DNA of 64,000 nt from Candidatus Xenobia bacterium. GTDB lineage: Bacteria > Vulcanimicrobiota > Xenobia > Xenobiales > QWHO01. Position 1 is the stretch's first letter; each line of letters begins with the position of its first letter. Shown here piece after piece: positions 1 to 64,000 of this stretch. The notes below the pieces were generated by a model that worked only from the letters and a program-made list of their open reading frames with translations, was not told the DNA's origin and ran no database searches. The DNA lies in the NCBI GenBank assembly GCA_045863235.1, contig BTUM01000035.1:1-64000 (forward strand). Reading direction: 5' to 3'. The position numbers and the translations under genes are program-made.

Positions 1-298
1 AGATCAGCGGTCCGGCCAGCCAGCCTCGCTTCGAGCGGGTGGGGGAAGTGCTGCGCGGGGAAATGCGGGAAACCACTCGGGCTCCATGAGCGCTCCCGCG
101 GGCGAGGCCCGCTCAGCTCGGCCGGCGTGCTCGGAGGCCGGACCTCTCAGCGCAGCCGGAAGCCGGGGGTAGGGGCCCCCGAGAGCCTCACTCCTGGCGG
201 CCCCACCCTGGCCTTGGAGTGCAGCCGGAACCCCCCTTGACACGGTTTCCGGCTGCGCGACGCCCAACATAGTTCGGCCACCTACAACATCTTGCGGT

Positions 299-340
299 GG
301 CGGAGGGGACGCTCTCGGGGGCTCCTACCGCTCCTCCGCC
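299..340. terminator. GC-rich hairpin immediately downstream of the 340..822 gene (possible terminator)
   Basis: ggcggagggg (299-308) pairs with ctcctccgcc (331-340); no clear U-tract. Confidence 0.35.
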
Positions 341-822
341 TAGATGGCGCAAGCAACGTCCCTCAGCGTCTCGTAGCGCTCCCCCTCCCCGACAGCTTTC
401 AACAGAATGCGGACGCTTTCGAGGTCGAAGTCGCGAGGAAGGCACCGAAGGAGACCGGCAATCTGGGTCACGATCAGCGGCTCGGGGCTGAGGAGCAACT
501 GTGCCAGAACGTAAGGGGGGCGGACCAGGGGCACGGAGCTCATGAGCGCGGGACTCGAGACTTCCTCGCGGCTTCTCAGCATGCTTGGTCCAAATTCGTG
601 GGCCACCTTATCCTGGCTCAAAGAGGCCACTGCGTGAGGGGGGTTGTGGTCGCTGACGATCTCGAGCTTCCTCGGCCATGGTCTGGCCCATTTCTTCCAG
701 CGCTCGACAGGCAGCCTGGCCAGCATCCAGAGGCAGCGAGCCGTATCTCCGGCAAAGGCATAGCTCGTCAGAGTCTTGCGCCCCTCTTCGATCTGACCGA
801 GAAAGCGGTCGGCGTCATGCAT
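340..822 (-). CDS. hypothetical protein, putative partner of the adjacent nucleotidyltransferase
   Basis: 160-aa ORF whose ATG overlaps the stop of the upstream NTase gene (ATGCATGA). Confidence 0.6.
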   Translation of the reverse strand: MHDADRFLGQIEEGRKTLTSYAFAGDTARCLWMLARLPVERWKKWARPWPRKLEIVSDHNPPHAVASLSQDKVAHEFGPSMLRSREEVSSPALMSSVPLVRPPYVLAQLLLSPEPLIVTQIAGLLRCLPRDFDLESVRILLKAVGEGERYETLRDVACAI

Positions 823-1486
823 CGAAAACCTCGGGATACCTCTCGACCTGAGCGTTCAACAAGGCGAGGCCCTGCTCGTCCAAATATTCGCGCACGGGGG
901 CGATCTGCACTTTCTGACCTGCAGAGCTCAACGATGCGCAGAGGTTGTCCAGGTCCACAAGATCCTTGGCCTGGTTTCCCTTTCGCGTGAGCTTCGTTCC
1001 GAAAAGGTCCTCCAAACTTGCGACTTTCAAGAACAGCCAGCGATTCTGTCGGCGCAACTGCACTCTGGTAGCGCGCTCAATGATCGCATCGTAAAACTCC
1101 GCGAAGCCTGTGACGTCTTGGGGCTCGAGCGTCAGGTTTAAGGAGATGTTTCGGAGCCTGGCTGCGCGAGGCGACAGGACCTCTGCTGGGGGGCGAGCCG
1201 TCGCAGCGAGCCGGTTCCAAGCCGAAAGGGCCTCCTCGGGTTTGGCCCGCGCCGAGAGGTCCACATCCCGTGTTGACCGGAGCATGTATTCCAACTCGGA
1301 GACGTCTGTGATGGACAACTCCCCTGAGCTGGTGTACAAGACAGCCATCCAGACCTGTACGGCCGACCCACCTACCACCACGCAGTCGATTCCAGCCCTC
1401 TCCAAGCCCTCGACTGCGTCACAGAGCGCCTCCCAATAAGCTGGATCGAGCAGATTGAATTTTCCTCCAGGCATCCCTGGAATCAT
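815..1486 (-). CDS. AbiEii-like / DNA pol beta-fold nucleotidyltransferase
   Basis: VVVGGSAV, RSTRDVDL, ASLEDLFGTKL and KDLVDL motifs typical of AbiEii-type NTases. Confidence 0.7.
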   Translation of the reverse strand: MIPGMPGGKFNLLDPAYWEALCDAVEGLERAGIDCVVVGGSAVQVWMAVLYTSSGELSITDVSELEYMLRSTRDVDLSARAKPEEALSAWNRLAATARPPAEVLSPRAARLRNISLNLTLEPQDVTGFAEFYDAIIERATRVQLRRQNRWLFLKVASLEDLFGTKLTRKGNQAKDLVDLDNLCASLSSAGQKVQIAPVREYLDEQGLALLNAQVERYPEVFDA

Positions 1487-1531
1487 AGCCTATCATCACC
1501 GACTCTGTCACCACAGACCATGCCCCCGATT

Positions 1532-2167
1532 TCAAGGCAACAACACCGCCAGCAGAACCCCCTGGCGCAGCCGAACCCGGGCCAGCGGGTCGCGCACTAC
1601 GTTGGACAGCCCGCGGCTGTGGTGGCGCAGCAGCGACTCCTCGACCAGGGGATAGCGGAAGCCCTCCAGCGTGATGCCGGTGGTCTCGCCCTCGAGTGAC
1701 AGAAACGAGGCCGTCCAGCCTTCTCGGGCCGCGATCTCGACCTCATCGTGCACCAGGAACACTTCCCCCACCGAGCTGAGCAGGCGGGCCCGCAGCCTCA
1801 GCCGGTGGGCATACTCGAGGGCCGCGATCAGGTTGAACAGCAGGTGATCGAGCCGCCCCTCCAGGGCGGCCAGCAAGACCACCTCACGGGCCCCCCAGGA
1901 AGCCGCCAGATCAAGGGCCAGCTCCAGGTCGCTCTGGTCTTTCTCGGGCGGATAGCGGTGCACAGGGATGCCGGAATCTTCGAGCCGGGCCACTTCTTCG
2001 GGGGTCAGCGAGTCGAAGTCGCCCACCACAGCGTCGGGACGCACCCCCAGCTCGCACGCCAGGCGATAGCCGGCGTCGGCGCACAGAATGCGCTGGGCGG
2101 CTTGGAGCTGGGCCCTGCAGTACTCGGGGTCGCGCTCCACTCCGGCGGCCAGAATGGCAACTTTCAC
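1532..2167 (-). CDS. thiN: thiamine pyrophosphokinase
   Basis: CADAG, VGDFDS, EKDQSDLELAL, GRLDH and GLSN motifs; GTG start at 2167 with GGAG upstream. Confidence 0.92.
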   Translation of the reverse strand: MKVAILAAGVERDPEYCRAQLQAAQRILCADAGYRLACELGVRPDAVVGDFDSLTPEEVARLEDSGIPVHRYPPEKDQSDLELALDLAASWGAREVVLLAALEGRLDHLLFNLIAALEYAHRLRLRARLLSSVGEVFLVHDEVEIAAREGWTASFLSLEGETTGITLEGFRYPLVEESLLRHHSRGLSNVVRDPLARVRLRQGVLLAVLLP

Positions 2168-2220
2168 GATTGAAACTCCTTTGGCAGGCACGACCGGTCA
2201 GGCGTCAAAACGCCACCATC

Positions 2221-2676
2221 GTGCTGCATCTCTTCTGCTACGGCTCGCTCAAGCCTGGCGAGCGCAACTATCCACTCATCGAGCGCTGGGTGCGGCGGGC
2301 TCGGACGGCTCACGTCTCAGGCCAGCTCTACCTGCGCGAGACCGGCTACCCGACCATGGCGGCGGGCCAACCCCTGACTCTGGGCACCTCCGACCATCAG
2401 GCCGACCTGATGCGGGCCGGCCCTTCGCCCTCCGAGACCGTGTCGGGGCCGCCTGTGCCGGGCTTGATCCTGAGCCTTTCCGAGGGGGTGCGCCTGCTGC
2501 ACTTGCTCGACGACTTCGAGGACTACTGCCCGGTGGGGCCGCGGGCCAGCGAGTACGAGCGCTGGCTGGTGCCGGCCCGCGACGAGGAGGGCCAGTTCTG
2601 GCGCGTCTGGACCTACACGGCCGCGGCCGGTCAGGACCTGTCGGCCTGGCCCCCCATCCCCGCCTGGGGTACATGA
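2221..2676 (+). CDS. gamma-glutamylcyclotransferase (AIG2-like) family protein
   Basis: N-terminal LFCYGSLK, LDDFE, YER and VWTY motifs; GTG start inferred. Confidence 0.8.
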   Translation: MLHLFCYGSLKPGERNYPLIERWVRRARTAHVSGQLYLRETGYPTMAAGQPLTLGTSDHQADLMRAGPSPSETVSGPPVPGLILSLSEGVRLLHLLDDFEDYCPVGPRASEYERWLVPARDEEGQFWRVWTYTAAAGQDLSAWPPIPAWGT

Positions 2677-2710
2677 CAAGACAGAGGTCGCGCGGAGCGC
2701 CTCTGTCTTG
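2677..2710. terminator. hairpin between convergent genes (probable bidirectional terminator)
   Basis: caagacagagg ... cctctgtcttg, 11-bp perfect stem. Confidence 0.6.
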
Positions 2711-2739
2711 AACGACGACCAGCAGGCGTCAGCCGGGGC

Positions 2740-2937
2740 TCAGGCCTTGCCGGCCACCTTGCCCTTGTAAGAGCGCAGGCAACGCGTGCAGATGCGGGCC
2801 GTCACCTTTTGGCCGCCGATCATCAAAATGGACTTCTGCAGGTTGGGCAGCCAACGGCGCCGCGTCTTGCGGTTCGAGTGGCTGACCATGTTCCCATAGC
2901 TGGGACCTTTCCCGCACAACTGGCAAGCTCTGGCCAT
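2740..2937 (-). CDS. rpmB: 50S ribosomal protein L28
   Basis: [34 protein letters not shown]...[17 protein letters not shown]. Confidence 0.97.
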
Positions 2938-2979
2938 TTTTCCGAGTTCTCCTTACCGGGGGTTTACGAAACGATGAGT

Positions 2980-3009
2980 ATCCTACCATGAACCGTTCAA
3001 GCTATGCAA
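2980..3009 (-). promoter_or_regulatory. sigma70-like promoter of rpmB
   Basis: TTGCAT-18 bp-TAGGAT with TG extension, on the minus strand. Confidence 0.55.
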
Positions 3010-4366
3010 CCGGGGCCGGGGGAGCAGGCTGCAGGGGGAAGACGCCCACCCGGAACTTGCCGTCCACCATCCCGTTCTCGTCGATGGTGTGGCCCTGCTC
3101 CTGCAAGAGCTTGATATAGTCGCCCACGAACTGCTCCGGGGGCAGGTCGGTCTGCACCTGCATGGGCGGTACTTCGGGATTGGGCTGGCCGTTCTCGTCG
3201 AACAGCCCCACTCCCCAGCTCTGGGGCCCCATCTGGACCGGCATGACGGCAACCTTGTACTTGCCGTCGACCAGCCCGTTCTCCACCGTGTGCTTGCCCT
3301 GGCTGATCAGCATTTCCACGAACTGGCGGGCCACCTCCTGGGGAGGCATGTTGCTCTGCACCTGCACCGGCTGAACGCCCGGGGCCGGCTGACCGTTCTC
3401 GTCCACCAGCGCCAGTCCCCACACGTTCATGGGGCCAAGAATGTTGGGATTGAGCTGCAGAGCCCGATCGAGGTTCTTCTGGGACTCTTCCTTGAAGCCC
3501 AGCCGGTCTTGCAGGCGACCCATCATGAAGAAGGCCTCGGCCCGCTCGGGCTCGATCTCGAGCCAGGCGCGAATAGCGTCCAGGGCGCCCGAGAAATCCT
3601 CGGTGACCTCCAGGGCCACCGCCTTGTTGTAGAAGATGATGGGGTTCTTGGGCTCGATGGCCACGGCCCGATCGTAGCACTTGAGAGCTTCCTCGATGCG
3701 ATCGAGGTTGGCCAGCACCAGGCCGCGGTTGCTCCAGGCCTCCCAGTCGTCTTCCTTGAGCTCGAGGGCTTTGTCGAAGGCTTCCAGGGCCCGGGGAAAA
3801 TCGCGTCCCTCCAGGCAGGCCTGACCCAGTCGGGTCCAGTTGCGCGACTCGCCCGGCGAGAGCTCAGCGGCTTTCTCATAGGCCTTGCAGGCCTCTTCGA
3901 GGTGGCCCAGGCGGGCCAGCAGGTCCCCCCGGTTGAAGACCGCGCGCAGGTGGTCGGGCTCCAGGTGCACCACCCGATCAAAGGCCGTCAGCGCCTCCTC
4001 GAAGTTGCCCAGGCGCAGATGGGTGGCGCCTTTCTCAAACCACAGGTCGGCGTCGTCCTCATCGGCCTCCAGACCCTTCTCGAGCGCCTCCAGGGCGGGC
4101 TCGAACTGGTCCTGGTCCAGGAGCAGCTCGGCCTTGACCAGCCAGGCCTCGGAGTCGTCCTTGACCAGCTCGAGGGCCCTGTCGATCGACTTGAGAGCCT
4201 CCTCGGGCTGGCCCAGCTCGCTCTCGGCCTGGGCTCGGGCGCGCCAGGCGGGGGCCGAATCGGGGTGCTCGGCGGTGAGCGCCACCAGCTTCTCGAGGCC
4301 TTCCGACTCGCCGGCCTCGCTCTGCTCCAGAGCTTCCTGGATGCGGGTTTCTAAATCAGCGCTCAC
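3002..4366 (-). CDS. tetratricopeptide repeat protein with a tandemly duplicated C-terminal domain
   Basis: about 9 TPR-like repeats; GGAGG RBS before GTG at 4366; two ~65-aa C-terminal repeats. Confidence 0.85.
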   Translation of the reverse strand: MSADLETRIQEALEQSEAGESEGLEKLVALTAEHPDSAPAWRARAQAESELGQPEEALKSIDRALELVKDDSEAWLVKAELLLDQDQFEPALEALEKGLEADEDDADLWFEKGATHLRLGNFEEALTAFDRVVHLEPDHLRAVFNRGDLLARLGHLEEACKAYEKAAELSPGESRNWTRLGQACLEGRDFPRALEAFDKALELKEDDWEAWSNRGLVLANLDRIEEALKCYDRAVAIEPKNPIIFYNKAVALEVTEDFSGALDAIRAWLEIEPERAEAFFMMGRLQDRLGFKEESQKNLDRALQLNPNILGPMNVWGLALVDENGQPAPGVQPVQVQSNMPPQEVARQFVEMLISQGKHTVENGLVDGKYKVAVMPVQMGPQSWGVGLFDENGQPNPEVPPMQVQTDLPPEQFVGDYIKLLQEQGHTIDENGMVDGKFRVGVFPLQPAPPAPVA

Positions 4367-4489
4367 GCACGAACCTCCGGGGGAAAAGTGAAGCGCACAG
4401 CTCCTATCAGGAAATGGGCGCGAATCCAACTGCGCTCCGTGATCCATCAAGGCGCGCAAGGTGGCCGTGCTGATTCGCGAGCGCCCCGG

Positions 4490-6262
4490 CTACTCCTTCG
4501 CCTCTCCCAGCCGCTGCATCAGCTCGGCCGTCCATTCCACGCCCGAAACCAGCGAATCCACCGTGACCACCTCGTCCGGGCCGTGGGCGCCGTGCTCGGT
4601 GAACACCACCGGCACGAAGGTCAGGGTCTCGCTCTTGGGGTTCACCTCCTGCAGAAAGCGCGTATCGTTGGAGGAGGTGGTGTTGCCGAACAGGATCGGC
4701 CGATCCGGCCCGTAGACCTCGCGGCAGGCTCCCTCGGCGGCCTCGAAGAGGGGGCTCTTGGAGCTGAGCCGGCGCACGCTGGCATCGCTCTCCTCGGGAG
4801 CGTAAAGCGGAGTGAGCTTGAACTCGGGACCCACCACCTCCTGGATGTCGGAGAGCACCTCCTGGCGGTCGTCGTCCACGATCACGCGAAGGTCCAGCGT
4901 CACCTTGCTGGTCACCGGCCCGGAGGCGCCCTGACCCTGGTTGCGGCTCTTGGAGGTGTAGAAGTCGGCCACCTGGAGCGGCTTGCCCTTCAAGGCCTTG
5001 CGCACCCGCTCGAGGGCCCGGCAGGTCATGTCCACCGCATCCTGCTCGCGGTCGGCGGTGGAGCCGTGGTTGCCGCCGTGGTAGTTCTCCTGGGGCAGGC
5101 GCAGCTCGATCCGGCCCGTGGGCAGGTCGTCGACCACGAAGTCCTCGCCGGCCGCCCGGCGCATCTTGCGCAGGGCCTTCTCACGCTCGGCCCCGGAGAG
5201 ATCGAGCTCGAGCACCACCGTGGCCGAGGAGGGCTTGACGTTGGGGTCGGCTGTCTTGCCGGCGGGGTTGTGGCTCAGGTAGAAGTCGGTCTTGCACAGG
5301 TCGCTGCGGTTGGCCGCCGCCAGCGACGGGCCCATGCGGCGCTGCACGAACTTCCAGTCCCAGAAGTTGCGGATCATCCAGCCTTTGAAGCCCCCCACGG
5401 CGTTGCCCATGCGGCGGAAGCTCTCGTCGGACTCGTCGGGATCGCCCAGGTTGGTCCACTCCCCCGCATCGAGGTGCTCGTCGAGGCGCTTGAGGGCCTC
5501 CACGGTCTTGCCCACGGCCTGGTGAGCCGGCAGCGGCTCTTTCAGCTCGAGCTGCATCGGCAGGCAATACTTCTGGGCCATGGCAAGATACGGCAGGTCT
5601 TCTTTCGTTTCGATGCCGTTGAGCATCTCCGGGGCCAGGATGCCGCTGCCCTCCACCAGCCAGTACTGCACGTCGCGCAGCTTGTCGGGGTGATTGGTGG
5701 CCATGAAGTGGGCCCCGTCCTTGCCGCCTGTCTCCTCGTCAGGGAAGACGAACAGCTTCATGGAGCGGCTCAAGACCTGGCCCGACTCCTTGAGGCCCTT
5801 CATGGCCACCAGGATCTGGGCGGCCGGACCCTTGGTGTCCAGGCTTCCCCGGCCGTGCAGCACCTGGCGGCCTCGCTCGTCGACGATGAGGTCGCCGCTG
5901 AAGGGCTGGCCGAGCTTCCACTCGCCCTCCACTCCCACCACGTCTCCGTGGTGCACGAAGCCCACCGAGCCAAGCGTTGGATCCTTGCCCGGCAGCGTGA
6001 CGATCAGCATGGGCTTGCCGTTGACGGTCTCGAAGCGGTCCACCTCCAGTCCTGCCTGGCGGGCGTAGTCGACCATCAGGTCCACCACCTGGTTCTGGCC
6101 GGCCACCAGGTTGGTGGGTCCCGAGTCGACGCGCACCAGGCTCTGGGTGAGGGGGATCACCTCTTGCATGGTGGCCTCGAAGCGGTCGCCGGGCACAGCG
6201 GCGGCCAGCGGCATCGCCGGGGACAGCACGGGCATGGCAGCGGTCAGGGGAGCGATCCTCAT
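4490..6262 (-). CDS. M20 family metallohydrolase (aminoacylase-1-like), with long insertion
   Basis: HHGDVV, GRGSLDTKG, FPDEETGG and AHGPDE metal-binding motifs. Confidence 0.85.
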   Translation of the reverse strand: MRIAPLTAAMPVLSPAMPLAAAVPGDRFEATMQEVIPLTQSLVRVDSGPTNLVAGQNQVVDLMVDYARQAGLEVDRFETVNGKPMLIVTLPGKDPTLGSVGFVHHGDVVGVEGEWKLGQPFSGDLIVDERGRQVLHGRGSLDTKGPAAQILVAMKGLKESGQVLSRSMKLFVFPDEETGGKDGAHFMATNHPDKLRDVQYWLVEGSGILAPEMLNGIETKEDLPYLAMAQKYCLPMQLELKEPLPAHQAVGKTVEALKRLDEHLDAGEWTNLGDPDESDESFRRMGNAVGGFKGWMIRNFWDWKFVQRRMGPSLAAANRSDLCKTDFYLSHNPAGKTADPNVKPSSATVVLELDLSGAEREKALRKMRRAAGEDFVVDDLPTGRIELRLPQENYHGGNHGSTADREQDAVDMTCRALERVRKALKGKPLQVADFYTSKSRNQGQGASGPVTSKVTLDLRVIVDDDRQEVLSDIQEVVGPEFKLTPLYAPEESDASVRRLSSKSPLFEAAEGACREVYGPDRPILFGNTTSSNDTRFLQEVNPKSETLTFVPVVFTEHGAHGPDEVVTVDSLVSGVEWTAELMQRLGEAKE

Positions 6263-6331
6263 GGCCGGCATGCTAGCTTCTGAAGGTCGGGAGAAGGATG
6301 CCAGAATGTTACCTGTTGAACCCGTCCTCAA

Positions 6332-7030
6332 ATGCTTGGATCGGCCCGCCGCATCGTCGTCCTCACCGGAGCTGGCATCTCGGTGGCCTCCGGCCTTCGC
6401 CCCTACCGGGGTCCGGGCGGGGTGTGGACCGACAACCCCGAGGCCGAGCGCGAGTCGGCGGCGCCCGACCTGCCTCAGCATCCCGAGCGCATCTGGAAGC
6501 TGTTCGGACCGATGCGCCAGGCGGTGGTGCAGGCCCGGCCCAACGCCGCCCACCTGGCTCTGGCCCGGCTCGAGGAGCGCTGCGAGGTGACGCTGGTGAC
6601 CCAGAACGTGGACGGACTGCACCTGGCGGCCGGCAGCCGGAACGTGCTCGAGCTGCACGGCAGCCTGCTGCGCAGCCGGTGCTCGGCCTGCGAGCTGCCC
6701 GCCTTCGAGGACCCCCACGGGGAGATGCGCCCCTGTCCGGGCTGCGGGGCCCTGCTGCGCCCGGACATCGTGCTCTTCGGGGAGGAGCTTCCTTACCGGG
6801 TGTCGCGGGCGGCCTTCCGGGCCTGCTGGGACTGCGACCTGTTCCTGGCCGTGGGCACATCGGGCAACGTGGCTCCGGCCAGCCGCCTGGTGTGCGAGGC
6901 CCAGGCCAACGGAGCCCGCACCGCCCTGGTCAACCTGGAGCCGCTGGATCCGCCCAACCCGTTCTTTGATCAGGAGTTCCTGGGCCGGGCCGAGGAGCTG
7001 TTGCCCAGGCTGCTGGAAGGAGCCCGCTGA
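6332..7030 (+). CDS. cobB: NAD-dependent protein deacylase (Sir2/CobB family)
   Basis: LTGAGIS, TQNVDGLH, ELHGS, two CxxC, RPDIVLFGE and VGTSG motifs. Confidence 0.9.
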   Translation: MLGSARRIVVLTGAGISVASGLRPYRGPGGVWTDNPEAERESAAPDLPQHPERIWKLFGPMRQAVVQARPNAAHLALARLEERCEVTLVTQNVDGLHLAAGSRNVLELHGSLLRSRCSACELPAFEDPHGEMRPCPGCGALLRPDIVLFGEELPYRVSRAAFRACWDCDLFLAVGTSGNVAPASRLVCEAQANGARTALVNLEPLDPPNPFFDQEFLGRAEELLPRLLEGAR

Positions 7031-7035
7031 CGGAC

Positions 7036-10576
<3,541 letters not shown>

Positions 10577-10581
<5 letters not shown>

Positions 10582-10682
10582 CGCCGATGACGTTGCCGTT
10601 GTCCTCTTCCACGCGAAGGTCTGGCCGGGACACGGTGACCGCATTCTTGTCCCCACGCCAGCTGGGATCGGCCTTCAGTTGC
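10577..10682 (-). pseudogene. orphan fragment of a PilX-like gene
   Basis: translates to QLKADPSWRGDKNAVTVSRPDLRVEEDNGNVIGV, 24/34 identical to the segment of the 26853..29009 protein encoded near 28731-28832; no start or RBS of its own. Confidence 0.85.
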
Positions 10683-12395
10683 TCACTTGCCGCCGCGGAT
10701 GAAGTCCTCTTCGTAGTGCTCCATCGTATAGGTCGGGGTGCCACTCTGTCCGACCAGGAATCGGTTGGTCTTGTCCTGCTTCATCACCAGCCCGTCGTTG
10801 GGATCGTCGCGCTGGAAGAAGACCTCGTCTTCAGTGAGCATTGCGCCTGAGACGATGATCGAGAAGTTGGACTGGGCATCGGTCTGGAACTTGATCTTCT
10901 TGTTGGCCATCATGTTGAAGCTCATGAGGTAGGCCTTCTGGCCGCCGTACTTGGGTAGCTTGGTCCCCCCGCCAACCTGGATGGTAATCCCTTCCTGGCC
11001 GATCAGGGTGAAGCCCGAGAATCCGGCCTGTCCCCTCTCGACCGTGGGGTCGGTGGGCACGACCGAGCTGCCATTCTTGGTGAAAGCCGGCTCATGGTCG
11101 GCCCGGAACAGAGGAGCCATCTGGCCATCGTCCTTGAACTGGAACACCATTTCCTCGCTGGATACGTAGGCCTTCTCGTTCTTACTGGCGCCCCGAATGG
11201 AGTTCACCTTCTTCTCGAAGTAGACCACCCCGTTCGTCAGGCCGCTCACCTCGGAGTTGGGTGCCCCCGTGGCGGGGGTCTTGCCAGGATTCCAGACCCT
11301 GGTCAGCTGCTTGTCCTCATCGTAGATCACGGTGTACTTCTTGCCGCTCGAGTCGGTGATGACCATCTGCTGGTGCAGGCTCTCATAGTATTTCTTGTTC
11401 TTGGAGTCGACCGGGTCGGTGAATTGCGGCGTGCTGGGATTGTTGTCGTGCTTGTAAGCCACTTTGTTGTAAGAGTCGTTGACCAGGGACAGCTCCACGT
11501 CGGCTACATCGATCCCTTTGAAGATCAGGCCTCCGCCCGCAACCGCGCTGAGGCCCGTGGGAAGCGTGGAGTAGGTCTTCCCGTTCAGCGCCAGGTTCAA
11601 CATGCTCTTCGGGTTGGAGGAGCCGTTGACGACGTTCAGGCTGCTGCTTTCATTCATGTCCGGAATCTCTTTCTCGGGAACCGGTCCGAGAAAGCCCGGG
11701 GAGCCGAGCTCGAAGACCTTGCCCCAGTCCTTCTCGGACAGGGGAACGCTGAATGGGCCGTTCTCTACCTCGGGCGTCTTGGTGGCCGTATCCGACCAGG
11801 TCAGGGAGATCGAGCTGCTGGTGGGTTTGTGGAAGGGCGGGACGTTGCCCGCCGCCCAGCCCCAGCCACCCCAGTTGATCTTAGGAATGGTGTTGGTGTG
11901 GACGGTGTCGTAGTAGTCGACCCCCTGGCCGGCCACCAGCGTGGTCGTGTTGTCGGCCCGGATCATGTCCTGGAAGAAGACCGAATCGAGGGTTCTCAGG
12001 TAGGCGGTGGCCACCAGGTAGGTGCGGTTGTTGTACCTCGCATCGGAGTTGACCCGCCACCAGCCCGCGGGGAGAGCGTTTCCTGCCAGGTCGGTATCGT
12101 GGAAGGTGGCCTCATAAGACCAGCCGTTGCCGAACCCTTCCGCGGCGGAAAGCGCCGGGAGCATCAATCCATCGGCTGGCAGGCCGCCATCGTTGATCCA
12201 CTGCAGGGCCTCGATCACTCCGGCCTCGCCCACCAGTGACCCCGTGGTTCGGAGTTTGAGCTGGGTGGTCGCCCTTGCCTCCATCGGGAGGAGGGTGAAG
12301 AACGCTACTGACAGCAGGAACGTGAACATCATCACAAAGATGGCGAACAGCACCGAGCCTCGACGGCCCCAGAGCTTTCGGTGCATGAACTGCAT
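10683..12395 (-). CDS. large PilX/GspK-like minor pilin (cassette A)
   Basis: RRG|SVLFAIFVMMF class III-like leader without Glu5; GEAGVIEAL motif; AAGGAG RBS; follows two prepilin genes. Confidence 0.7.
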   Translation of the reverse strand: MQFMHRKLWGRRGSVLFAIFVMMFTFLLSVAFFTLLPMEARATTQLKLRTTGSLVGEAGVIEALQWINDGGLPADGLMLPALSAAEGFGNGWSYEATFHDTDLAGNALPAGWWRVNSDARYNNRTYLVATAYLRTLDSVFFQDMIRADNTTTLVAGQGVDYYDTVHTNTIPKINWGGWGWAAGNVPPFHKPTSSSISLTWSDTATKTPEVENGPFSVPLSEKDWGKVFELGSPGFLGPVPEKEIPDMNESSSLNVVNGSSNPKSMLNLALNGKTYSTLPTGLSAVAGGGLIFKGIDVADVELSLVNDSYNKVAYKHDNNPSTPQFTDPVDSKNKKYYESLHQQMVITDSSGKKYTVIYDEDKQLTRVWNPGKTPATGAPNSEVSGLTNGVVYFEKKVNSIRGASKNEKAYVSSEEMVFQFKDDGQMAPLFRADHEPAFTKNGSSVVPTDPTVERGQAGFSGFTLIGQEGITIQVGGGTKLPKYGGQKAYLMSFNMMANKKIKFQTDAQSNFSIIVSGAMLTEDEVFFQRDDPNDGLVMKQDKTNRFLVGQSGTPTYTMEHYEEDFIRGGK

Positions 12396-12410
12396 GGGAT
12401 TGCTCCTTTG

Positions 12411-12986
12411 CTACGGGTCTGGGAGGGTTACCGAAGGCACGTGGGCGGCGGTCTCGAGCATATAGTCGATGGTCCGGAGCTGACTCCGGGCGCTCTTGAC
12501 CTGGCCCTGGACTCGGACTTGAACCTGGACGGTCGAAGCTGCCGCCGCCGGGCGGGTAAAACTGAGGCCCGTGATGGTCCGCTCAGGAGTGGAGCGACCC
12601 AGCACGCGCGTGGTGGTCGCCACATCTCCGTTGTAGAGCTCCAACAGGATGTCATTGTTGACCAGGCGCACCCGGTAGTTGTAGCCGATCGGGTTGGCCG
12701 GGTTGTAGGGGACCTGGTTGTGATAGTCGCGGCCGGCGCTGAAGACCAGAGTCGAGCTCGTTCCGCCGGCCAGGGGGAAAGTCACGCTCTCGGCGCTGAC
12801 CAACAGAGGAACGATCCGCTCCAGATTCTCGCGAGCCGAGTGATACAGGGCGATGCGACCGTCTTGATGGCTGTAGGTGCTGATGGAGGCCATGAAAATC
12901 TGGATGGTGGCCAGCCCGATCATGGAGAGCAAGAGCGAGCTGACCAGAAGCTCGAGTACCGTGAACCCTCGTCTGCAATTGCTCAT
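12411..12986 (-). CDS. prepilin-type N-terminal cleavage/methylation protein (PilW/GspJ-like, cassette A)
   Basis: MSNCRRG|FTVLELLV; ATGA overlap with the upstream gene. Confidence 0.85.
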   Translation of the reverse strand: MSNCRRGFTVLELLVSSLLLSMIGLATIQIFMASISTYSHQDGRIALYHSARENLERIVPLLVSAESVTFPLAGGTSSTLVFSAGRDYHNQVPYNPANPIGYNYRVRLVNNDILLELYNGDVATTTRVLGRSTPERTITGLSFTRPAAAASTVQVQVRVQGQVKSARSQLRTIDYMLETAAHVPSVTLPDP

Positions 12987-13444
12987 GGGGCGGCCAGGTC
13001 GGTCGAGAAGCCGACCAGTTCGACAGTCTTTTCCGTCCCCGCGTCGGTGCGCCAAAAGACGCGAACCTTGATGCGAGCGATGTTGGCCTTGTACCCGGCC
13101 CCGATCCCCTGGGTGATCTCGACGTTGCGAGTGAAACCCGCGTCGTCCGGAGCCATGGTCAGGGGGGCTGCATTCAGTGCCTTGCGAGTGGCCGCGCTGG
13201 GATCGTTGAGGTTGCCGCTGGGGTCGACCCAGGCATAATTGTTGGTACGAATCATGTCCATGACCTGAGAGGCATAGCCCGTCGCGGTGGCGGTCTTCTG
13301 GGCCTGGGCGTTGGCGCGTACTCCATAGGCAAACGAACCCATCAAGCCCAGCAGGGCGATGGTCACGACCACGAGCATGATCAGGATCTCGACCAGGGAA
13401 TACCCACGGCGCACCCGTCGGCAGATCTCGCAAGAGAGGATCAA
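12983..13444 (-). CDS. prepilin-type protein (PilV/GspI-like, cassette A)
   Basis: RRG|YSLVEILI; C-terminal IKVRVFW strand; GGGAGG RBS. Confidence 0.85.
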   Translation of the reverse strand: MILSCEICRRVRRGYSLVEILIMLVVVTIALLGLMGSFAYGVRANAQAQKTATATGYASQVMDMIRTNNYAWVDPSGNLNDPSAATRKALNAAPLTMAPDDAGFTRNVEITQGIGAGYKANIARIKVRVFWRTDAGTEKTVELVGFSTDLAAP

Positions 13445-13461
13445 AGAGCACCTCCCGAAGT

Positions 13462-13490
13462 AGTTTACCAGGCAGATCCCTTGCTTTCAA
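13462..13490 (-). promoter_or_regulatory. sigma70-like promoter of cassette A
   Basis: TTGAAA-17 bp-TAAACT with TG extension. Confidence 0.6.
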
Positions 13491-13674
13491 CCTGAGATAC
13501 TCTTGGGTACCCTAAAGGTTCCAGTTTCTGTAGCTAGAGATGCCGCTTTTTGAATACGACGGGGCTGGCGCGGTGGATCTTGCGGTCTCGGCTCGACGCC
13601 CCTTCAGTTCCCGCCTCGGACAGGTCCGCCCAACTCCAGGATCTTCTGAAGAGCCGGACGAACCGCGTGCCTCG

Positions 13675-15363
13675 ATGACCGTTTCTCAGGCTGCTCTCGC
13701 CCTCGAGCAGGCCCTGGGTGATCCGTTCCGTGCTGACCACGGGCTGAGCTTCAGCGCGGCGGTGGCCCGCGACGAAGCCGAGGAGTTTCCTGGCGAGCTG
13801 GTGGATGCGTGCCTGGCTGCGGGCCTGCAGCGCTGGTTCGTGCCCGCCGAGCTCGGGGGCGAGCTGCGCCGGTATGCCGAGCCGGCCGCTCTCCTGCGCG
13901 TGGTGGCCCGTCGCGATCTGACCGCCGCCATCGCCCTGGGTCAATCCTTTCTCGGCTCGGCCCCCATCTGGATTGCGGGCTCGAGCCTGCAGCAAGAGCG
14001 GATGGCCGAGCTCTTGCTGTCCGGGGAGTGCTGCGCCCTGGCTTTGACCGAGGAAGCCCATGGGAGCGACATCCTGGCCAGCGAGCTCAGGGCCACTCCG
14101 GCCGGCGACGGATACGTCCTGGAGGGGGAGAAGTGGCTCATCAACAACGCCACCCGGGGCGCGGCCCTGACCCTGTTCGCGCGCACTGCTCCCGAGGGAG
14201 GACTCGATGGCTTCAGCCTGCTTATGCTGGACAAGGCCGCCCTTCCCGGCGACTGTTTCACGCAACTGGAACGCAAGAAGACCCTCGGCCTGCGGGGAGC
14301 CGACATCTCGGGAATCCGACTCACCGGGGCCGGTCTGCCCGCTCAGGCTCTGGTCGGTCAGCTCGGGTCGGGCCTGGACTGTGTGCTGAAGGCGCTGCAG
14401 GTAACTCGCGCCGGCTGCGCTTCCTTCTCACTGGGCGCGGCCGACTCGGCCCTGCGCATCGTGCTCGATTTTGCCATGAGCCGCAGGCTCTACGGGGGAA
14501 CCGTGCTGGACATTCCCCACGCCCGGGCCTGCCTCAACGACGCCTTTGTCGACCTGCTCTGCTGCGACGTGCTGGCCATCCTGGCTCCCCGGCTGCTGCA
14601 TCTCTTGCCGGAGCAGATGAGCCTGATGTCGGCGGTCGTGAAAAGCCTGGTTCCAACCATGCTGGAGAGGGCCATTCGGGAGCTGGCGATGGTTTTGGGA
14701 GCCCGCCACTACCTGCGCGAGGGGCCGGCGGGCGGGGTGTTTCAAAAATTCCTGCGCGACGCCGCCGTGGTCAGCCTGTTCGACGGCAGCACAGCGGTCA
14801 ACCTGGAGCTCATCGGCCTCCAGTTGCCGCGCCTTTGTGATCGGCGGCTCCGGTGCGATCCGGCCCCCCTGGCCAGCCTCTTCGGGGTGGACCAGCCCCT
14901 GCCCGACTTCGATCCGGGCCGACTGGCCCTGCTCAACCGGGGTCGAGATGCCGTGGTTCAGGGCCTTCCCCAGGCCGAGCGGGGGCTGGCGTGCCTTCCC
15001 TCCAGCGAGCTCGTCCGCGAGTTGCAGGCCCAGGTCGGCACCATCGTCCGCGCTCTGGAGGAGCTGGAGGCGGAGCTGGCCGAGCGCCCGGCCAAACGCA
15101 GCTGGGAGCTGCTGGAGCTTTCGCGTCGATACGGCCTCCTGTACACCGCCTGCGCTGTCTTGCAGCTCTGGCTGCACAGCCGCCAGGCCGTGAACGAGTT
15201 CTTTGAGAAAGGGGAGTGGGTGGCCCTGTGCCTGCATCGGCTGCTCGGCAAGACCCCGGCGCGCCATCCGCTCGAGTTTGCCGGGGAAGCTCGGATGCTG
15301 GAGTTGTATCGCGACAATCGCCTGTTCTCGCTGCTCGACTTCGCCCTGGCGGAGAGGGAGTGA
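13675..15363 (+). CDS. acyl-CoA/acyl-ACP dehydrogenase family protein
   Basis: ALALTEEAHGSD, LEGEKWLINN, TLGLRGAD and SLFDGST motifs; start uncertain (13540 or 13675). Confidence 0.88.
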   Translation: MTVSQAALALEQALGDPFRADHGLSFSAAVARDEAEEFPGELVDACLAAGLQRWFVPAELGGELRRYAEPAALLRVVARRDLTAAIALGQSFLGSAPIWIAGSSLQQERMAELLLSGECCALALTEEAHGSDILASELRATPAGDGYVLEGEKWLINNATRGAALTLFARTAPEGGLDGFSLLMLDKAALPGDCFTQLERKKTLGLRGADISGIRLTGAGLPAQALVGQLGSGLDCVLKALQVTRAGCASFSLGAADSALRIVLDFAMSRRLYGGTVLDIPHARACLNDAFVDLLCCDVLAILAPRLLHLLPEQMSLMSAVVKSLVPTMLERAIRELAMVLGARHYLREGPAGGVFQKFLRDAAVVSLFDGSTAVNLELIGLQLPRLCDRRLRCDPAPLASLFGVDQPLPDFDPGRLALLNRGRDAVVQGLPQAERGLACLPSSELVRELQAQVGTIVRALEELEAELAERPAKRSWELLELSRRYGLLYTACAVLQLWLHSRQAVNEFFEKGEWVALCLHRLLGKTPARHPLEFAGEARMLELYRDNRLFSLLDFALAERE

Positions 15364-15364
15364 C

Positions 15365-16627
15365 GTGTTTCCGCTCCCGCTGACGGCCTTCGAAGAGCTC
15401 ATGGTGCGCGACCGGGCCTTCCCCATGGATATCTGGATCGAGCTCTGCTTCCGTGACCGGCTCTCCGTTCCGGCCCTGGAGGAAGCCCTGGAGGTCCTGG
15501 CCAGTCGCCATCCCCTGCTGGTGGCCGGGGTGGAGAAGATTGGCGGGCGTTTTTGCTGGGTGCCGTCTGCCAGCGCCATCCCATTGGTCCGTGTCGCCGG
15601 TGGGGCCTGGCAGCCCGAGCCGGTTCTTCCCGAAGCCGGGGGAGGGGTCCGGTTCTACCTGGTGGAGCGGAGCGGAGAGTGCTCGCTCTTTCTGCAGGTC
15701 CATCACGCATGCTGTGACGGCGCAGCCATCCGGGTCGTCTTGTTGGACCTGGTCACGCTCTACGCTCGCTTGACGGATCCGCAAGGACCCTGGCCCGAGC
15801 TCACGCGCCTGGAGCCAGCTCTCCTGCCCATGCGCGGCCGCATCCCCCCTCCACCTCCGATCAAGACTCCACGCAACGAGCTGTTGGAGCTGTTTCGCTT
15901 CCTTTTTCCCTGGCCTCAAGCGCTCTCCAGCCAGCCCGGCCCGGGTGGAGATCTGCCCTTCTCGCAAAGGGTCCTCTCTCGCGAGGAAACGGAGGCGGTG
16001 CTGCAGCGGGCCGCCCGTTCGGGCGGTCGATTCCACGAACAGGCCCTCTCCGACCTGTTCGCGGTTCTGGCCGACTGGCAGGTCGCCCACGGAAAGTCTC
16101 GGCCTGGCTCTCGTTTGCGCATCCTGATCCCGATGGACGTGCGCGAGCTGGTCGATCGGCGCCTGCCGGCCTGCAACCGGGTGACCTTCGCCTTCCTCAC
16201 CCGACGATTGGATCAGTGCGGTCCCGATCTCTCCCAGGCACTCCGGGCCGAGCACGAGTACATTCGCGAGTATCGCACGGACCTGGATTTCTTGCGGGGG
16301 CTCGAGTTCGCTTGCGCCAAGCGGCTCTTGCCGCTCATTTTGCGGCTGCCCCTACCCTTGAGCAGCGCCGTGCTCACCAACCTGGGCGATGTGACCCCTC
16401 TGCGCGGCTTCCCCGTGGAGGAGCAGGGGCTGAGGATCGGCGACGCGATCTGCCTGCACGCCAGCGGAGCCACCGGCGTCAGACCTGGCACGATCGCCTC
16501 CTTCAGCCTTTGTCGCCTGGCCGGGAGACTCTCCATCGGGCTGCGCTGCGCGCGCCCAGCCCTGAGCCTGGATGCGGAGAACGCCCTGCTGGACGCGTTC
16601 AAAAGTCGGCTGCTGGGTCTTCACTGA
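15365..16627 (+). CDS. stand-alone condensation-domain / CoA-dependent acyltransferase
   Basis: HHACCDG (HHxxxDG), RHPLL and LTNLG motifs; GTG 1 nt after the ACAD stop. Confidence 0.75.
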   Translation: MFPLPLTAFEELMVRDRAFPMDIWIELCFRDRLSVPALEEALEVLASRHPLLVAGVEKIGGRFCWVPSASAIPLVRVAGGAWQPEPVLPEAGGGVRFYLVERSGECSLFLQVHHACCDGAAIRVVLLDLVTLYARLTDPQGPWPELTRLEPALLPMRGRIPPPPPIKTPRNELLELFRFLFPWPQALSSQPGPGGDLPFSQRVLSREETEAVLQRAARSGGRFHEQALSDLFAVLADWQVAHGKSRPGSRLRILIPMDVRELVDRRLPACNRVTFAFLTRRLDQCGPDLSQALRAEHEYIREYRTDLDFLRGLEFACAKRLLPLILRLPLPLSSAVLTNLGDVTPLRGFPVEEQGLRIGDAICLHASGATGVRPGTIASFSLCRLAGRLSIGLRCARPALSLDAENALLDAFKSRLLGLH

Positions 16628-17900
16628 CCGCGCGGCGTCCCGCCTCGACGTCCACCCGGGTCAAGAGCCAGCCGCCCACCAGGAAGAAGGCATTCACGGC
16701 CAGCAGGGCCACTCGGGTGGAGCCGGTCCAGTCCACCAGCAGGGCGATGGTGGCCGGCCCGAGCAACCCGGCGAACTTCTCGCACACGCCAAAGAAGGCG
16801 AAAAACTCGGCCGTGCGCGCTTTGGGGATGAGACTGGCGAAGAGCGAGCGAGACAGGGCCTGACTGCCTCCCTGCACCAGGCCCACCATGGCTGCCAGCA
16901 GGTAGAAATCCTGGCTGGTTCGAACCCGAAAGGCGACCACGGTAACCACCACGTAGAGTGCCAGAGCTCCCAGCACGGCCCGCTTGGGCCCGGTCCAGCC
17001 GGCCAGCATTCCGAAGAGGAAGGTGCAGGGGATGCCCACCACCTGGGCCAGCAGGATGGCCCCGATAAGGGCGCCTCCGGGCAGGTTCAGCTCGCTGCCG
17101 AAGGTGGTGGCCATGCGGATGATGGTGCCGATGCCGTCGTTGTAAATCATGAAGGCCAGCATCATGAGCCAGGCCTGGCGGTAGCGGCGCAGCTCGCGAA
17201 GGGTACCCCCAAGCTGACTCAGGACCAGACCCAGGGAGGGTGGAGCGGGAGCTTGGGGGCGCGGTTCGCTCACCCGGCGGAACATCGGAACCGAGAACAT
17301 GACCCACCACAGGGCCACGCTCAGGAAGGTGAGCGAGGTCGCGGCCCCGGTGGAGGCCAGTCCAAACCACTGCGGATGGCTGATCCAGGTGAGATTGAGG
17401 GCCAGCAACAGTCCGCCCCCCAGATAGCCCAGGGCATAGCCTGCGGCCGAGACCCGGTCGACTTCCTCGGGCCGGGCTACGTGGGGGAGCAGCGCATCGT
17501 AGAAGACGAAGCTGAGCGAGGCGCCCAGGTTGGCCAGGATGAACAGCAGGCCGGCCAGCTGCCACTGTCCCGGGGAGAGCAGGGCCATGCCGGCGGTGGA
17601 GAGCACGGCCAGCCCCATGAACCCGGCCAGGAGCCGCTTGCGCAGGCCACAGGCGTCGGCCAGTGCCCCCAGGAACGGGGACAGTACGGCTGCCAGGCCC
17701 ATCGAGATGGTGGTGGTCAGGGCAAAGAGCACCACCGACCGGGTCGGCTCCAGTCCCTGGCAGGCCACTTTCTGAAAGAAGATGGGGAAGACGGCCGTCA
17801 CCACCACCGTCACGAAGGCCGAGTTGGCCCAGTCGTAGAGAGCCCAGGCGCGAAGCTCGGGGCGCTCGAGGCCCAACCGATCCAGCCAGCCGGCAGGCAT
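16599..17900 (-). CDS. MFS transporter (UMF1/Atg22-like)
   Basis: WALYDWANSAF, FYDALL, GYALGYLGG and QALSRS motifs; ~12 hydrophobic segments; start uncertain (up to 17966). Confidence 0.9.
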   Translation of the reverse strand: MPAGWLDRLGLERPELRAWALYDWANSAFVTVVVTAVFPIFFQKVACQGLEPTRSVVLFALTTTISMGLAAVLSPFLGALADACGLRKRLLAGFMGLAVLSTAGMALLSPGQWQLAGLLFILANLGASLSFVFYDALLPHVARPEEVDRVSAAGYALGYLGGGLLLALNLTWISHPQWFGLASTGAATSLTFLSVALWWVMFSVPMFRRVSEPRPQAPAPPSLGLVLSQLGGTLRELRRYRQAWLMMLAFMIYNDGIGTIIRMATTFGSELNLPGGALIGAILLAQVVGIPCTFLFGMLAGWTGPKRAVLGALALYVVVTVVAFRVRTSQDFYLLAAMVGLVQGGSQALSRSLFASLIPKARTAEFFAFFGVCEKFAGLLGPATIALLVDWTGSTRVALLAVNAFFLVGGWLLTRVDVEAGRRAVSEDPAADF

Positions 17901-17940
17901 CCCGGCCGGTTCGTGCCCGGATCTCGGGCCGCCTGCCACC

Positions 17941-18777
17941 CTAAGGTCCCGAGCGGCCGGTCGCAAGCTCCGGCCTGCAATTGGCCGGCTCCCCTCCCTG
18001 CTCGAGAGCCCAGCGCGAGAGACGCTGCAGGGCCTCAGCAGGAGGCAGGTCGGCGCTCAGGGCGAGCGGCTGTTGCAGCCTAACGGTCACGGTCACTCTT
18101 GGATAATGGTTCATCGGGGCCACCAGATCGATGATCCGGTAAGGAACGGTGCCCAGGTCGGCCACACCGGACTCGTTGACAGGGGCCTGCTCGATCCGGG
18201 CCCCCCAATCGGCCTGGCGCAGAGGATTGTAGAGCCCCCCCTTGTCCACCAGCTGTTTGGTGACCTGTTTCCCACCAGGAAACTCCACCACCGCTTTCAC
18301 CCCCGCCATACTGAAGGGAACTGCTCCCCGGTCGCTGAGCTCATGGGCCAGGTCGATCTCCAGCGCCGCCACGCCCTTGACGGCCTTCTTCCCGGAGGAC
18401 GTCCGCTTCCCGTAGAGCCCATCCCCGTAGCCGTAGGTAGAGGCCTGTCCGGTCACCCGGATGGAGTTGATTGTCCACGCCTTGCGCTGGAGCTGGGGCG
18501 GGACTTCGACCTGGGCCCGCCGGGCCAGCTCAAGGCTGGTGCGCCACTGATGGGCGGCGTCAAACGGCCCGTTCGAGCTGGCTGGAATGGTGAAGGTCCC
18601 GCTCTGTCCGGGTATCTGGTAGGCTACGCCGGGTGCGATGCACCGGGGGTGAGCGAGCAGATCCAGCACGTCGTGGGTTGGCTCGGGCCCGAGCTCGTGC
18701 GTGGCGGACAGCGCCGGCTGGCCGACGACCAGCACGCCGGCCAGCACGGTCATGGTTTTGCTCGGCAGTGGCTGCAT
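17941..18777 (-). CDS. secreted protein with a divergent RlpA-like double-psi beta-barrel domain
   Basis: signal peptide; GQASTYG..LYGKRTSSG, VDKGG and RIIDL resemble RlpA motifs. Confidence 0.55.
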   Translation of the reverse strand: MQPLPSKTMTVLAGVLVVGQPALSATHELGPEPTHDVLDLLAHPRCIAPGVAYQIPGQSGTFTIPASSNGPFDAAHQWRTSLELARRAQVEVPPQLQRKAWTINSIRVTGQASTYGYGDGLYGKRTSSGKKAVKGVAALEIDLAHELSDRGAVPFSMAGVKAVVEFPGGKQVTKQLVDKGGLYNPLRQADWGARIEQAPVNESGVADLGTVPYRIIDLVAPMNHYPRVTVTVRLQQPLALSADLPPAEALQRLSRWALEQGGEPANCRPELATGRSGP

Positions 18778-18863
18778 GACCTCGAGCTTAGCCTGGGGGC
18801 CTTAAAAAAGGCTCAGGGTTGGGGAAGCTCGCTCAACTCCCCAGGAAATTGAGCGTCTCGAGG

Positions 18864-18969
18864 CTACACTCCCGCGCGTCGACCTGTTCATTGGAACGCG
18901 CGGGAGTGTAGACAATCTGTTGAACGGCGCCGCGCCAATTCCTGAAGTGTTCAACGCGCGGCGCCTTAG
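18864..18969. mobile_element. ~100-bp palindromic MITE/REP-like element, copy 1
   Basis: near-identical to 51770..51867; 16-bp internal inverted repeat; imperfect terminal inverted repeats. Confidence 0.6.
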
Positions 18970-19075
18970 TGCCACTCCGCTCGATCAGAAGGTGAACTCC
19001 AGCGCACAGACCAGAGTTCGAGTGTATTCCTGCGTGCTCCAGGCATTTTTCAGCCCCGAGCGGTAGACTCGGGTC

Positions 19076-20260
19076 ATGAACATCCAGGCCTTCCACGCCG
19101 CCATGATGCGCCCCACGCCCGCCTCAGCCAGCCACGTGGCGGCCGGCGAGAGCCGAGCGCTGGACGAGTATCGCCCCACCGATCCGGTGGCAACTCCAGC
19201 CGAACTGCCTCGCTTCGCTCCTCAGGAGGGCATCGAGGCAATCGCAGCCAGGCTCGAAAAGAACTGGCAGGCGCGGCTGGGTGGGCAGGAGCGCTGCACC
19301 GTGGGCATCGTCGTGGAGCGCCGCTGGAAGCCAGAAGGCCAGCACGACGAGGTGCTGAACATCGCCGACGCGGTCATGGACGCAGGCGGGGTGCCCAGAC
19401 TCCTCTACCTCGGGGCCGGCGAGCCCCCCGAGCAGATGCGGGGCCTGCACGCTCTGGCCGTACCGGGCGGGCGCGACATCGATCCTGCGAGCTACGGCGC
19501 CACAATGGGCCCGGGGATGGATCCCAACGAGCCGGACAAAGCTTTCGACAACTTCGAGATGGCCTGCATCGGTCAGGCCTATCAGACCGGATTGCCCCTG
19601 TTGGGCCACTGCCGCGGCTTTCAGATCATGAACGTGACCGGTGGCGGGACCATGACCCAGGACATTCCCACCGAGTTCAAGACCCGCGAGGGATTCGGTT
19701 CGAGCTATGGCACTCGGGTCGATCACCGCCCCGAGGAGACCCGTCACGACTACGAGAAGCGCGTCGATCCGGTGCAACTGGTCGTGGTCGAGGAGGGTGC
19801 GAGGCTGGCTGGCCTGGTGGGGCTGCTCGAGTCGGTCAACTCCATCCACCACCAGTGCCTGGCCGCCATCAGCCCCCTGCTCGTTCCGGTGGTCTTCGCG
19901 CTGGACGGACTGGTGGAGGGGGTCGAGCGCAAGGGCATGCCCTGGCAGTCGGGTTACCAGTTCCACCCCGAGGCCTTGCGCTACACCGATGGACGCTATC
20001 AGGGGCTGTATCAGAACCTGGTCGACGACGCGGAGCGCTTCAAGAACGGTGAGCTGTTCGTGCCGGCCAGCCAGGTGGAGGTGCCCGAGGGCACCCCCGA
20101 AACGGCCTTTGCCCGCGACTCCAGAGCCCAGCGCGATTGGCTCACGAAGCAAGCCAAGCAGCGCTTCGGCACCTCGCCCGATCAACTGATGCAGAGCCAG
20201 GTCGGGTTGGCCCACTTCGAGGGCCTGGCCGAAGAGTGGCGCCTGACTCATCCCAGGTAG
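19076..20260 (+). CDS. peptidase C26 / gamma-glutamyl-gamma-aminobutyrate hydrolase family protein
   Basis: PGGRDIDP, LGHCRGFQ, VNSIHHQ and QFHPE (Cys-His-Glu triad). Confidence 0.88.
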   Translation: MNIQAFHAAMMRPTPASASHVAAGESRALDEYRPTDPVATPAELPRFAPQEGIEAIAARLEKNWQARLGGQERCTVGIVVERRWKPEGQHDEVLNIADAVMDAGGVPRLLYLGAGEPPEQMRGLHALAVPGGRDIDPASYGATMGPGMDPNEPDKAFDNFEMACIGQAYQTGLPLLGHCRGFQIMNVTGGGTMTQDIPTEFKTREGFGSSYGTRVDHRPEETRHDYEKRVDPVQLVVVEEGARLAGLVGLLESVNSIHHQCLAAISPLLVPVVFALDGLVEGVERKGMPWQSGYQFHPEALRYTDGRYQGLYQNLVDDAERFKNGELFVPASQVEVPEGTPETAFARDSRAQRDWLTKQAKQRFGTSPDQLMQSQVGLAHFEGLAEEWRLTHPR

Positions 20261-20264
20261 TCGA

Positions 20265-21068
20265 TCAGTTCCTCAGATAGACGGAGAAGGGGGCCTGGTG
20301 GGTGAACCGGCTGGCGTAGCCCGGGTCGGTGCCAATTCGGCTCTCCTTTCTTGCCTCCTCAATGGACATCGCTCGAACATCCACCAGCACCTCCACGGGC
20401 AGACCGCCCGGCGGGGGGGCTGAGAACGACTCAAAACCAAGCAAGAAGGTGGCCACGATCTTTTTCTCCCCCAGTCCAGCCTCAGCCATGGCCGACAGGT
20501 CGAACCCGTTGGGGCGGGTCAAATAGGGGGCGATGTTGTTGAGAAGGGTCTCCTCGGTCGTCTCATCGGTGGGCAGGGTGGGTGGGCCCGAGTCGATCAC
20601 CTTGCGGACCAGGACCTTGTGGGGGCAGCGGTCATCGTATCCAGTGGGACCCGCTCCGCCAGCGCAGATCTGGCCAAACGTGTTGTTGTGGTTTTGGGGA
20701 ACCACCAGGTAGTAGAGCACGTTTCGCTGCCAGAACGGGGTTCCATCCTGCTTTCGCACCACCTGTCCCGTGGCCGGATCGATCGGTGACAGGAACCACA
20801 GGGCTTCCCCGTCTCTTCCCCCTCCCCCGAGGGAGTCGCCGACAAACGATCGGGATAAGGCGGAGGGACGAGTCAACACCAGGTCACGCTCGATTGCCAC
20901 GCGAGCCTTGCGCAACTCTCGCATACAGGTGTCGATGCCACTGGTTCGGCGCAGGGTGCTCCTGGACTGGTTGAACAAGACCCCGGCCACCATGAGCAGG
21001 AGGGAGAAAATTCCGAAGACCACCACCAGCTCGGTCAGGGAGTGGGCACCGGTTCGTTTAAGGGGCAT
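20265..21068 (-). CDS. prepilin-like protein (PilW/GspJ-like, cassette B)
   Basis: KRTGA|HSLTELVVVF leader with Glu5; close paralog of 25601..26401. Confidence 0.78.
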   Translation of the reverse strand: MPLKRTGAHSLTELVVVFGIFSLLLMVAGVLFNQSRSTLRRTSGIDTCMRELRKARVAIERDLVLTRPSALSRSFVGDSLGGGGRDGEALWFLSPIDPATGQVVRKQDGTPFWQRNVLYYLVVPQNHNNTFGQICAGGAGPTGYDDRCPHKVLVRKVIDSGPPTLPTDETTEETLLNNIAPYLTRPNGFDLSAMAEAGLGEKKIVATFLLGFESFSAPPPGGLPVEVLVDVRAMSIEEARKESRIGTDPGYASRFTHQAPFSVYLRN

Positions 21069-21537
21069 GCTCCTCCACCAGCCTGCTGGCCTGCACCTCC
21101 ATCTTTCCATAGCCCTGTCGGTTGCCGTTGTTGGACCGGGCTTCCCACCACCAGACGCGGATATCCACTTTCTTGACCCGATTGTTGGGAACAGCACCGC
21201 CCAGCGGGCCGCCAGCGGCGTCGAGAACGGTATTGGCGTAGATGACATACTCGTAGTTGACGCCCCCGATCGTCTCCTGGGTCGGACCCCGCCAGAGTCC
21301 GGCCGCTCCCCAGAACGAGGCGTTGGTGCCAGCGGGCAGGTCGTTGGCGACCTGATAGAGCGTGCGGTTCATGAGAGAATCGGATACCTGGGTGGCCGGT
21401 CCGAGCAGTGCGGACTTCTCGCTCGCGCGCAGGCTGGAGATGGTCGTGCCCACCAGGGCCAGCAAGATCATGGTCAACAAAGCCAGCGCCAGCACGCACT
21501 CAGCCAGGGTGAAGGCCGACCTCGAGGCCCGACCCAT
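21058..21537 (-). CDS. prepilin-type protein (PilV/GspI-like, cassette B)
   Basis: RSA|FTLAECVLAL; KKVDIRVWWW; paralog of 26398..26871. Confidence 0.8.
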   Translation of the reverse strand: MGRASRSAFTLAECVLALALLTMILLALVGTTISSLRASEKSALLGPATQVSDSLMNRTLYQVANDLPAGTNASFWGAAGLWRGPTQETIGGVNYEYVIYANTVLDAAGGPLGGAVPNNRVKKVDIRVWWWEARSNNGNRQGYGKMEVQASRLVEEHAP

Positions 21538-21538
21538 C

Positions 21539-23719
21539 TTAGAAATTGTTCGCCCAGGAGAGCGGGGTCAGAGTGAAGTTGGCCGGAGGAAGGGCTGAGA
21601 GAGAGCCCAGGTAGGACGAGTCGAAAGCCAGATTGATCTCGTCGGCTCGCAGGTCGATGGTTCCCTTTCCGTTGGCCCCCGGAGCGCCAGCTGGATCGCC
21701 TCCGTAGGCGATCAGGCTTCCCTCCAAATTGAACTTGCCCCAGTTTCCTGGCAGAGCCGGGCTGCCGAGCCTGGCGATGAAGTCCCCCTGGGCGTAGATT
21801 ACGCCTTTGAGGTTGACGTCGCGGTAGCTATATACCCCGCCGTTGTTGTCCAGGGTGGAGAAGACGATGTCACCCTGGGCATACATGTTCACTCCCGATT
21901 GCTGACTGGCGGCGAAATTGGCACCCAGCCCGGTGATGTTGATGTTGCCTCCCGAGGTGATGGAGCCGCCCTGGCCCTCAATTGCCGAAGTGAGCCGCAC
22001 GTTCCCCTCGGCCGTCAGGACCGCCGCGGTGCCTGCGGGCGGAGCGAACTCGATGGAGAGGTCGGCGGCATTGAGCGTGTCGGCGACTCCGGGTGGGTTG
22101 AGCACGCCGTTGTTGCCGCCTCCCCCGGTGGGCGGCGGCCCGGTGTACCAGACGGAGGCGGCAGCGGTCTGGAGATCGATCGGGTTGAAGGTGATCGACT
22201 GGTTGCTGTAGTCAAATTGATAACCGGGGACCGAGGTCGGGTTGGCCATCATCTGGAGCATCATCGCATAGGTAACCGGGGCGTCGATCGGGTCGTTGAA
22301 ACCGCCGGTATCCCAGTCGACATCGCTCAAGAGATTGCCGGACATGTCGCTGATATCGATGTCGGCTGACCCGCCCTGGGTGTCGAGCAGCAGCTGTTGC
22401 AGCATGGCCGGGTCGGCGGCGATGGCGGCGGCGATGGCCGCATCGTCTCCACCTGCGGCGGCCTCGGGGTCGCCCGGGGGGGCTTCCTCAGAGCCCAGCC
22501 GCGCCACCACGTTGAGCTCGTTGGTACTGGCGGTTGGCCCAACGTAGATGCTGCCTGTGATGGTCAGCTTCTTGTTGGCGGTGTCGAGCACGACCTCCGG
22601 CGGGAGGGGTGGAGGGGTTACGCCCGGGTTGAGGGCATTGACCGGATCCGAGATCCAGGCCGCATAGTCGGAATAGGACATATCGTAGTAGTGCAAGGTC
22701 GCGCCGCCGCCGTTGTCCCACCAGACATAGGTTCCGGCCGCAAGTTGAGGCCCGGTGGGGTCGGCCTTCTTCACATCGGCCCAGGTGAGCTGGTAGTAAG
22801 GGTCGATCAGGTTCTCGGCCCCCACGACCACGCCCTGGGGCGCCGGAGCGGCCGTGTAGTTGGCCTGCAGGCTGGGGTTGGTGGCCGAGCCGATGCGCAC
22901 CTCTCCATCCGGAGAAACGTAGTTGGGCACGGCCCCGCCGGTCACCTTGGCCTCGCCTTTACTGCGCAGGCGCGGGGTGCTGGACGAGTTGGAGGTTACA
23001 TTGACGGCCCCGGACCCGGCTGGCAGCAGGGCCAGGAAGTCCTTGCCGGACATGCTGCCCGACTCCTGGACTTGAGGGCCCATGTCGGGAATCTGGTAGA
23101 CGGCCTCCACCACTTTGCTGGCGACGGCGCTCCCCAGGTTGGGATTCAGGTTGCCGGGGTTGAGCTGGTTGCAGGCCGGTCCAGCTCTTCCCTCGACGGC
23201 CAGGCTGACGGCCCAGATCGGGACACTGAAGGCGGTCGGGCTGCCCGGGCCCACCGAGCTGCCGGGGCCATCGGCCCTGGGAACCGGAGCTGAGGCTCCC
23301 CCGAGCAAGTTGTTGATTGAAACGAACTGGTTCTGGATGGTCAGGGCCGGGTCGTCCAGGCCGTCGGCCCCGGGCGACCCGTCCTGATAGTTGAAGCGCA
23401 GCCGAAACTGCGACCAGCTGCCGTCCGGCGCGCGCACCAGACCCACCACGTTGCCCTGGTCTTCCTGCACGTAGAGGTCGGCGCTGTTGATCGTCACCTG
23501 ATTTCGATTCCCGCGCCAGGCGGGGTTCTGGCGGACCTGAGAGAGTGCGTAGCTGATCCCTGACTCGGCTGCTCGCTGGGCCTGGCCCTGATACAGGGTT
23601 TGCTGGCCTGCCGCAAGATTTCCCGGACCCAGTGCGATGGATGCGGCCACGAACATGACCATTACCACGCTGAGCACGATCACAGTGATCAGCAGGATGC
23701 CGCGGCGTTCGCGCAACAT
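21539..23719 (-). CDS. large PilX/GspK-like minor pilin (cassette B), 726 aa
   Basis: MLRERRG|ILLITV, AQRAAESGISYAL; GAGGTG RBS before ATG 23719. Confidence 0.8.
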   Translation of the reverse strand: MLRERRGILLITVIVLSVVMVMFVAASIALGPGNLAAGQQTLYQGQAQRAAESGISYALSQVRQNPAWRGNRNQVTINSADLYVQEDQGNVVGLVRAPDGSWSQFRLRFNYQDGSPGADGLDDPALTIQNQFVSINNLLGGASAPVPRADGPGSSVGPGSPTAFSVPIWAVSLAVEGRAGPACNQLNPGNLNPNLGSAVASKVVEAVYQIPDMGPQVQESGSMSGKDFLALLPAGSGAVNVTSNSSSTPRLRSKGEAKVTGGAVPNYVSPDGEVRIGSATNPSLQANYTAAPAPQGVVVGAENLIDPYYQLTWADVKKADPTGPQLAAGTYVWWDNGGGATLHYYDMSYSDYAAWISDPVNALNPGVTPPPLPPEVVLDTANKKLTITGSIYVGPTASTNELNVVARLGSEEAPPGDPEAAAGGDDAAIAAAIAADPAMLQQLLLDTQGGSADIDISDMSGNLLSDVDWDTGGFNDPIDAPVTYAMMLQMMANPTSVPGYQFDYSNQSITFNPIDLQTAAASVWYTGPPPTGGGGNNGVLNPPGVADTLNAADLSIEFAPPAGTAAVLTAEGNVRLTSAIEGQGGSITSGGNINITGLGANFAASQQSGVNMYAQGDIVFSTLDNNGGVYSYRDVNLKGVIYAQGDFIARLGSPALPGNWGKFNLEGSLIAYGGDPAGAPGANGKGTIDLRADEINLAFDSSYLGSLSALPPANFTLTPLSWANNF

Positions 23720-23753
23720 TCTCACCTCGCTTCTCGCACCATCTCCCCGAACG

Positions 23754-23762
23754 ATCATAGCA
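23754..23762 (-). promoter_or_regulatory. extended -10 element upstream of cassette B
   Basis: TGCTATGAT on the minus strand, 35 bp upstream of the start. Confidence 0.5.
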
Positions 23763-23902
23763 CTCCTTTCGCCAATGTCAGGTTCCAGGGGTGAACGAAC
23801 AATGCGAGGAGAGAGGAAGGCTGGTGATCCGGTGGTAGCCGGGCGGGCAAAGAAGCTGAGGCAAAGCCAGGGGGATCCCCAGCTCATCGCAAAGCTGCCA
23901 GC

Positions 23903-25027
23903 ATGACCACCAGCCACCCCCCCCTGGCCCGCAGCGCCGGCAGCCTGCGCACCTCCGTCTTCGCCAAGCTGGCCGAGCGGATCAAGGCCTTTGGCTCCGA
24001 CTTCCTGCCGCTCCACATCGGTGACACCTATCGCCTGCCGCCCGAGGCGGCCCGCCTCGAGAAGGTGGACGCTAGCTCGCCCAGCTTCTACAAGTATGCT
24101 CACCCCCACGGCCACGGTGAGCTCCTCGAGGCACTGGGCCACAAGCTCAAGACGCAGAACCGGATACCTGCCGGTACGGACAGTATCCAGGTCGCCAACG
24201 GGGCCACTCAAGCCCTGTCGGCCGCCATCGCCACCGTGCTCGACCCCGAGGACGAAGTGCTGGTGCTCTCCCCTTTCTGGCCTCTCATCACGGGCGTGAT
24301 GCAAAGCAATCGGGTCAAACCGGTGCAGATCCCCTACGGTTTCGACCTCGAGCCCTACCTGACCGAGAAGACCCGGGCGGTTTACTTCGCCAACCCCAAC
24401 AATCCTGACGGACGCGTGGCTACCCTTCAAGAGCTGGAGCAACTGGCCGCCCAGGCCAGCAAGCACGACCTCTGGGTCATCGCTGACGAGGTCTACGAAG
24501 ACTACGTCTTCGACGGTCGCGAGCACGTCTCCATCGCTTCTCTGTCGGGCATGCACGAGCGCACCCTGACCGCCTACAGTTTCTCCAAGAGCTACGCGCT
24601 GGCCGGGGCGCGGGTGGGTTACGTGGTGGCTCACCCCGAGGTCATGGACCCGCTGCGCCGGGTGGCCAACCACCAGGTCTACAACGTCAGCCAGGCCATG
24701 CAGCTCTGTGCCCTGGGAGCCCTGCAGCACGGCCACGACTGGCTCCGCGAGTCGCAAACTCTCTACGAGCAGGCCCGCAAAGCTTTGCATGCCGGGCTGC
24801 AAGGGCGGTGCCCGTTGAGCCAGGGGGGGGCATACCTCTTTCTCGAGCTGGAGAGCGAGCAGGCCATGTGGAGCCTGCTGGAACGGGCTCTGGAGCGCGG
24901 ACTGGGACTGGCCCCCGGCGAGGCTTTCGGACAGGCCCACAAGCACTGCCTGCGCATCTGCTACACGGCCGCTCCGCTGGAGGGCATCGAGAAAGGGGCG
25001 CGCATACTCACCGAGCTGCTCGGATGA
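23903..25027 (+). CDS. PLP-dependent aminotransferase class I/II
   Basis: NPNNPDG, IADEVY and SFSKSYALAGARVG motifs. Confidence 0.92.
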   Translation: MTTSHPPLARSAGSLRTSVFAKLAERIKAFGSDFLPLHIGDTYRLPPEAARLEKVDASSPSFYKYAHPHGHGELLEALGHKLKTQNRIPAGTDSIQVANGATQALSAAIATVLDPEDEVLVLSPFWPLITGVMQSNRVKPVQIPYGFDLEPYLTEKTRAVYFANPNNPDGRVATLQELEQLAAQASKHDLWVIADEVYEDYVFDGREHVSIASLSGMHERTLTAYSFSKSYALAGARVGYVVAHPEVMDPLRRVANHQVYNVSQAMQLCALGALQHGHDWLRESQTLYEQARKALHAGLQGRCPLSQGGAYLFLELESEQAMWSLLERALERGLGLAPGEAFGQAHKHCLRICYTAAPLEGIEKGARILTELLG

Positions 25028-25596
25028 GAGGGGCGGCCCTGGTGCTGGCCGCCGGGCGCTCGCAGCGCATGGGTCGCAGCAAGGCCCATCTCGAGCTGGG
25101 TCAGAGCACCTTTCTGGGCACCATCTTGCAGCGTTTGCCAACCGATCTCTGGGTGGCCGTGGTGGTGGGGGAGAAGACGCCTCTTCCCGACGGAGTCCGG
25201 GGAGTGGTGAACCCGCGCCCCGAGGACGGCCAGCTTTCCTCCCTGCGTCTCGGCCTGCGGGCGGGGGCGGCCGAGCTTCCGTTCACCCTGGTCGCGCTGG
25301 TCGACCAGCCTTCGGTGGCTGCGCTCACCTACCAGCTCCTGGCGGAGGCAGCCGCTGGCGGGCAGGGAGACCTCTGGGTTCCCGCCCACGGAGGCAAGCG
25401 CGGCCATCCGGTGGTGTTCGGGCGGGCCTGCTATGAGGATCTGCTGCACGGACCTCTTCAGGAGGGGAGCCGCTGGGTGGTCGGCCGCCATCGCTCGCGC
25501 CGCGTCGAGGTGGAGGTGGACGATCCCGAGATCCACCGTGACGTGGATACGCCCGAAGACTACCGGAGGCTGTTGCAGGACACCGGAGGGAGTTGA
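25024..25596 (+). CDS. MocA/YgfJ-like molybdenum cofactor cytidylyltransferase family protein
   Basis: LAAGRSQRMG, GQLSSL, LVDQP, RGHPV and DVDTPEDY motifs; ATGA coupling. Confidence 0.85.
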   Translation: MRGAALVLAAGRSQRMGRSKAHLELGQSTFLGTILQRLPTDLWVAVVVGEKTPLPDGVRGVVNPRPEDGQLSSLRLGLRAGAAELPFTLVALVDQPSVAALTYQLLAEAAAGGQGDLWVPAHGGKRGHPVVFGRACYEDLLHGPLQEGSRWVVGRHRSRRVEVEVDDPEIHRDVDTPEDYRRLLQDTGGS

Positions 25597-25600
25597 CCGG

Positions 25601-26401
25601 TCAATTGCGCAGGTAGACCGAGAACGGGGCCGTCCGAGTAAAGCGGCTAACAAAGCAGGGAGCTGCCCCCACCTGGATCTCCCGGCGCGCCTCCTCGATC
25701 GACAGAGCTCGCAGGTCGATGAAGATCTCTCTGGGGATGTTGCTGGGCGGGGGGGCGGTGGAGGACTCGAAGCCCAGCAGCCAGGCGGCGCTGATCTCGC
25801 GCTCGGTGAGTCCCGGCTCGGCCATGGCGGCGAGACTGAACCCAAGCGGGCGGGTCAGGTAAGGGGCGACGTTGGCCAACAAGGTTTCCTCAGTGGTCTC
25901 GTCCGTGGGAATGGTGGCGGCTCCCGAGTCGATCACTTTACGGATCAAGACCTTGTGCGGGCAGCGATCATCGTAGCCGTTAGCGGCGGCGCCTCCCAGG
26001 CAGCTCATCCCGAAGGTTGCGTCGTGGTTGTTGGGAACCACCAGATAGTAAAGGATGTTTCGTTGCCAGAAGGGGGAGCCGTCCTGCTTGTGGACCATCT
26101 CGCCCGTGGCGGGATCGACCGGGGAGAGAAACCAGAGCGCTTCCCCATCCTTGCCGCCCCCACCGAGCGAATCGGGCACCTGAGCCCGTTGCACCTGGCC
26201 GGGGCGACCCACGACGAGGTCTCGCACGATGGCAGCACGAGCTTTGCGCAACTCGCGCATGGCCGTGTCCTGGCTGTTGGTCCTTCGAAAGGTGGCCTGG
26301 CTCTCTCGAAACAAGAGGGCCGTGATCGCCAGGATGGTGGAGAAGATCCCGAAGACCACGATCATCTCCTGCAACGTGTGACCCCCTGGTCTCCTGATCA
26401 C
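25601..26401 (-). CDS. prepilin-like protein (PilW/GspJ-like, cassette C)
   Basis: RRPGG|HTLQEMIVVF; GTGA overlap with the upstream gene. Confidence 0.78.
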   Translation of the reverse strand: MIRRPGGHTLQEMIVVFGIFSTILAITALLFRESQATFRRTNSQDTAMRELRKARAAIVRDLVVGRPGQVQRAQVPDSLGGGGKDGEALWFLSPVDPATGEMVHKQDGSPFWQRNILYYLVVPNNHDATFGMSCLGGAAANGYDDRCPHKVLIRKVIDSGAATIPTDETTEETLLANVAPYLTRPLGFSLAAMAEPGLTEREISAAWLLGFESSTAPPPSNIPREIFIDLRALSIEEARREIQVGAAPCFVSRFTRTAPFSVYLRN

Positions 26402-26871
26402 GGGGCTCCTTCGTTCACCAGGCGGCTGGCCTGGACTTGCAGGCGTCCGTAACCCTGACGGGAGCTGTTGCTCGAGCGCGAGTTCCACCACCACACCACC
26501 ACGTCCACCTTCTTCAGCCGATTGTTGCCTGCCCCGTCTACCGTGTTGGCGTAGATGGCGTATTCGTAGTTCACCGCGCCGATGGTTTCTCCGGTGGGTC
26601 CCCGCCAGGGGGCCGGCCCGGAGGCTGCCCAGAACGAAGCTTTGGTGCCGGCCGGAAGGTCGTTGGCCACCTGGTAGAGGGTCCGGTTCATGATCGACTC
26701 GCTCACCTGGGTGGCCGGCCCGAGCAGAGCAGCCTTCTCACTCGAGCGCAGAGCCGACATGGTGACCCCGATCAGGGTCAGCAAGATCATGACCAGGAGC
26801 CCGATGGCCAGCATGACCTCAGTGAGGGTAAACCCGGGACGAACTCGCCAGATCAGCGGTGGGTGCTCCAC
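26398..26871 (-). CDS. prepilin-type protein (PilV/GspI-like, cassette C)
   Basis: RVRPG|FTLTEVMLAI; KKVDVVVWWW. Confidence 0.82.
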   Translation of the reverse strand: MEHPPLIWRVRPGFTLTEVMLAIGLLVMILLTLIGVTMSALRSSEKAALLGPATQVSESIMNRTLYQVANDLPAGTKASFWAASGPAPWRGPTGETIGAVNYEYAIYANTVDGAGNNRLKKVDVVVWWWNSRSSNSSRQGYGRLQVQASRLVNEGAP

Positions 26872-29009
26872 GCGATGGTTTTGACCTCGAATCCGGGCGG
26901 CAAGATGGAGGAGAGAGCGCCCACGTAGGAGGTATCCAGGATAAGGTCGACCGCCTCAGCCCGCAGGTCGATCTTGCCTTTGCCGTTCGTCCCCGGAGGT
27001 CCGGTCGGATCGCCGCCGTAGGCAACCAGGGTTCCTTCGAGATCGAAGTTGGCCCACTGCCCCGGCAGGGTCTCGCTGCCAAGCCGGGCGGTGAAGTTCC
27101 CTTGAGCATAGACCACGCCTTTCAGGCTGACCGGCTGGTAGGCGTAGTTGCCCGGGACGGTCTCATCGAGGGTGGAGAAGTAGATGTCGCCGGCTGCGTA
27201 CATGTTGACGGCCTCGGAGGAGAAGGTGGCTCCCATTCCAACGATTCGGATGTCGCCATTGCTGGTGATCGAGCCGCCCACGCCCTCCACCGAGCCGGTC
27301 AGACGCACGTCTCCTTCGGAGGTCAGCACCACCGCGCCACCGACGGGAGGATCGAACTCCAGGCTCAGATCGGCGGCCGTCAGGCTATCGGTCACGCCGG
27401 GCGGGTCGATTTCTCCGGCCGGAGGCCCTCCCCCGGAGAAGCCGAACTGGGCTGCGGCGGCAACCTGGTCAAAGGGGATGGGCGCGCACCCCGTGTCCCA
27501 GCCCCAGGTCGGCTGGGTGGTCTGATCAAAAATGTACTTGATGGCATCCTGGTCGCTGGCGCCATTGGTCGAGTTGATCTGAATGTTGGTGGCATCCCAG
27601 ATGATCTCGATCTTGTCGGCCCCGGCGCCGCCTGCGTCTTCCGCGTCAATTTCGCCGGATGGGCCCTGATATTGCAGGAGGAACTGGTGCAGGATTCCCC
27701 CCTGGGAGATGTCTGAGGTCAGGGTCACGGCAGCCGAGTCGGCCATAGAACCGCCGCCCGCCTCCGGGTCGCCGGGAGGTGCCTCGGGCGCGCCTCCACG
27801 GGGAATGATGCTGAGTTCGTTAGTGGTGGCGGTGGGGTTGATGTATAGACTACCCGTCAGCTTCATCTTGTGATTGGCCGGGTCGACCGTCACCTCGGGA
27901 GGAAGGGGGGGAGGCGAAACCCCGGGATTGTTTGCGTTGGCCGGGACCTGGATGAAGTTGACGTAGTCGGTGTAGCTCATGTCGTAGTAGTGGAGGCTGC
28001 CGTCCTGCCACCAGACATAGGTACCGGCAGCCAGCTTGGGGCCGGCCGGGTCGGCCTTCTTTACGTCGGCCCAGGCCAGCTGGTAGAAGGGATCCACGGC
28101 TGCTTCGCCGGCGACGGAAACCTGGGCGGAATCGTAGAGGGTCCCGGCAGTGAGGGCGCTGTCCACGCTCCGAACCTCGCCGTTGTTGGCCAGGAGATTC
28201 TCGCTCGCATTCCCTCCGCTCACGCCGGCCGTGCCCTTGCTGCGGATGCGGGGCGTCTTGGTGGTATCCTTGGAGGTGACGGTGACCTTCCCGGGGCTGC
28301 CGGTGCGGAGTGTGACCGCAAAGTTGCCGGCTGACATGCTGCCCGACTCTTGCACGGTGGGTTGGAGGTTGGGAACCTGGTAGATGGCTTCTACGACAGT
28401 GGCGCTGTTGCTGCCGGTCAGGGGCGGGTTCGGGTTGGCCGGACTCAGCTGCTGGCAGGCCGGCCCGGCTTTGCCTTCGGCTGCCAGGCTGACCGACATC
28501 ACGGGAGTCTGGAAGGGTCGGGCGCTGGCCGCGGTCACCGCGTAGCCGGCCCCATCGGCGCGGGGCACCGGGGCGGCGGCAATGCCCTGGAGGTTGTTCA
28601 CCGAGACATACTTGTGGTCGATGAACAGGGTCGCCGGGTCGTCCAGTCCGTCGGCTCCGCCTGCTACCGGGCCATCCTGATAGTTGAAGCGCAGCCGGAA
28701 CTGAGACCAGGTGCCGTCCTGTGTGCGGACCAGGCCGACCACGTTGCCGTTGTCCTCCTGCACCCAGAGGTCGGGCAGGTTGATCGTGACGGCGTTCTTG
28801 TCTCCCCTCCAGAGCGGGTCGGCGCGCAGCCGGGTGAGAGCGTAGTTGAGCCCGGACTCGGCCGCTCGCTGGGCGTGGCCCTGATGAAGCACGGCCTGAC
28901 CGGCCATCAGGTTGCCCGGACCAAGTGCGATGGCCGCCCCCACGAACATGACCAGCACCACCGACAGAACGACGGCGGTGATCAGGACGATGCCCCGGTT
29001 CTTTCTCAC
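26853..29009 (-). CDS. large PilX/GspK-like minor pilin (cassette C), 718 aa
   Basis: MRKNRG|IVLITA, AQRAAESGLNYAL; colinear paralog of 21539..23719. Confidence 0.8.
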   Translation of the reverse strand: MRKNRGIVLITAVVLSVVLVMFVGAAIALGPGNLMAGQAVLHQGHAQRAAESGLNYALTRLRADPLWRGDKNAVTINLPDLWVQEDNGNVVGLVRTQDGTWSQFRLRFNYQDGPVAGGADGLDDPATLFIDHKYVSVNNLQGIAAAPVPRADGAGYAVTAASARPFQTPVMSVSLAAEGKAGPACQQLSPANPNPPLTGSNSATVVEAIYQVPNLQPTVQESGSMSAGNFAVTLRTGSPGKVTVTSKDTTKTPRIRSKGTAGVSGGNASENLLANNGEVRSVDSALTAGTLYDSAQVSVAGEAAVDPFYQLAWADVKKADPAGPKLAAGTYVWWQDGSLHYYDMSYTDYVNFIQVPANANNPGVSPPPLPPEVTVDPANHKMKLTGSLYINPTATTNELSIIPRGGAPEAPPGDPEAGGGSMADSAAVTLTSDISQGGILHQFLLQYQGPSGEIDAEDAGGAGADKIEIIWDATNIQINSTNGASDQDAIKYIFDQTTQPTWGWDTGCAPIPFDQVAAAAQFGFSGGGPPAGEIDPPGVTDSLTAADLSLEFDPPVGGAVVLTSEGDVRLTGSVEGVGGSITSNGDIRIVGMGATFSSEAVNMYAAGDIYFSTLDETVPGNYAYQPVSLKGVVYAQGNFTARLGSETLPGQWANFDLEGTLVAYGGDPTGPPGTNGKGKIDLRAEAVDLILDTSYVGALSSILPPGFEVKTIAWSTHR

Positions 29010-29116
29010 GTGCCCCCCTCGGCATGAAGTTCCCTTGAGATCTTACCGCGGAAATCACCGCATTCAAGCCCGCTTCATTTCAGAGATTTTTCGGCCCCGC
29101 CGACGAGCATGGGAGG

Positions 29117-30121
29117 ATGAAGATTGTGCCCGCCGTCGTCGCTCAATCCTTGCCCGTCCCCGCCCGCGAGTACCGAGGCTCGGTGGAGCAGAGCCACTGG
29201 GTGCGCGATGCCGACCTGGAGACCTACACCCGCACCTGCGCCGGGGTGGGAGCCGCCAGCTTCGCCCTGGCCAGCCACTTGCTGATGCTGGGCGCCGGGG
29301 CCTGGGCAGGCTCCAGCGTGGGCTCGGCTGTCGGAGGACCCATCGGGGCCCTGGTGGGAGGAGTGGCGGGAGCTTACGGAGCCTTCAAGCTGCAGAGCAA
29401 GACCCTGATCGGCCGCCAGCTGGGCGGCCGGGCGGGGGCCGCCCTGGGCGCGCTGGCCGCGCCTTTCGTCAAGTCCGCCGGCATCCCGCTGCGCAGCAAC
29501 CACGTGCACGAGACGCGCAACTTCAGCTACGGCGAGATGGTCAAGAAACTGGGCACCACCCAGTCCACCAGCCATCCCCACATCTCCGCCGCCGAGGCCG
29601 ACGCCTTCATCGCCCAGTTGCAGCCCGGCGACATCGTGCTCACCAACGATGAAGCGGCGACCGTCTTCTCGGTGCTCTGCGCCGCGGTCGACAGCAAGGC
29701 TGACTTCAACCATTCTCTGCTTTACATCGGCAACGGCAAGACCATCGAGTCGCGTACCGTCACCGCGGGGGTGGCCGAAGGCGACATGAAGAGCGTGCTG
29801 ATGAAAAAGCACCACGCCATCTCGATTCGCCCGCACTATCAGGCCGGTCAGGCTCAGGCGGTGATCGACGCCGCCCGAGCGATGATCGGGGTGCCCTATG
29901 ACTACAAGTTCCGGATGGGCAACGAGGCGATGTACTGCTCGGAGATGGTTCAGAAGGCCGTCAAAGCGGGGGCGCCCCAGGTGACCTTCGACCGCTGGAG
30001 CGTGATCGGGCGAGAAGTGATCCTGCCGGGCGACTTCGTGCGCACCGGCCAGGCCGACGTGGTGGCGGAAGCGGGTGTGGATCGCACGCTGTTCGACTCC
30101 TACCTGGGCAAGTTTACCTGA
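29117..30121 (+). CDS. YiiX/YebB-like permuted papain-like (NlpC/P60) amidase with N-terminal glycine zipper
   Basis: LQPGDIVL, FNHSLLYIG, PYDY and YCSEMV (His precedes Cys); GxxxG-rich segment. Confidence 0.8.
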   Translation: MKIVPAVVAQSLPVPAREYRGSVEQSHWVRDADLETYTRTCAGVGAASFALASHLLMLGAGAWAGSSVGSAVGGPIGALVGGVAGAYGAFKLQSKTLIGRQLGGRAGAALGALAAPFVKSAGIPLRSNHVHETRNFSYGEMVKKLGTTQSTSHPHISAAEADAFIAQLQPGDIVLTNDEAATVFSVLCAAVDSKADFNHSLLYIGNGKTIESRTVTAGVAEGDMKSVLMKKHHAISIRPHYQAGQAQAVIDAARAMIGVPYDYKFRMGNEAMYCSEMVQKAVKAGAPQVTFDRWSVIGREVILPGDFVRTGQADVVAEAGVDRTLFDSYLGKFT

Positions 30122-30249
30122 CCGCCAGGCGCTGCGCTTGCGCGACGACGCCGCAGGCTGGCTTGCGAACGCCAGTTTGTCCCCCGCGGGAACGAACGCT
30201 TGCTCGCTTCGAGTTGGGCGCGCCTGACCGACGTGGACGCTGCTCAGAG

Positions 30250-30364
30250 GTCCCCGAGCTGGAGCCCGGAACGTGCGTTCGTCGTGATCGGGCTCGGAAG
30301 CGGATCATGATCCGTCCCCGAGCTGGAGCCCGGAACGTGCGTTCGTCGTGATCGGGTTCGGAAG
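30250..30364. repeat. two 51-bp direct repeats separated by a palindromic spacer
   Basis: 30250-30300 and 30314-30364 differ at one base; cggatcatgatccg (30301-30314) is a perfect palindrome. Confidence 0.9.
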
Positions 30365-30901
30365 TCAGAAGCTCAGGGTCAGAATGTTGCTGACCAGGCT
30401 CTCATCGAAGATCAGGGCCGGTGGCTCCGCAAACGGACCAGTCTCGCGGCCGGGAACCAGGCGGGCCTGAATCTCAAGCTTGCGGGCGGCCAGCACGGTT
30501 GCCCGTCCGGGCTCACTCTCGAGCAGCTCGAGGAGCCCCACCCGGGCTTCCAGAACCTGCCCCGAGGTCAGCGTCAGGGGCCCGTGATCGTGGACCGACT
30601 CGATGTCGCACCAGCTCCTGGTCAGCTCGAAGGATTGCTTCCCGGCCTGGACGCGAAACGCCAGCATCGAGCTCCAGTCCACCTGGCGGCAGAGGCTGGC
30701 CGGAATGCGCACGGGGGGACCGGAGTTGGTGAGTCGGACCACGAGAACCTGACCGGCCGGAACATTCTTGTCGCAGATCGCGCTCAGGGTCAGGGTGATT
30801 GGGCTGCGTGGGGTCGGTGGCGGTGGGGCGCCCGAGTCCGAGGTCCACCAGCCTGCCAGGGCGATCAGGGCCAGCAAGAACAGAACGTCGGAGCGTCGCA
30901 T
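30365..30901 (-). CDS. hypothetical exported or membrane-anchored protein
   Basis: MRRSDVLFLLALIALAGWW hydrophobic N-terminus; beta-rich body. Confidence 0.6.
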   Translation of the reverse strand: MRRSDVLFLLALIALAGWWTSDSGAPPPPTPRSPITLTLSAICDKNVPAGQVLVVRLTNSGPPVRIPASLCRQVDWSSMLAFRVQAGKQSFELTRSWCDIESVHDHGPLTLTSGQVLEARVGLLELLESEPGRATVLAARKLEIQARLVPGRETGPFAEPPALIFDESLVSNILTLSF

Positions 30902-31032
30902 GGCGTGATGGTCGCAGGCGGGGCCGGGAACTTCCCGAGTCTTCCTTGAGCCGGACCGTGGTCGAGGTGACAGGGCCCCCCGACGCACTCGGCGAACCTG
31001 CGAGAACTCTGCTGTGGGAGGACCATTGCCGC

Positions 31033-33276
31033 GTGAAGACGCTTGGACCTGAAAGCGTAAGCGAGGTTTTGCACACCGTTGGAAAGCCCATGCGGCGCCC
31101 CGACGCGCCCGAGAAGGTGCAGGGACGGGCGCTGTACGTGGACGACGTGCACCCGGCCGGCATGCTGTATGCGGCCGTGGTCCGAAGCCCCCACGCGCAC
31201 GCCCGCATCAAGGCGATTCGCACCGAGAAAGCGGCCGCCGTCGAGGGCGTGTGGACGGTCATGACCCACCGCGACATCCCGGGCCGGAACATCATCCCGA
31301 TGATCAAGGAAGACTGGATCTGCCTGGCCGCGGAGACCACCCACCACGTCGGCGAGGCGGTCGCCCTGATCGCGGCCGAGACGAAAGAGGCAGCCGCCCG
31401 GGCGGTCGAGCTGGTGGAGGTGGATTACGAGGTCCTCGCCCCTGTGCTCACTATCGAGGAAGGCTTCGAGCGCGAGGACTTCCTGGCCCAGTGGAAGATC
31501 CTCAAGGGCGATACCGAGGCTGCCTTCTCCAACCCCGAGCATGTCGTGCTCGAGGACGTCTACCGCACCCCCTATCAAGAGCATGCCTACCTCGAGACCA
31601 ACGGCATGCTGGCCATGCCCGACGGGCTGGGCGGGATCCTCCTTCAAGGCTCGCTGCAGTGCCCCCACTACGTGCAGAAGGCCGTGGCCGTGGTGCTGGG
31701 CATCGACATGGCCAGGGTGCGCATCGTGCAGCTTTGCACCGGCGGCGGCTTCGGTGGCAAGGAGGACGCCCCCAGCGCGCCCGGCTCGCACTGCGCCCTG
31801 CTGGCCTGGAAGACCAGGCGTCCCGTCAAGCTGGTCTACAGCCGCGAAGAGGACATGATCTGCATGTCCAAGCGCCACCCGGGCAAGGTGCGCTATCGCA
31901 TGGCCTGCTCCCAGGACGGGGTCATCCAGGCAGTCGATGTGGACTACTGGCTCAACGGCGGGGCCTATACCACGTTGTCGCCGGTGGTGTTGTGGCGCGG
32001 CCTGGTGCACGCCGGCGGGCCCTACCGGGTTCCCAACGTGCGCGTGCACGCCTACGCCGTGCGCACCGATACCGTGCCCTGCGGCGCCTTCCGAGGCTTT
32101 GGCGAGCCCCAGATCGTGTTCGCGGTCGAAGCCCACATGGACGCCATGGCCGCGAAACTGGGCCTTGATCCGGTGGCCTTTCGGCTCAAGAACCTGCTCG
32201 ACTACGGGGATGAGACCATCACCGGGCACAAGATCGAAACCTCCTGCGGCATGCTGGAAGTGGTGGAGAAGGTGCTGGAGAAGGCCGAGTGGCACCAGCG
32301 GCACCCGAGCTACGGCCGGGATACCGGCCGGCTGCGCCGGGGGCTGGGGGTGGCCTTCTCCTACTATGGGGTGGGCCTGGGGGCGCTGGGCAAGCACCTC
32401 AACCCGGCCGCGGCCAACGTGGTGGTCTCGGCCGACGGCTCGGTGACCATCGCGGTGGGCACCACCGAGTTGGGCCAGGGCATGGTCACGGTGCTGACCC
32501 AGATTGCCGCCGAGGAGCTCGGCTGCGATCCGTGCCTGATCCGCCTGGTCGAGTCGGACACCAGCCGGGTGCCCGACTCGGGCCCCACCGTGGCCAGCCG
32601 CACCACACTGATGTCGGGCAACGCGGTGCGCAACGCATGCCAGCAGATCAAAGAGCGCATGGAGAGCGAGCTGAAAGACCAGGTCATCCCCTGGAAGTCG
32701 GCCACTTTTCAGCCCGAGGCGTGGCCGGCGGCGGTGGCCGCCTGCCTGGGCAAGTGCGTGCAGATGTCCTCTCAGGGCTGGTCGGTGCCCCCCAAGACCA
32801 CCTTCGACGTGGACACGGGGCAGGGCGATCCCTACGTCACCTACACCTGGAGCGCCAACACGGTGGAGCTGACGGTGGACGTGGAGACGGGCGAGGTGGT
32901 GGTGCAACGCCTGGTCAGCGGCCACGACGTGGGCAAGATCATCAACCCCCAGACCGGCGAGGGCCAGATCGAGGGGGGCTCGATGCAGGGGCTGGGCTGG
33001 GCCCTGGTGGAGGAGCACCACCTCAAGGACGGGCGCATCTTGAACAACCAGTTCTCCAACTACATCATCCCCACCCCGATGGACACGCCCGAGCTGATCC
33101 CCGTGATCGTCGAGCACCGCTATCCCTGGGGCCCTTACGGCGCCAAGGGCCTGGGCGAGACGCCCATGATCGCGGTGGCGCCGGCCGTGGTGAACGCCAT
33201 CGCCCAGGCGGTGGGCAAGCGACTGAAGGAGATTCCGGCCACGCCGGAGCGGGTCTGGGAGGCCCTGAACGCATGA
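31033..33276 (+). CDS. xanthine dehydrogenase family molybdopterin-binding subunit
   Basis: RSPHAHA, QEHAYLE, GGGFGGK, AFRGFG, GQIEGG and GAKGLGE motifs; GTG start inferred from GGGAGG. Confidence 0.93.
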   Translation: MKTLGPESVSEVLHTVGKPMRRPDAPEKVQGRALYVDDVHPAGMLYAAVVRSPHAHARIKAIRTEKAAAVEGVWTVMTHRDIPGRNIIPMIKEDWICLAAETTHHVGEAVALIAAETKEAAARAVELVEVDYEVLAPVLTIEEGFEREDFLAQWKILKGDTEAAFSNPEHVVLEDVYRTPYQEHAYLETNGMLAMPDGLGGILLQGSLQCPHYVQKAVAVVLGIDMARVRIVQLCTGGGFGGKEDAPSAPGSHCALLAWKTRRPVKLVYSREEDMICMSKRHPGKVRYRMACSQDGVIQAVDVDYWLNGGAYTTLSPVVLWRGLVHAGGPYRVPNVRVHAYAVRTDTVPCGAFRGFGEPQIVFAVEAHMDAMAAKLGLDPVAFRLKNLLDYGDETITGHKIETSCGMLEVVEKVLEKAEWHQRHPSYGRDTGRLRRGLGVAFSYYGVGLGALGKHLNPAAANVVVSADGSVTIAVGTTELGQGMVTVLTQIAAEELGCDPCLIRLVESDTSRVPDSGPTVASRTTLMSGNAVRNACQQIKERMESELKDQVIPWKSATFQPEAWPAAVAACLGKCVQMSSQGWSVPPKTTFDVDTGQGDPYVTYTWSANTVELTVDVETGEVVVQRLVSGHDVGKIINPQTGEGQIEGGSMQGLGWALVEEHHLKDGRILNNQFSNYIIPTPMDTPELIPVIVEHRYPWGPYGAKGLGETPMIAVAPAVVNAIAQAVGKRLKEIPATPERVWEALNA

Positions 33277-33737
33277 AGCTGAGCTGCAAGATCAACGGTG
33301 AGAAGGTCGAGCGCGTGGTGGATCCGGCCGCCCGCCTGCTCGACACCCTGCGTGAGGAGCTGCGCCTGACCGGCACCAAGGAAGGGTGCGGCAAGGGCGA
33401 GTGCGGCGCCTGCACCATCTTCGTCAACGGCAAGCCGGTGGACTCGTGCCTGATGCTCACCATCCAGGCCCAGGGGGCCGAGATCGTGACCATCGAGGGC
33501 CTGGCCAGGGACGGCAAGCTGGATGCGGTGCAGGAGTGCTTTATCTCGGAAGGGGGCGTGCAGTGCGGATTCTGCATTCCGGGCATGATTATGGCCGCCC
33601 GGGCCCTGCTCGATGAGCACCCCGAGCCCACCCTGGAGCAGATCCAGTACGGGCTGGGCGGCAACCTGTGTCGCTGCACCGGTTACTCCAAGATCTTTCA
33701 GGCCGTTTTGAAAGCCGCCCAACTGGAGCGCGTATGA
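33273..33737 (+). CDS. xanthine dehydrogenase family (2Fe-2S)-binding subunit
   Basis: GTKEGCGKGECGACT, QCGFCIPG and NLCRCTGY motifs. Confidence 0.95.
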   Translation: MKLSCKINGEKVERVVDPAARLLDTLREELRLTGTKEGCGKGECGACTIFVNGKPVDSCLMLTIQAQGAEIVTIEGLARDGKLDAVQECFISEGGVQCGFCIPGMIMAARALLDEHPEPTLEQIQYGLGGNLCRCTGYSKIFQAVLKAAQLERV

Positions 33738-34558
33738 TCACCGTCTTTCGGCCCGAGACGCCGGACGAGCTGTTCGAGCTGGTGACGAGCCAGCCGGCCC
33801 CGCACTACTTCCTGGCCGGTGGCACCGATCTGCTCGTGCAGCACAAGGACGGAGCCATCGGGCCTTCGACCTGGTTCGACCTGACGGCTATCTCCGAGTT
33901 CACTGGCATCCGCCAGGAGGAGGGCAAGATCGTGCTGGGTGCCACCACCACCCATGACGAGCTGGTTCGCTCACCTTTGATCCAGAAGTACGCTCCCGTG
34001 CTGGTGCAGGGGGCCGAGGTCATCGGCGGTCCCCAGATCCGCAACCGGGGCACGGTGGGCGGCAACCTGGCCAACGGCTCTCCGGCGGCCGACACGGCCC
34101 CGCCGCTCTATTCTCTGGAGGCCGAGGTAGGCATGAGCAATGGCCAGCGAACCCGCTGGCTGCCCATCGCCGACTTCTTCTTGCACGTGCGCAAAACGGC
34201 CCTGGAACCCGGCGAGCTGATCACGGCCGTGCGCTTTCCGGCCCGCGAGGGCATCCAGGGCGGTTTCATGCGCCTGGGCCAGCGCCGCTCGCAGGCCATC
34301 AGCAAGGTCTCGGTGGCCGTCAGCGCGGTGGGCCGCTTTGATTACCTGGCCATCGCCTGCGGCTCGGTGGCCCCCACGGTGGTGCGCGCTCCCCGGGCCG
34401 AGGCCATTTTGCGCGAGCAAGGCATGGCCGGACTGGAAGAGGCCGGCCGGGTCATCTGCGAGGAGGTCAAGCCGATCAGCGACGTGCGCTCGACGGCCGA
34501 TTACCGGCGGGCCATGACCGGGGTGCTGCTGCGACGGGTGCTGGAGAGTCTCCGGTGA
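33734..34558 (+). CDS. xanthine dehydrogenase family FAD-binding subunit
   Basis: LAGGTDL, QIRNRGTVGGN, SPAAD and PISDVRSTADYR motifs. Confidence 0.95.
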   Translation: MITVFRPETPDELFELVTSQPAPHYFLAGGTDLLVQHKDGAIGPSTWFDLTAISEFTGIRQEEGKIVLGATTTHDELVRSPLIQKYAPVLVQGAEVIGGPQIRNRGTVGGNLANGSPAADTAPPLYSLEAEVGMSNGQRTRWLPIADFFLHVRKTALEPGELITAVRFPAREGIQGGFMRLGQRRSQAISKVSVAVSAVGRFDYLAIACGSVAPTVVRAPRAEAILREQGMAGLEEAGRVICEEVKPISDVRSTADYRRAMTGVLLRRVLESLR

Positions 34559-34562
34559 CCTC

Positions 34563-35585
34563 TTGAGTGATTCCCTCCCGGATTACCCCGAACTTCTCGG
34601 ACTGGTGCAGCAACTGGTCCACCGGGTCAGCCAGCCTGAGCTGGTGGAGGGCCTGGAGCGAGTGGCCAGCCGCTACCTGGGCAGTCGAGTCACCTTGTAC
34701 CAGGAGAAGCCAGCTGAAGCATCCCGTCCCCTGGGGGCGGGCAATGGCAGGGTTCTCGGCTATCTGGCCTGCGAGCCCTCCTTGTTGTGGGGTCCGGTGG
34801 CCGACCTGCTGGCCGCCCTTTGCTCACTGGCTCTGGACTGGACGCAGGCCAGCCAGGACGAGCCGCGCTCGGGCTATCTCGCCGAGCTCATCGCTGCCCG
34901 CACGGTGCTGGCCGAGATGCTGCCCTCGGGACCTTTGCAGGCAGGCGACTGCACTGCTGCCGGGTGGTTGCAGGCTGTCCATTACGTGGGGGGAGACTGC
35001 TTCGACTTCTTCACGGTCAATGGTGAGTTGCGCTTCTTCATCGCGGACGCGGTGGGGCACGGTCTGGCCTCCACCTTGATGTCGCTCGAGTGCCGGGCGC
35101 TCTGGCGGGCCCTCAGCCGCACCCGCCCTCCGGCCCAGACCGCTGCCATCCTCAACGAGTTGCTCGCCCACGACGATCGGGGCCAGGAGCGTTTCGTGGC
35201 CTGCTGTCTGGGGGAGGTGAGCTGTGAGTCTTCCATGCTTCGCTACGTCTGTTGTGGGCTGGCCCCCTGCATTCATCGGCGGGCCGACGGCACTACCGAC
35301 CTCGTGGAGACCGCCGACCCTCCGCTGGGGGTGATTCAAGACGCCTCCTTCCGCCAGCATGAACGGGACTTTCCGGCCGGCGACGCGGTGCTCTTTCTCA
35401 CCGATGGGGTTCTCGACTGTCTGCAGTCGGATGGCACTCGCTACGGCCAGGGGCGCATTGTTGACCTGGTGAGGGGCCTGGGACCTGACGCGATCCTGGA
35501 GGGGCTACGTCAGGATATCGGGAGCTTCGCTGGCGATCACCCCCAGCAGGACGACGCCGCCGCGCTGGTGATTCATCGCTCCTGA
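34563..35585 (+). CDS. PP2C-type (SpoIIE/RsbU-like) phosphatase
   Basis: VGGDCFD, IADAVGHG, LTDGV and QDDA motifs. Confidence 0.88.
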   Translation: MSDSLPDYPELLGLVQQLVHRVSQPELVEGLERVASRYLGSRVTLYQEKPAEASRPLGAGNGRVLGYLACEPSLLWGPVADLLAALCSLALDWTQASQDEPRSGYLAELIAARTVLAEMLPSGPLQAGDCTAAGWLQAVHYVGGDCFDFFTVNGELRFFIADAVGHGLASTLMSLECRALWRALSRTRPPAQTAAILNELLAHDDRGQERFVACCLGEVSCESSMLRYVCCGLAPCIHRRADGTTDLVETADPPLGVIQDASFRQHERDFPAGDAVLFLTDGVLDCLQSDGTRYGQGRIVDLVRGLGPDAILEGLRQDIGSFAGDHPQQDDAAALVIHRS

Positions 35586-35607
35586 GTCGAGTGAGCCCCC
35601 CCGACGC

Positions 35608-36765
35608 ATGAGCCTTGCCCTCATCTTGCTCTTTGCCACGGCCGCGGGGCTGTCAGTGGGGAATCTCTACTACGCCCAACCGCTCCTGGGGGCAATCTCC
35701 AATGCCTTCCATGTGACCGAGGCTCACGCGGGTCTGATCGCCACCGTGACCCAGCTGGGCTACGCCGCAGGACTGGTGCTGCTGGTGCCCCTGGGGGACC
35801 TGTTCGAGAACCGCCGGTTGCTCACGGTGCTGCTGGGAGGAACGGTGCTCTCGCTGCTGGCGGCCGCGGTTGCTCCCAGCATGCTCTGGTTCGTGCTGGC
35901 CTCGCTGGCCATTGGCGTGACCTCGGTGGTGGCCCAGGTGCTGGTTCCGTTCGCGGCCAGCCTGTCGCCCCCGGCGCGCCGGGGTGAAGTGGTGGGGCAG
36001 GTGATGAGCGGGCTGCTGCTCGGCATTCTGCTGGCCCGCGCCCTGGCCGGGCTGCTGTCGGACCAGTTGGGCTGGCGGGCGGTGTACCTCATCTCCGCCG
36101 CCCTGATGGGGCTTTCCGCCGTGACCCTGCGCCTGTGCCTTCCGACGCGCCAGCCGGGCTATACGGGCACCTACGGGGCGCTCCTGCGCTCTCTGGTGGA
36201 TATCTACCGGGCCCAGCCCGTGCTGCGTCGGCGGGCTGTCTACCAGGCGGCGATGTTCGGCAGCTTCAGCGCCTTCTGGACCTGCCTGACCTTCCTGCTG
36301 AGCGCGCCCCCCTTTCGCTTCTCGATGGCCCAGATCGGAGCGGTCGCCCTGGTGGGGGCTCTGGGGGCCACGGTCGCTCCCCTGGCCGGTAAGCTGGGCG
36401 ACCGGGGCGCCTCGCATCCGGCCACGGGCGCCGCGCTGGCGCTGGCGGCGCTGGGGTTCGGACTCACTTTGTGGCAGACGTCCCTGGTCGCCATCGTGGT
36501 GGGCGCGTGTCTGCTCGATCTCGGAGTGCAGATGTGCCTGGTGCTGGGCCAGCAGGCCATCTATAGCCTGGACGAGAGCCAGCGCAGCCGGCTGAACACG
36601 CTCTACATCAGCATCTTCTTCCTGGGAGGGGCGGTCGGCTCGGCTCTGGCCTCGCAGGCCTACGGGCACGGGGGCTGGACCTGGGTGGTGGCCATCGGGA
36701 GCGGAGGTCCGCTGCTGGCCTTCTTCTACTGGCTGACCGAGCGGCGCTCAGACCTTGCGGGCTGA
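35608..36765 (+). CDS. MFS transporter
   Basis: NLYYAQPLL, QLGYAAG and PLGDLFENR motifs; ~12 TM segments. Confidence 0.92.
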   Translation: MSLALILLFATAAGLSVGNLYYAQPLLGAISNAFHVTEAHAGLIATVTQLGYAAGLVLLVPLGDLFENRRLLTVLLGGTVLSLLAAAVAPSMLWFVLASLAIGVTSVVAQVLVPFAASLSPPARRGEVVGQVMSGLLLGILLARALAGLLSDQLGWRAVYLISAALMGLSAVTLRLCLPTRQPGYTGTYGALLRSLVDIYRAQPVLRRRAVYQAAMFGSFSAFWTCLTFLLSAPPFRFSMAQIGAVALVGALGATVAPLAGKLGDRGASHPATGAALALAALGFGLTLWQTSLVAIVVGACLLDLGVQMCLVLGQQAIYSLDESQRSRLNTLYISIFFLGGAVGSALASQAYGHGGWTWVVAIGSGGPLLAFFYWLTERRSDLAG

Positions 36766-36785
36766 CCGTCGGCCGGACAGGGGTT

Positions 36786-37994
36786 TCACCGCTCCTGAGT
36801 GACCTCCGATTCTCCCCGGGTCATCTCCGCCAGCGAGGCCGGGGCGCGGCAGCGCCCCATGCACACGTCCTCGAGCAGCAACAGCAAGGAGCGGTTGTTC
36901 GGATCCTTCGGATTGAGGCGCAAAGCTCGTTCGGCCAGCTCTTTGGCAGCGCTCGGGTCGCCTGCTAGCAGCTCGGCCACCGCCAGGTTGGTCAAGAGGC
37001 CCGCGTCCTCGGGCCGGACCTGGCTTGCCTTGCGAGCGGGCTCCAGGGCCTCTTCGTTCAGGCCGACCCGCAACAGCGCCAGGGAATACTCGCGCAGCAC
37101 GTCCGGGTGCTCGGGCTGAAGCTGGCTGGCCCGGCGCAGCAGCACGCAGGAGGCTTGCACTTCGCCCAGCTGAGCCTGGCCGCGTCCGGCCAGCCACAGG
37201 GCAGCCCAGCTCTCGGGGCGGTGCTGCAGGTGCTCGAGCAGATCGTCCACGGCCCTGCTCAGGGCTTGGCGAGGGGCGCTCTCTCCCTGCTCGAGCAACT
37301 CGATGAGGGCGGTCGAGCCGCGCTCATAAAGATCCCCGCGGCCCCGAGCCCAGTCGATCAGCTGCAGGGTGTAGTCGGGCTCGAGTGGGCAGGCCGTGAT
37401 GGCCTGCACCGCGCCCTCGACGTCGTTTCGCAGGAGGTGGGCCCGGGCCAGCAGCTCGGCCAGGGGGGCGTGATTGGAGAGCCCCTCGCCCTGCAGGGCG
37501 GCCTGCAGAATGGTATCCACCTCCTGGCTCGGCTCGCGGTCGTTCTTGAGCATCAGCACCTGGGCCAGATAGACCCGGGCTGGAGCATAGCGGGGCCAGG
37601 AATTGCACAGCCGGCGAAAGGCGCGCTCGGCCTCCTCGAGCTGGCCCGCCTCGGCGGCGGAAAGGCCATTCTGATAGAGGGCTTCCGCCTCGTCTGGCTC
37701 GAGAAAGCGCGGGGTGAGGACTTCGCCGCAGTCGGGACAGACCCAGCCATCTACAGACAGGGGGTAGTGATCCCACAGGGTGGCGTCGGTGGTGAAGATC
37801 ACCTCCTGCACCTTTCCCCCGCAGGACTCGCAGCTCTCCAGCTCCCCCCTCCGTCGCCCCTCGGTTTCGGCCTGCAAGGGGAACTGCCGGGCGCGCTCCA
37901 GGTTGCGCAAAACCACCGTTCTCACAGCATGGAAGCTGTTCGCCCCGGGCGGAGTGTTCTCATTCCGGCAACAAATGTCGAAGTTTGGATCCAT
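36786..37994 (-). CDS. TPR protein with N-terminal putative Zn-ribbon
   Basis: CESC...CPDC followed by TPR-like helices; start uncertain. Confidence 0.7.
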   Translation of the reverse strand: MDPNFDICCRNENTPPGANSFHAVRTVVLRNLERARQFPLQAETEGRRRGELESCESCGGKVQEVIFTTDATLWDHYPLSVDGWVCPDCGEVLTPRFLEPDEAEALYQNGLSAAEAGQLEEAERAFRRLCNSWPRYAPARVYLAQVLMLKNDREPSQEVDTILQAALQGEGLSNHAPLAELLARAHLLRNDVEGAVQAITACPLEPDYTLQLIDWARGRGDLYERGSTALIELLEQGESAPRQALSRAVDDLLEHLQHRPESWAALWLAGRGQAQLGEVQASCVLLRRASQLQPEHPDVLREYSLALLRVGLNEEALEPARKASQVRPEDAGLLTNLAVAELLAGDPSAAKELAERALRLNPKDPNNRSLLLLLEDVCMGRCRAPASLAEMTRGESEVTQER

Positions 37995-38005
37995 ACACTC
38001 GGCCC

Positions 38006-38557
38006 ATGACGATTCGAGAAGTTGGACGGGAAGTCGGTCGTGGTCTCTTCGTGGTGGCCCGCGAGGCGGGAGAAGCGGCCAAGAACGACCCGGCGCTGGC
38101 CCTGCGGGTCTCGGCCACCACCTTGCAGGACACCCTCATGACAGGCGTGGTCAACGACAGCGTCAAGTCGGGCATGTCCTCCACCATCGTGCCCCTGATG
38201 CGCGGGGCCTTGCTGGCCATGAACACGGTGCGCTGCGCGGAGACCTTCAAGGACCCGACCAGCACGAAATTTGACAAGGGGATGGACGCCCTGCGCGTGG
38301 CCACGGACCTGGTCGGCTTCGTGGGCGGTCTGGCCATGCTGTTCACCCCCGCTTACGCCGGGGTGGGCGCCCAGATGGTGGGAGTGGCCTACGCCGCCGA
38401 CCTGATCTCGCACGGCTATCGGGGGATTCAGCACGTCGGGCGCCGCATCAAGTACTGGGAGGCCAAGCTGGCCGAGGAGAAGCCGCCTGAGCCCACTCCG
38501 CCGCCCCGCTCCTCGGTCACCGGGTTGACCGGCTCGTTCTTGCTGGCCCGCCCTTAG
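38006..38557 (+). CDS. hypothetical membrane protein
   Basis: GC3-biased ORF with hydrophobic segments; TACACT 6 nt before ATG 38006. Confidence 0.65.
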   Translation: MTIREVGREVGRGLFVVAREAGEAAKNDPALALRVSATTLQDTLMTGVVNDSVKSGMSSTIVPLMRGALLAMNTVRCAETFKDPTSTKFDKGMDALRVATDLVGFVGGLAMLFTPAYAGVGAQMVGVAYAADLISHGYRGIQHVGRRIKYWEAKLAEEKPPEPTPPPRSSVTGLTGSFLLARP

Positions 38558-38615
38558 ACGCTGAAAGCCCATGCGGCTGATGGCCGCGGATCCAAACCTG
38601 TGGCATAATCTTTTC

Positions 38616-40283
38616 ATGCGGCGAAAGCAGGGGGTCAGCCTGGGCACCACCTTGATGGTGGTCTCCATCGTGGCCATGCTGGGCCTGGCCCTGGCGGCCA
38701 GCAACATCACCCACCTCGGCCTGATGGCCCGCAGCAACAACGCCACCCTGGCCCTGGACCAGGCCCGCTCGGCGGTGGACATCACCCTGGCCCACCTTTA
38801 CACCGATAAGGTCTATGGCACCAACAACGAGACGGTGACCTGCCAGGGGCCTGACCAGAGCGCGGGTTGGGTCACCTTCGACCCGGCCGAGGCGGCCCGG
38901 CTGGGGGTCAGCCAGTCGCTCAACAACCTCAGCCAGAACGGCTCCAATCTGGCCCCTGATGGCCAGGTCGTGCCCCAGCAGGGTGCCTACCTGGTGGGCG
39001 TGGGCAGAGCTAACGGAGTGACCCGCACCGTACGGGCGGTGGTGTTCCTGCCGCCCTATCCCTACGCCGCCTCCAGCGATGGGGCCATCGTGTCGCTGGG
39101 CAACCTGGTGGTGGGCTCGCTCCAGACAGGCCAGAGCGTGGGCACCCCAGCCGACCAGCTCGCTCCGGCCGATATCGCCAGCAACGACCCCACCGGGCTG
39201 GCCATCGATCTCGGCCCGAGCAGCACGATTCGGGGCAGCCTGCGAGCCGTGGGGGGAGTGCGGGTGGCGCCCGGCAGCGTGGTCGGCAAGCAGTTGACCG
39301 GGCAGTCCCCGGTCAAGGTGCCCGACATGCAGGTGGACAGCTTTGACCCCGCCGCCATGAGCCCACCTCAGCAGAGCACCGCCCTGCAACCTGTCTACTC
39401 ACAGAGCACGGGCTTCACCGGAGCCTTGCGCCGGGATGGCGACGTCACCGTGACCGGGGATCTCACCCTCACGCAGGCGCTGGTCTTCGTGCGCGGCAGT
39501 CTGAACATCACCGGCAGCGTGACCGGAGAGGGGATCCTTGTTGCCACGGGCGACCTCACGATCGGTGGTCAGGCCCGGATGACCAGCGCCAACCGGGTTG
39601 CCCTCCTGAGCAAGGGCAAGATCACCCTGGCCGGAAACGGGCCGGCCAGCTCCGACCTGCGCGGCCTGGTCTATGCCGAGAACGGCCTGTCGACGCAGCA
39701 GCTGAGCGTGCAGGGGGCGGTGGTGGCCCGCAACCCGCAGAAGGTGGAGATGGTCGACACCCGCCTGCTGGGAGATGGTGCGCTGCTGCAGGCGCCCTTT
39801 GACATCGCGCTCGCTCAGCCCGCTCCTACGCCGCCCTACGTGGTGGGGAACGGGTTGACCGCCCCTGAGGGCTCGTCTTCCCAGGTTGACATCGTGGCAG
39901 CCGCCCAGCAGGCTCCCGGGGCGAGCGCGTCCTTCTACCAGCTGACTTCCTTTCAGGTCACGTCGAGCCCGGATGGCACCATGGGAATCTCCATCGTTAC
40001 CACCACATACGAGAGTGGTGGCTCGAGCGTGGCCGAGCCGGTCATTCTGAACGGTCTGTCACCCGAGGACCTCACCCTGGTCCTGACCACCGGCCGGCCG
40101 GCCGGCACCGGGCTCCCTGCCCTCCCTGGCCTGGGCATCAAGCCCCAGCAGGTCCCCACGTTCGACCCCCCCGGTAGCTCCGGCAGCGGTTCGGGTGCAG
40201 GCATCTTCCAGCTGAGCGTCGACCCGAGCCAGCTCTTGCCGCTGGAAGACCGGGCCCGCATCCTTCTCTGGCGCGAGGATTGA
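38616..40283 (+). CDS. large PilX/GspK-like minor pilin (cassette D), 555 aa
   Basis: MRRKQG|VSLGTTLMVV; SLNNL; repeated G-x-[LV]-x-[VI]-x-G beta motifs; C-terminal ILLWRED. Confidence 0.75.
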   Translation: MRRKQGVSLGTTLMVVSIVAMLGLALAASNITHLGLMARSNNATLALDQARSAVDITLAHLYTDKVYGTNNETVTCQGPDQSAGWVTFDPAEAARLGVSQSLNNLSQNGSNLAPDGQVVPQQGAYLVGVGRANGVTRTVRAVVFLPPYPYAASSDGAIVSLGNLVVGSLQTGQSVGTPADQLAPADIASNDPTGLAIDLGPSSTIRGSLRAVGGVRVAPGSVVGKQLTGQSPVKVPDMQVDSFDPAAMSPPQQSTALQPVYSQSTGFTGALRRDGDVTVTGDLTLTQALVFVRGSLNITGSVTGEGILVATGDLTIGGQARMTSANRVALLSKGKITLAGNGPASSDLRGLVYAENGLSTQQLSVQGAVVARNPQKVEMVDTRLLGDGALLQAPFDIALAQPAPTPPYVVGNGLTAPEGSSSQVDIVAAAQQAPGASASFYQLTSFQVTSSPDGTMGISIVTTTYESGGSSVAEPVILNGLSPEDLTLVLTTGRPAGTGLPALPGLGIKPQQVPTFDPPGSSGSGSGAGIFQLSVDPSQLLPLEDRARILLWRED

Positions 40284-40285
40284 GC

Positions 40286-40870
40286 TTAGAAATCCTGGTT
40301 GCGAAGCCGGATGCTGCGCGTCAGCTCGAAACGCTGGTCCTGCACCGCCAGAACCAGTCGCACCGTGGGCGCGGGCGCGGCCAGATCGACCTCGAAAGCC
40401 TGCACGTGGGTGGCCAGCACCCGGTCGCTAGCGCTCGTCCCCCCGATCAGCTGGCCCAGCTCGGCCAGAGTGGGGGCGAAGGCTGCATTCACGGTCGGTG
40501 CGCCGCGGACCAGGTTGGGCGGGCCGGGCGGCCAGCTGCGGTAGCGGAGCTGGCCCGAAGGATCGAGCCAGTAGAGCCGCAAATTGTCGCTCCAGGCCTG
40601 ATCGCCCGCGCCGGTCACGTCGGCCAGCGGCTGCGCCGCCAGGATGGGAGGACCGGTCACGAAGCTCAGGCCCTCGAGGGGTGTGCGGGACAGGTCGCGC
40701 ACGATGCGGTCGACGCTGACCTGGGCCAGCTGCTGCAGCTCGATCTGCTGGGTGCCCCGCCGGGCGCCGGTGACCATCGGCAAGAGCACCTGCGAGAGCA
40801 GGATCAAGAGCAGCAAGAGCAAGACCCCGCCCAGCATGACCTCGATCAGCGTGAAGCCCCTACGGAGCAT
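40286..40870 (-). CDS. prepilin-type protein (PilW/GspJ-like, cassette D)
   Basis: MLRRG|FTLIEVML; C-terminal IRLRN. Confidence 0.85.
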   Translation of the reverse strand: MLRRGFTLIEVMLGGVLLLLLLILLSQVLLPMVTGARRGTQQIELQQLAQVSVDRIVRDLSRTPLEGLSFVTGPPILAAQPLADVTGAGDQAWSDNLRLYWLDPSGQLRYRSWPPGPPNLVRGAPTVNAAFAPTLAELGQLIGGTSASDRVLATHVQAFEVDLAAPAPTVRLVLAVQDQRFELTRSIRLRNQDF

Positions 40871-41249
40871 AGACCCTCGTGACCTCGCGCACCACCTCGT
40901 GGGGCACCTGACGATCGACCCAGCTCACCCGCACCCGCAGACCGATGAGCAGGCCCGGTTTGGTGCCCGGCCGGTCGGCGGGGAAGATCTCCAGGGTGGG
41001 CTGAAATCGCGTCCCGTGCCCGTCCACAGCTGGCAGCGCCTGCGGGGGGGCGGGTACCAGTTGCGCAAAGGGGAGGGCCAGTTGTCTCTGCAACACGCTC
41101 TCGGCCAGGGCATTGGCCTGCAGGCGCTGGCCCGAGTAGCGCACGCTGGCCACCGAGGCGGGGTAGAGGTTGAAGATCAGTACCACCACCAGCCCCAGCA
41201 GGAAGAAGCACAGGATCAGCTCGGCCAGGCTGATGCCACGTCGGGTCAC
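40860..41249 (-). CDS. prepilin-type protein (PilV/GspI-like, cassette D)
   Basis: MTRRG|ISLAELIL; LRVRVSW; GTGA overlap with the upstream gene. Confidence 0.82.
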   Translation of the reverse strand: MTRRGISLAELILCFFLLGLVVVLIFNLYPASVASVRYSGQRLQANALAESVLQRQLALPFAQLVPAPPQALPAVDGHGTRFQPTLEIFPADRPGTKPGLLIGLRVRVSWVDRQVPHEVVREVTRVYAP

Positions 41250-42792
41250 AGCGACTGCACCACCTTGACCATGGGAAGCAGGGTGGCCAGGGCCACGAAG
41301 GCGGTGGCCACCCCCATGACCAGCATGATGATGGGTTCGAGAGCGGCCATGGCCATCTCCAGGGCGGCCTCCAGCTCCATTTCGTTGAGCTTCGAGAGCC
41401 ACTGCAAGCAGTCGGGCAGCTTGCCCGACTCCTCGCCGGCTCGCATGCAAGCCAAGAAAGTCCCGGGAAAGAAGTCGCTGGCAGCCAGGGCGTCGGTCAC
41501 GTCGCTTCCTTCGCGCAGCGCGGCCGAGCTCGTCTCCAGGGCGTGCACCAGAACCGGTGAGCCGCTGGCCGCCCCGGCCTGGGGCACCGCCTCCAGCACC
41601 GCCAGCCCGACCCGCAACTGGAGCGCCAGCGCCTGCGAGAAGCGGGTCACCGCGATGCGCCGCCAGAGTCCCCCCAGCCCGGGCGCCGCCAGCATGAGGC
41701 GATCGAAGCGGGCGTAGCCGCGTTCGGTTCGTAGAAAGCGGGCCAGGGCCAGCCCGCTCAGCACCGCGCCCACCGCCAGGGCGAGCAACACGCGCCAGTC
41801 GGAGAGAGCATAGAGCACCCTGGTGATGAAGGGCAGCTCACCGCCCGCCAGCTCGAGCATGCGCAGCTGGCCCTTGAGCAGGAAGGGCGGGCCCAGCACC
41901 AGCAAGCTCAGGCACATTGCCAGCAGCAAGGCCGGGTAGGTCAGGGCCGAGCGCAGTCGCAGGGTCAGGGCGCGACGGCGCTCCTCGTGCTCGGAGAGTT
42001 GACGCAGCACCTCGACCATGCCTCCGGTGCGCTCGCCGACCCGGATCAGCTTGAGAGCGAAAGTCGAGAAGCTTGAGCTGGCCGCCTGCATGGCGGCGGA
42101 GAGCTCTTTTCCCCGCTCGACCTCGACACGCATGCGCCGGGCGGCTTCGGTCTGGCTCTCGAGCACCTGGAGGGCGCGGGCCAGGGGAAGACCGGCTCCC
42201 AGCATCACCGACAGCGAGCGCAGGAAGATGACCTGAGTGCGATGGTCGATCGACACCGGCGGACCCAGGGGCACGACCCGGGGCGTCGCCATCGGAGGGG
42301 CAGCCGGGCGGGGCTTCGGGGTCGTGACGAGGGCTGGTCGGGGAGGGGTGAGGATGGGCCAGACCTGGCGCTCGAGGTCGCGAGCAAACGAGGTCAATCG
42401 CACCAGGTCTCCCCGGGAGAAAGCCTGGGGTCGACCGCGGTGGTCGGCGTAGAGCAGGCCCCGAACTCGCTGGGCGTGCAGCAGCGGCACGGACAGCACC
42501 GAGCGAATCCCAGACAGGAGGGCGCTGGCCGCGTCCTTCAGCCCGGGCTCTTGCTGCAGGTCCGAGGTCAGCCAGGGGGTACCCCGGCCGCGTAGTTGCT
42601 CGAGCAGGGTCAGGCTGACCGGTTCGTCGATCCGAAGCTGATCGGGGTTGATCCCGTGGGCGGCCTGAACGGTCAACTGGCCGTTGTCGTCGGGGTCGAA
42701 CAGGATCAGGATGCGCTCGGCCTCCAGGAAGGTGCGCATGGACTCGAGCGCGCTGGCGAAGAGGGTTCTTCGGCCCGAGTCCGTCGCGGCAG

Positions 42793-42796
<4 letters not shown>
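41246..42796 (-). CDS. GAF domain - PilC/GspF (T2SSF) platform protein fusion
   Basis: N-terminal GAF (IRSVLSVPL, RGLLYAD, AFSRGDL); two T2SSF repeats (MLGAGLPL, VGERTG, ALTYP, AGEESGKL, LEP). Confidence 0.85.
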
Positions 42797-44088
<1,292 letters not shown>

Positions 44089-44248
44089 CGAGTTGACCGC
44101 TCCTGTTCGTTGTTGATTACCGTTGAACTGAACCGAGAATTCGCCGACCGACTTTGGGCTCCCTGGCAACTCGATCACAGCGGATCCCGTGAGGGCCTTG
44201 CAGTGAGCGCGCGGCAACCTGCAAGCGGAAGCACGCAGGCTGGGAAAG

Positions 44249-44611
44249 CTATCGCCCCTCGGTCCGCGCTCGAAAGCTTCCTCGCACCTCCAGGGGAGGC
44301 TGTCGATCCAGCACCAGCTCGATGTTTCCCTGGGCCACCCCGTCCTTGAGAGACTGCAGGGTGAGGGTGCCCCGCACCACCTGCGAATCCGTGCCGCCCA
44401 GCTTGATCTGGCCAGACACGCCTGACGCGCTGGACTCGAGCTTGAGGTCGCCAGCCTCCAGGTAGGTCTCGTTCCCCAGTCTTCGGTAGCTGGCCGGGCT
44501 GAAAGTGTGGCTCTCGCCTTCGTGCATGAAGGTGACGAACGTCTCCGGGCCGGGGGAGACGCAACTGGAGCAGAACAAACTGACCAGGAGCAGGACGACA
44601 AGACGAGCCAC
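44249..44611 (-). CDS. putative lipoprotein
   Basis: GAGGAG RBS, GTG start, LVVLLLVSLFCSSC lipobox-like leader. Confidence 0.6.
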   Translation of the reverse strand: MARLVVLLLVSLFCSSCVSPGPETFVTFMHEGESHTFSPASYRRLGNETYLEAGDLKLESSASGVSGQIKLGGTDSQVVRGTLTLQSLKDGVAQGNIELVLDRQPPLEVRGSFRARTEGR

Positions 44612-44669
44612 GGGCTCCTCTTCTCGATCCAGACAGGGTGGTCCCCCCGGAGCGCGAAGGGGCGCCCCC

Positions 44670-47288
44670 ATGCGTCCACGCCTCATCGCCAAATTCGGGG
44701 GCAGCTCACTGGCCAATCCATCTACCTGGAAGCTGGTGCGCAACATCCTGCGCGAGCGCCGGGCCCTGGAGCCCCTGGTGGTGGTCTCGGCTCTGGGAGT
44801 GCTCAAGGAGAAGGGCAAAGTCAGCAAGCTCAAGGTCACCGACCGCCTGCTGCGTCTGGCCGAGCTCAAGAGCTTCAGGGCCGAGCTCGAGTCCCTGCAC
44901 GCCGACCACCGCGAGCTCCTGCTCGGGTTGGAGCTGCCTGGCGAGTTGCTCGACGATGCTTTCGAAGAGCTGGCCCAGGACCTGAAGGACCGCCCTGCCG
45001 GGCCCGAGGGGCTGGACCGCATCGCCGGCTGGGGCGAGCTGCTCTCCTCTCAGGTCATGGCCGCTTACCTGCGCCAGGACGGCTGGAACGCCCGGGCAGC
45101 CTTGCCCGAGGAGCTGGGCATGATCACGGGCGAACAGTTCCAGGACGCCTCGGTGCTGGAGGAGTCGCTCAACAGCATCGCCCAGAAAGTGATCCAGAGC
45201 CGCGAGCTGCTGGTTGTGCCAGGCTTCGTGGGGGTGACCCACGATGGTCGCCGCACCACCCTGGGCCGGGGCGGCTCCGACTATACCGCCGCCGTGCTGG
45301 GGGCCGCCCTCAAGCGCGATGTGGAGATCTGGACCGACGTGGACGGGGTGGCGGCCACCGACCCGGGCGTGGTGGACAAGCCCATCACCGTCAGCGAGCT
45401 CTCCCACGAGGAGGCCTACCAGATGGCCGCCTTCGGATCGCGGGTGCTCTACCAGAAGTGCCTCGCGGCGGCGCGGTTGGCGGCCAAACGCGGGCGCCAC
45501 CTCAAAATGGTGGTCAAGAACACGTTCAACCCCTATCACCCGGGCACGGTGATTGTGGGGCACAGCTCGCCCGACGGCGTCCCCAAAGGGGTCACCGCGC
45601 TGGAGGGAGTGCAGCTCTTGACCGTGTACCTCGACCGAGAGGAGGACTATCGTGGCCTCTGGGCCGACGTGGCCGAGCTGGCCGAGGGCCGCCTCCTCAT
45701 GGCCTCTTACGCCACCGGGCGGGCCAGCTTCGTGTTCGACCGGCTCTCGCCCGGGTTGGAGGAGCTGGAGACCCGCTACTCCCGCTCTCACCTCTCGCGC
45801 GACCAGGTGCTCATCAAGGTTGTCGGGGACGGCATCGGCACAAATCACGGGCTGCTCGCGCGCATCCACCAGTCCATCGACGCCCTGGAGAACCCCGAGA
45901 AGTGGGGTGCGCCGCTGGTGCACAAGAGTCCCCAGCTCCTCACCGACGCCACCTTCGAGTTCGTGGCCCTCAAGCGAGGCGCTCGCGAGCTGATCGTGCG
46001 GCTCTACAAAGACCTTTTCGACCCCGACGCGCTGCGTGTGGGCCTGCTGGGTTTGGGCACGGTGGCCGGAGGAATGCTGCAGTACGCCAGAGAGCTCTAT
46101 TCTCGCGAGAAGACCGGCGTGGACCTGCACTTCCCGGTAGCCGTGGTGCGTAGCCTGGACAAAGCTCGCGCTTTCGAGGGCGAGCTGACTCAGGACCCGG
46201 CGGCCGTGCTCGACAACCGGCAGATCGACGTGGTGGTCGAGCTGATGGGGGGCATCGAGCCGGCTCGCACCCACATCCTGACCGCCCTGCAGAACGGCAA
46301 GCACGTCATCACCGCCAACAAGGCCGTGCTGGCCGAGCACGGGCCCGAGATCTTCGCCGCCGCCCGTCGCTATCGCCGCAACCTGGGCTTCGAGGGCAGC
46401 GTCTGCGGCGAGATTCCGGTCATCGAGATGGTTCAGAAAATGCCCTCCGACCAGGACGTGGAGGCCATCACCGGCATCCTGAACGGCACCTCCAACTACC
46501 TCTTGACCCGCATGGCCGATGGCAGCGACTACGGCGACGCCCTGCGCGAGGCCCAGGAGAGCGGCTTTGCCGAGGCCGACCCCACCCTGGACGTGTCCGG
46601 TGCCGACGCCGCTCAGAAGCTCTCCATCCTGGCCTCGCTGGTGTTCCATACCCCGGTGGCCTGGCGCAGCATCCGCCTGCAGGGCATCGAGAGCATCCGG
46701 GCCGTGGACACGGCCGAGGCCGCCCGGCTGGGTCTCAGCCTGCGTCCCGTGGCCCGCGCCGTGCGCCATCCCGGGGGGCTGGAGCTGTGGGTCGGCCCGG
46801 CCCTGGTCGAGCCAGGCCACAGCCTCTTTGCCGTGCGCCGCGAGACCAACGCCGTTTCGCTGCGCTTGCAGGGCCGCGAAGAGCCCCTGACGCTGGTGGG
46901 CAAGGGCGCGGGGGCTTTGCCCACGGCCCGCTCGGTGGTGCGCGACTTGCTGGAGGTGGCTCGCCGCGAGCGCTTTCGCATGGTGGACATCCCGGCCTTC
47001 CACGAGGGCGCCCCGGTGCCGGTGCTGCCCCACAGCGAGCACGTCTACCCCTGGTGGGTGCGCTTCACCGTGCAGGACCAGCCCGGCGTTTTTGGCGCCA
47101 TCACGGCTGTGTTGGGCTCGCACGGCCTGTCCATCCGCCAGGCCAGCCAGCAGGAGGGACACGACGGCGTGGCTCACATTTTCCTGGCCCTCAAGCCGGC
47201 CCGAAGGGGCTCCCTGGAGGCCGCCCTCGAGCACCTGGGCGCCAATCATGCGGTGGTGGCCACGCTCTGCCTGCCGGTGCTGTCATGA
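44670..47288 (+). CDS. bifunctional aspartate kinase / homoserine dehydrogenase with C-terminal ACT domain
   Basis: AKFGGSS, TTLGRGGSDYTA, WTDVDG; GLLGLGTV, VITANKA, GILNGTSNY, GFAEADPTLDV; DQPGV ACT motif. Confidence 0.92.
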   Translation: MRPRLIAKFGGSSLANPSTWKLVRNILRERRALEPLVVVSALGVLKEKGKVSKLKVTDRLLRLAELKSFRAELESLHADHRELLLGLELPGELLDDAFEELAQDLKDRPAGPEGLDRIAGWGELLSSQVMAAYLRQDGWNARAALPEELGMITGEQFQDASVLEESLNSIAQKVIQSRELLVVPGFVGVTHDGRRTTLGRGGSDYTAAVLGAALKRDVEIWTDVDGVAATDPGVVDKPITVSELSHEEAYQMAAFGSRVLYQKCLAAARLAAKRGRHLKMVVKNTFNPYHPGTVIVGHSSPDGVPKGVTALEGVQLLTVYLDREEDYRGLWADVAELAEGRLLMASYATGRASFVFDRLSPGLEELETRYSRSHLSRDQVLIKVVGDGIGTNHGLLARIHQSIDALENPEKWGAPLVHKSPQLLTDATFEFVALKRGARELIVRLYKDLFDPDALRVGLLGLGTVAGGMLQYARELYSREKTGVDLHFPVAVVRSLDKARAFEGELTQDPAAVLDNRQIDVVVELMGGIEPARTHILTALQNGKHVITANKAVLAEHGPEIFAAARRYRRNLGFEGSVCGEIPVIEMVQKMPSDQDVEAITGILNGTSNYLLTRMADGSDYGDALREAQESGFAEADPTLDVSGADAAQKLSILASLVFHTPVAWRSIRLQGIESIRAVDTAEAARLGLSLRPVARAVRHPGGLELWVGPALVEPGHSLFAVRRETNAVSLRLQGREEPLTLVGKGAGALPTARSVVRDLLEVARRERFRMVDIPAFHEGAPVPVLPHSEHVYPWWVRFTVQDQPGVFGAITAVLGSHGLSIRQASQQEGHDGVAHIFLALKPARRGSLEAALEHLGANHAVVATLCLPVLS

Positions 47289-47686
47289 CCGCTCGCGCCG
47301 AAGATTGGCCTCACCAGCCGCTGGCTCAGCCTTACGAGGAGATCGCCTTTCCGAGGCGCTTTTCGCCAGCAGAGCTGGAGCGAATTGGGAAAGGGCGCGT
47401 TCCGGCCAGGAAGAGCGACAAGTGGTTCATCTACCAGCAAGGCCCCGAGCTCTTCCTTCACCGCAGCGCCAGCGGCGAGTGCGTGTTCCAGCTCGACCTG
47501 GGGGCGGGTCTGGCGCGGGTGGCCGGCCTGGAGGGCTTCACCCCGGAGGATCGGCGGGCCGTTCTGGGCTACCTGATCGACCGGCTGCTCCTCGACAGCA
47601 AGGCCCCGCCGCCCGTCGTGTCGGCCTTCGCCTCGCTGGACAAGGAACGGCTGGAGATGGCCTGGCGCAACCTGGCAGGAGCTTGA
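47285..47686 (+). CDS. hypothetical protein
   Basis: ATGA-coupled 133-aa ORF with a DKWFIY...LHRS motif. Confidence 0.6.
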   Translation: MTARAEDWPHQPLAQPYEEIAFPRRFSPAELERIGKGRVPARKSDKWFIYQQGPELFLHRSASGECVFQLDLGAGLARVAGLEGFTPEDRRAVLGYLIDRLLLDSKAPPPVVSAFASLDKERLEMAWRNLAGA

Positions 47687-47714
47687 GCGTCGGCAGGCTA
47701 AGGAGCTTTCCCCC

Positions 47715-48950
47715 ATGGACAAGTTCCGCAACTGGTTCAAGAAGAAAGAGCTAAAGCCCGAGCTCGAGCAGGCCATGGAGGCCGTCGAAGAGGCGGTCGA
47801 AGCCGAGCACGAAGCCGAGGATGCCGCTCAGAAAGCGGTCGAGGAGCCCCCTCCGGCTGTCGAGGAGAGCGCTGCGGAAGCGGTCGAGGAGGCCTCCACC
47901 GCGGTCAAAGGCAAGAACATCTTCCAGAAGGCCTGGGACAAGACGGTCCAGATCGCGCTCACGCCGGTCGACCCGTTCTTCATCAAGATGGCCCAGGGCC
48001 TGGACAAAACCCGCAAGAACCTGGTGGGCGGCATGGTGGGGCTGTTCCGGCTCCACAAGAAGATCGACGAGGAGTTCTGGGAGGAGTTGCACGACATCCT
48101 CATCTGCGCCGACCTCGGCCCGGTTACCAGCGAGCGCATCATCGAGAGCCTGCGAGCCGTGGTCAAGCAGAAGAAGCTGTCCGAGCCCTCCGAGCTGGTG
48201 GGCGAGCTGAAGGGAGTGCTGGGCCAGATCCTCCAGACCAATGCCGAGGAGCCGGGCATTCCAGCCGCCTCGCGCGAGCTCAACGTCAAGAAGGGTCGCC
48301 TGAACGTGGTGCTGATGGTGGGCGTGAACGGCACCGGCAAGACCACCACCACCGCCAAGCTGGCCAACCTGTTCAAGCAGCAGGGCTTGAAGGTGATGCT
48401 GGTGGCGGCCGACACCTTCCGGGCCGCGGCCATCGAGCAGCTGCAGGTGTGGGGCGAGCGCCTCGACCTGGAAGTGATCCGTCACAAAGAGGGGTCCGAT
48501 CCCTCGGCGGTGGTCTTCGACGCCGTCAGCGCCGCCCGGGCCAGGGGAGCGGACCTGCTGCTGGTGGATACGGCCGGGCGGTTGCACTCCAAGGCCAACT
48601 TGATGGAAGAGCTGAAGAAAATGCGCCGCATCCTGCAGCGCGAGATCGAGGACGCACCCCACGAGGTGCTGCTGGTGCTCGACGCCACCACCGGCCAGAA
48701 TGCTCTCATTCAAGCCCGTGAGTTCATGCAGGCGGTGGACGTGACCGGCCTTGCCCTGTGCAAGCTCGACGGCACCGCCCGGGGTGGCATCGTGGTCTCC
48801 ATCGCCCAGGAGTTCCAGTTGCCGGTCAAGCTGATCGGGGTGGGGGAGGGCATCGAGGATCTCCAGCCGTTCGTGCCCGAGGTCTTCCTGGAGGCGCTGT
48901 TCAGCGAGGCCGGAACGGAGAGTGAGCCACCGGTCGCGCAGGAGGTGTAG
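47715..48950 (+). CDS. ftsY: signal recognition particle receptor FtsY
   Basis: [31 protein letters not shown] and GVGE motifs; acidic N-terminus. Confidence 0.97.
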
Positions 48951-48964
48951 GAGTCGCGGCGTCA

Positions 48965-51730
48965 TTGATTCTTCGCAGAATTCTGGTCAGCCTGCTGCTG
49001 GTTCTCTGGCTCGCTCAAGCGGTTGGCTCTCAGACGCTGGACGATCCGGAGCTAAAGACCTCGGTGGCCATTTTGTACCTGCGCCTGGGGAACTACCCTG
49101 AGTGCCAGCGATTGACGCGCGAGTTGGAGGCTGTCGGGGCGAGCACCGATGGTCTGGACCTTTTGACCGGTGAGCTGGCCCTTCGGCCGCTCCTGACTCT
49201 CAACGGACAGGGTCAATACATTCGGCTGCTGCGCGAAGCTCCCGCCCTGATCGAGCGGGCCCGGACTCTCCAACGCCCCGATCGAGAAGCCCAGCTCCGC
49301 TTGCTCGTACTGCACGCCGCATACCAGTCGGGGCACCCCGGCCAGGTGCTCGAGCAGACCGGCCCGCTCCTGGAGCTCACCCGGAACCCGGACTCCACGG
49401 CCGAGAAGTTGCGCCGCTTCACTGTGCTGACCTATGCCCGCCGGTACGCTCACCTGGAGCAGTCTCCCACGCCCGAGCAGTATCGGGGCGACCACGATAA
49501 GGTCTGGGCCCTTTGGAAGGATATCGGGCCCGACCTTGACTATCGACGCCACTCCGTGGCCGAGTGCGAGCTGGCTGCCGCAGCCTGCTTCATCTGGTGG
49601 GATGAAGCGTTCGGAATCCTGACCTACGATCAGGCCTACGACATGCTGTTCGAAGACCTTGAGCGCATCGATCCCGTGCTCTCAATTGCCGATTTTGAGG
49701 CAGAGCTCAAGCGAGGGGCGCCTCTGGCAGACTTGATCCGCTTTCACAACCTGTCTGAGGTGGTCAGTTACTGGCGCTATCTTTTCCTGGTGTTCGATTC
49801 GGTGGCTGCCCGGTTCGGACCTCAGGACGCCTCCCATTTTGCCAGCCAGAACCTTCCGGCCGCCTTCTCGCTCCTGCGTACCGTCGAGCAATCCCCCGAC
49901 ATGAGCTGGCTGGATCCGACCTTGAGCTCGCTCGACCTGGTGACCGGCAAGTTCGCCCGACTCGGGGCCCTGGTCTACCGATGCCAGGCAGGGCAGGACC
50001 TGCTCGCCTCGGCACCCGCCTCCAGGGTGGACGCGAGCCTGGCCCGGGCAGCCGCTTATGCGGCCCGTTCAGGGGACCGGTTTCTGGCCGACGAAACCGA
50101 GCTCGTCGAGGTCGCCATCCAGACCGGCCGGCGCCCCCTCCCGCCCGACCTGGAGGAGCGACTGCGGACCCTGATCGCCCGTTCCGAGGCGACCGGGTCT
50201 TTCTACGTCACTTTGATGGCGAACGTCCAACTCGGGCGCCTGCTCTACGCCCAGGGCACCGGTCGGCGTTGCCTGGAGCCATTCACCCGGGCCATCTCCC
50301 TCTTTGAGCAGCTCTTCGTGCAGGCTCGGCTGGGTCCGACCGCGCACCTGATCTTGAGTCTGTACCGCCCCATCTATGAGGAGAAGGCTCGGATCGAGGT
50401 CGAGCTGGGTCTTCAACACGAGGCCGCCGAGACGCTCGACCGGCTCAAGCAAGTGGGTACAGCCCTGGCTTTTCAAACTCTTCAGCCCAGGGACCCGCGC
50501 TCGCTGGCAGCGCTCCAGCGGGCCGATCAGGCCCGCGAGCAGGCCGAGGAGTTGCGCCAGAGCCTGGCCGTGGCCCCCGAGGCCGAGCGTCCTCAGCTCA
50601 CTCGCCAGTTGGCCCTGACGCGCCAGGATTTCTATGTGGCTCTGGCCGAGATCCAGCGCATCGAGCCCGGTTATCGCAGGCTCCAAGTTCGCCCCAACAC
50701 GTTCTCGCATGTGCAGGCGCGGCTCCCGGATGATACCTTGCTGGTGCAGCTGTTCCCCTCCGAGGGGAAGCTGTACTTGTTCCTGGCCACGCACCAGGAG
50801 CTCAAGATCCGGGCCGTGGATGTTTCCCATCAGCAGATCAACCAGTGGGTAGCGGACTTTCGTCGTTCGGCCCTGCGGCCGAGCAAGAACTGGCTGCAGG
50901 ACCAGGCCCTGTGCCAGACGATGCAGAGCATGAGCCAGGCCCTGCTCGAACCCCTGGAGAGCGATCTGGCCGGCAAGAAGGTGGTCGCGTTCATCCCCAC
51001 AGGCACGCTCTGCTACCTCCCCATGGCCGCCCTGGCCCACTGGCGCGAGGGAGAGCCGACTTTCCTGCTGGAGGACGCTCAGGTGGTTACCCTGATGAAG
51101 GCTTCCGACCTGGACCTTCCTTCCATAAGCCCGCCTGGCAAGCTCTCCCTGTTGGCGCTGGGCGATCCGGACGGCTCCTTGCCCGGCGCCCGCAAGGAGG
51201 TAACCGCCCTCCAGAGTCTGGTTCCGGGAGCCGAGGTGTTCGTGGGGCGCGAGGCGACCGCCGAACGGTTGCAGTCGAGTAAGGCCCGCTACCTGCACCT
51301 GGCCACCCACGGCATGCTGAACAGCCAGAACCCGACTGCCAGCTACCTGCTGCTGGCTCCCGGTGAGAAGCAGGGCTCGGACCGGCTGCTGGTATCGGAC
51401 ATCGCCGGATTGAGACTGGAGAACGTGGCCATGGTGACGCTTTCTGCCTGCCAGACCGCTCTGGCCGAGCGCTCTCCCGAGCCTGGCTCCGACCTGCAGA
51501 GCCTGGCTGACGCCTTCGGGTTCGCGGGTAGCCCCAGCGTGGTGGCCAGCCTCTGGAAGGTGGAGGACGAGCCCACCTGCCAGCTGATGCTCAAGATGTA
51601 TGAAGTCCTGGCTCAGGGCCAGCCGAAGGGCGAGGCGTTGCGCCAGGCGCAACTGGCCTTGCTGCGCCGGCCTGAGACTTCACACCCCTACTTCTGGGCC
51701 GGCTTCATCTTTCTGGGCGACTGGCGCTAG
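48965..51730 (+). CDS. CHAT domain (caspase-like) protein with signal peptide and helical repeats
   Basis: LHLATHG, TLSACQT, VASLWKV and HPYFWAGF motifs. Confidence 0.9.
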   Translation: MILRRILVSLLLVLWLAQAVGSQTLDDPELKTSVAILYLRLGNYPECQRLTRELEAVGASTDGLDLLTGELALRPLLTLNGQGQYIRLLREAPALIERARTLQRPDREAQLRLLVLHAAYQSGHPGQVLEQTGPLLELTRNPDSTAEKLRRFTVLTYARRYAHLEQSPTPEQYRGDHDKVWALWKDIGPDLDYRRHSVAECELAAAACFIWWDEAFGILTYDQAYDMLFEDLERIDPVLSIADFEAELKRGAPLADLIRFHNLSEVVSYWRYLFLVFDSVAARFGPQDASHFASQNLPAAFSLLRTVEQSPDMSWLDPTLSSLDLVTGKFARLGALVYRCQAGQDLLASAPASRVDASLARAAAYAARSGDRFLADETELVEVAIQTGRRPLPPDLEERLRTLIARSEATGSFYVTLMANVQLGRLLYAQGTGRRCLEPFTRAISLFEQLFVQARLGPTAHLILSLYRPIYEEKARIEVELGLQHEAAETLDRLKQVGTALAFQTLQPRDPRSLAALQRADQAREQAEELRQSLAVAPEAERPQLTRQLALTRQDFYVALAEIQRIEPGYRRLQVRPNTFSHVQARLPDDTLLVQLFPSEGKLYLFLATHQELKIRAVDVSHQQINQWVADFRRSALRPSKNWLQDQALCQTMQSMSQALLEPLESDLAGKKVVAFIPTGTLCYLPMAALAHWREGEPTFLLEDAQVVTLMKASDLDLPSISPPGKLSLLALGDPDGSLPGARKEVTALQSLVPGAEVFVGREATAERLQSSKARYLHLATHGMLNSQNPTASYLLLAPGEKQGSDRLLVSDIAGLRLENVAMVTLSACQTALAERSPEPGSDLQSLADAFGFAGSPSVVASLWKVEDEPTCQLMLKMYEVLAQGQPKGEALRQAQLALLRRPETSHPYFWAGFIFLGDWR

Positions 51731-51769
51731 ACTTCGTCGCATTGACCGTGCCACGAAACGTGCGGTGAG

Positions 51770-51867
51770 CTACACTCCCGCGCGTTGACCTGTTCAGAAT
51801 GAGTGTAGACAATCTTGTTGAACGGCGCCCCGCCAATTCCTGAAGTGTTCAACGCGCGGCGCCTTAG
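51770..51867. mobile_element. ~100-bp palindromic MITE/REP-like element, copy 2
   Basis: matches 18864..18969 except for a short internal replacement; its end contains the TAA stop of the adjacent gene. Confidence 0.6.
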
Positions 51868-52766
51868 CGGCTGATGCCGCTCGACTCCAGCGTGCGGGCG
51901 CGCTCCCCCTCTTTTAGCCGGGGATTGAGCGGCAGCGGCTGACCGGTGGCCTCGGCCAGCTGGCTGACGGTGACGAAGCGAAAGCCCTTGGAGCGCAACT
52001 CGGTGATCACGCTGGGCAGCATCGACACGGTGTGCATCGAGCCGTTGTGAAACAGCATGACGCCTTCACGGTTGCGCCCGCGGAAGCTGCCCTCGAGCAG
52101 CTTCTCCGAGTCCTGCACATACCAGTCGCCCGGATTGACGGTGTCGCCCACCACGGTGTAGCCAAGACCCAGGACCTGGCTCATCAGCTCGGGCTCCAGG
52201 CTGCCACCCGCGGGGCGAAAGAGGTGGGGACGGATGCCCAGGACAGCCGCCAGCGAATCTTCGCAGCGCAGCACGTCAGCCGGAAACCGCTCGGGACCGA
52301 GCTCGTGCCCACGCTTGTGCTCGTCGGTGTGGTTGGCCAGCTCGTGACCGTCGGCCGCGATGGCGCGGGCCAGTTCGGGGAACTCGCGCACCCGCACGCC
52401 GTTGACGAAGAAGGTGGCCGTCACCTGGTAGTGTCGCAGCACGTCCAGCAGCAGCGGGGTGTACATCGGGTAGGGTCCATCATCGAAGGTCATGGCGACC
52501 AGCCGCTGGCGGCGTTCTTCGGGAGCTTCCCCGAGCAAGCGTCGGACCATGTCCAGGGGGGCTTTGAGGGCGGCTCGCGCCTCCCGGGTGCCAGGTCGGT
52601 CACCGGGCAGCAGCAGGGGGGACAGGTTCAGCTCGTAATACCGAGGGAACACCTGATAAAAGCTCATGGCCACCAGGGAGAGGAGCACCAGGCTCAAGGC
52701 CAGCGAGCGACCTCTGGGGGCAGGGGGGGCGGTGGTCTCCACCGAACTCTCAGGAGCGGGCTTCAT
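51864..52766 (-). CDS. polysaccharide deacetylase (NodB-like) with N-terminal TM anchor
   Basis: TFDDGP, NHTDEH, FRPAGG and LFHNG motifs; start uncertain. Confidence 0.9.
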   Translation of the reverse strand: MKPAPESSVETTAPPAPRGRSLALSLVLLSLVAMSFYQVFPRYYELNLSPLLLPGDRPGTREARAALKAPLDMVRRLLGEAPEERRQRLVAMTFDDGPYPMYTPLLLDVLRHYQVTATFFVNGVRVREFPELARAIAADGHELANHTDEHKRGHELGPERFPADVLRCEDSLAAVLGIRPHLFRPAGGSLEPELMSQVLGLGYTVVGDTVNPGDWYVQDSEKLLEGSFRGRNREGVMLFHNGSMHTVSMLPSVITELRSKGFRFVTVSQLAEATGQPLPLNPRLKEGERARTLESSGISR

Positions 52767-52928
52767 CGGCCGGGTATATTCCGCAAACACCTGTTCCAGG
52801 TCCTGGTCAATTTCGTTAACAAAACGACAACAGTCTTTTAACAAGCGGTTTACATTTAGACCCTAGTCAGGGCGGGCTTCCTAGAGGATAATAAGGCCAA
52901 GAACGGTTCCAACGACAGGAGGATTTGC

Positions 52929-53672
52929 ATGGCTCTCGGCGGCGCGGTACTCCAGCAACTCAATGCATCGGGAATTACTCCTCCAAGTCGCCAGACGGCT
53001 CCCATCACGAACCGCGACCGCGACAACGAGGTCAATCGCGGAAAGAAGGCGGACGAGGCCGAGGATAACGGAAATCCGTTTGGCTTCAACGATATCAACA
53101 AGCCGGTCGGAGAGCGTCAGGAGAGTCGCCATCAGAAGGCGCGCGACAGTCGCGTCCAGCAGCCCCGCAGCGAGAGCGTTGCCACCCCGCAAGAGACCCA
53201 GACCCGCTCCACCCGCACCGCCGAAGAAGGCACACAGCCGGAAGGCACCGCCAAGTTTGCCAAAGAGCAGAAGTTTGCGCGAGCCTGGTCGCAGGATACC
53301 CGCTGGATGACCCAGACCAAGTTCGACAGCAACCAGGCTTCCCAGCCTCGCCTGTCCGACCTGGGCCAGCGCCGCATGCAGGCCTTCTACCTGACCCAGC
53401 TGGTCAACGACAACTACCAGCAGCACACCGGCGGCAAAGCCGACGAGGCCTACAGCCGGGCTCAGTACCGCCAGATTCTCGGGGCGCTCTCCTCGCTCGG
53501 CGCCAGCACCACCAAGACCACCCGCACCGCCAACGACGGCTCTCGCTCCAGCGAGCCCAACACGGCCGCTTCGCTGGGCCGCAAGATGGGCGATGCCAAC
53601 CGCGTGCAGCAGATTTTCGCGCCCCCGCCCCCGACTCCGGCGGATTACGAACCGCTAGAGCTTGTGGCTTAG
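52929..53672 (+). CDS. hypothetical protein
   Basis: strong AGGAGG RBS, downstream terminator, hydrophilic low-complexity sequence. Confidence 0.7.
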   Translation: MALGGAVLQQLNASGITPPSRQTAPITNRDRDNEVNRGKKADEAEDNGNPFGFNDINKPVGERQESRHQKARDSRVQQPRSESVATPQETQTRSTRTAEEGTQPEGTAKFAKEQKFARAWSQDTRWMTQTKFDSNQASQPRLSDLGQRRMQAFYLTQLVNDNYQQHTGGKADEAYSRAQYRQILGALSSLGASTTKTTRTANDGSRSSEPNTAASLGRKMGDANRVQQIFAPPPPTPADYEPLELVA

Positions 53673-53686
53673 CAGCACACGACCCC

Positions 53687-53712
53687 AAAAGGGCCCCGAA
53701 AGGGGCCTTTCG
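53687..53712 (+). terminator. rho-independent terminator-like hairpin
   Basis: aaaagggcccc-gaaa-ggggcctttc, GNRA-loop hairpin 15 nt after the stop. Confidence 0.7.
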
Positions 53713-53773
53713 GTTGTACCCGGGAGGTGCCGCAGGAGGAACCCATTTTCTTCCGTCCAAGTACGCCCGGCCC

Positions 53774-55120
53774 ATGAGCCAGGAAATCGAACGTTACCTC
53801 CTCACCAATGCCACCGTGGTCACCCTGGGTCCCGCCAATCGGGTCCTGCAGGGCCATGGGGTGCTCGTTGACGGTGCCGTGGTGTCTCGGCTGGCCCCCA
53901 GTCCAGAGCTCGAGGCCGCCCACCGCGACATTCCCCACGTGGACATGCGGGGGATGGTGGTCATGCCGGGCAACATCAACGCCCACGACCATCTCTACAG
54001 TGCCCTGGCTCGGGGCATCGCCATGACCGGCGATCCTCCCCAGAACTTCGTTCAGATCCTCGAGCGGCTCTGGTGGCGCCTGGATGCCGCTCTCACCGAG
54101 CAAGACGTTTTTTACAGCGCCTTGCTCGGCTTCGTGGAGGCGGTCAAGCGCGGCACCACCACCATCATCGACCATCACGCCAGCCCCGGCTTCATTGAGG
54201 GCAGTCTCGACGCCCTGGCCAGGGCTGCTCGCCAGGTCGGCCTGAGGGGCTGCTTCTGCTACGAGGTCACCGACCGGCACGGCGAAGAGGGCGCCGAGCT
54301 CGGCATTCGCGAGAACCTGCGTTTTCTCGAGCGCTGCCAGGCCGAGCAAGACCCTTACCTGCGCGGTGCCTTCGGGCTGCACGCCTCGTTCACGGTGAAT
54401 CCGCTGGCTCTGCAGCGCAGCCTCGAGCAAGCCCCCGCGGGCACCTTCTTTCACGTGCACGTGGCCGAAGACTACGCTGACGTGGTCCACAGCCACGAGA
54501 ACTACAAGAAGCCCCCTCTCCAGCGACTGCTCGAGGAGGGCTTGCAGGATTACCCGGTGCTGGCCGCTCATTGCATCCACCTGGAAGAGCCCGAGTATCG
54601 CTGGCTCGAAAGCCACGACGTCACCGTGCTCCACAACCCGGAGTCCAACATGAACAACGCCGTGGGGGTGGCCCAGGTGCGGCGTATCCTGGCAGGCGGA
54701 GGCCGCGTGTGTCTGGGCACCGATGGGATGACCCAGGACATGTTCCAGGAGATCAAAGTGTTGCCCCTGAGCCATCGCCAGAAGGCCCAGCATCCCCAGT
54801 CGTTCGGCTACGACGAGATCTACCGGGTGGCCTACGAGAACAATCCGGCTCTGGCCGAGCGCTTCTTTGGACTGAAGCTGGGTCGGATCGAGGAGGGCGG
54901 GCCGGCCGACCTGATCGCCCTGAAGTATGACCCGCCCACCCCCTTCCATGGCGACAATTTCATGGGACACCTGCTCTTTGGACTGGGGAGCGCTCCGGTG
55001 GACACGACCATCATCGGTGGTCGGGTGGTGGTGCGCAACGGACAGGTGAGCGGGGTGGATGAGGTTGAGCTGGCGGCCCGCTGCCGAGAGCTGGCCGCGG
55101 CCCTGTGGAGTCGCTGGTAA
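53774..55120 (+). CDS. ssnA: SsnA-like metal-dependent amidohydrolase
   Basis: PGNINAHDHLYSALARG, LWWRLD, TTIIDHHAS, FGLHASFT and NPESNMNNAVG motifs. Confidence 0.85.
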   Translation: MSQEIERYLLTNATVVTLGPANRVLQGHGVLVDGAVVSRLAPSPELEAAHRDIPHVDMRGMVVMPGNINAHDHLYSALARGIAMTGDPPQNFVQILERLWWRLDAALTEQDVFYSALLGFVEAVKRGTTTIIDHHASPGFIEGSLDALARAARQVGLRGCFCYEVTDRHGEEGAELGIRENLRFLERCQAEQDPYLRGAFGLHASFTVNPLALQRSLEQAPAGTFFHVHVAEDYADVVHSHENYKKPPLQRLLEEGLQDYPVLAAHCIHLEEPEYRWLESHDVTVLHNPESNMNNAVGVAQVRRILAGGGRVCLGTDGMTQDMFQEIKVLPLSHRQKAQHPQSFGYDEIYRVAYENNPALAERFFGLKLGRIEEGGPADLIALKYDPPTPFHGDNFMGHLLFGLGSAPVDTTIIGGRVVVRNGQVSGVDEVELAARCRELAAALWSRW

Positions 55121-55147
55121 CGCAATCGAGAAAGGTAGCCTGAGCAC

Positions 55148-56425
55148 ATGCTAGAGCACGTTTGGAAGACCGACCCCGAGGTGGCTCGAGCCATCCTCGC
55201 CGAGACCGAGCGCCAGGCCACGACCCTGGAGATGATCGCCTCGGAGAACTTCGTCAGCGAGGCCGTGCTCGAGGCCTCCGGCAGCGTGCTCACGAACAAG
55301 TACGCCGAGGGGTATCCTGGCAAGCGCTACTACGGTGGCTGCGAGTTCGTGGATGTGTGCGAGGATCTGGCCCGCAAGAGGGCTTGCGAGCTGTTCAAGG
55401 CCGACCACGCCAACGTGCAGCCTCACTCCGGCTCCAGCGCCAACATCGCCGCTTACTACGCCATGATGCAGCACGGCGACACGTTGATGGGCATGTCGCT
55501 GGCCCACGGTGGCCACCTCACCCACGGGCACAAGGTCAACTTCTCGGGCACTCACTTCAAGATCGTGCAGTACGAGGTGCATCCCGAGACCGAGTTGATC
55601 GACTACGACCAGGTTCGCTCGCTGGCGCGTGAGCACAAGCCCAAAGTTCTTCTGGCCGGCTGGAGCGCATACTCGCGCCAGATCGACTTCAAGATCTTCC
55701 GCGAGATCGCCGACGAGGTCGGCGCCTTCTTCATGGTCGACATGGCTCACTTTGCGGGGCTGGTGGTGGCCGGCCTGCACGGCAACCCCGTCGAGTATTC
55801 CGACGTGGTCACCACGACGACCCATAAGACCCTGCGGGGTCCGCGTGGGGGCATGATCCTTTGCCGGGAGAAACTGGCCAAGGAGGTCGACAAGCGGATG
55901 TTCCCCGGCTACCAGGGCGGACCCCTTGAGCATGTGATCGCGGCCAAGGCGGTGGCCTTCAAAGAGGCCATGAGTGAGGAGTTCAAAGTTTACCAGCGTC
56001 AGATCGTCGCCAATGCGCGGGCTCTGGCGAAGGCTCTGGCCGAGGGTGGAGCCCGTATCGTGTCGGGAGGCACCGACACCCACCTGATGCTCGTCGACGT
56101 CACCCCGCTCGGGTTGACCGGCCAGACCGCCGAGCACGCCCTCGGGACCGCCGGCATCACGGCCAACAAGAACGCCATTCCCTTTGACAAGAACCCTCCC
56201 GCGGTGGCCAGCGGGATCCGACTTGGAACTCCGGCCCTGACCACACGAGGATTGAAGGAACCTCAAATGGAACAGATCGCGGAGTGGATCCTGGAAGTCC
56301 TCAAGGCTCCCCAGGATGAGGCCAGATTGCGCGACATACGGGGGCGAGTCCTGCGCTTGTGCGAAGAGTTTCCGCTCTATCGCGACCGCCTGGAGCGCAG
56401 CCGAGAAGCGGGAGTGACTGCGTGA
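55148..56425 (+). CDS. glyA: serine hydroxymethyltransferase
   Basis: [29 protein letters not shown] and [14 protein letters not shown] motifs. Confidence 0.98.
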
Positions 56426-57762
56426 GCGAAGAGGAAGAGGGCAAGAAGTCCGAGGCGGAAGACGGGGTCGAACGGGTGGAGGACGATGCCGAGGAGGCCA
56501 GGGACTCCGGTTCCTCCGAGGGTGGGGAGAGCGAGCCCTCGGACGAGCCCGTAGAGGACCGGGGCGAGGTCAAGGCCGACGACTCGAAATCGGTCGAGCC
56601 CGGGGGCGAGGGCCGGGCCGGTGGCTCACAATCGGATGAGCCCGAGGGCGACCGCTCGAAGTCGGATGAGCCCGGCCCGAGCGCAGCCGAGGGCTCGAAG
56701 TCAGACGAGCCCGGGGCCGAGAGCGCGAGGTCAGATGAGCCCGGTTCCGACGACTCGGAGTCGGGACGCGAGAGCAAGTCAGACGAGGACGGCGGCGACC
56801 TCCTGCTCGAGGAGGAAGTTTCCGACGAAGAGGTGGCACGCATCCTCGAGGATACCGATCTTGGCGATCTCGAGTTGGAGACCCCCCTGGCTCCTGACCC
56901 GGAAGTGGAGAAGCTCCTGGCTCCCGAGCCTCTGCTACCCTCGGAGGATCCGGTGGTCGACCTGCTGGCCGAGAGCGCTGACATCGACCTTCCCGCCCGC
57001 CCCAGCGATGGACTGGAGATGTTCGAGCCCTCGGCCGAGCCTCACACCGGCCCCGAGCGACGGCGCGGAGAGCGCAAGATCTCCAAGCTCAACAAGCTGC
57101 TCACGGGCCAGGTGGATCTGGGTGAGGGCGATCAGATGGTCTACCTCTATCTGGTCGACCTTTCCGAGGGTGGCATGCGGGTCAACGTCGATCAGAACTT
57201 CCCCGAGGGACAGACCTTCCGGATGAAGCTGGGGTTGGAGTCCTTTGGCTCCGAGCTGGGCCAGGGCGGCGTTCTCGACCTTCCCCTCCAGGTGGTCTGG
57301 CAGAAGCGCCTGGTGGGAGGGATGACGGTGGCCGGCCTGAAGTTCGTCGAGCCCACCGAGGAAGCGCGAGAGGCTGTCAAGCAGATCATGGAGTTGTTCT
57401 CGGTGGAGGGCAAGCGCCGCCGCTTCCGACTCAACCGGGTGCTCGGCGTGGGAATCGGGTTGGACGAGAACACCCGCTGGCTCTATCCTCTGGCGCTCGA
57501 CCTGTCGGTGGGGGGCATGCGCATTCGTACCGAGGAGAACCTGGTGGTGGGCGACGAGTTGACGCTCAAGATTTTCCTGCAGTTCGACCTGCCGGTGGTC
57601 AACGTCAATGCCAAAGTGGTCTGGAAGGAAGAGGTTCAGGCCAACCGGTTCCAGATCGGCCTGGAGTTTCAGAATGTCACTGAGGATGTGGCCCGACCGG
57701 TGCAGGAGTATATCGACCGCTGCCTGGCTGAGGAGATGGGTAAAGCCGGGACTCTCAAGTAG
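56422..57762 (+). CDS. tandem PilZ-domain protein with acidic repetitive N-terminus
   Basis: two RxxxR + DLSxGG motif pairs; GTGA coupling to glyA. Confidence 0.85.
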
Positions 57763-57795
57763 GACTGCGCTCAATTCAGGAATGGGAGACATTGC

Positions 57796-58737
57796 ATGCC
57801 CGGTATAGCTGTCGTGGCCGTGGGGGGGAACTCACTGATCAAGGACAGCGCTCATCAGAGCATACCCCACCAGTATCTGGCCGTCGTGGAGACGGCCCGG
57901 CACATCGCCGACATGGTCCAGGCCGGTTGGGAGGTGGTGGTTACCCACGGAAACGGGCCCCAGGTAGGATTCATCCTGCTGCGGAGCGAGCTGGCCCGAG
58001 GCAAGGTGCACCCCGTTCCGCTGGATGTTTGCGGCGCCGATACCCAGGGGGCCATCGGCTACCATCTCCAGCAGGCACTGCGCAACGTGTTCCTGGAACG
58101 GGGAATGACCAAATCGGCCATCACGCTGGTGACCCAGACGGTGGTCGACCCGCAAGACCCGGCCTTTCAGAAGCCCAGCAAGCCCATCGGTCCTTTCATG
58201 ACCGAGGAGGAGGCCCACCGCCGCGAGCAAGAGGAAGGGTGGGCAGTGGTGGAGGATGCCGGGCGCGGCTGGCGCCGGGTGGTGGCCAGCCCCAAGCCTC
58301 GCGAGATCGTGGAGCTCGATGCCATCAACACGATGATCGGGGCCGGCTTTCTGGTCATCGCGGTGGGCGGCGGAGGGATCCCGGTCGTGCCGAACTCAGA
58401 CGGGGCTCTGGAAGGGGTGGCGGCCGTGATCGACAAGGACCTGGCCTCCAGCCTGCTCGCTCAGCAGCTCAAGGCGGACCTGTTTGTCATCTCGACCGCC
58501 GTCGAGAAGGTGTGCTTGCGCTTTGGCACCCCGGAGCAGGAGGAGCTGAGCCAGCTCACGGCCGCTCAAGCCCGTCAGTATCTCGAGGAGGGCCACTTCA
58601 AGGCCGGCAGCATGAAGCCCAAGGTGGAGGCTGTGCTGGCCTATCTGGACGCCAACGGAAAGAAGGCCCTCATCACCAACCCTGAGAATCTCAAGCGGGC
58701 TCTCGGGGGGGAAACGGGTACCCACTTCTCGGCCTGA
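57796..58737 (+). CDS. arcC: carbamate kinase
   Basis: VAVGGNSL, THGNGPQVG, KPIGPF, WRRVVASPKP, AVIDKD and GSMKPK motifs. Confidence 0.96.
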   Translation: MPGIAVVAVGGNSLIKDSAHQSIPHQYLAVVETARHIADMVQAGWEVVVTHGNGPQVGFILLRSELARGKVHPVPLDVCGADTQGAIGYHLQQALRNVFLERGMTKSAITLVTQTVVDPQDPAFQKPSKPIGPFMTEEEAHRREQEEGWAVVEDAGRGWRRVVASPKPREIVELDAINTMIGAGFLVIAVGGGGIPVVPNSDGALEGVAAVIDKDLASSLLAQQLKADLFVISTAVEKVCLRFGTPEQEELSQLTAAQARQYLEEGHFKAGSMKPKVEAVLAYLDANGKKALITNPENLKRALGGETGTHFSA

Positions 58738-58740
58738 ACC

Positions 58741-58749
58741 TGCTATAAT
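58741..58749 (+). promoter_or_regulatory. consensus extended -10 promoter element
   Basis: TGCTATAAT about 25-30 bp upstream of the HD-GYP gene. Confidence 0.65.
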
Positions 58750-58773
58750 GAACCGGTACCGCGCCTTCAGGGG

Positions 58774-61425
58774 GTGGCTTTGTCTGACGACAACCGGATT
58801 GGAAATGGTCGAGGCTCCGAGCGCTCTGAGCGCTCGGAGCGCTCGCGCGGGTCCCGGTCGGCCAGGGAGAACGGCCGGGCCGAACGGACCACCGGCTCCA
58901 CCGTTCCCAACATGCGCAGCCTCTTCTTCCATGATGCCGACCGGATGATGGTGCTTCAGGATGCGCGCACCTCCAATCAGGAGATCTTCCAGGGCTGGAG
59001 CCGAGCTGCGGGTGATGAGAACCGAGGCCCCGGGCGCTCCGAAGACGCTCCCGGACAGAATCGGGGGGCGGGCCGCTCAGACGACGATCGGGGGGAGAAT
59101 CGGGGCCCGGGACGCTCAGACGACCGCGGGGAGAATCGGGGCCCGGGACGCTCGGAAGACGCCCCCGGCCAGAATCGGGGGCCCGGACGGTCCGACGACG
59201 ACCGGGGCGAAAATCGAGGGCCGAGCCGCTCAGACGACCGGGGCCCGGGCCGCTCCGAGGAGGCGCCCGGTCAGAATCGGGCGCCCAATCGCCCGGATAG
59301 CGACGACCGTGGGTCGAGGCGCTCGGAGGACGACCGGGGTGAAAATCGAGGACCCAACCGCTCGGATGACGACAGGGGCGCACGCCGAACTGACGAGAGC
59401 CGCCAGACTCGCCGAACCGAGGAGAGCGAGCGGCGCGAGCCGCCCGGTCAGGCCAAGAAGAACGATGAGTCTCGCCGCGAGGAGAACCGTCTGCGCACCG
59501 ATGGTCCCGGCCACAGCGAGGATGCACCGGGGCAGGCCCGCAAGCGAGAGGGCCCGGAGGAGCGCAGTTCGCTGATGGAGCGGATCCGTGAGGCCATGCG
59601 CAAAGAGGAGACCCGCCGCCAGGAGCCGGCAGAGCCGGCCCGGCGCGACCCTCCCCAGAACCAGCAAAGCGAGCCCCGGCGACCGGCCCAGGCCCAACCC
59701 GAGCCACCGCGTAAGGCCCCCCTCCCGGCTCAGCCCGAGCCCCCGCGCAAGCAGCCCGCGGCCGAGACGATGCGCCGCCCGCCCGACGAGCCCGTGCGCA
59801 AGATTCCGGTCGTGGTCTCGGCTCCGGTCCATCAGCCCGTGCGCAAGCCCGAGACCCAGGCGGGTGCTGCTGTCCCCGAGCAGCCCACGCCGACCCCTCC
59901 TCAACCGGCCTCGCGAGCACTCTACAAGCGGCTCGACGCGCCCCCCCGGCTGCCCGAGCAGAGTACCGCGCCGACCGCCCGGGTGAATTCGCCGCAGGTT
60001 CCACAGGAGAGCCGCCTGCCGACCCCCCAGGCACGTCTCCCCGAGCTGCCGCGAGCCCCCCGGGGCGAGCAGCCGATGACGCCCGCCCCCACACCCGCGG
60101 TGCGGGCCGATCGGCCGGCACCGCAGCGGGTGGATCCGGCGCCTTCGCACGCGACCGTGGTCTCGCGCAGCTCGGCCGAAGGGGCGGGCACCCAGAGCGG
60201 CGGCCAGCAGGAGTCCGAGGGTCGGGCGCGGCCCACTGAGATCGCTCGGCTCTCAGCCCCGGTCGTGCGTGAGAATCGCTTGCTGAGTCGTTTCCTGCTG
60301 CCGGGCCGGGCCGAGCTCGAGGAAGAGCTGGAGGCTCTCAAGAACTCCCCCCGCGTCGAGTCGATCAGCAAGCGCAACCGCGGCGGCCAGGGTGGGGGAG
60401 GGGGGCAGCAGTCCTCGGGTCAGTCCGCCGGCCAGGCCTCCGGGGGGCCGGCGGCCGAAGTGGGCCTGGAGGTGGTCGATCCGCACACAGGCCTGCCCAG
60501 AATGTTGATCCGTCCGGGCCTGCAGCCGATTTTGCCTCAGCTCGAGCAGCTCTTTTCCACGGCCGGTCTGGCCTATGCCGCTGACACTGAGGATACGCCA
60601 GAGTTCATGCGCTCCTACTGGATCGCCATGGCCTGGCTCAGCCAGCATCAAGAACAGCACGGCTTGAACGAGCGGATGTGCTACTTCGGCGCGGCCATGT
60701 TCGAGGGGATGCAGGGTTGGCGCCGCAAGGGCCAGGTCAGCGAAGAGCAGGTGGTCAACCGGCTGCTGGCCATGCTGGCCGAGGAGGGGGGCTTTCTTGG
60801 CGAGCACTCGCTGCGGGTCATGACCTTCGCCGACGCTGTCTGCGAAGACCTGAACGTCCAGGACCCGGCCATCCGCGAGCAGGTTCGCTCGGGAGCCCTG
60901 CTGCGCGATCTGGGCATGGCGGGGCTGGATTACCGACAGCTTCCCCCGATGCTCTCCGAGCAGTTCAACGGACTTCGAAGCTCCGGAGACCTGCACATGG
61001 CCGGTCGCCTGGCGGATATTGGAGCTCTGCGCGTGCCGGCCGAGATCCGCAACAAACCCGGGCCTCTGAATGCCGAGGAGCGGGCTCTGATGGAGAAGCA
61101 TCCCGAATTTGGTGAGCAGTTCCTGGCCCGCTTTCCGCCCTTCCGCCACCTGGGCCCCATCGTGCGGGCTCATCATGAGCGCTGGGACGGGCGGGGATAC
61201 CCGGACGGACTGATGGGTCGGCGCATCCCCATGGCCGCGCGCATCATCGCCGTTTCGGATGTCTTCGACGCCCTCACCAGCGAGCGCCCCTGGCGTGAAG
61301 CCTGGAGCTACGAGCGCGCGGTCAGTGCCATCCAGGAGGGGGCGGGTACCCAGTTCGACCCGGAGGTGGTCCGGGCATTCCTGAGAACGAGCCGCCGCCT
61401 GAAGGCGGGCGGATACCTCGACTGA
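58774..61425 (+). CDS. HD-GYP domain protein (degenerate HD) with long repetitive N-terminus
   Basis: EHSLRV, NKPGPL, HHERWDGRGYP, ARIIAVSDVFDAL and GTQFDP motifs. Confidence 0.85.
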   Translation: MALSDDNRIGNGRGSERSERSERSRGSRSARENGRAERTTGSTVPNMRSLFFHDADRMMVLQDARTSNQEIFQGWSRAAGDENRGPGRSEDAPGQNRGAGRSDDDRGENRGPGRSDDRGENRGPGRSEDAPGQNRGPGRSDDDRGENRGPSRSDDRGPGRSEEAPGQNRAPNRPDSDDRGSRRSEDDRGENRGPNRSDDDRGARRTDESRQTRRTEESERREPPGQAKKNDESRREENRLRTDGPGHSEDAPGQARKREGPEERSSLMERIREAMRKEETRRQEPAEPARRDPPQNQQSEPRRPAQAQPEPPRKAPLPAQPEPPRKQPAAETMRRPPDEPVRKIPVVVSAPVHQPVRKPETQAGAAVPEQPTPTPPQPASRALYKRLDAPPRLPEQSTAPTARVNSPQVPQESRLPTPQARLPELPRAPRGEQPMTPAPTPAVRADRPAPQRVDPAPSHATVVSRSSAEGAGTQSGGQQESEGRARPTEIARLSAPVVRENRLLSRFLLPGRAELEEELEALKNSPRVESISKRNRGGQGGGGGQQSSGQSAGQASGGPAAEVGLEVVDPHTGLPRMLIRPGLQPILPQLEQLFSTAGLAYAADTEDTPEFMRSYWIAMAWLSQHQEQHGLNERMCYFGAAMFEGMQGWRRKGQVSEEQVVNRLLAMLAEEGGFLGEHSLRVMTFADAVCEDLNVQDPAIREQVRSGALLRDLGMAGLDYRQLPPMLSEQFNGLRSSGDLHMAGRLADIGALRVPAEIRNKPGPLNAEERALMEKHPEFGEQFLARFPPFRHLGPIVRAHHERWDGRGYPDGLMGRRIPMAARIIAVSDVFDALTSERPWREAWSYERAVSAIQEGAGTQFDPEVVRAFLRTSRRLKAGGYLD
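59017..59379 (+). repeat. coding tandem repeats (~36-39 bp; ENRGPGRSDDDRG / QNRGPGRSEDAPG)
   Basis: about 9-10 degenerate units, visible in both DNA and protein. Confidence 0.9.
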
Positions 61426-61547
61426 CGGGAAGAAACCTCCTCCTCCTCGCGACCTGGAGAAGCGTGGAGTGAACCTGCGCCGGACAGGCAAGTCCTTCAT
61501 CATAGAACGCTCCACAGTATGAAACGCAGTTCATTCGGGAGGAACCC

Positions 61548-62690
61548 ATGAAGAAGCATTTTCTCTGCGCCGCCTTGAGTGGTGCTTTGCTGGCCTCGCT
61601 GGCTACCCAGCCGGGCCTGGCCAAGCGCGACGAGCCGGGCGGCTCGCGCGATACCATCCAACTGGCTCTGTTGCTGGATACCTCCAACAGCATGGACGGC
61701 CTGATCGATCAGGCCAAGAGCCAGCTGTGGAAAGTCGTCAACGAGTTCTCGGAGATGAAGAAGGATGGCAAGGTCCCTCGCCTGGAGGTGGCCCTGTATC
61801 AATACGGCAACGACGGCCTGAACGCCCGGGAGGGCTACGTGCAGCAGGTGGTGCCTTTCACCACCGACCTGGACAGGGTCTCCGAGCATCTCTTCAAGCT
61901 CAAGACCAACGGCGGCGAGGAGTATTGCGGCTGGGTCATGCGCTCGGCCCTGAAACAGCTCTCCTGGAGCGACAAGCCCAAAGACATCCGGGTGATGTTC
62001 ATCGCCGGCAACGAGCCCTTCAACCAGGGCACGGTCAACTACAAGGAAGTCTGCGCTTCTGCCCGCCAGAAGGACGTGCTCGTCAACACCATCTTCTGCG
62101 GGCCGCGCGGTGAAGGCGTGGAGACCGCCTGGTCGGATGGCGCCAAGCTGGGCGGGGGCGATTACCTGTGCATCGATCAGGACCGCAAGGTGGTCGATAT
62201 CCCCACCCCCTATGACGCCGAACTGGCCGCCCTCAGCACAAAGGTCAATGATACCTACGTCGCCTACGGCGACCGCGGGGGCGCCGGCCGGGCCCGCCAG
62301 GAAGAGCAGGACAAGAACGCCGCCGCCGCTGCACCCTCGGTTGCCGCTCAGCGGGCCAACACCAAGGCCGGGGCCAACTACAGCAACGCCGGCTGGGACC
62401 TGGTCGACGCCAGTCGCGAGGGCGAGGTGGACGTGCGCAAAGTTCCCAAAGACCAGCTGCCGGCCGAGATGCAGTCCATGAACGAGGCCGAGCGGGCGGC
62501 CTACGTCGAGAAGAAGTCCAAGGAGCGTTCGGCCCTGCAGGCTCGTATTCGCGAGCTCTCGGCCAAGCGCGACGCCTTCCTGGCCGAGAAGCAGAAGGCC
62601 GCTTCAGGCGCGGAAACGCTGGACGAGGCGATGATCAAGGCTGTGCGCACCGAGGCCGTCAAGCGCGGCTACACCGTTCCCAAAACCTGA
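61548..62690 (+). CDS. secreted von Willebrand factor A domain protein
   Basis: signal peptide; LLLDTSNSM MIDAS motif; GGAGG RBS. Confidence 0.88.
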   Translation: MKKHFLCAALSGALLASLATQPGLAKRDEPGGSRDTIQLALLLDTSNSMDGLIDQAKSQLWKVVNEFSEMKKDGKVPRLEVALYQYGNDGLNAREGYVQQVVPFTTDLDRVSEHLFKLKTNGGEEYCGWVMRSALKQLSWSDKPKDIRVMFIAGNEPFNQGTVNYKEVCASARQKDVLVNTIFCGPRGEGVETAWSDGAKLGGGDYLCIDQDRKVVDIPTPYDAELAALSTKVNDTYVAYGDRGGAGRARQEEQDKNAAAAAPSVAAQRANTKAGANYSNAGWDLVDASREGEVDVRKVPKDQLPAEMQSMNEAERAAYVEKKSKERSALQARIRELSAKRDAFLAEKQKAASGAETLDEAMIKAVRTEAVKRGYTVPKT

Positions 62691-62702
62691 GAGTCAGCCC
62701 GG

Positions 62703-62761
62703 TCGCAACATCTGGTGGGGGCGGTTGAGATACGCCCTCCCGCCACCACAGGATGTTGCGG
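62703..62761. repeat. imperfect inverted repeat between convergent genes
   Basis: cgcaacatc-tggtgg ... ccacca-cag-gatgttgcg. Confidence 0.6.
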
Positions 62762-62850
62762 CAGAGAACCTCCGCGCTCTAGCAGGCTGATACAAAACCG
62801 GTTGTGGTGTCGAAGCGTTGAGCGCAAGATGATGCAAAAGCCCTCTTTGA

Positions 62851-64000
62851 CTAGGCCACCGACTCGGGGTTGCGGAAGCTGGCCACGCTGATCTCGGGAG
62901 TTGGGGCCAGCACGACCCGGTTGCGCCCCTTCAGTTTGGCCTGATAGAGGGCCGTGTCGGCGGCTTTGATCAGAGCCGTGCAGGCCTGCCCGTGGGTGGG
63001 GTAGGAGGATACGCCCACCGAGATGCTGATGGGCGAGAGGTTCTGGCGTCCGACGCTGACCTCGAGCCGGCTGATCCCCTCGCGCAGGGCCTCGGCCCGG
63101 GCCGCGCCGTTTTGCAGAGAGCTTCCGGGCAGGATGAGAATGAACTCCTCGCCTCCATAGCGGCAGGCCACGTCCTCGGCCCGCACGTTCTCCCTCAGGA
63201 AACGGCCCACGGCCTGGAGCACGACATCGCCGGCGTCGTGGCCAAACTGGTCGTTGAAGCGCTTGAAGTGGTCCACGTCCAGCATGATGATGCTGACCGA
63301 CTCGCGCTTGCGGCGGGCGCGGAAGACCTCGCGCTCCAGCGACTCTTCCATGAAGCGACGGTTATAGAGCCCGGTCAGGGTATCGCGCACCGACTGCTGG
63401 CGCAGGGTCTCCCGCAAGACCAGGTTGGCGATGGCCAGGGAGAGCTGCTCGGCCACGTTCTCGGCCAACTGCATCGTCTCCTGAGCCAGGGGCAGGTCGC
63501 TCAGAGGGCGCAGGTGGAGGATGCCGAGCGCCTCTCCCTGGGCCATCATGGGCACGCACAGCGTCCAACTCGAGCCCTCGTCGTCCACATGAGCGCAGAA
63601 CGGCTCGGGGTCGCCCTGGCGGGCGTAATGGGTGCAGCCGCGCCGGAGCGACCAGCAGCTGGGCGGCGTGAACACCTCGTCGGCGGCATTCCATCCCCAA
63701 CAGGTCAGGGTCTCGACCACGTTCTTGGAAGGTGAGATCAGCATCACCGAGCCAGCCGTCTCGGGGAAGAGCCGCAGAAAGAACGGTCCCACCGAGCGGA
63801 AGGCCTCCTGCTTGTCTTGCGAGGACTCGATCAACTCCAGCAGTCGCCGCAAGAGGTCGGCGTCCTGGCTGCGTCGCTGCAGGCTGTGCACCATCTCCTC
63901 CAGGGAGGCATGGCTGGTCAGAATTTCCTGCTGGGTGGTTTGACGCTCCCGCTGCAACTGGTCGCTCATGTCGTTGAAGGCGGCGGCCAGCTCGGCGATC
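62851..64000 (-). CDS. diguanylate cyclase (HAMP-GAF-GGDEF), 5' part beyond the window edge
   Basis: RDTLTGLYNRR, DVDHFK, RAED I-site, RYGGEEF; frame open to 64000 with a HAMP-like IAELAAAFNDM. Confidence 0.93.
   Translation of the reverse strand, partial: IAELAAAFNDMSDQLQRERQTTQQEILTSHASLEEMVHSLQRRSQDADLLRRLLELIESSQDKQEAFRSVGPFFLRLFPETAGSVMLISPSKNVVETLTCWGWNAADEVFTPPSCWSLRRGCTHYARQGDPEPFCAHVDDEGSSWTLCVPMMAQGEALGILHLRPLSDLPLAQETMQLAENVAEQLSLAIANLVLRETLRQQSVRDTLTGLYNRRFMEESLEREVFRARRKRESVSIIMLDVDHFKRFNDQFGHDAGDVVLQAVGRFLRENVRAEDVACRYGGEEFILILPGSSLQNGAARAEALREGISRLEVSVGRQNLSPISISVGVSSYPTHGQACTALIKAADTALYQAKLKGRNRVVLAPTPEISVASFRNPESVA

Follow-up and report, generated by a model that had tools for sequence, protein, structure and literature searches.

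A library of more than 60 different predicted pilus-tip modules in one genome of an uncultured Eremiobacterota bacterium

Results

Four triads in the window belong to a genome-wide library

The genome studied here contains a library of more than 60 different predicted pilus-tip modules. The window, i.e. the whole 64,000-nucleotide stretch that was analyzed, holds four of its 60 triads (sets A to D), each consisting of two small prepilins (V and W) and one large X subunit. We consider it probable (about 0.75) that each triad encodes a complex that primes and caps a type IVa pilus, with X at the tip as the adhesin, and that one machine serves a library of about 60 tips. All twelve genes were found where the first-pass annotation had placed them, in the orders that it gave: V-W-X in set A, X-V-W in sets B and C, and, in set D, an X gene on the plus strand convergent on V and W on the minus strand. 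The gene caller was home-made, so that starts and control gene sets are approximate.

12983..13414, minus: set A V, PilV/GspI-like prepilin (143 aa, Glu5; TIGR02523 PilV E 1e-10, 42.3 bits, below the 52.2-bit cut-off)
12411..12986, minus: set A W, PilW/GspJ-like prepilin (191 aa, Glu5; N_methyl E 4e-4, slightly below cut-off)
10683..12395, minus: set A X, putative giant PilX/GspK-like subunit (570 aa, without Glu5; X profile match)
10581..10681, minus: scar of a lost B/C-family X gene (101 bp, abuts the A-X stop)
21539..23719, minus: set B X, giant (726 aa; predicted pilin head, beta-rich body and helical insert at about residues 411-545)
21058..21537, minus: set B V-like prepilin (159 aa; leader and weak family matches)
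20265..21068, minus: set B W-like prepilin (267 aa; GspJ TIGR01711 E 0.003, far below cut-off; leader)
26853..29009, minus: set C X, giant, B-X paralogue (718 aa; 55% identity to B-X)
26398..~26871, minus: set C V-like prepilin (69% identity to B-V; start uncertain by about 15 nt)
25601..26401, minus: set C W-like prepilin (266 aa; 66% identity to B-W)
38616..40283, plus: set D X, giant (555 aa; pilin head, DUF3494-like beta-solenoid at about 148-390, hypervariable distal domain 401-520, C-terminal return strand)
40286..40870, minus: set D W-like prepilin (194 aa; leader and weak family matches)
40860..41249, minus: set D V-like prepilin (129 aa; start overlaps the PilC stop)
41246..42796 (start may be 42739), minus: GAF-PilC/GspF platform protein probably dedicated to set D (T2SSF E 1.4e-36, two stretches; GAF E 2.3e-10)
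42793..44088, minus: membrane Ser/Thr kinase with extracytoplasmic N-terminal domain, first gene of the D module (Pkinase E 1.3e-52)

The last two genes had been overlooked, and set D is a five-gene kinase/GAF-PilC/V/W/X module. The four triads had also been described as distinct. Four sets do exist, but B and C, as their identities indicate, are an old tandem duplicate, which leaves three families in the window. A-X, whose orthologues in two relatives (G001 and G002) are 88-89% identical, formed a family of its own when the X proteins of this genome were clustered. The reported lack of ATPase and secretin genes extended to the whole contig, where neither was matched. The window yielded no tRNA or Rfam match.

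Leaders and predicted X folds support the V, W and X assignments

In the window, all eight small genes encode a basic leader with G or A at -1 and Glu at +5, and all four X genes encode a leader and hydrophobic helix without Glu5. The same pattern, noted earlier for the four sets, held genome-wide: G/A at -1 in 168 of 171 prepilins, Glu at +5 in 169 of 171, and Glu5 in 0 of 74 scorable X proteins (76 in total). A prepilin profile, made from the genome's own prepilins and run on 88,734 stop-to-stop frames, returned 158 seeds and 13 new matches at ≥22 bits. Because the next-best score was only 12.3 bits, the prepilin matches are not due to chance. Five regex matches judged false before the prepilin profile and three X-profile seed rows at ≤18 bits were dropped before counting, and one prepilin fragment at a contig end (9.5 bits) was added by hand.

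No Pfam family exceeded its cut-off in any of the 12 triad proteins, and V and W reached no family cut-off in any profile comparison; their profiles matched TTHA1219 over the first 45-68 positions only, and EpsI at E 0.35. A PilX_N search matched 0 of 4 window X proteins and three of 40 paralogues, one above and two near the cut-off. The neighbors of A-X in the Atlas feature comparison bear PilX_N (score 0.97). A FimU/FimT/GspH fourth partner was absent from the 60 clusters, the window's four included, each of which has two Glu5 genes; possibly one H subunit encoded elsewhere is common to the triads.

Two X proteins were modeled. The D-X model (pLDDT 80.1) had ComZ as its top Foldseek match (E 2.2e-6) and aligned with an ice-binding solenoid (Z 17.2, rmsd 3.1, 187 residues), with ComZ (Z 14.7, rmsd 8.4, 295 residues over 39-556) and with the Streptococcus sanguinis minor pilin 7o5y (Z 7.8, rmsd 3.8, 106 residues over 30-556). 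For the B-X model (pLDDT 80.9, pTM 0.60), three ComZ chains were the only Foldseek matches at E ≤0.001 (best E 1.8e-4), with a low TM of 0.13-0.18. Thus, both are predicted to be pilins of the ComZ type, and in D-X this fold carries a beta-solenoid and a distal domain that changes fast. The pilin fold, chosen beforehand as a check, was present in the D-X model and weaker in that of B-X, and ComZ as the top match of both supports the earlier proposal that an adhesin-type domain is fused to X. The D and B/C X heads were homologous (probability 99.2), DUF7305 matched the solenoid region in 14 of 40 X paralogues scanned, and a homologue search with D-X returned 7 proteins only. The leader pattern, the Glu5-less X and the ComZ-like fold of both models agree with the V/W/X assignment. 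Complex prediction for D V+W+X scored 0.78, compared with 0.00 and 0.01 for X-replaced controls and 0.67, inside the 0.20 margin, for a W-replaced control; the prediction counts neither for nor against binding.

The library is large and common to large-genome relatives

The host genome (Eremiobacterota, uncultured, wastewater-type) is 97.6% complete with 2.6% contamination in 166 contigs. Its 172 Glu5 prepilins and 76 X-like genes fall into 96 clusters: 60 with two prepilins plus X, 7 four-gene clusters with three plus X, and 29 partial ones. The library proposed from four sets is therefore real and about 15 times larger. X exceeds 340 aa in 57 of the 60 triads, and the long first gene of 6 cassettes encodes a GspH-like pilin fused to a beta-propeller. 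Cassettes occur on 49 contigs and occupy 2.6% of the genome, with a GC content of 0.605-0.709 (genome mean 0.658).

The expansion of cassettes is common to the large-genome relatives. In families f1 and f2, each of the 20 genomes had at least 46-118 X-profile matches, and the 19 genomes of f3 had at least 5-23; these counts are lower bounds and include cross-matches (in G000, 103 matches against 76 X genes). A 99%-complete relative in 20 contigs had at least 114 X matches, about 86 of them in frames of ≥400 aa. Cassette families are common to f1 and f2, and in G013 and G006 one V-W pair is followed by 2-3 X genes.

Modules covary and turn over, and the X genes tested are under purifying selection

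With the first 25 residues removed, similarities among triad members covaried (Mantel r: V-W 0.44, V-X 0.33, W-X 0.40; p 0.001, n=60), and pairs of V, W and X had the same nearest neighbor in 22-26 of 60 triads. PilC similarity covaried with V (r 0.47) and W (r 0.44; n=21) and weakly with X (r 0.18, p 0.03). Joint duplication by itself would produce such covariation, which is no proof of partner specificity. The paralogues are divergent: X proteins form 25 groups, with a median best-match identity of 34.5% and a maximum of 55%. B-X and C-X are 33% identical in the helical insert and 58-65% elsewhere.

The 101-bp scar beside set A records the loss of a cassette. At the corresponding position, G002 (L092) has a complete X gene of 766 aa with a V gene after it, and the scar matches part of this X gene at 88% identity; the scar is missing in G001 and is skipped by one RNA-library contig. 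Other broken members are a 198-aa X at C27:34244 and a 52-aa V at C3:163510.

In the pilin and solenoid parts, A-X, B-X and D-X are under purifying selection relative to their orthologues (dN/dS 0.03-0.22). Against orthologues with 61-96% identity over the rest of the protein, residues 401-520 of D-X reach only 31-42%, and dN/dS is 0.38-0.62 in this distal domain versus 0.08-0.18 in the pilin and solenoid parts. Positive selection was not found: because the distal dN/dS stays below 1 and B-X has no variable region relative to its 96% orthologue, there is no case for diversifying selection. In shufflons such as R64 PilV, short recombination repeats surround alternative C-terminal segments. Among the 20 direct repeat families and 25 inverted pairs listed for 9000-45000, only the diverged B/C homology and chance-level repeats were present.

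One pilus machine, many PilC platforms

Type IV filament machinery was found elsewhere in the genome: one full pilA-pilD-pilM-N-O-pilQ cluster with only one clear major pilin, and a separate pilB-pilT-pilC cluster, which together complete the type IVa set (PilA, PilB, PilC, PilD, PilM/N/O, PilQ, PilT). There is one prepilin peptidase, and secretins gave two strong matches and one weak. The ATPases found were assigned to PilB or PilT (9 PilB-like matches >260 bits; 10 PilT above cut-off). PF05567 (pilY1) had no match, but this model was equally silent in all 14 control genomes. The machine suggested by the first-pass annotation thus exists but is only partly shared, since its PilC platform is itself expanded to 42 paralogues and travels with cassettes. 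Seventeen of the 42 lie within 300 nt of a cassette and 26 within 3 kb (other genes, 2% and 6%), while 54 of 78 multi-gene cassettes lack a PilC inside 3 kb. All five GAF-PilC genes touch a cassette and form one branch (SH-aLRT 99, quick tree), and a kinase related to that of set D heads the other four GAF-PilC modules. In the quick tree, cassette-linked PilC required 6 changes compared with a shuffled mean of 6.3; since they do not cluster beyond shuffled labels, the linkage has been gained or lost many times. Among D-family loci in relatives, 11 of 30 had PilC inside the 1.5-kb flanks.

Promoter-like elements and RNA libraries

Promoter-like elements had been claimed for sets A, B and D, and putative boxes were found by pattern match upstream of A-V, B-X and D-X:

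13462..13470, minus: putative extended -10-like box, set A (56 nt upstream of the V start)
23754..23762, minus: putative extended -10-like box, set B (43 nt upstream of the X start)
38601..38609, plus: putative extended -10-like box, set D X (15 nt upstream of the X start)

None was found upstream of C-X. D-V and D-W most likely lack a promoter of their own, because the PilC stop overlaps the D-V start with the kinase above. TGCTA was present in 25 of 64 cassette upstream regions and 70 of 1065 control genes, an excess that we counted toward separate transcription. Eighteen RNA-library runs from 9 studies, mostly of wastewater or sludge, contained 5-32% of the words of 20200-29100. Four runs, picked by this very stretch and without a silent control, were aligned as contigs to 10200-30100. 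Three of them, X3, X5 and X7, from three studies, had contigs with about 91-93% similarity over B-X, one of which spanned all of set B (20265-23704); in X5 and X7, sets A and C were covered sparsely or not at all. Coverage in X1 was even over 28 of 30 bins, the pattern expected of DNA. These contigs are at most a weak sign of cassette transcription.

Discussion

The tip design itself has been published for ComZ and cyanobacterial PilX (PMC6561018, PMC13759059). ComZ of Thermus thermophilus, with PilA2 (PDB 6QVI), is described there as a large DNA-binding competence tip pilin with a beta-solenoid set in the pilin fold (PMC6561018). ComZ was the top Foldseek match of the B-X and D-X models, and D-X likewise has a solenoid inside a pilin fold. 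Unlike this single competence tip, the present genome has at least 60 divergent tips without ComEC linkage, and the D-family solenoid bears an extra variable domain. In cyanobacterial Com and EPS FimT-PilW-PilV-PilX sets, a solenoid PilX with lineage-specific distal domains replaces PilY1, V and X strictly co-occur, and a shared machine builds distinct filaments (PMC13759059). A large X with a distal domain, V-X pairing and a shared machine recur here, and X may likewise stand in for PilY1. However, the cyanobacterial sets number two per genome, each with FimT, compared with about 60 without FimT/GspH, 6 GspH-propeller fusions and 42 PilC paralogues.

The Kil Tad pilus of Myxococcus xanthus is reported to have interchangeable Tips 1-4 with variable outer domains for prey detection (PMC12075869). 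Minor-pilin tips with variable outer domains are common to both systems, and interchange and a prey role may be as well; Kil is a Tad pilus with four (five) tips, whereas the machinery here is PilB/PilT/PilC/PilQ with more than ten times the number. In myxobacteria, one type IVa pilus is reported to be tailored by several fimU-pilV-pilW-pilX clusters, and a separate PilY1 adhesin averages two per genome, with three in M. xanthus (PMC13190605). Here, too, several tip-gene sets would serve one type IVa pilus, but the adhesin, which there resides in PilY1, is predicted to be fused to X. The Verru_Chthon cassette (TIGR02596/02598/02599/02600) is a four-gene prepilin operon with one very large member and many copies per genome; we know of no PilC pairing for it. 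It resembles the present cassettes in its very large member and recurrence, and differs in phylum and gene number. The N-terminal parts of W and V gave weak matches to cassette proteins C and B, far below the cut-offs (best 21.8/256.5 and 18.6/51.4 bits), and TIGR02600 was unmatched by all four X proteins at E ≤1. We found no description of a library at such scale or of PilC pairing in the literature, although Ji et al. 2021 (PMC8397712) or the supplement of PMC9259500 may mention the genes.

We propose that PilD would cut the leaders of V, W and X, which would assemble on a PilC platform with the Glu5-less X uppermost, and that PilB would add the single major pilin below. By analogy with known systems, the X solenoid and variable distal domain would then end at the filament tip as an adhesin replacing PilY1. 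Very few outer-membrane channels would be shared by about 60 three-gene tips and by a second class, the 6 four-gene GspH-propeller tips. Modules are inherited, duplicated and lost as units and are probably transcribed separately. About a third of them lie next to a PilC paralogue, in many cases together with a GAF domain or a Ser/Thr kinase, and these genes probably decide tip choice and timing.

An unlikely alternative is that the triads tip short periplasmic pseudopili, as in type II secretion, that never reach the surface, with their own PilC/GspF picking substrates or sensing the envelope. GspI/J/K have the same leader pattern as PilV/W/X. V and W scored weakly with XpsI, GspI and GspJ models, the D platform scored best with GspF, and 42 platforms face 2 secretins. 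The genome also has a separate gspF-E-D cluster, but this already has J-, I- and K-like genes of its own (C26:68532-70761), and the 10 PilT retraction ATPases point to surface pili, as do the solenoid X subunits of Thermus and cyanobacteria, which belong to such pili (PMC6561018, PMC13759059). Some tips could nevertheless serve this secretion cluster. Somewhat less likely still, the library would mainly be receptor variation against pilus-binding phages or grazers, i.e. many interchangeable disguises for one adhesive function. This would suit the hypervariable distal domain of the D family and the gain and loss of cassettes between close relatives, but the paralogues are ancient, with families common to f1 and f2, A-X and B-X are under plain purifying selection, the machine cluster has only one clear major pilin, and recombination repeats around cassettes were absent from those listed for 9000-45000.

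That the tips are DNA receptors of competence pili is very improbable. ComZ is the closest solved fold and the genome has a ComEC gene, but one DNA channel needs no 60 divergent receptors, and on its contig this single ComEC (C1:344794) has no cassette within 100 kb. Competence may still be the role of one or two cassettes. Least credible is that a mixed bin, or neutral duplication of genes that are mostly dead, has inflated the count: assembly in 166 contigs and the broken members would fit, yet contamination is low, cassette GC brackets the genome mean, the 20-contig relative has more X matches, all 20 f1/f2 genomes share the expansion, and the three X genes tested are all under purifying selection.

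Beyond the tip-library reading itself, a programmable pilus can be put forward only tentatively, in which each tip is loaded by its own PilC under the control of a kinase or GAF ligand and a signal picks one of about 60-90 heads as a repertoire for prey or host recognition. Cognate loading, signal control, tip interchange and ligands on other cells or surfaces would all be part of this scheme, and the library might serve predation, surface attachment or phage evasion. The large-genome Eremiobacterota lineage has already been suspected of predation (PMC9259500).

Our findings suggest one filament fitted with many different sticky heads. To our knowledge, studied bacteria have two to five tip sets per type IV filament. 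A lineage with at least 60, many with their own PilC and kinase and gained or lost between species, raises the question of how one machine picks its tip. The paralogues lend themselves to testing how specific V, W, X and PilC are for their partners, and the X proteins are a large natural collection of predicted adhesin heads built on a single scaffold. They could also help to explain in molecular terms how these uncultured bacteria of sludge and marine habitats attach to prey, hosts or particles.

Four prepilin triads in the window

The twelve triad genes were found where the first-pass annotation had placed them, in the gene orders it gave. It had read them as four sets, each of two small Glu5 prepilins (V and W) and a giant subunit (X), forming a possible repertoire of filament tips.

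Set A, 10683-13444: V-W-X
Set B, 20265-23719: X-V-W
Set C, 25601-29009: X-V-W
Set D, 38616-41249: X convergent on V-W

Glu5, a basic leader and G or A at -1 are present in all eight small proteins, and the four large proteins (570, 726, 718 and 555 aa) have a leader and helix and lack Glu5. Sets B and C arose by an old tandem duplication and lie 5.3 kb apart. A search with B-X found 4 loci, and the protein of one, L001, matches it at 96% identity. The promoter-like elements described at A, B and D were recovered, as pattern matches, in extended -10-like boxes before A-V, B-X and D-X; none was found before C-X. The first-pass annotation overlooked a gene for a platform protein with a GAF domain (GAF-PilC, 41246-42796), whose stop is overlapped by D-V and which is preceded by a membrane Ser/Thr kinase gene.

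Other features of the window were recorded separately. Adjoining set A, 13540-16627 encodes an acyl-CoA dehydrogenase and then a protein that weakly matches a condensation domain; the two may belong to a pathway for lipids or small molecules. An 888-aa CHAT-domain protein (49064-51730) and an HD-domain protein whose N-terminal region is repetitive (58912-61425) are also encoded. Two nearly identical 51-nt copies at 30250-30364 have a spacing of 64 nt and a palindromic junction. Contigs of several RNA runs stack up with loose ends at intergenic positions 18860-18970, which gave no match to tRNA or Rfam and may represent either a small RNA or a dispersed repeat. RNA-library runs that share sequence with 20200-29100 were mostly from wastewater and sludge.

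Structure and variability of the X subunits

In the D-X model (pLDDT 80.1, pTM 0.61, from an alignment of 20), a long N-terminal helix and a sheet are followed by a solenoid (~148-390), a domain of lower confidence (~400-530) and a final strand. Foldseek ranked ComZ top (E 2.2e-6), followed by DUF3494 ice-binding solenoids, and VIA-align gave Z 17.2 for the solenoid and Z 14.7 for ComZ across 39-556. For B-X (pLDDT 80.9, alignment of 34), ComZ was the sole Foldseek match at E<=0.001, with low TM-scores. In the Atlas, the feature neighbours of both A-X and B-X were clusters carrying PilX_N, one of them named ComZ. The architecture is that described, in the available text of PMC13759059, for cyanobacterial PilX, in which a solenoid separates the two final strands and additional domains sit at its distal end.

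Residues 401-520 of D-X share only 31-42% identity with orthologues whose identity over the rest of the protein is 61-96%, and its alignment with most relatives spans just residues 1 to ~390. The dN/dS of this region was 0.38-0.62, never >1. No comparable variable region was seen when B-X and A-X were compared with close orthologues.

Cassettes across the genome

In the genome (8.36 Mb, 166 contigs, 97.6% complete, 2.6% contaminated), an in-house gene caller together with profiles derived from its own genes identified 172 Glu5 prepilins and 76 X-like genes, grouped into 96 clusters. The profile searches left a clean score gap (22 versus 12.3 bits for prepilins, 26 versus 18.1 for X), and the cassette genes make up 2.6% of the genome, spread on 49 contigs with genome-like GC. 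The genome-wide triad count suggested by the first-pass annotation came to 60 clusters of two prepilins and one X. The remainder were three prepilins with one X (7), prepilin pairs without X (7), one prepilin with X (4), lone prepilins (13) and lone X genes (5). X exceeds 340 aa in 57/60 triads, and the gene orders were V-W-X (28), X-V-W (25), X on the opposite strand (5) and other (2). The X proteins fall into 25 groups, with a median best-hit identity of 34.5%. One atypical cluster (C2:135506-141267) combines two prepilins and a 102-aa X with three highly divergent PilC-like genes and a PilB-like ATPase.

Six four-gene cassettes (loci L115-L120) form a second class. Each contains a first gene for a Glu5 pilin of 640-700 aa, two prepilins of intermediate size and a short, ~155-aa X.

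C16:17231-21168
C18:44469-48271
C21:23113-26911
C43:22414-26187
C76:14264-18037
C83:19834-23577

Copies of this class are 29-38% identical. In a domain scan of the long first genes, the C16 copy gave a GspH-like head and propeller-repeat matches; two others gave the leader motif only or lay outside the scan. In this class the adhesin appears to be fused to the H subunit, not to X.

Filament machinery and cassette modules

The repertoire reading presupposed type IV filament machinery elsewhere in the genome, and pil clusters were found: one with pilA, pilD, pilM, pilN, pilO and pilQ, and another with pilB, pilT and pilC. There was one prepilin peptidase match, three strong PilM matches, 9 PilB-like matches >260 bits (1 above cut-off) and 22 PilT matches (10 above cut-off). 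Because 2 strong and 1 weak secretin matches stand against 42 PilC/GspF genes and 60 triads, outer-membrane channels are few, and platforms and tips many. The genome also has 93 Ser/Thr kinase genes and at least 10 PilT paralogues; several PilB proteins carry long fused N-terminal parts, and C32:10799-13834 encodes a 1011-aa PilC fusion.

Across the 60 triads, the similarities of V, W and X covary (r 0.33-0.44, p 0.001), a pattern expected from joint duplication as well as from partner specificity. PilC genes lie near cassettes, 17/42 within 300 nt and 26/42 within 3 kb, compared with 2% and 6% of other genes, and only 24/78 multi-gene cassettes have a PilC within 3 kb. PilC similarity tracked that of linked triad subunits (n=21) for V (r 0.47) and W (r 0.44), and weakly for X (0.18). 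Kinases within 3 kb of a cassette numbered 21/93 overall and 8/9 of the D type. All five GAF-PilC genes fall on one branch and share the arrangement kinase, GAF-PilC, V, W, with a convergent X at four loci; the fifth reaches a contig edge. Among D-family loci of relatives, 11/30 have PilC in their flanks. TGCTA, which we read as a putative extended -10 box, occurs upstream of 25/64 cassette operons versus 70/1065 control genes, whose starts are less certain.

Turnover and distribution in relatives

Directly past the A-X stop, a 101-bp scar matches, at 88% identity, a segment of an intact 766-aa X gene that occupies this site in the related genome G002, where a V follows. At the same site in G001, another relative, neither the scar nor the X gene was found. 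Broken cassette members also occur elsewhere in the studied genome. Since no recombination repeats were seen among the direct and inverted repeats listed for 9000-45000 of the window, the library consists of standing genes and is not a shufflon.

A count in relatives had likewise been suggested. With cross-hits included, the X profile gave 65-111 matches in 4/4 genomes of the genus, 46 to at least 118 in 16/16 genomes of family f2, 5-23 in 19/19 f3 genomes, most of which are 2-3 Mb in size, and 34 in one f4 genome; two one-contig f14 genomes had no match. PilC domain matches numbered 32 to at least 79 in f1 and f2, and 6-40 in f3. Across 81 genomes of the phylum, V profile matches were 49 to at least 50 in f1 and f2 and 1-42 in other families, and the 25 f14 genomes had 0-2. 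These counts are tallies, not tests, because kin are not independent.

G013, which is 99% complete in 20 contigs, gave 114 X matches, ~86 of them in frames of at least 400 aa. In both G013 and G006, a single V-W pair precedes a run of three or two X genes. G006 also carries six tandem X genes, with neither V nor W present in the 27 kb examined. Heads thus outnumber bases in both genomes, which fits a swappable X. Tandem arrays of up to six giant X genes (820-950 aa), accompanied by at most one nearby V-W pair, were recorded at L141 (G006:C3:165718-182721), L143, L144 and L146, even in a 2.4-Mb genome.

Discussion

Verrucomicrobia have repeated prepilin cassettes and Planctomycetes have DUF1559 prepilins; Verrucomicrobia cassette models scored far below cut-off on the window triad proteins. 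Our literature search found no paper on a tip-cassette expansion of such scale, and no published description of tips paired with dedicated platforms and kinases. Solenoid-bearing X tips are already described in the available text of PMC6561018 and PMC13759059; the latter gives two cyanobacterial sets per genome, whereas the present genome has 60 triads. From similarly partial texts, interchangeable Tad tips number four or five (PMC12075869), and PilY1 averages two per genome (PMC13190605). The accessible parts of PMC9758169, PMC11484240, PMC10469934 and PMC1569441 do not describe the expansion. Within the available material of PMC9259500, predation is predicted for Ca. Eudoremicrobiaceae, and a supplementary table for Ca. 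E. taraoceanii has 29 T4P_pilC, 13 pilB, 12 pilT/U, 4 pilAE and 1 pilQ rows, the same signature as here; pili are named in the methods of its main text only, and its other searchable supplements lack them. We conclude that the tip-cassette library is real, with a known tip design and an unusual scale.

We favor, with a probability of about 0.75, a model in which the V/W/X triad would start a type IVa pilus and cap its end with X uppermost, the solenoid and distal domain of X acting as adhesin. The analysis shows the genes, their counts and folds, their linkage and their turnover. The trimer, its tip position and its adhesiveness would follow by analogy with ComZ, cyanobacterial PilX and GspI/J/K. 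The cell would hold a standing library of tips, and we infer that cognate PilC paralogues may help to choose among them, with input from kinases or GAF domains.

The triads could instead be pseudopilus tips. The genome does have a type II secretion cluster, which includes its own minor pseudopilins, and we regard this alternative as unlikely. Phage evasion as the purpose of the library seems less plausible still, and a role of the tips as DNA receptors is very improbable. Least credible is that the cassette number is an artefact.

If the pilus tips are adhesins, as we favor, their ligands might be other cells, prey or hosts, a tentative proposal, or, slightly more doubtfully, inert or polysaccharide surfaces; mixed use of the tips is likely.
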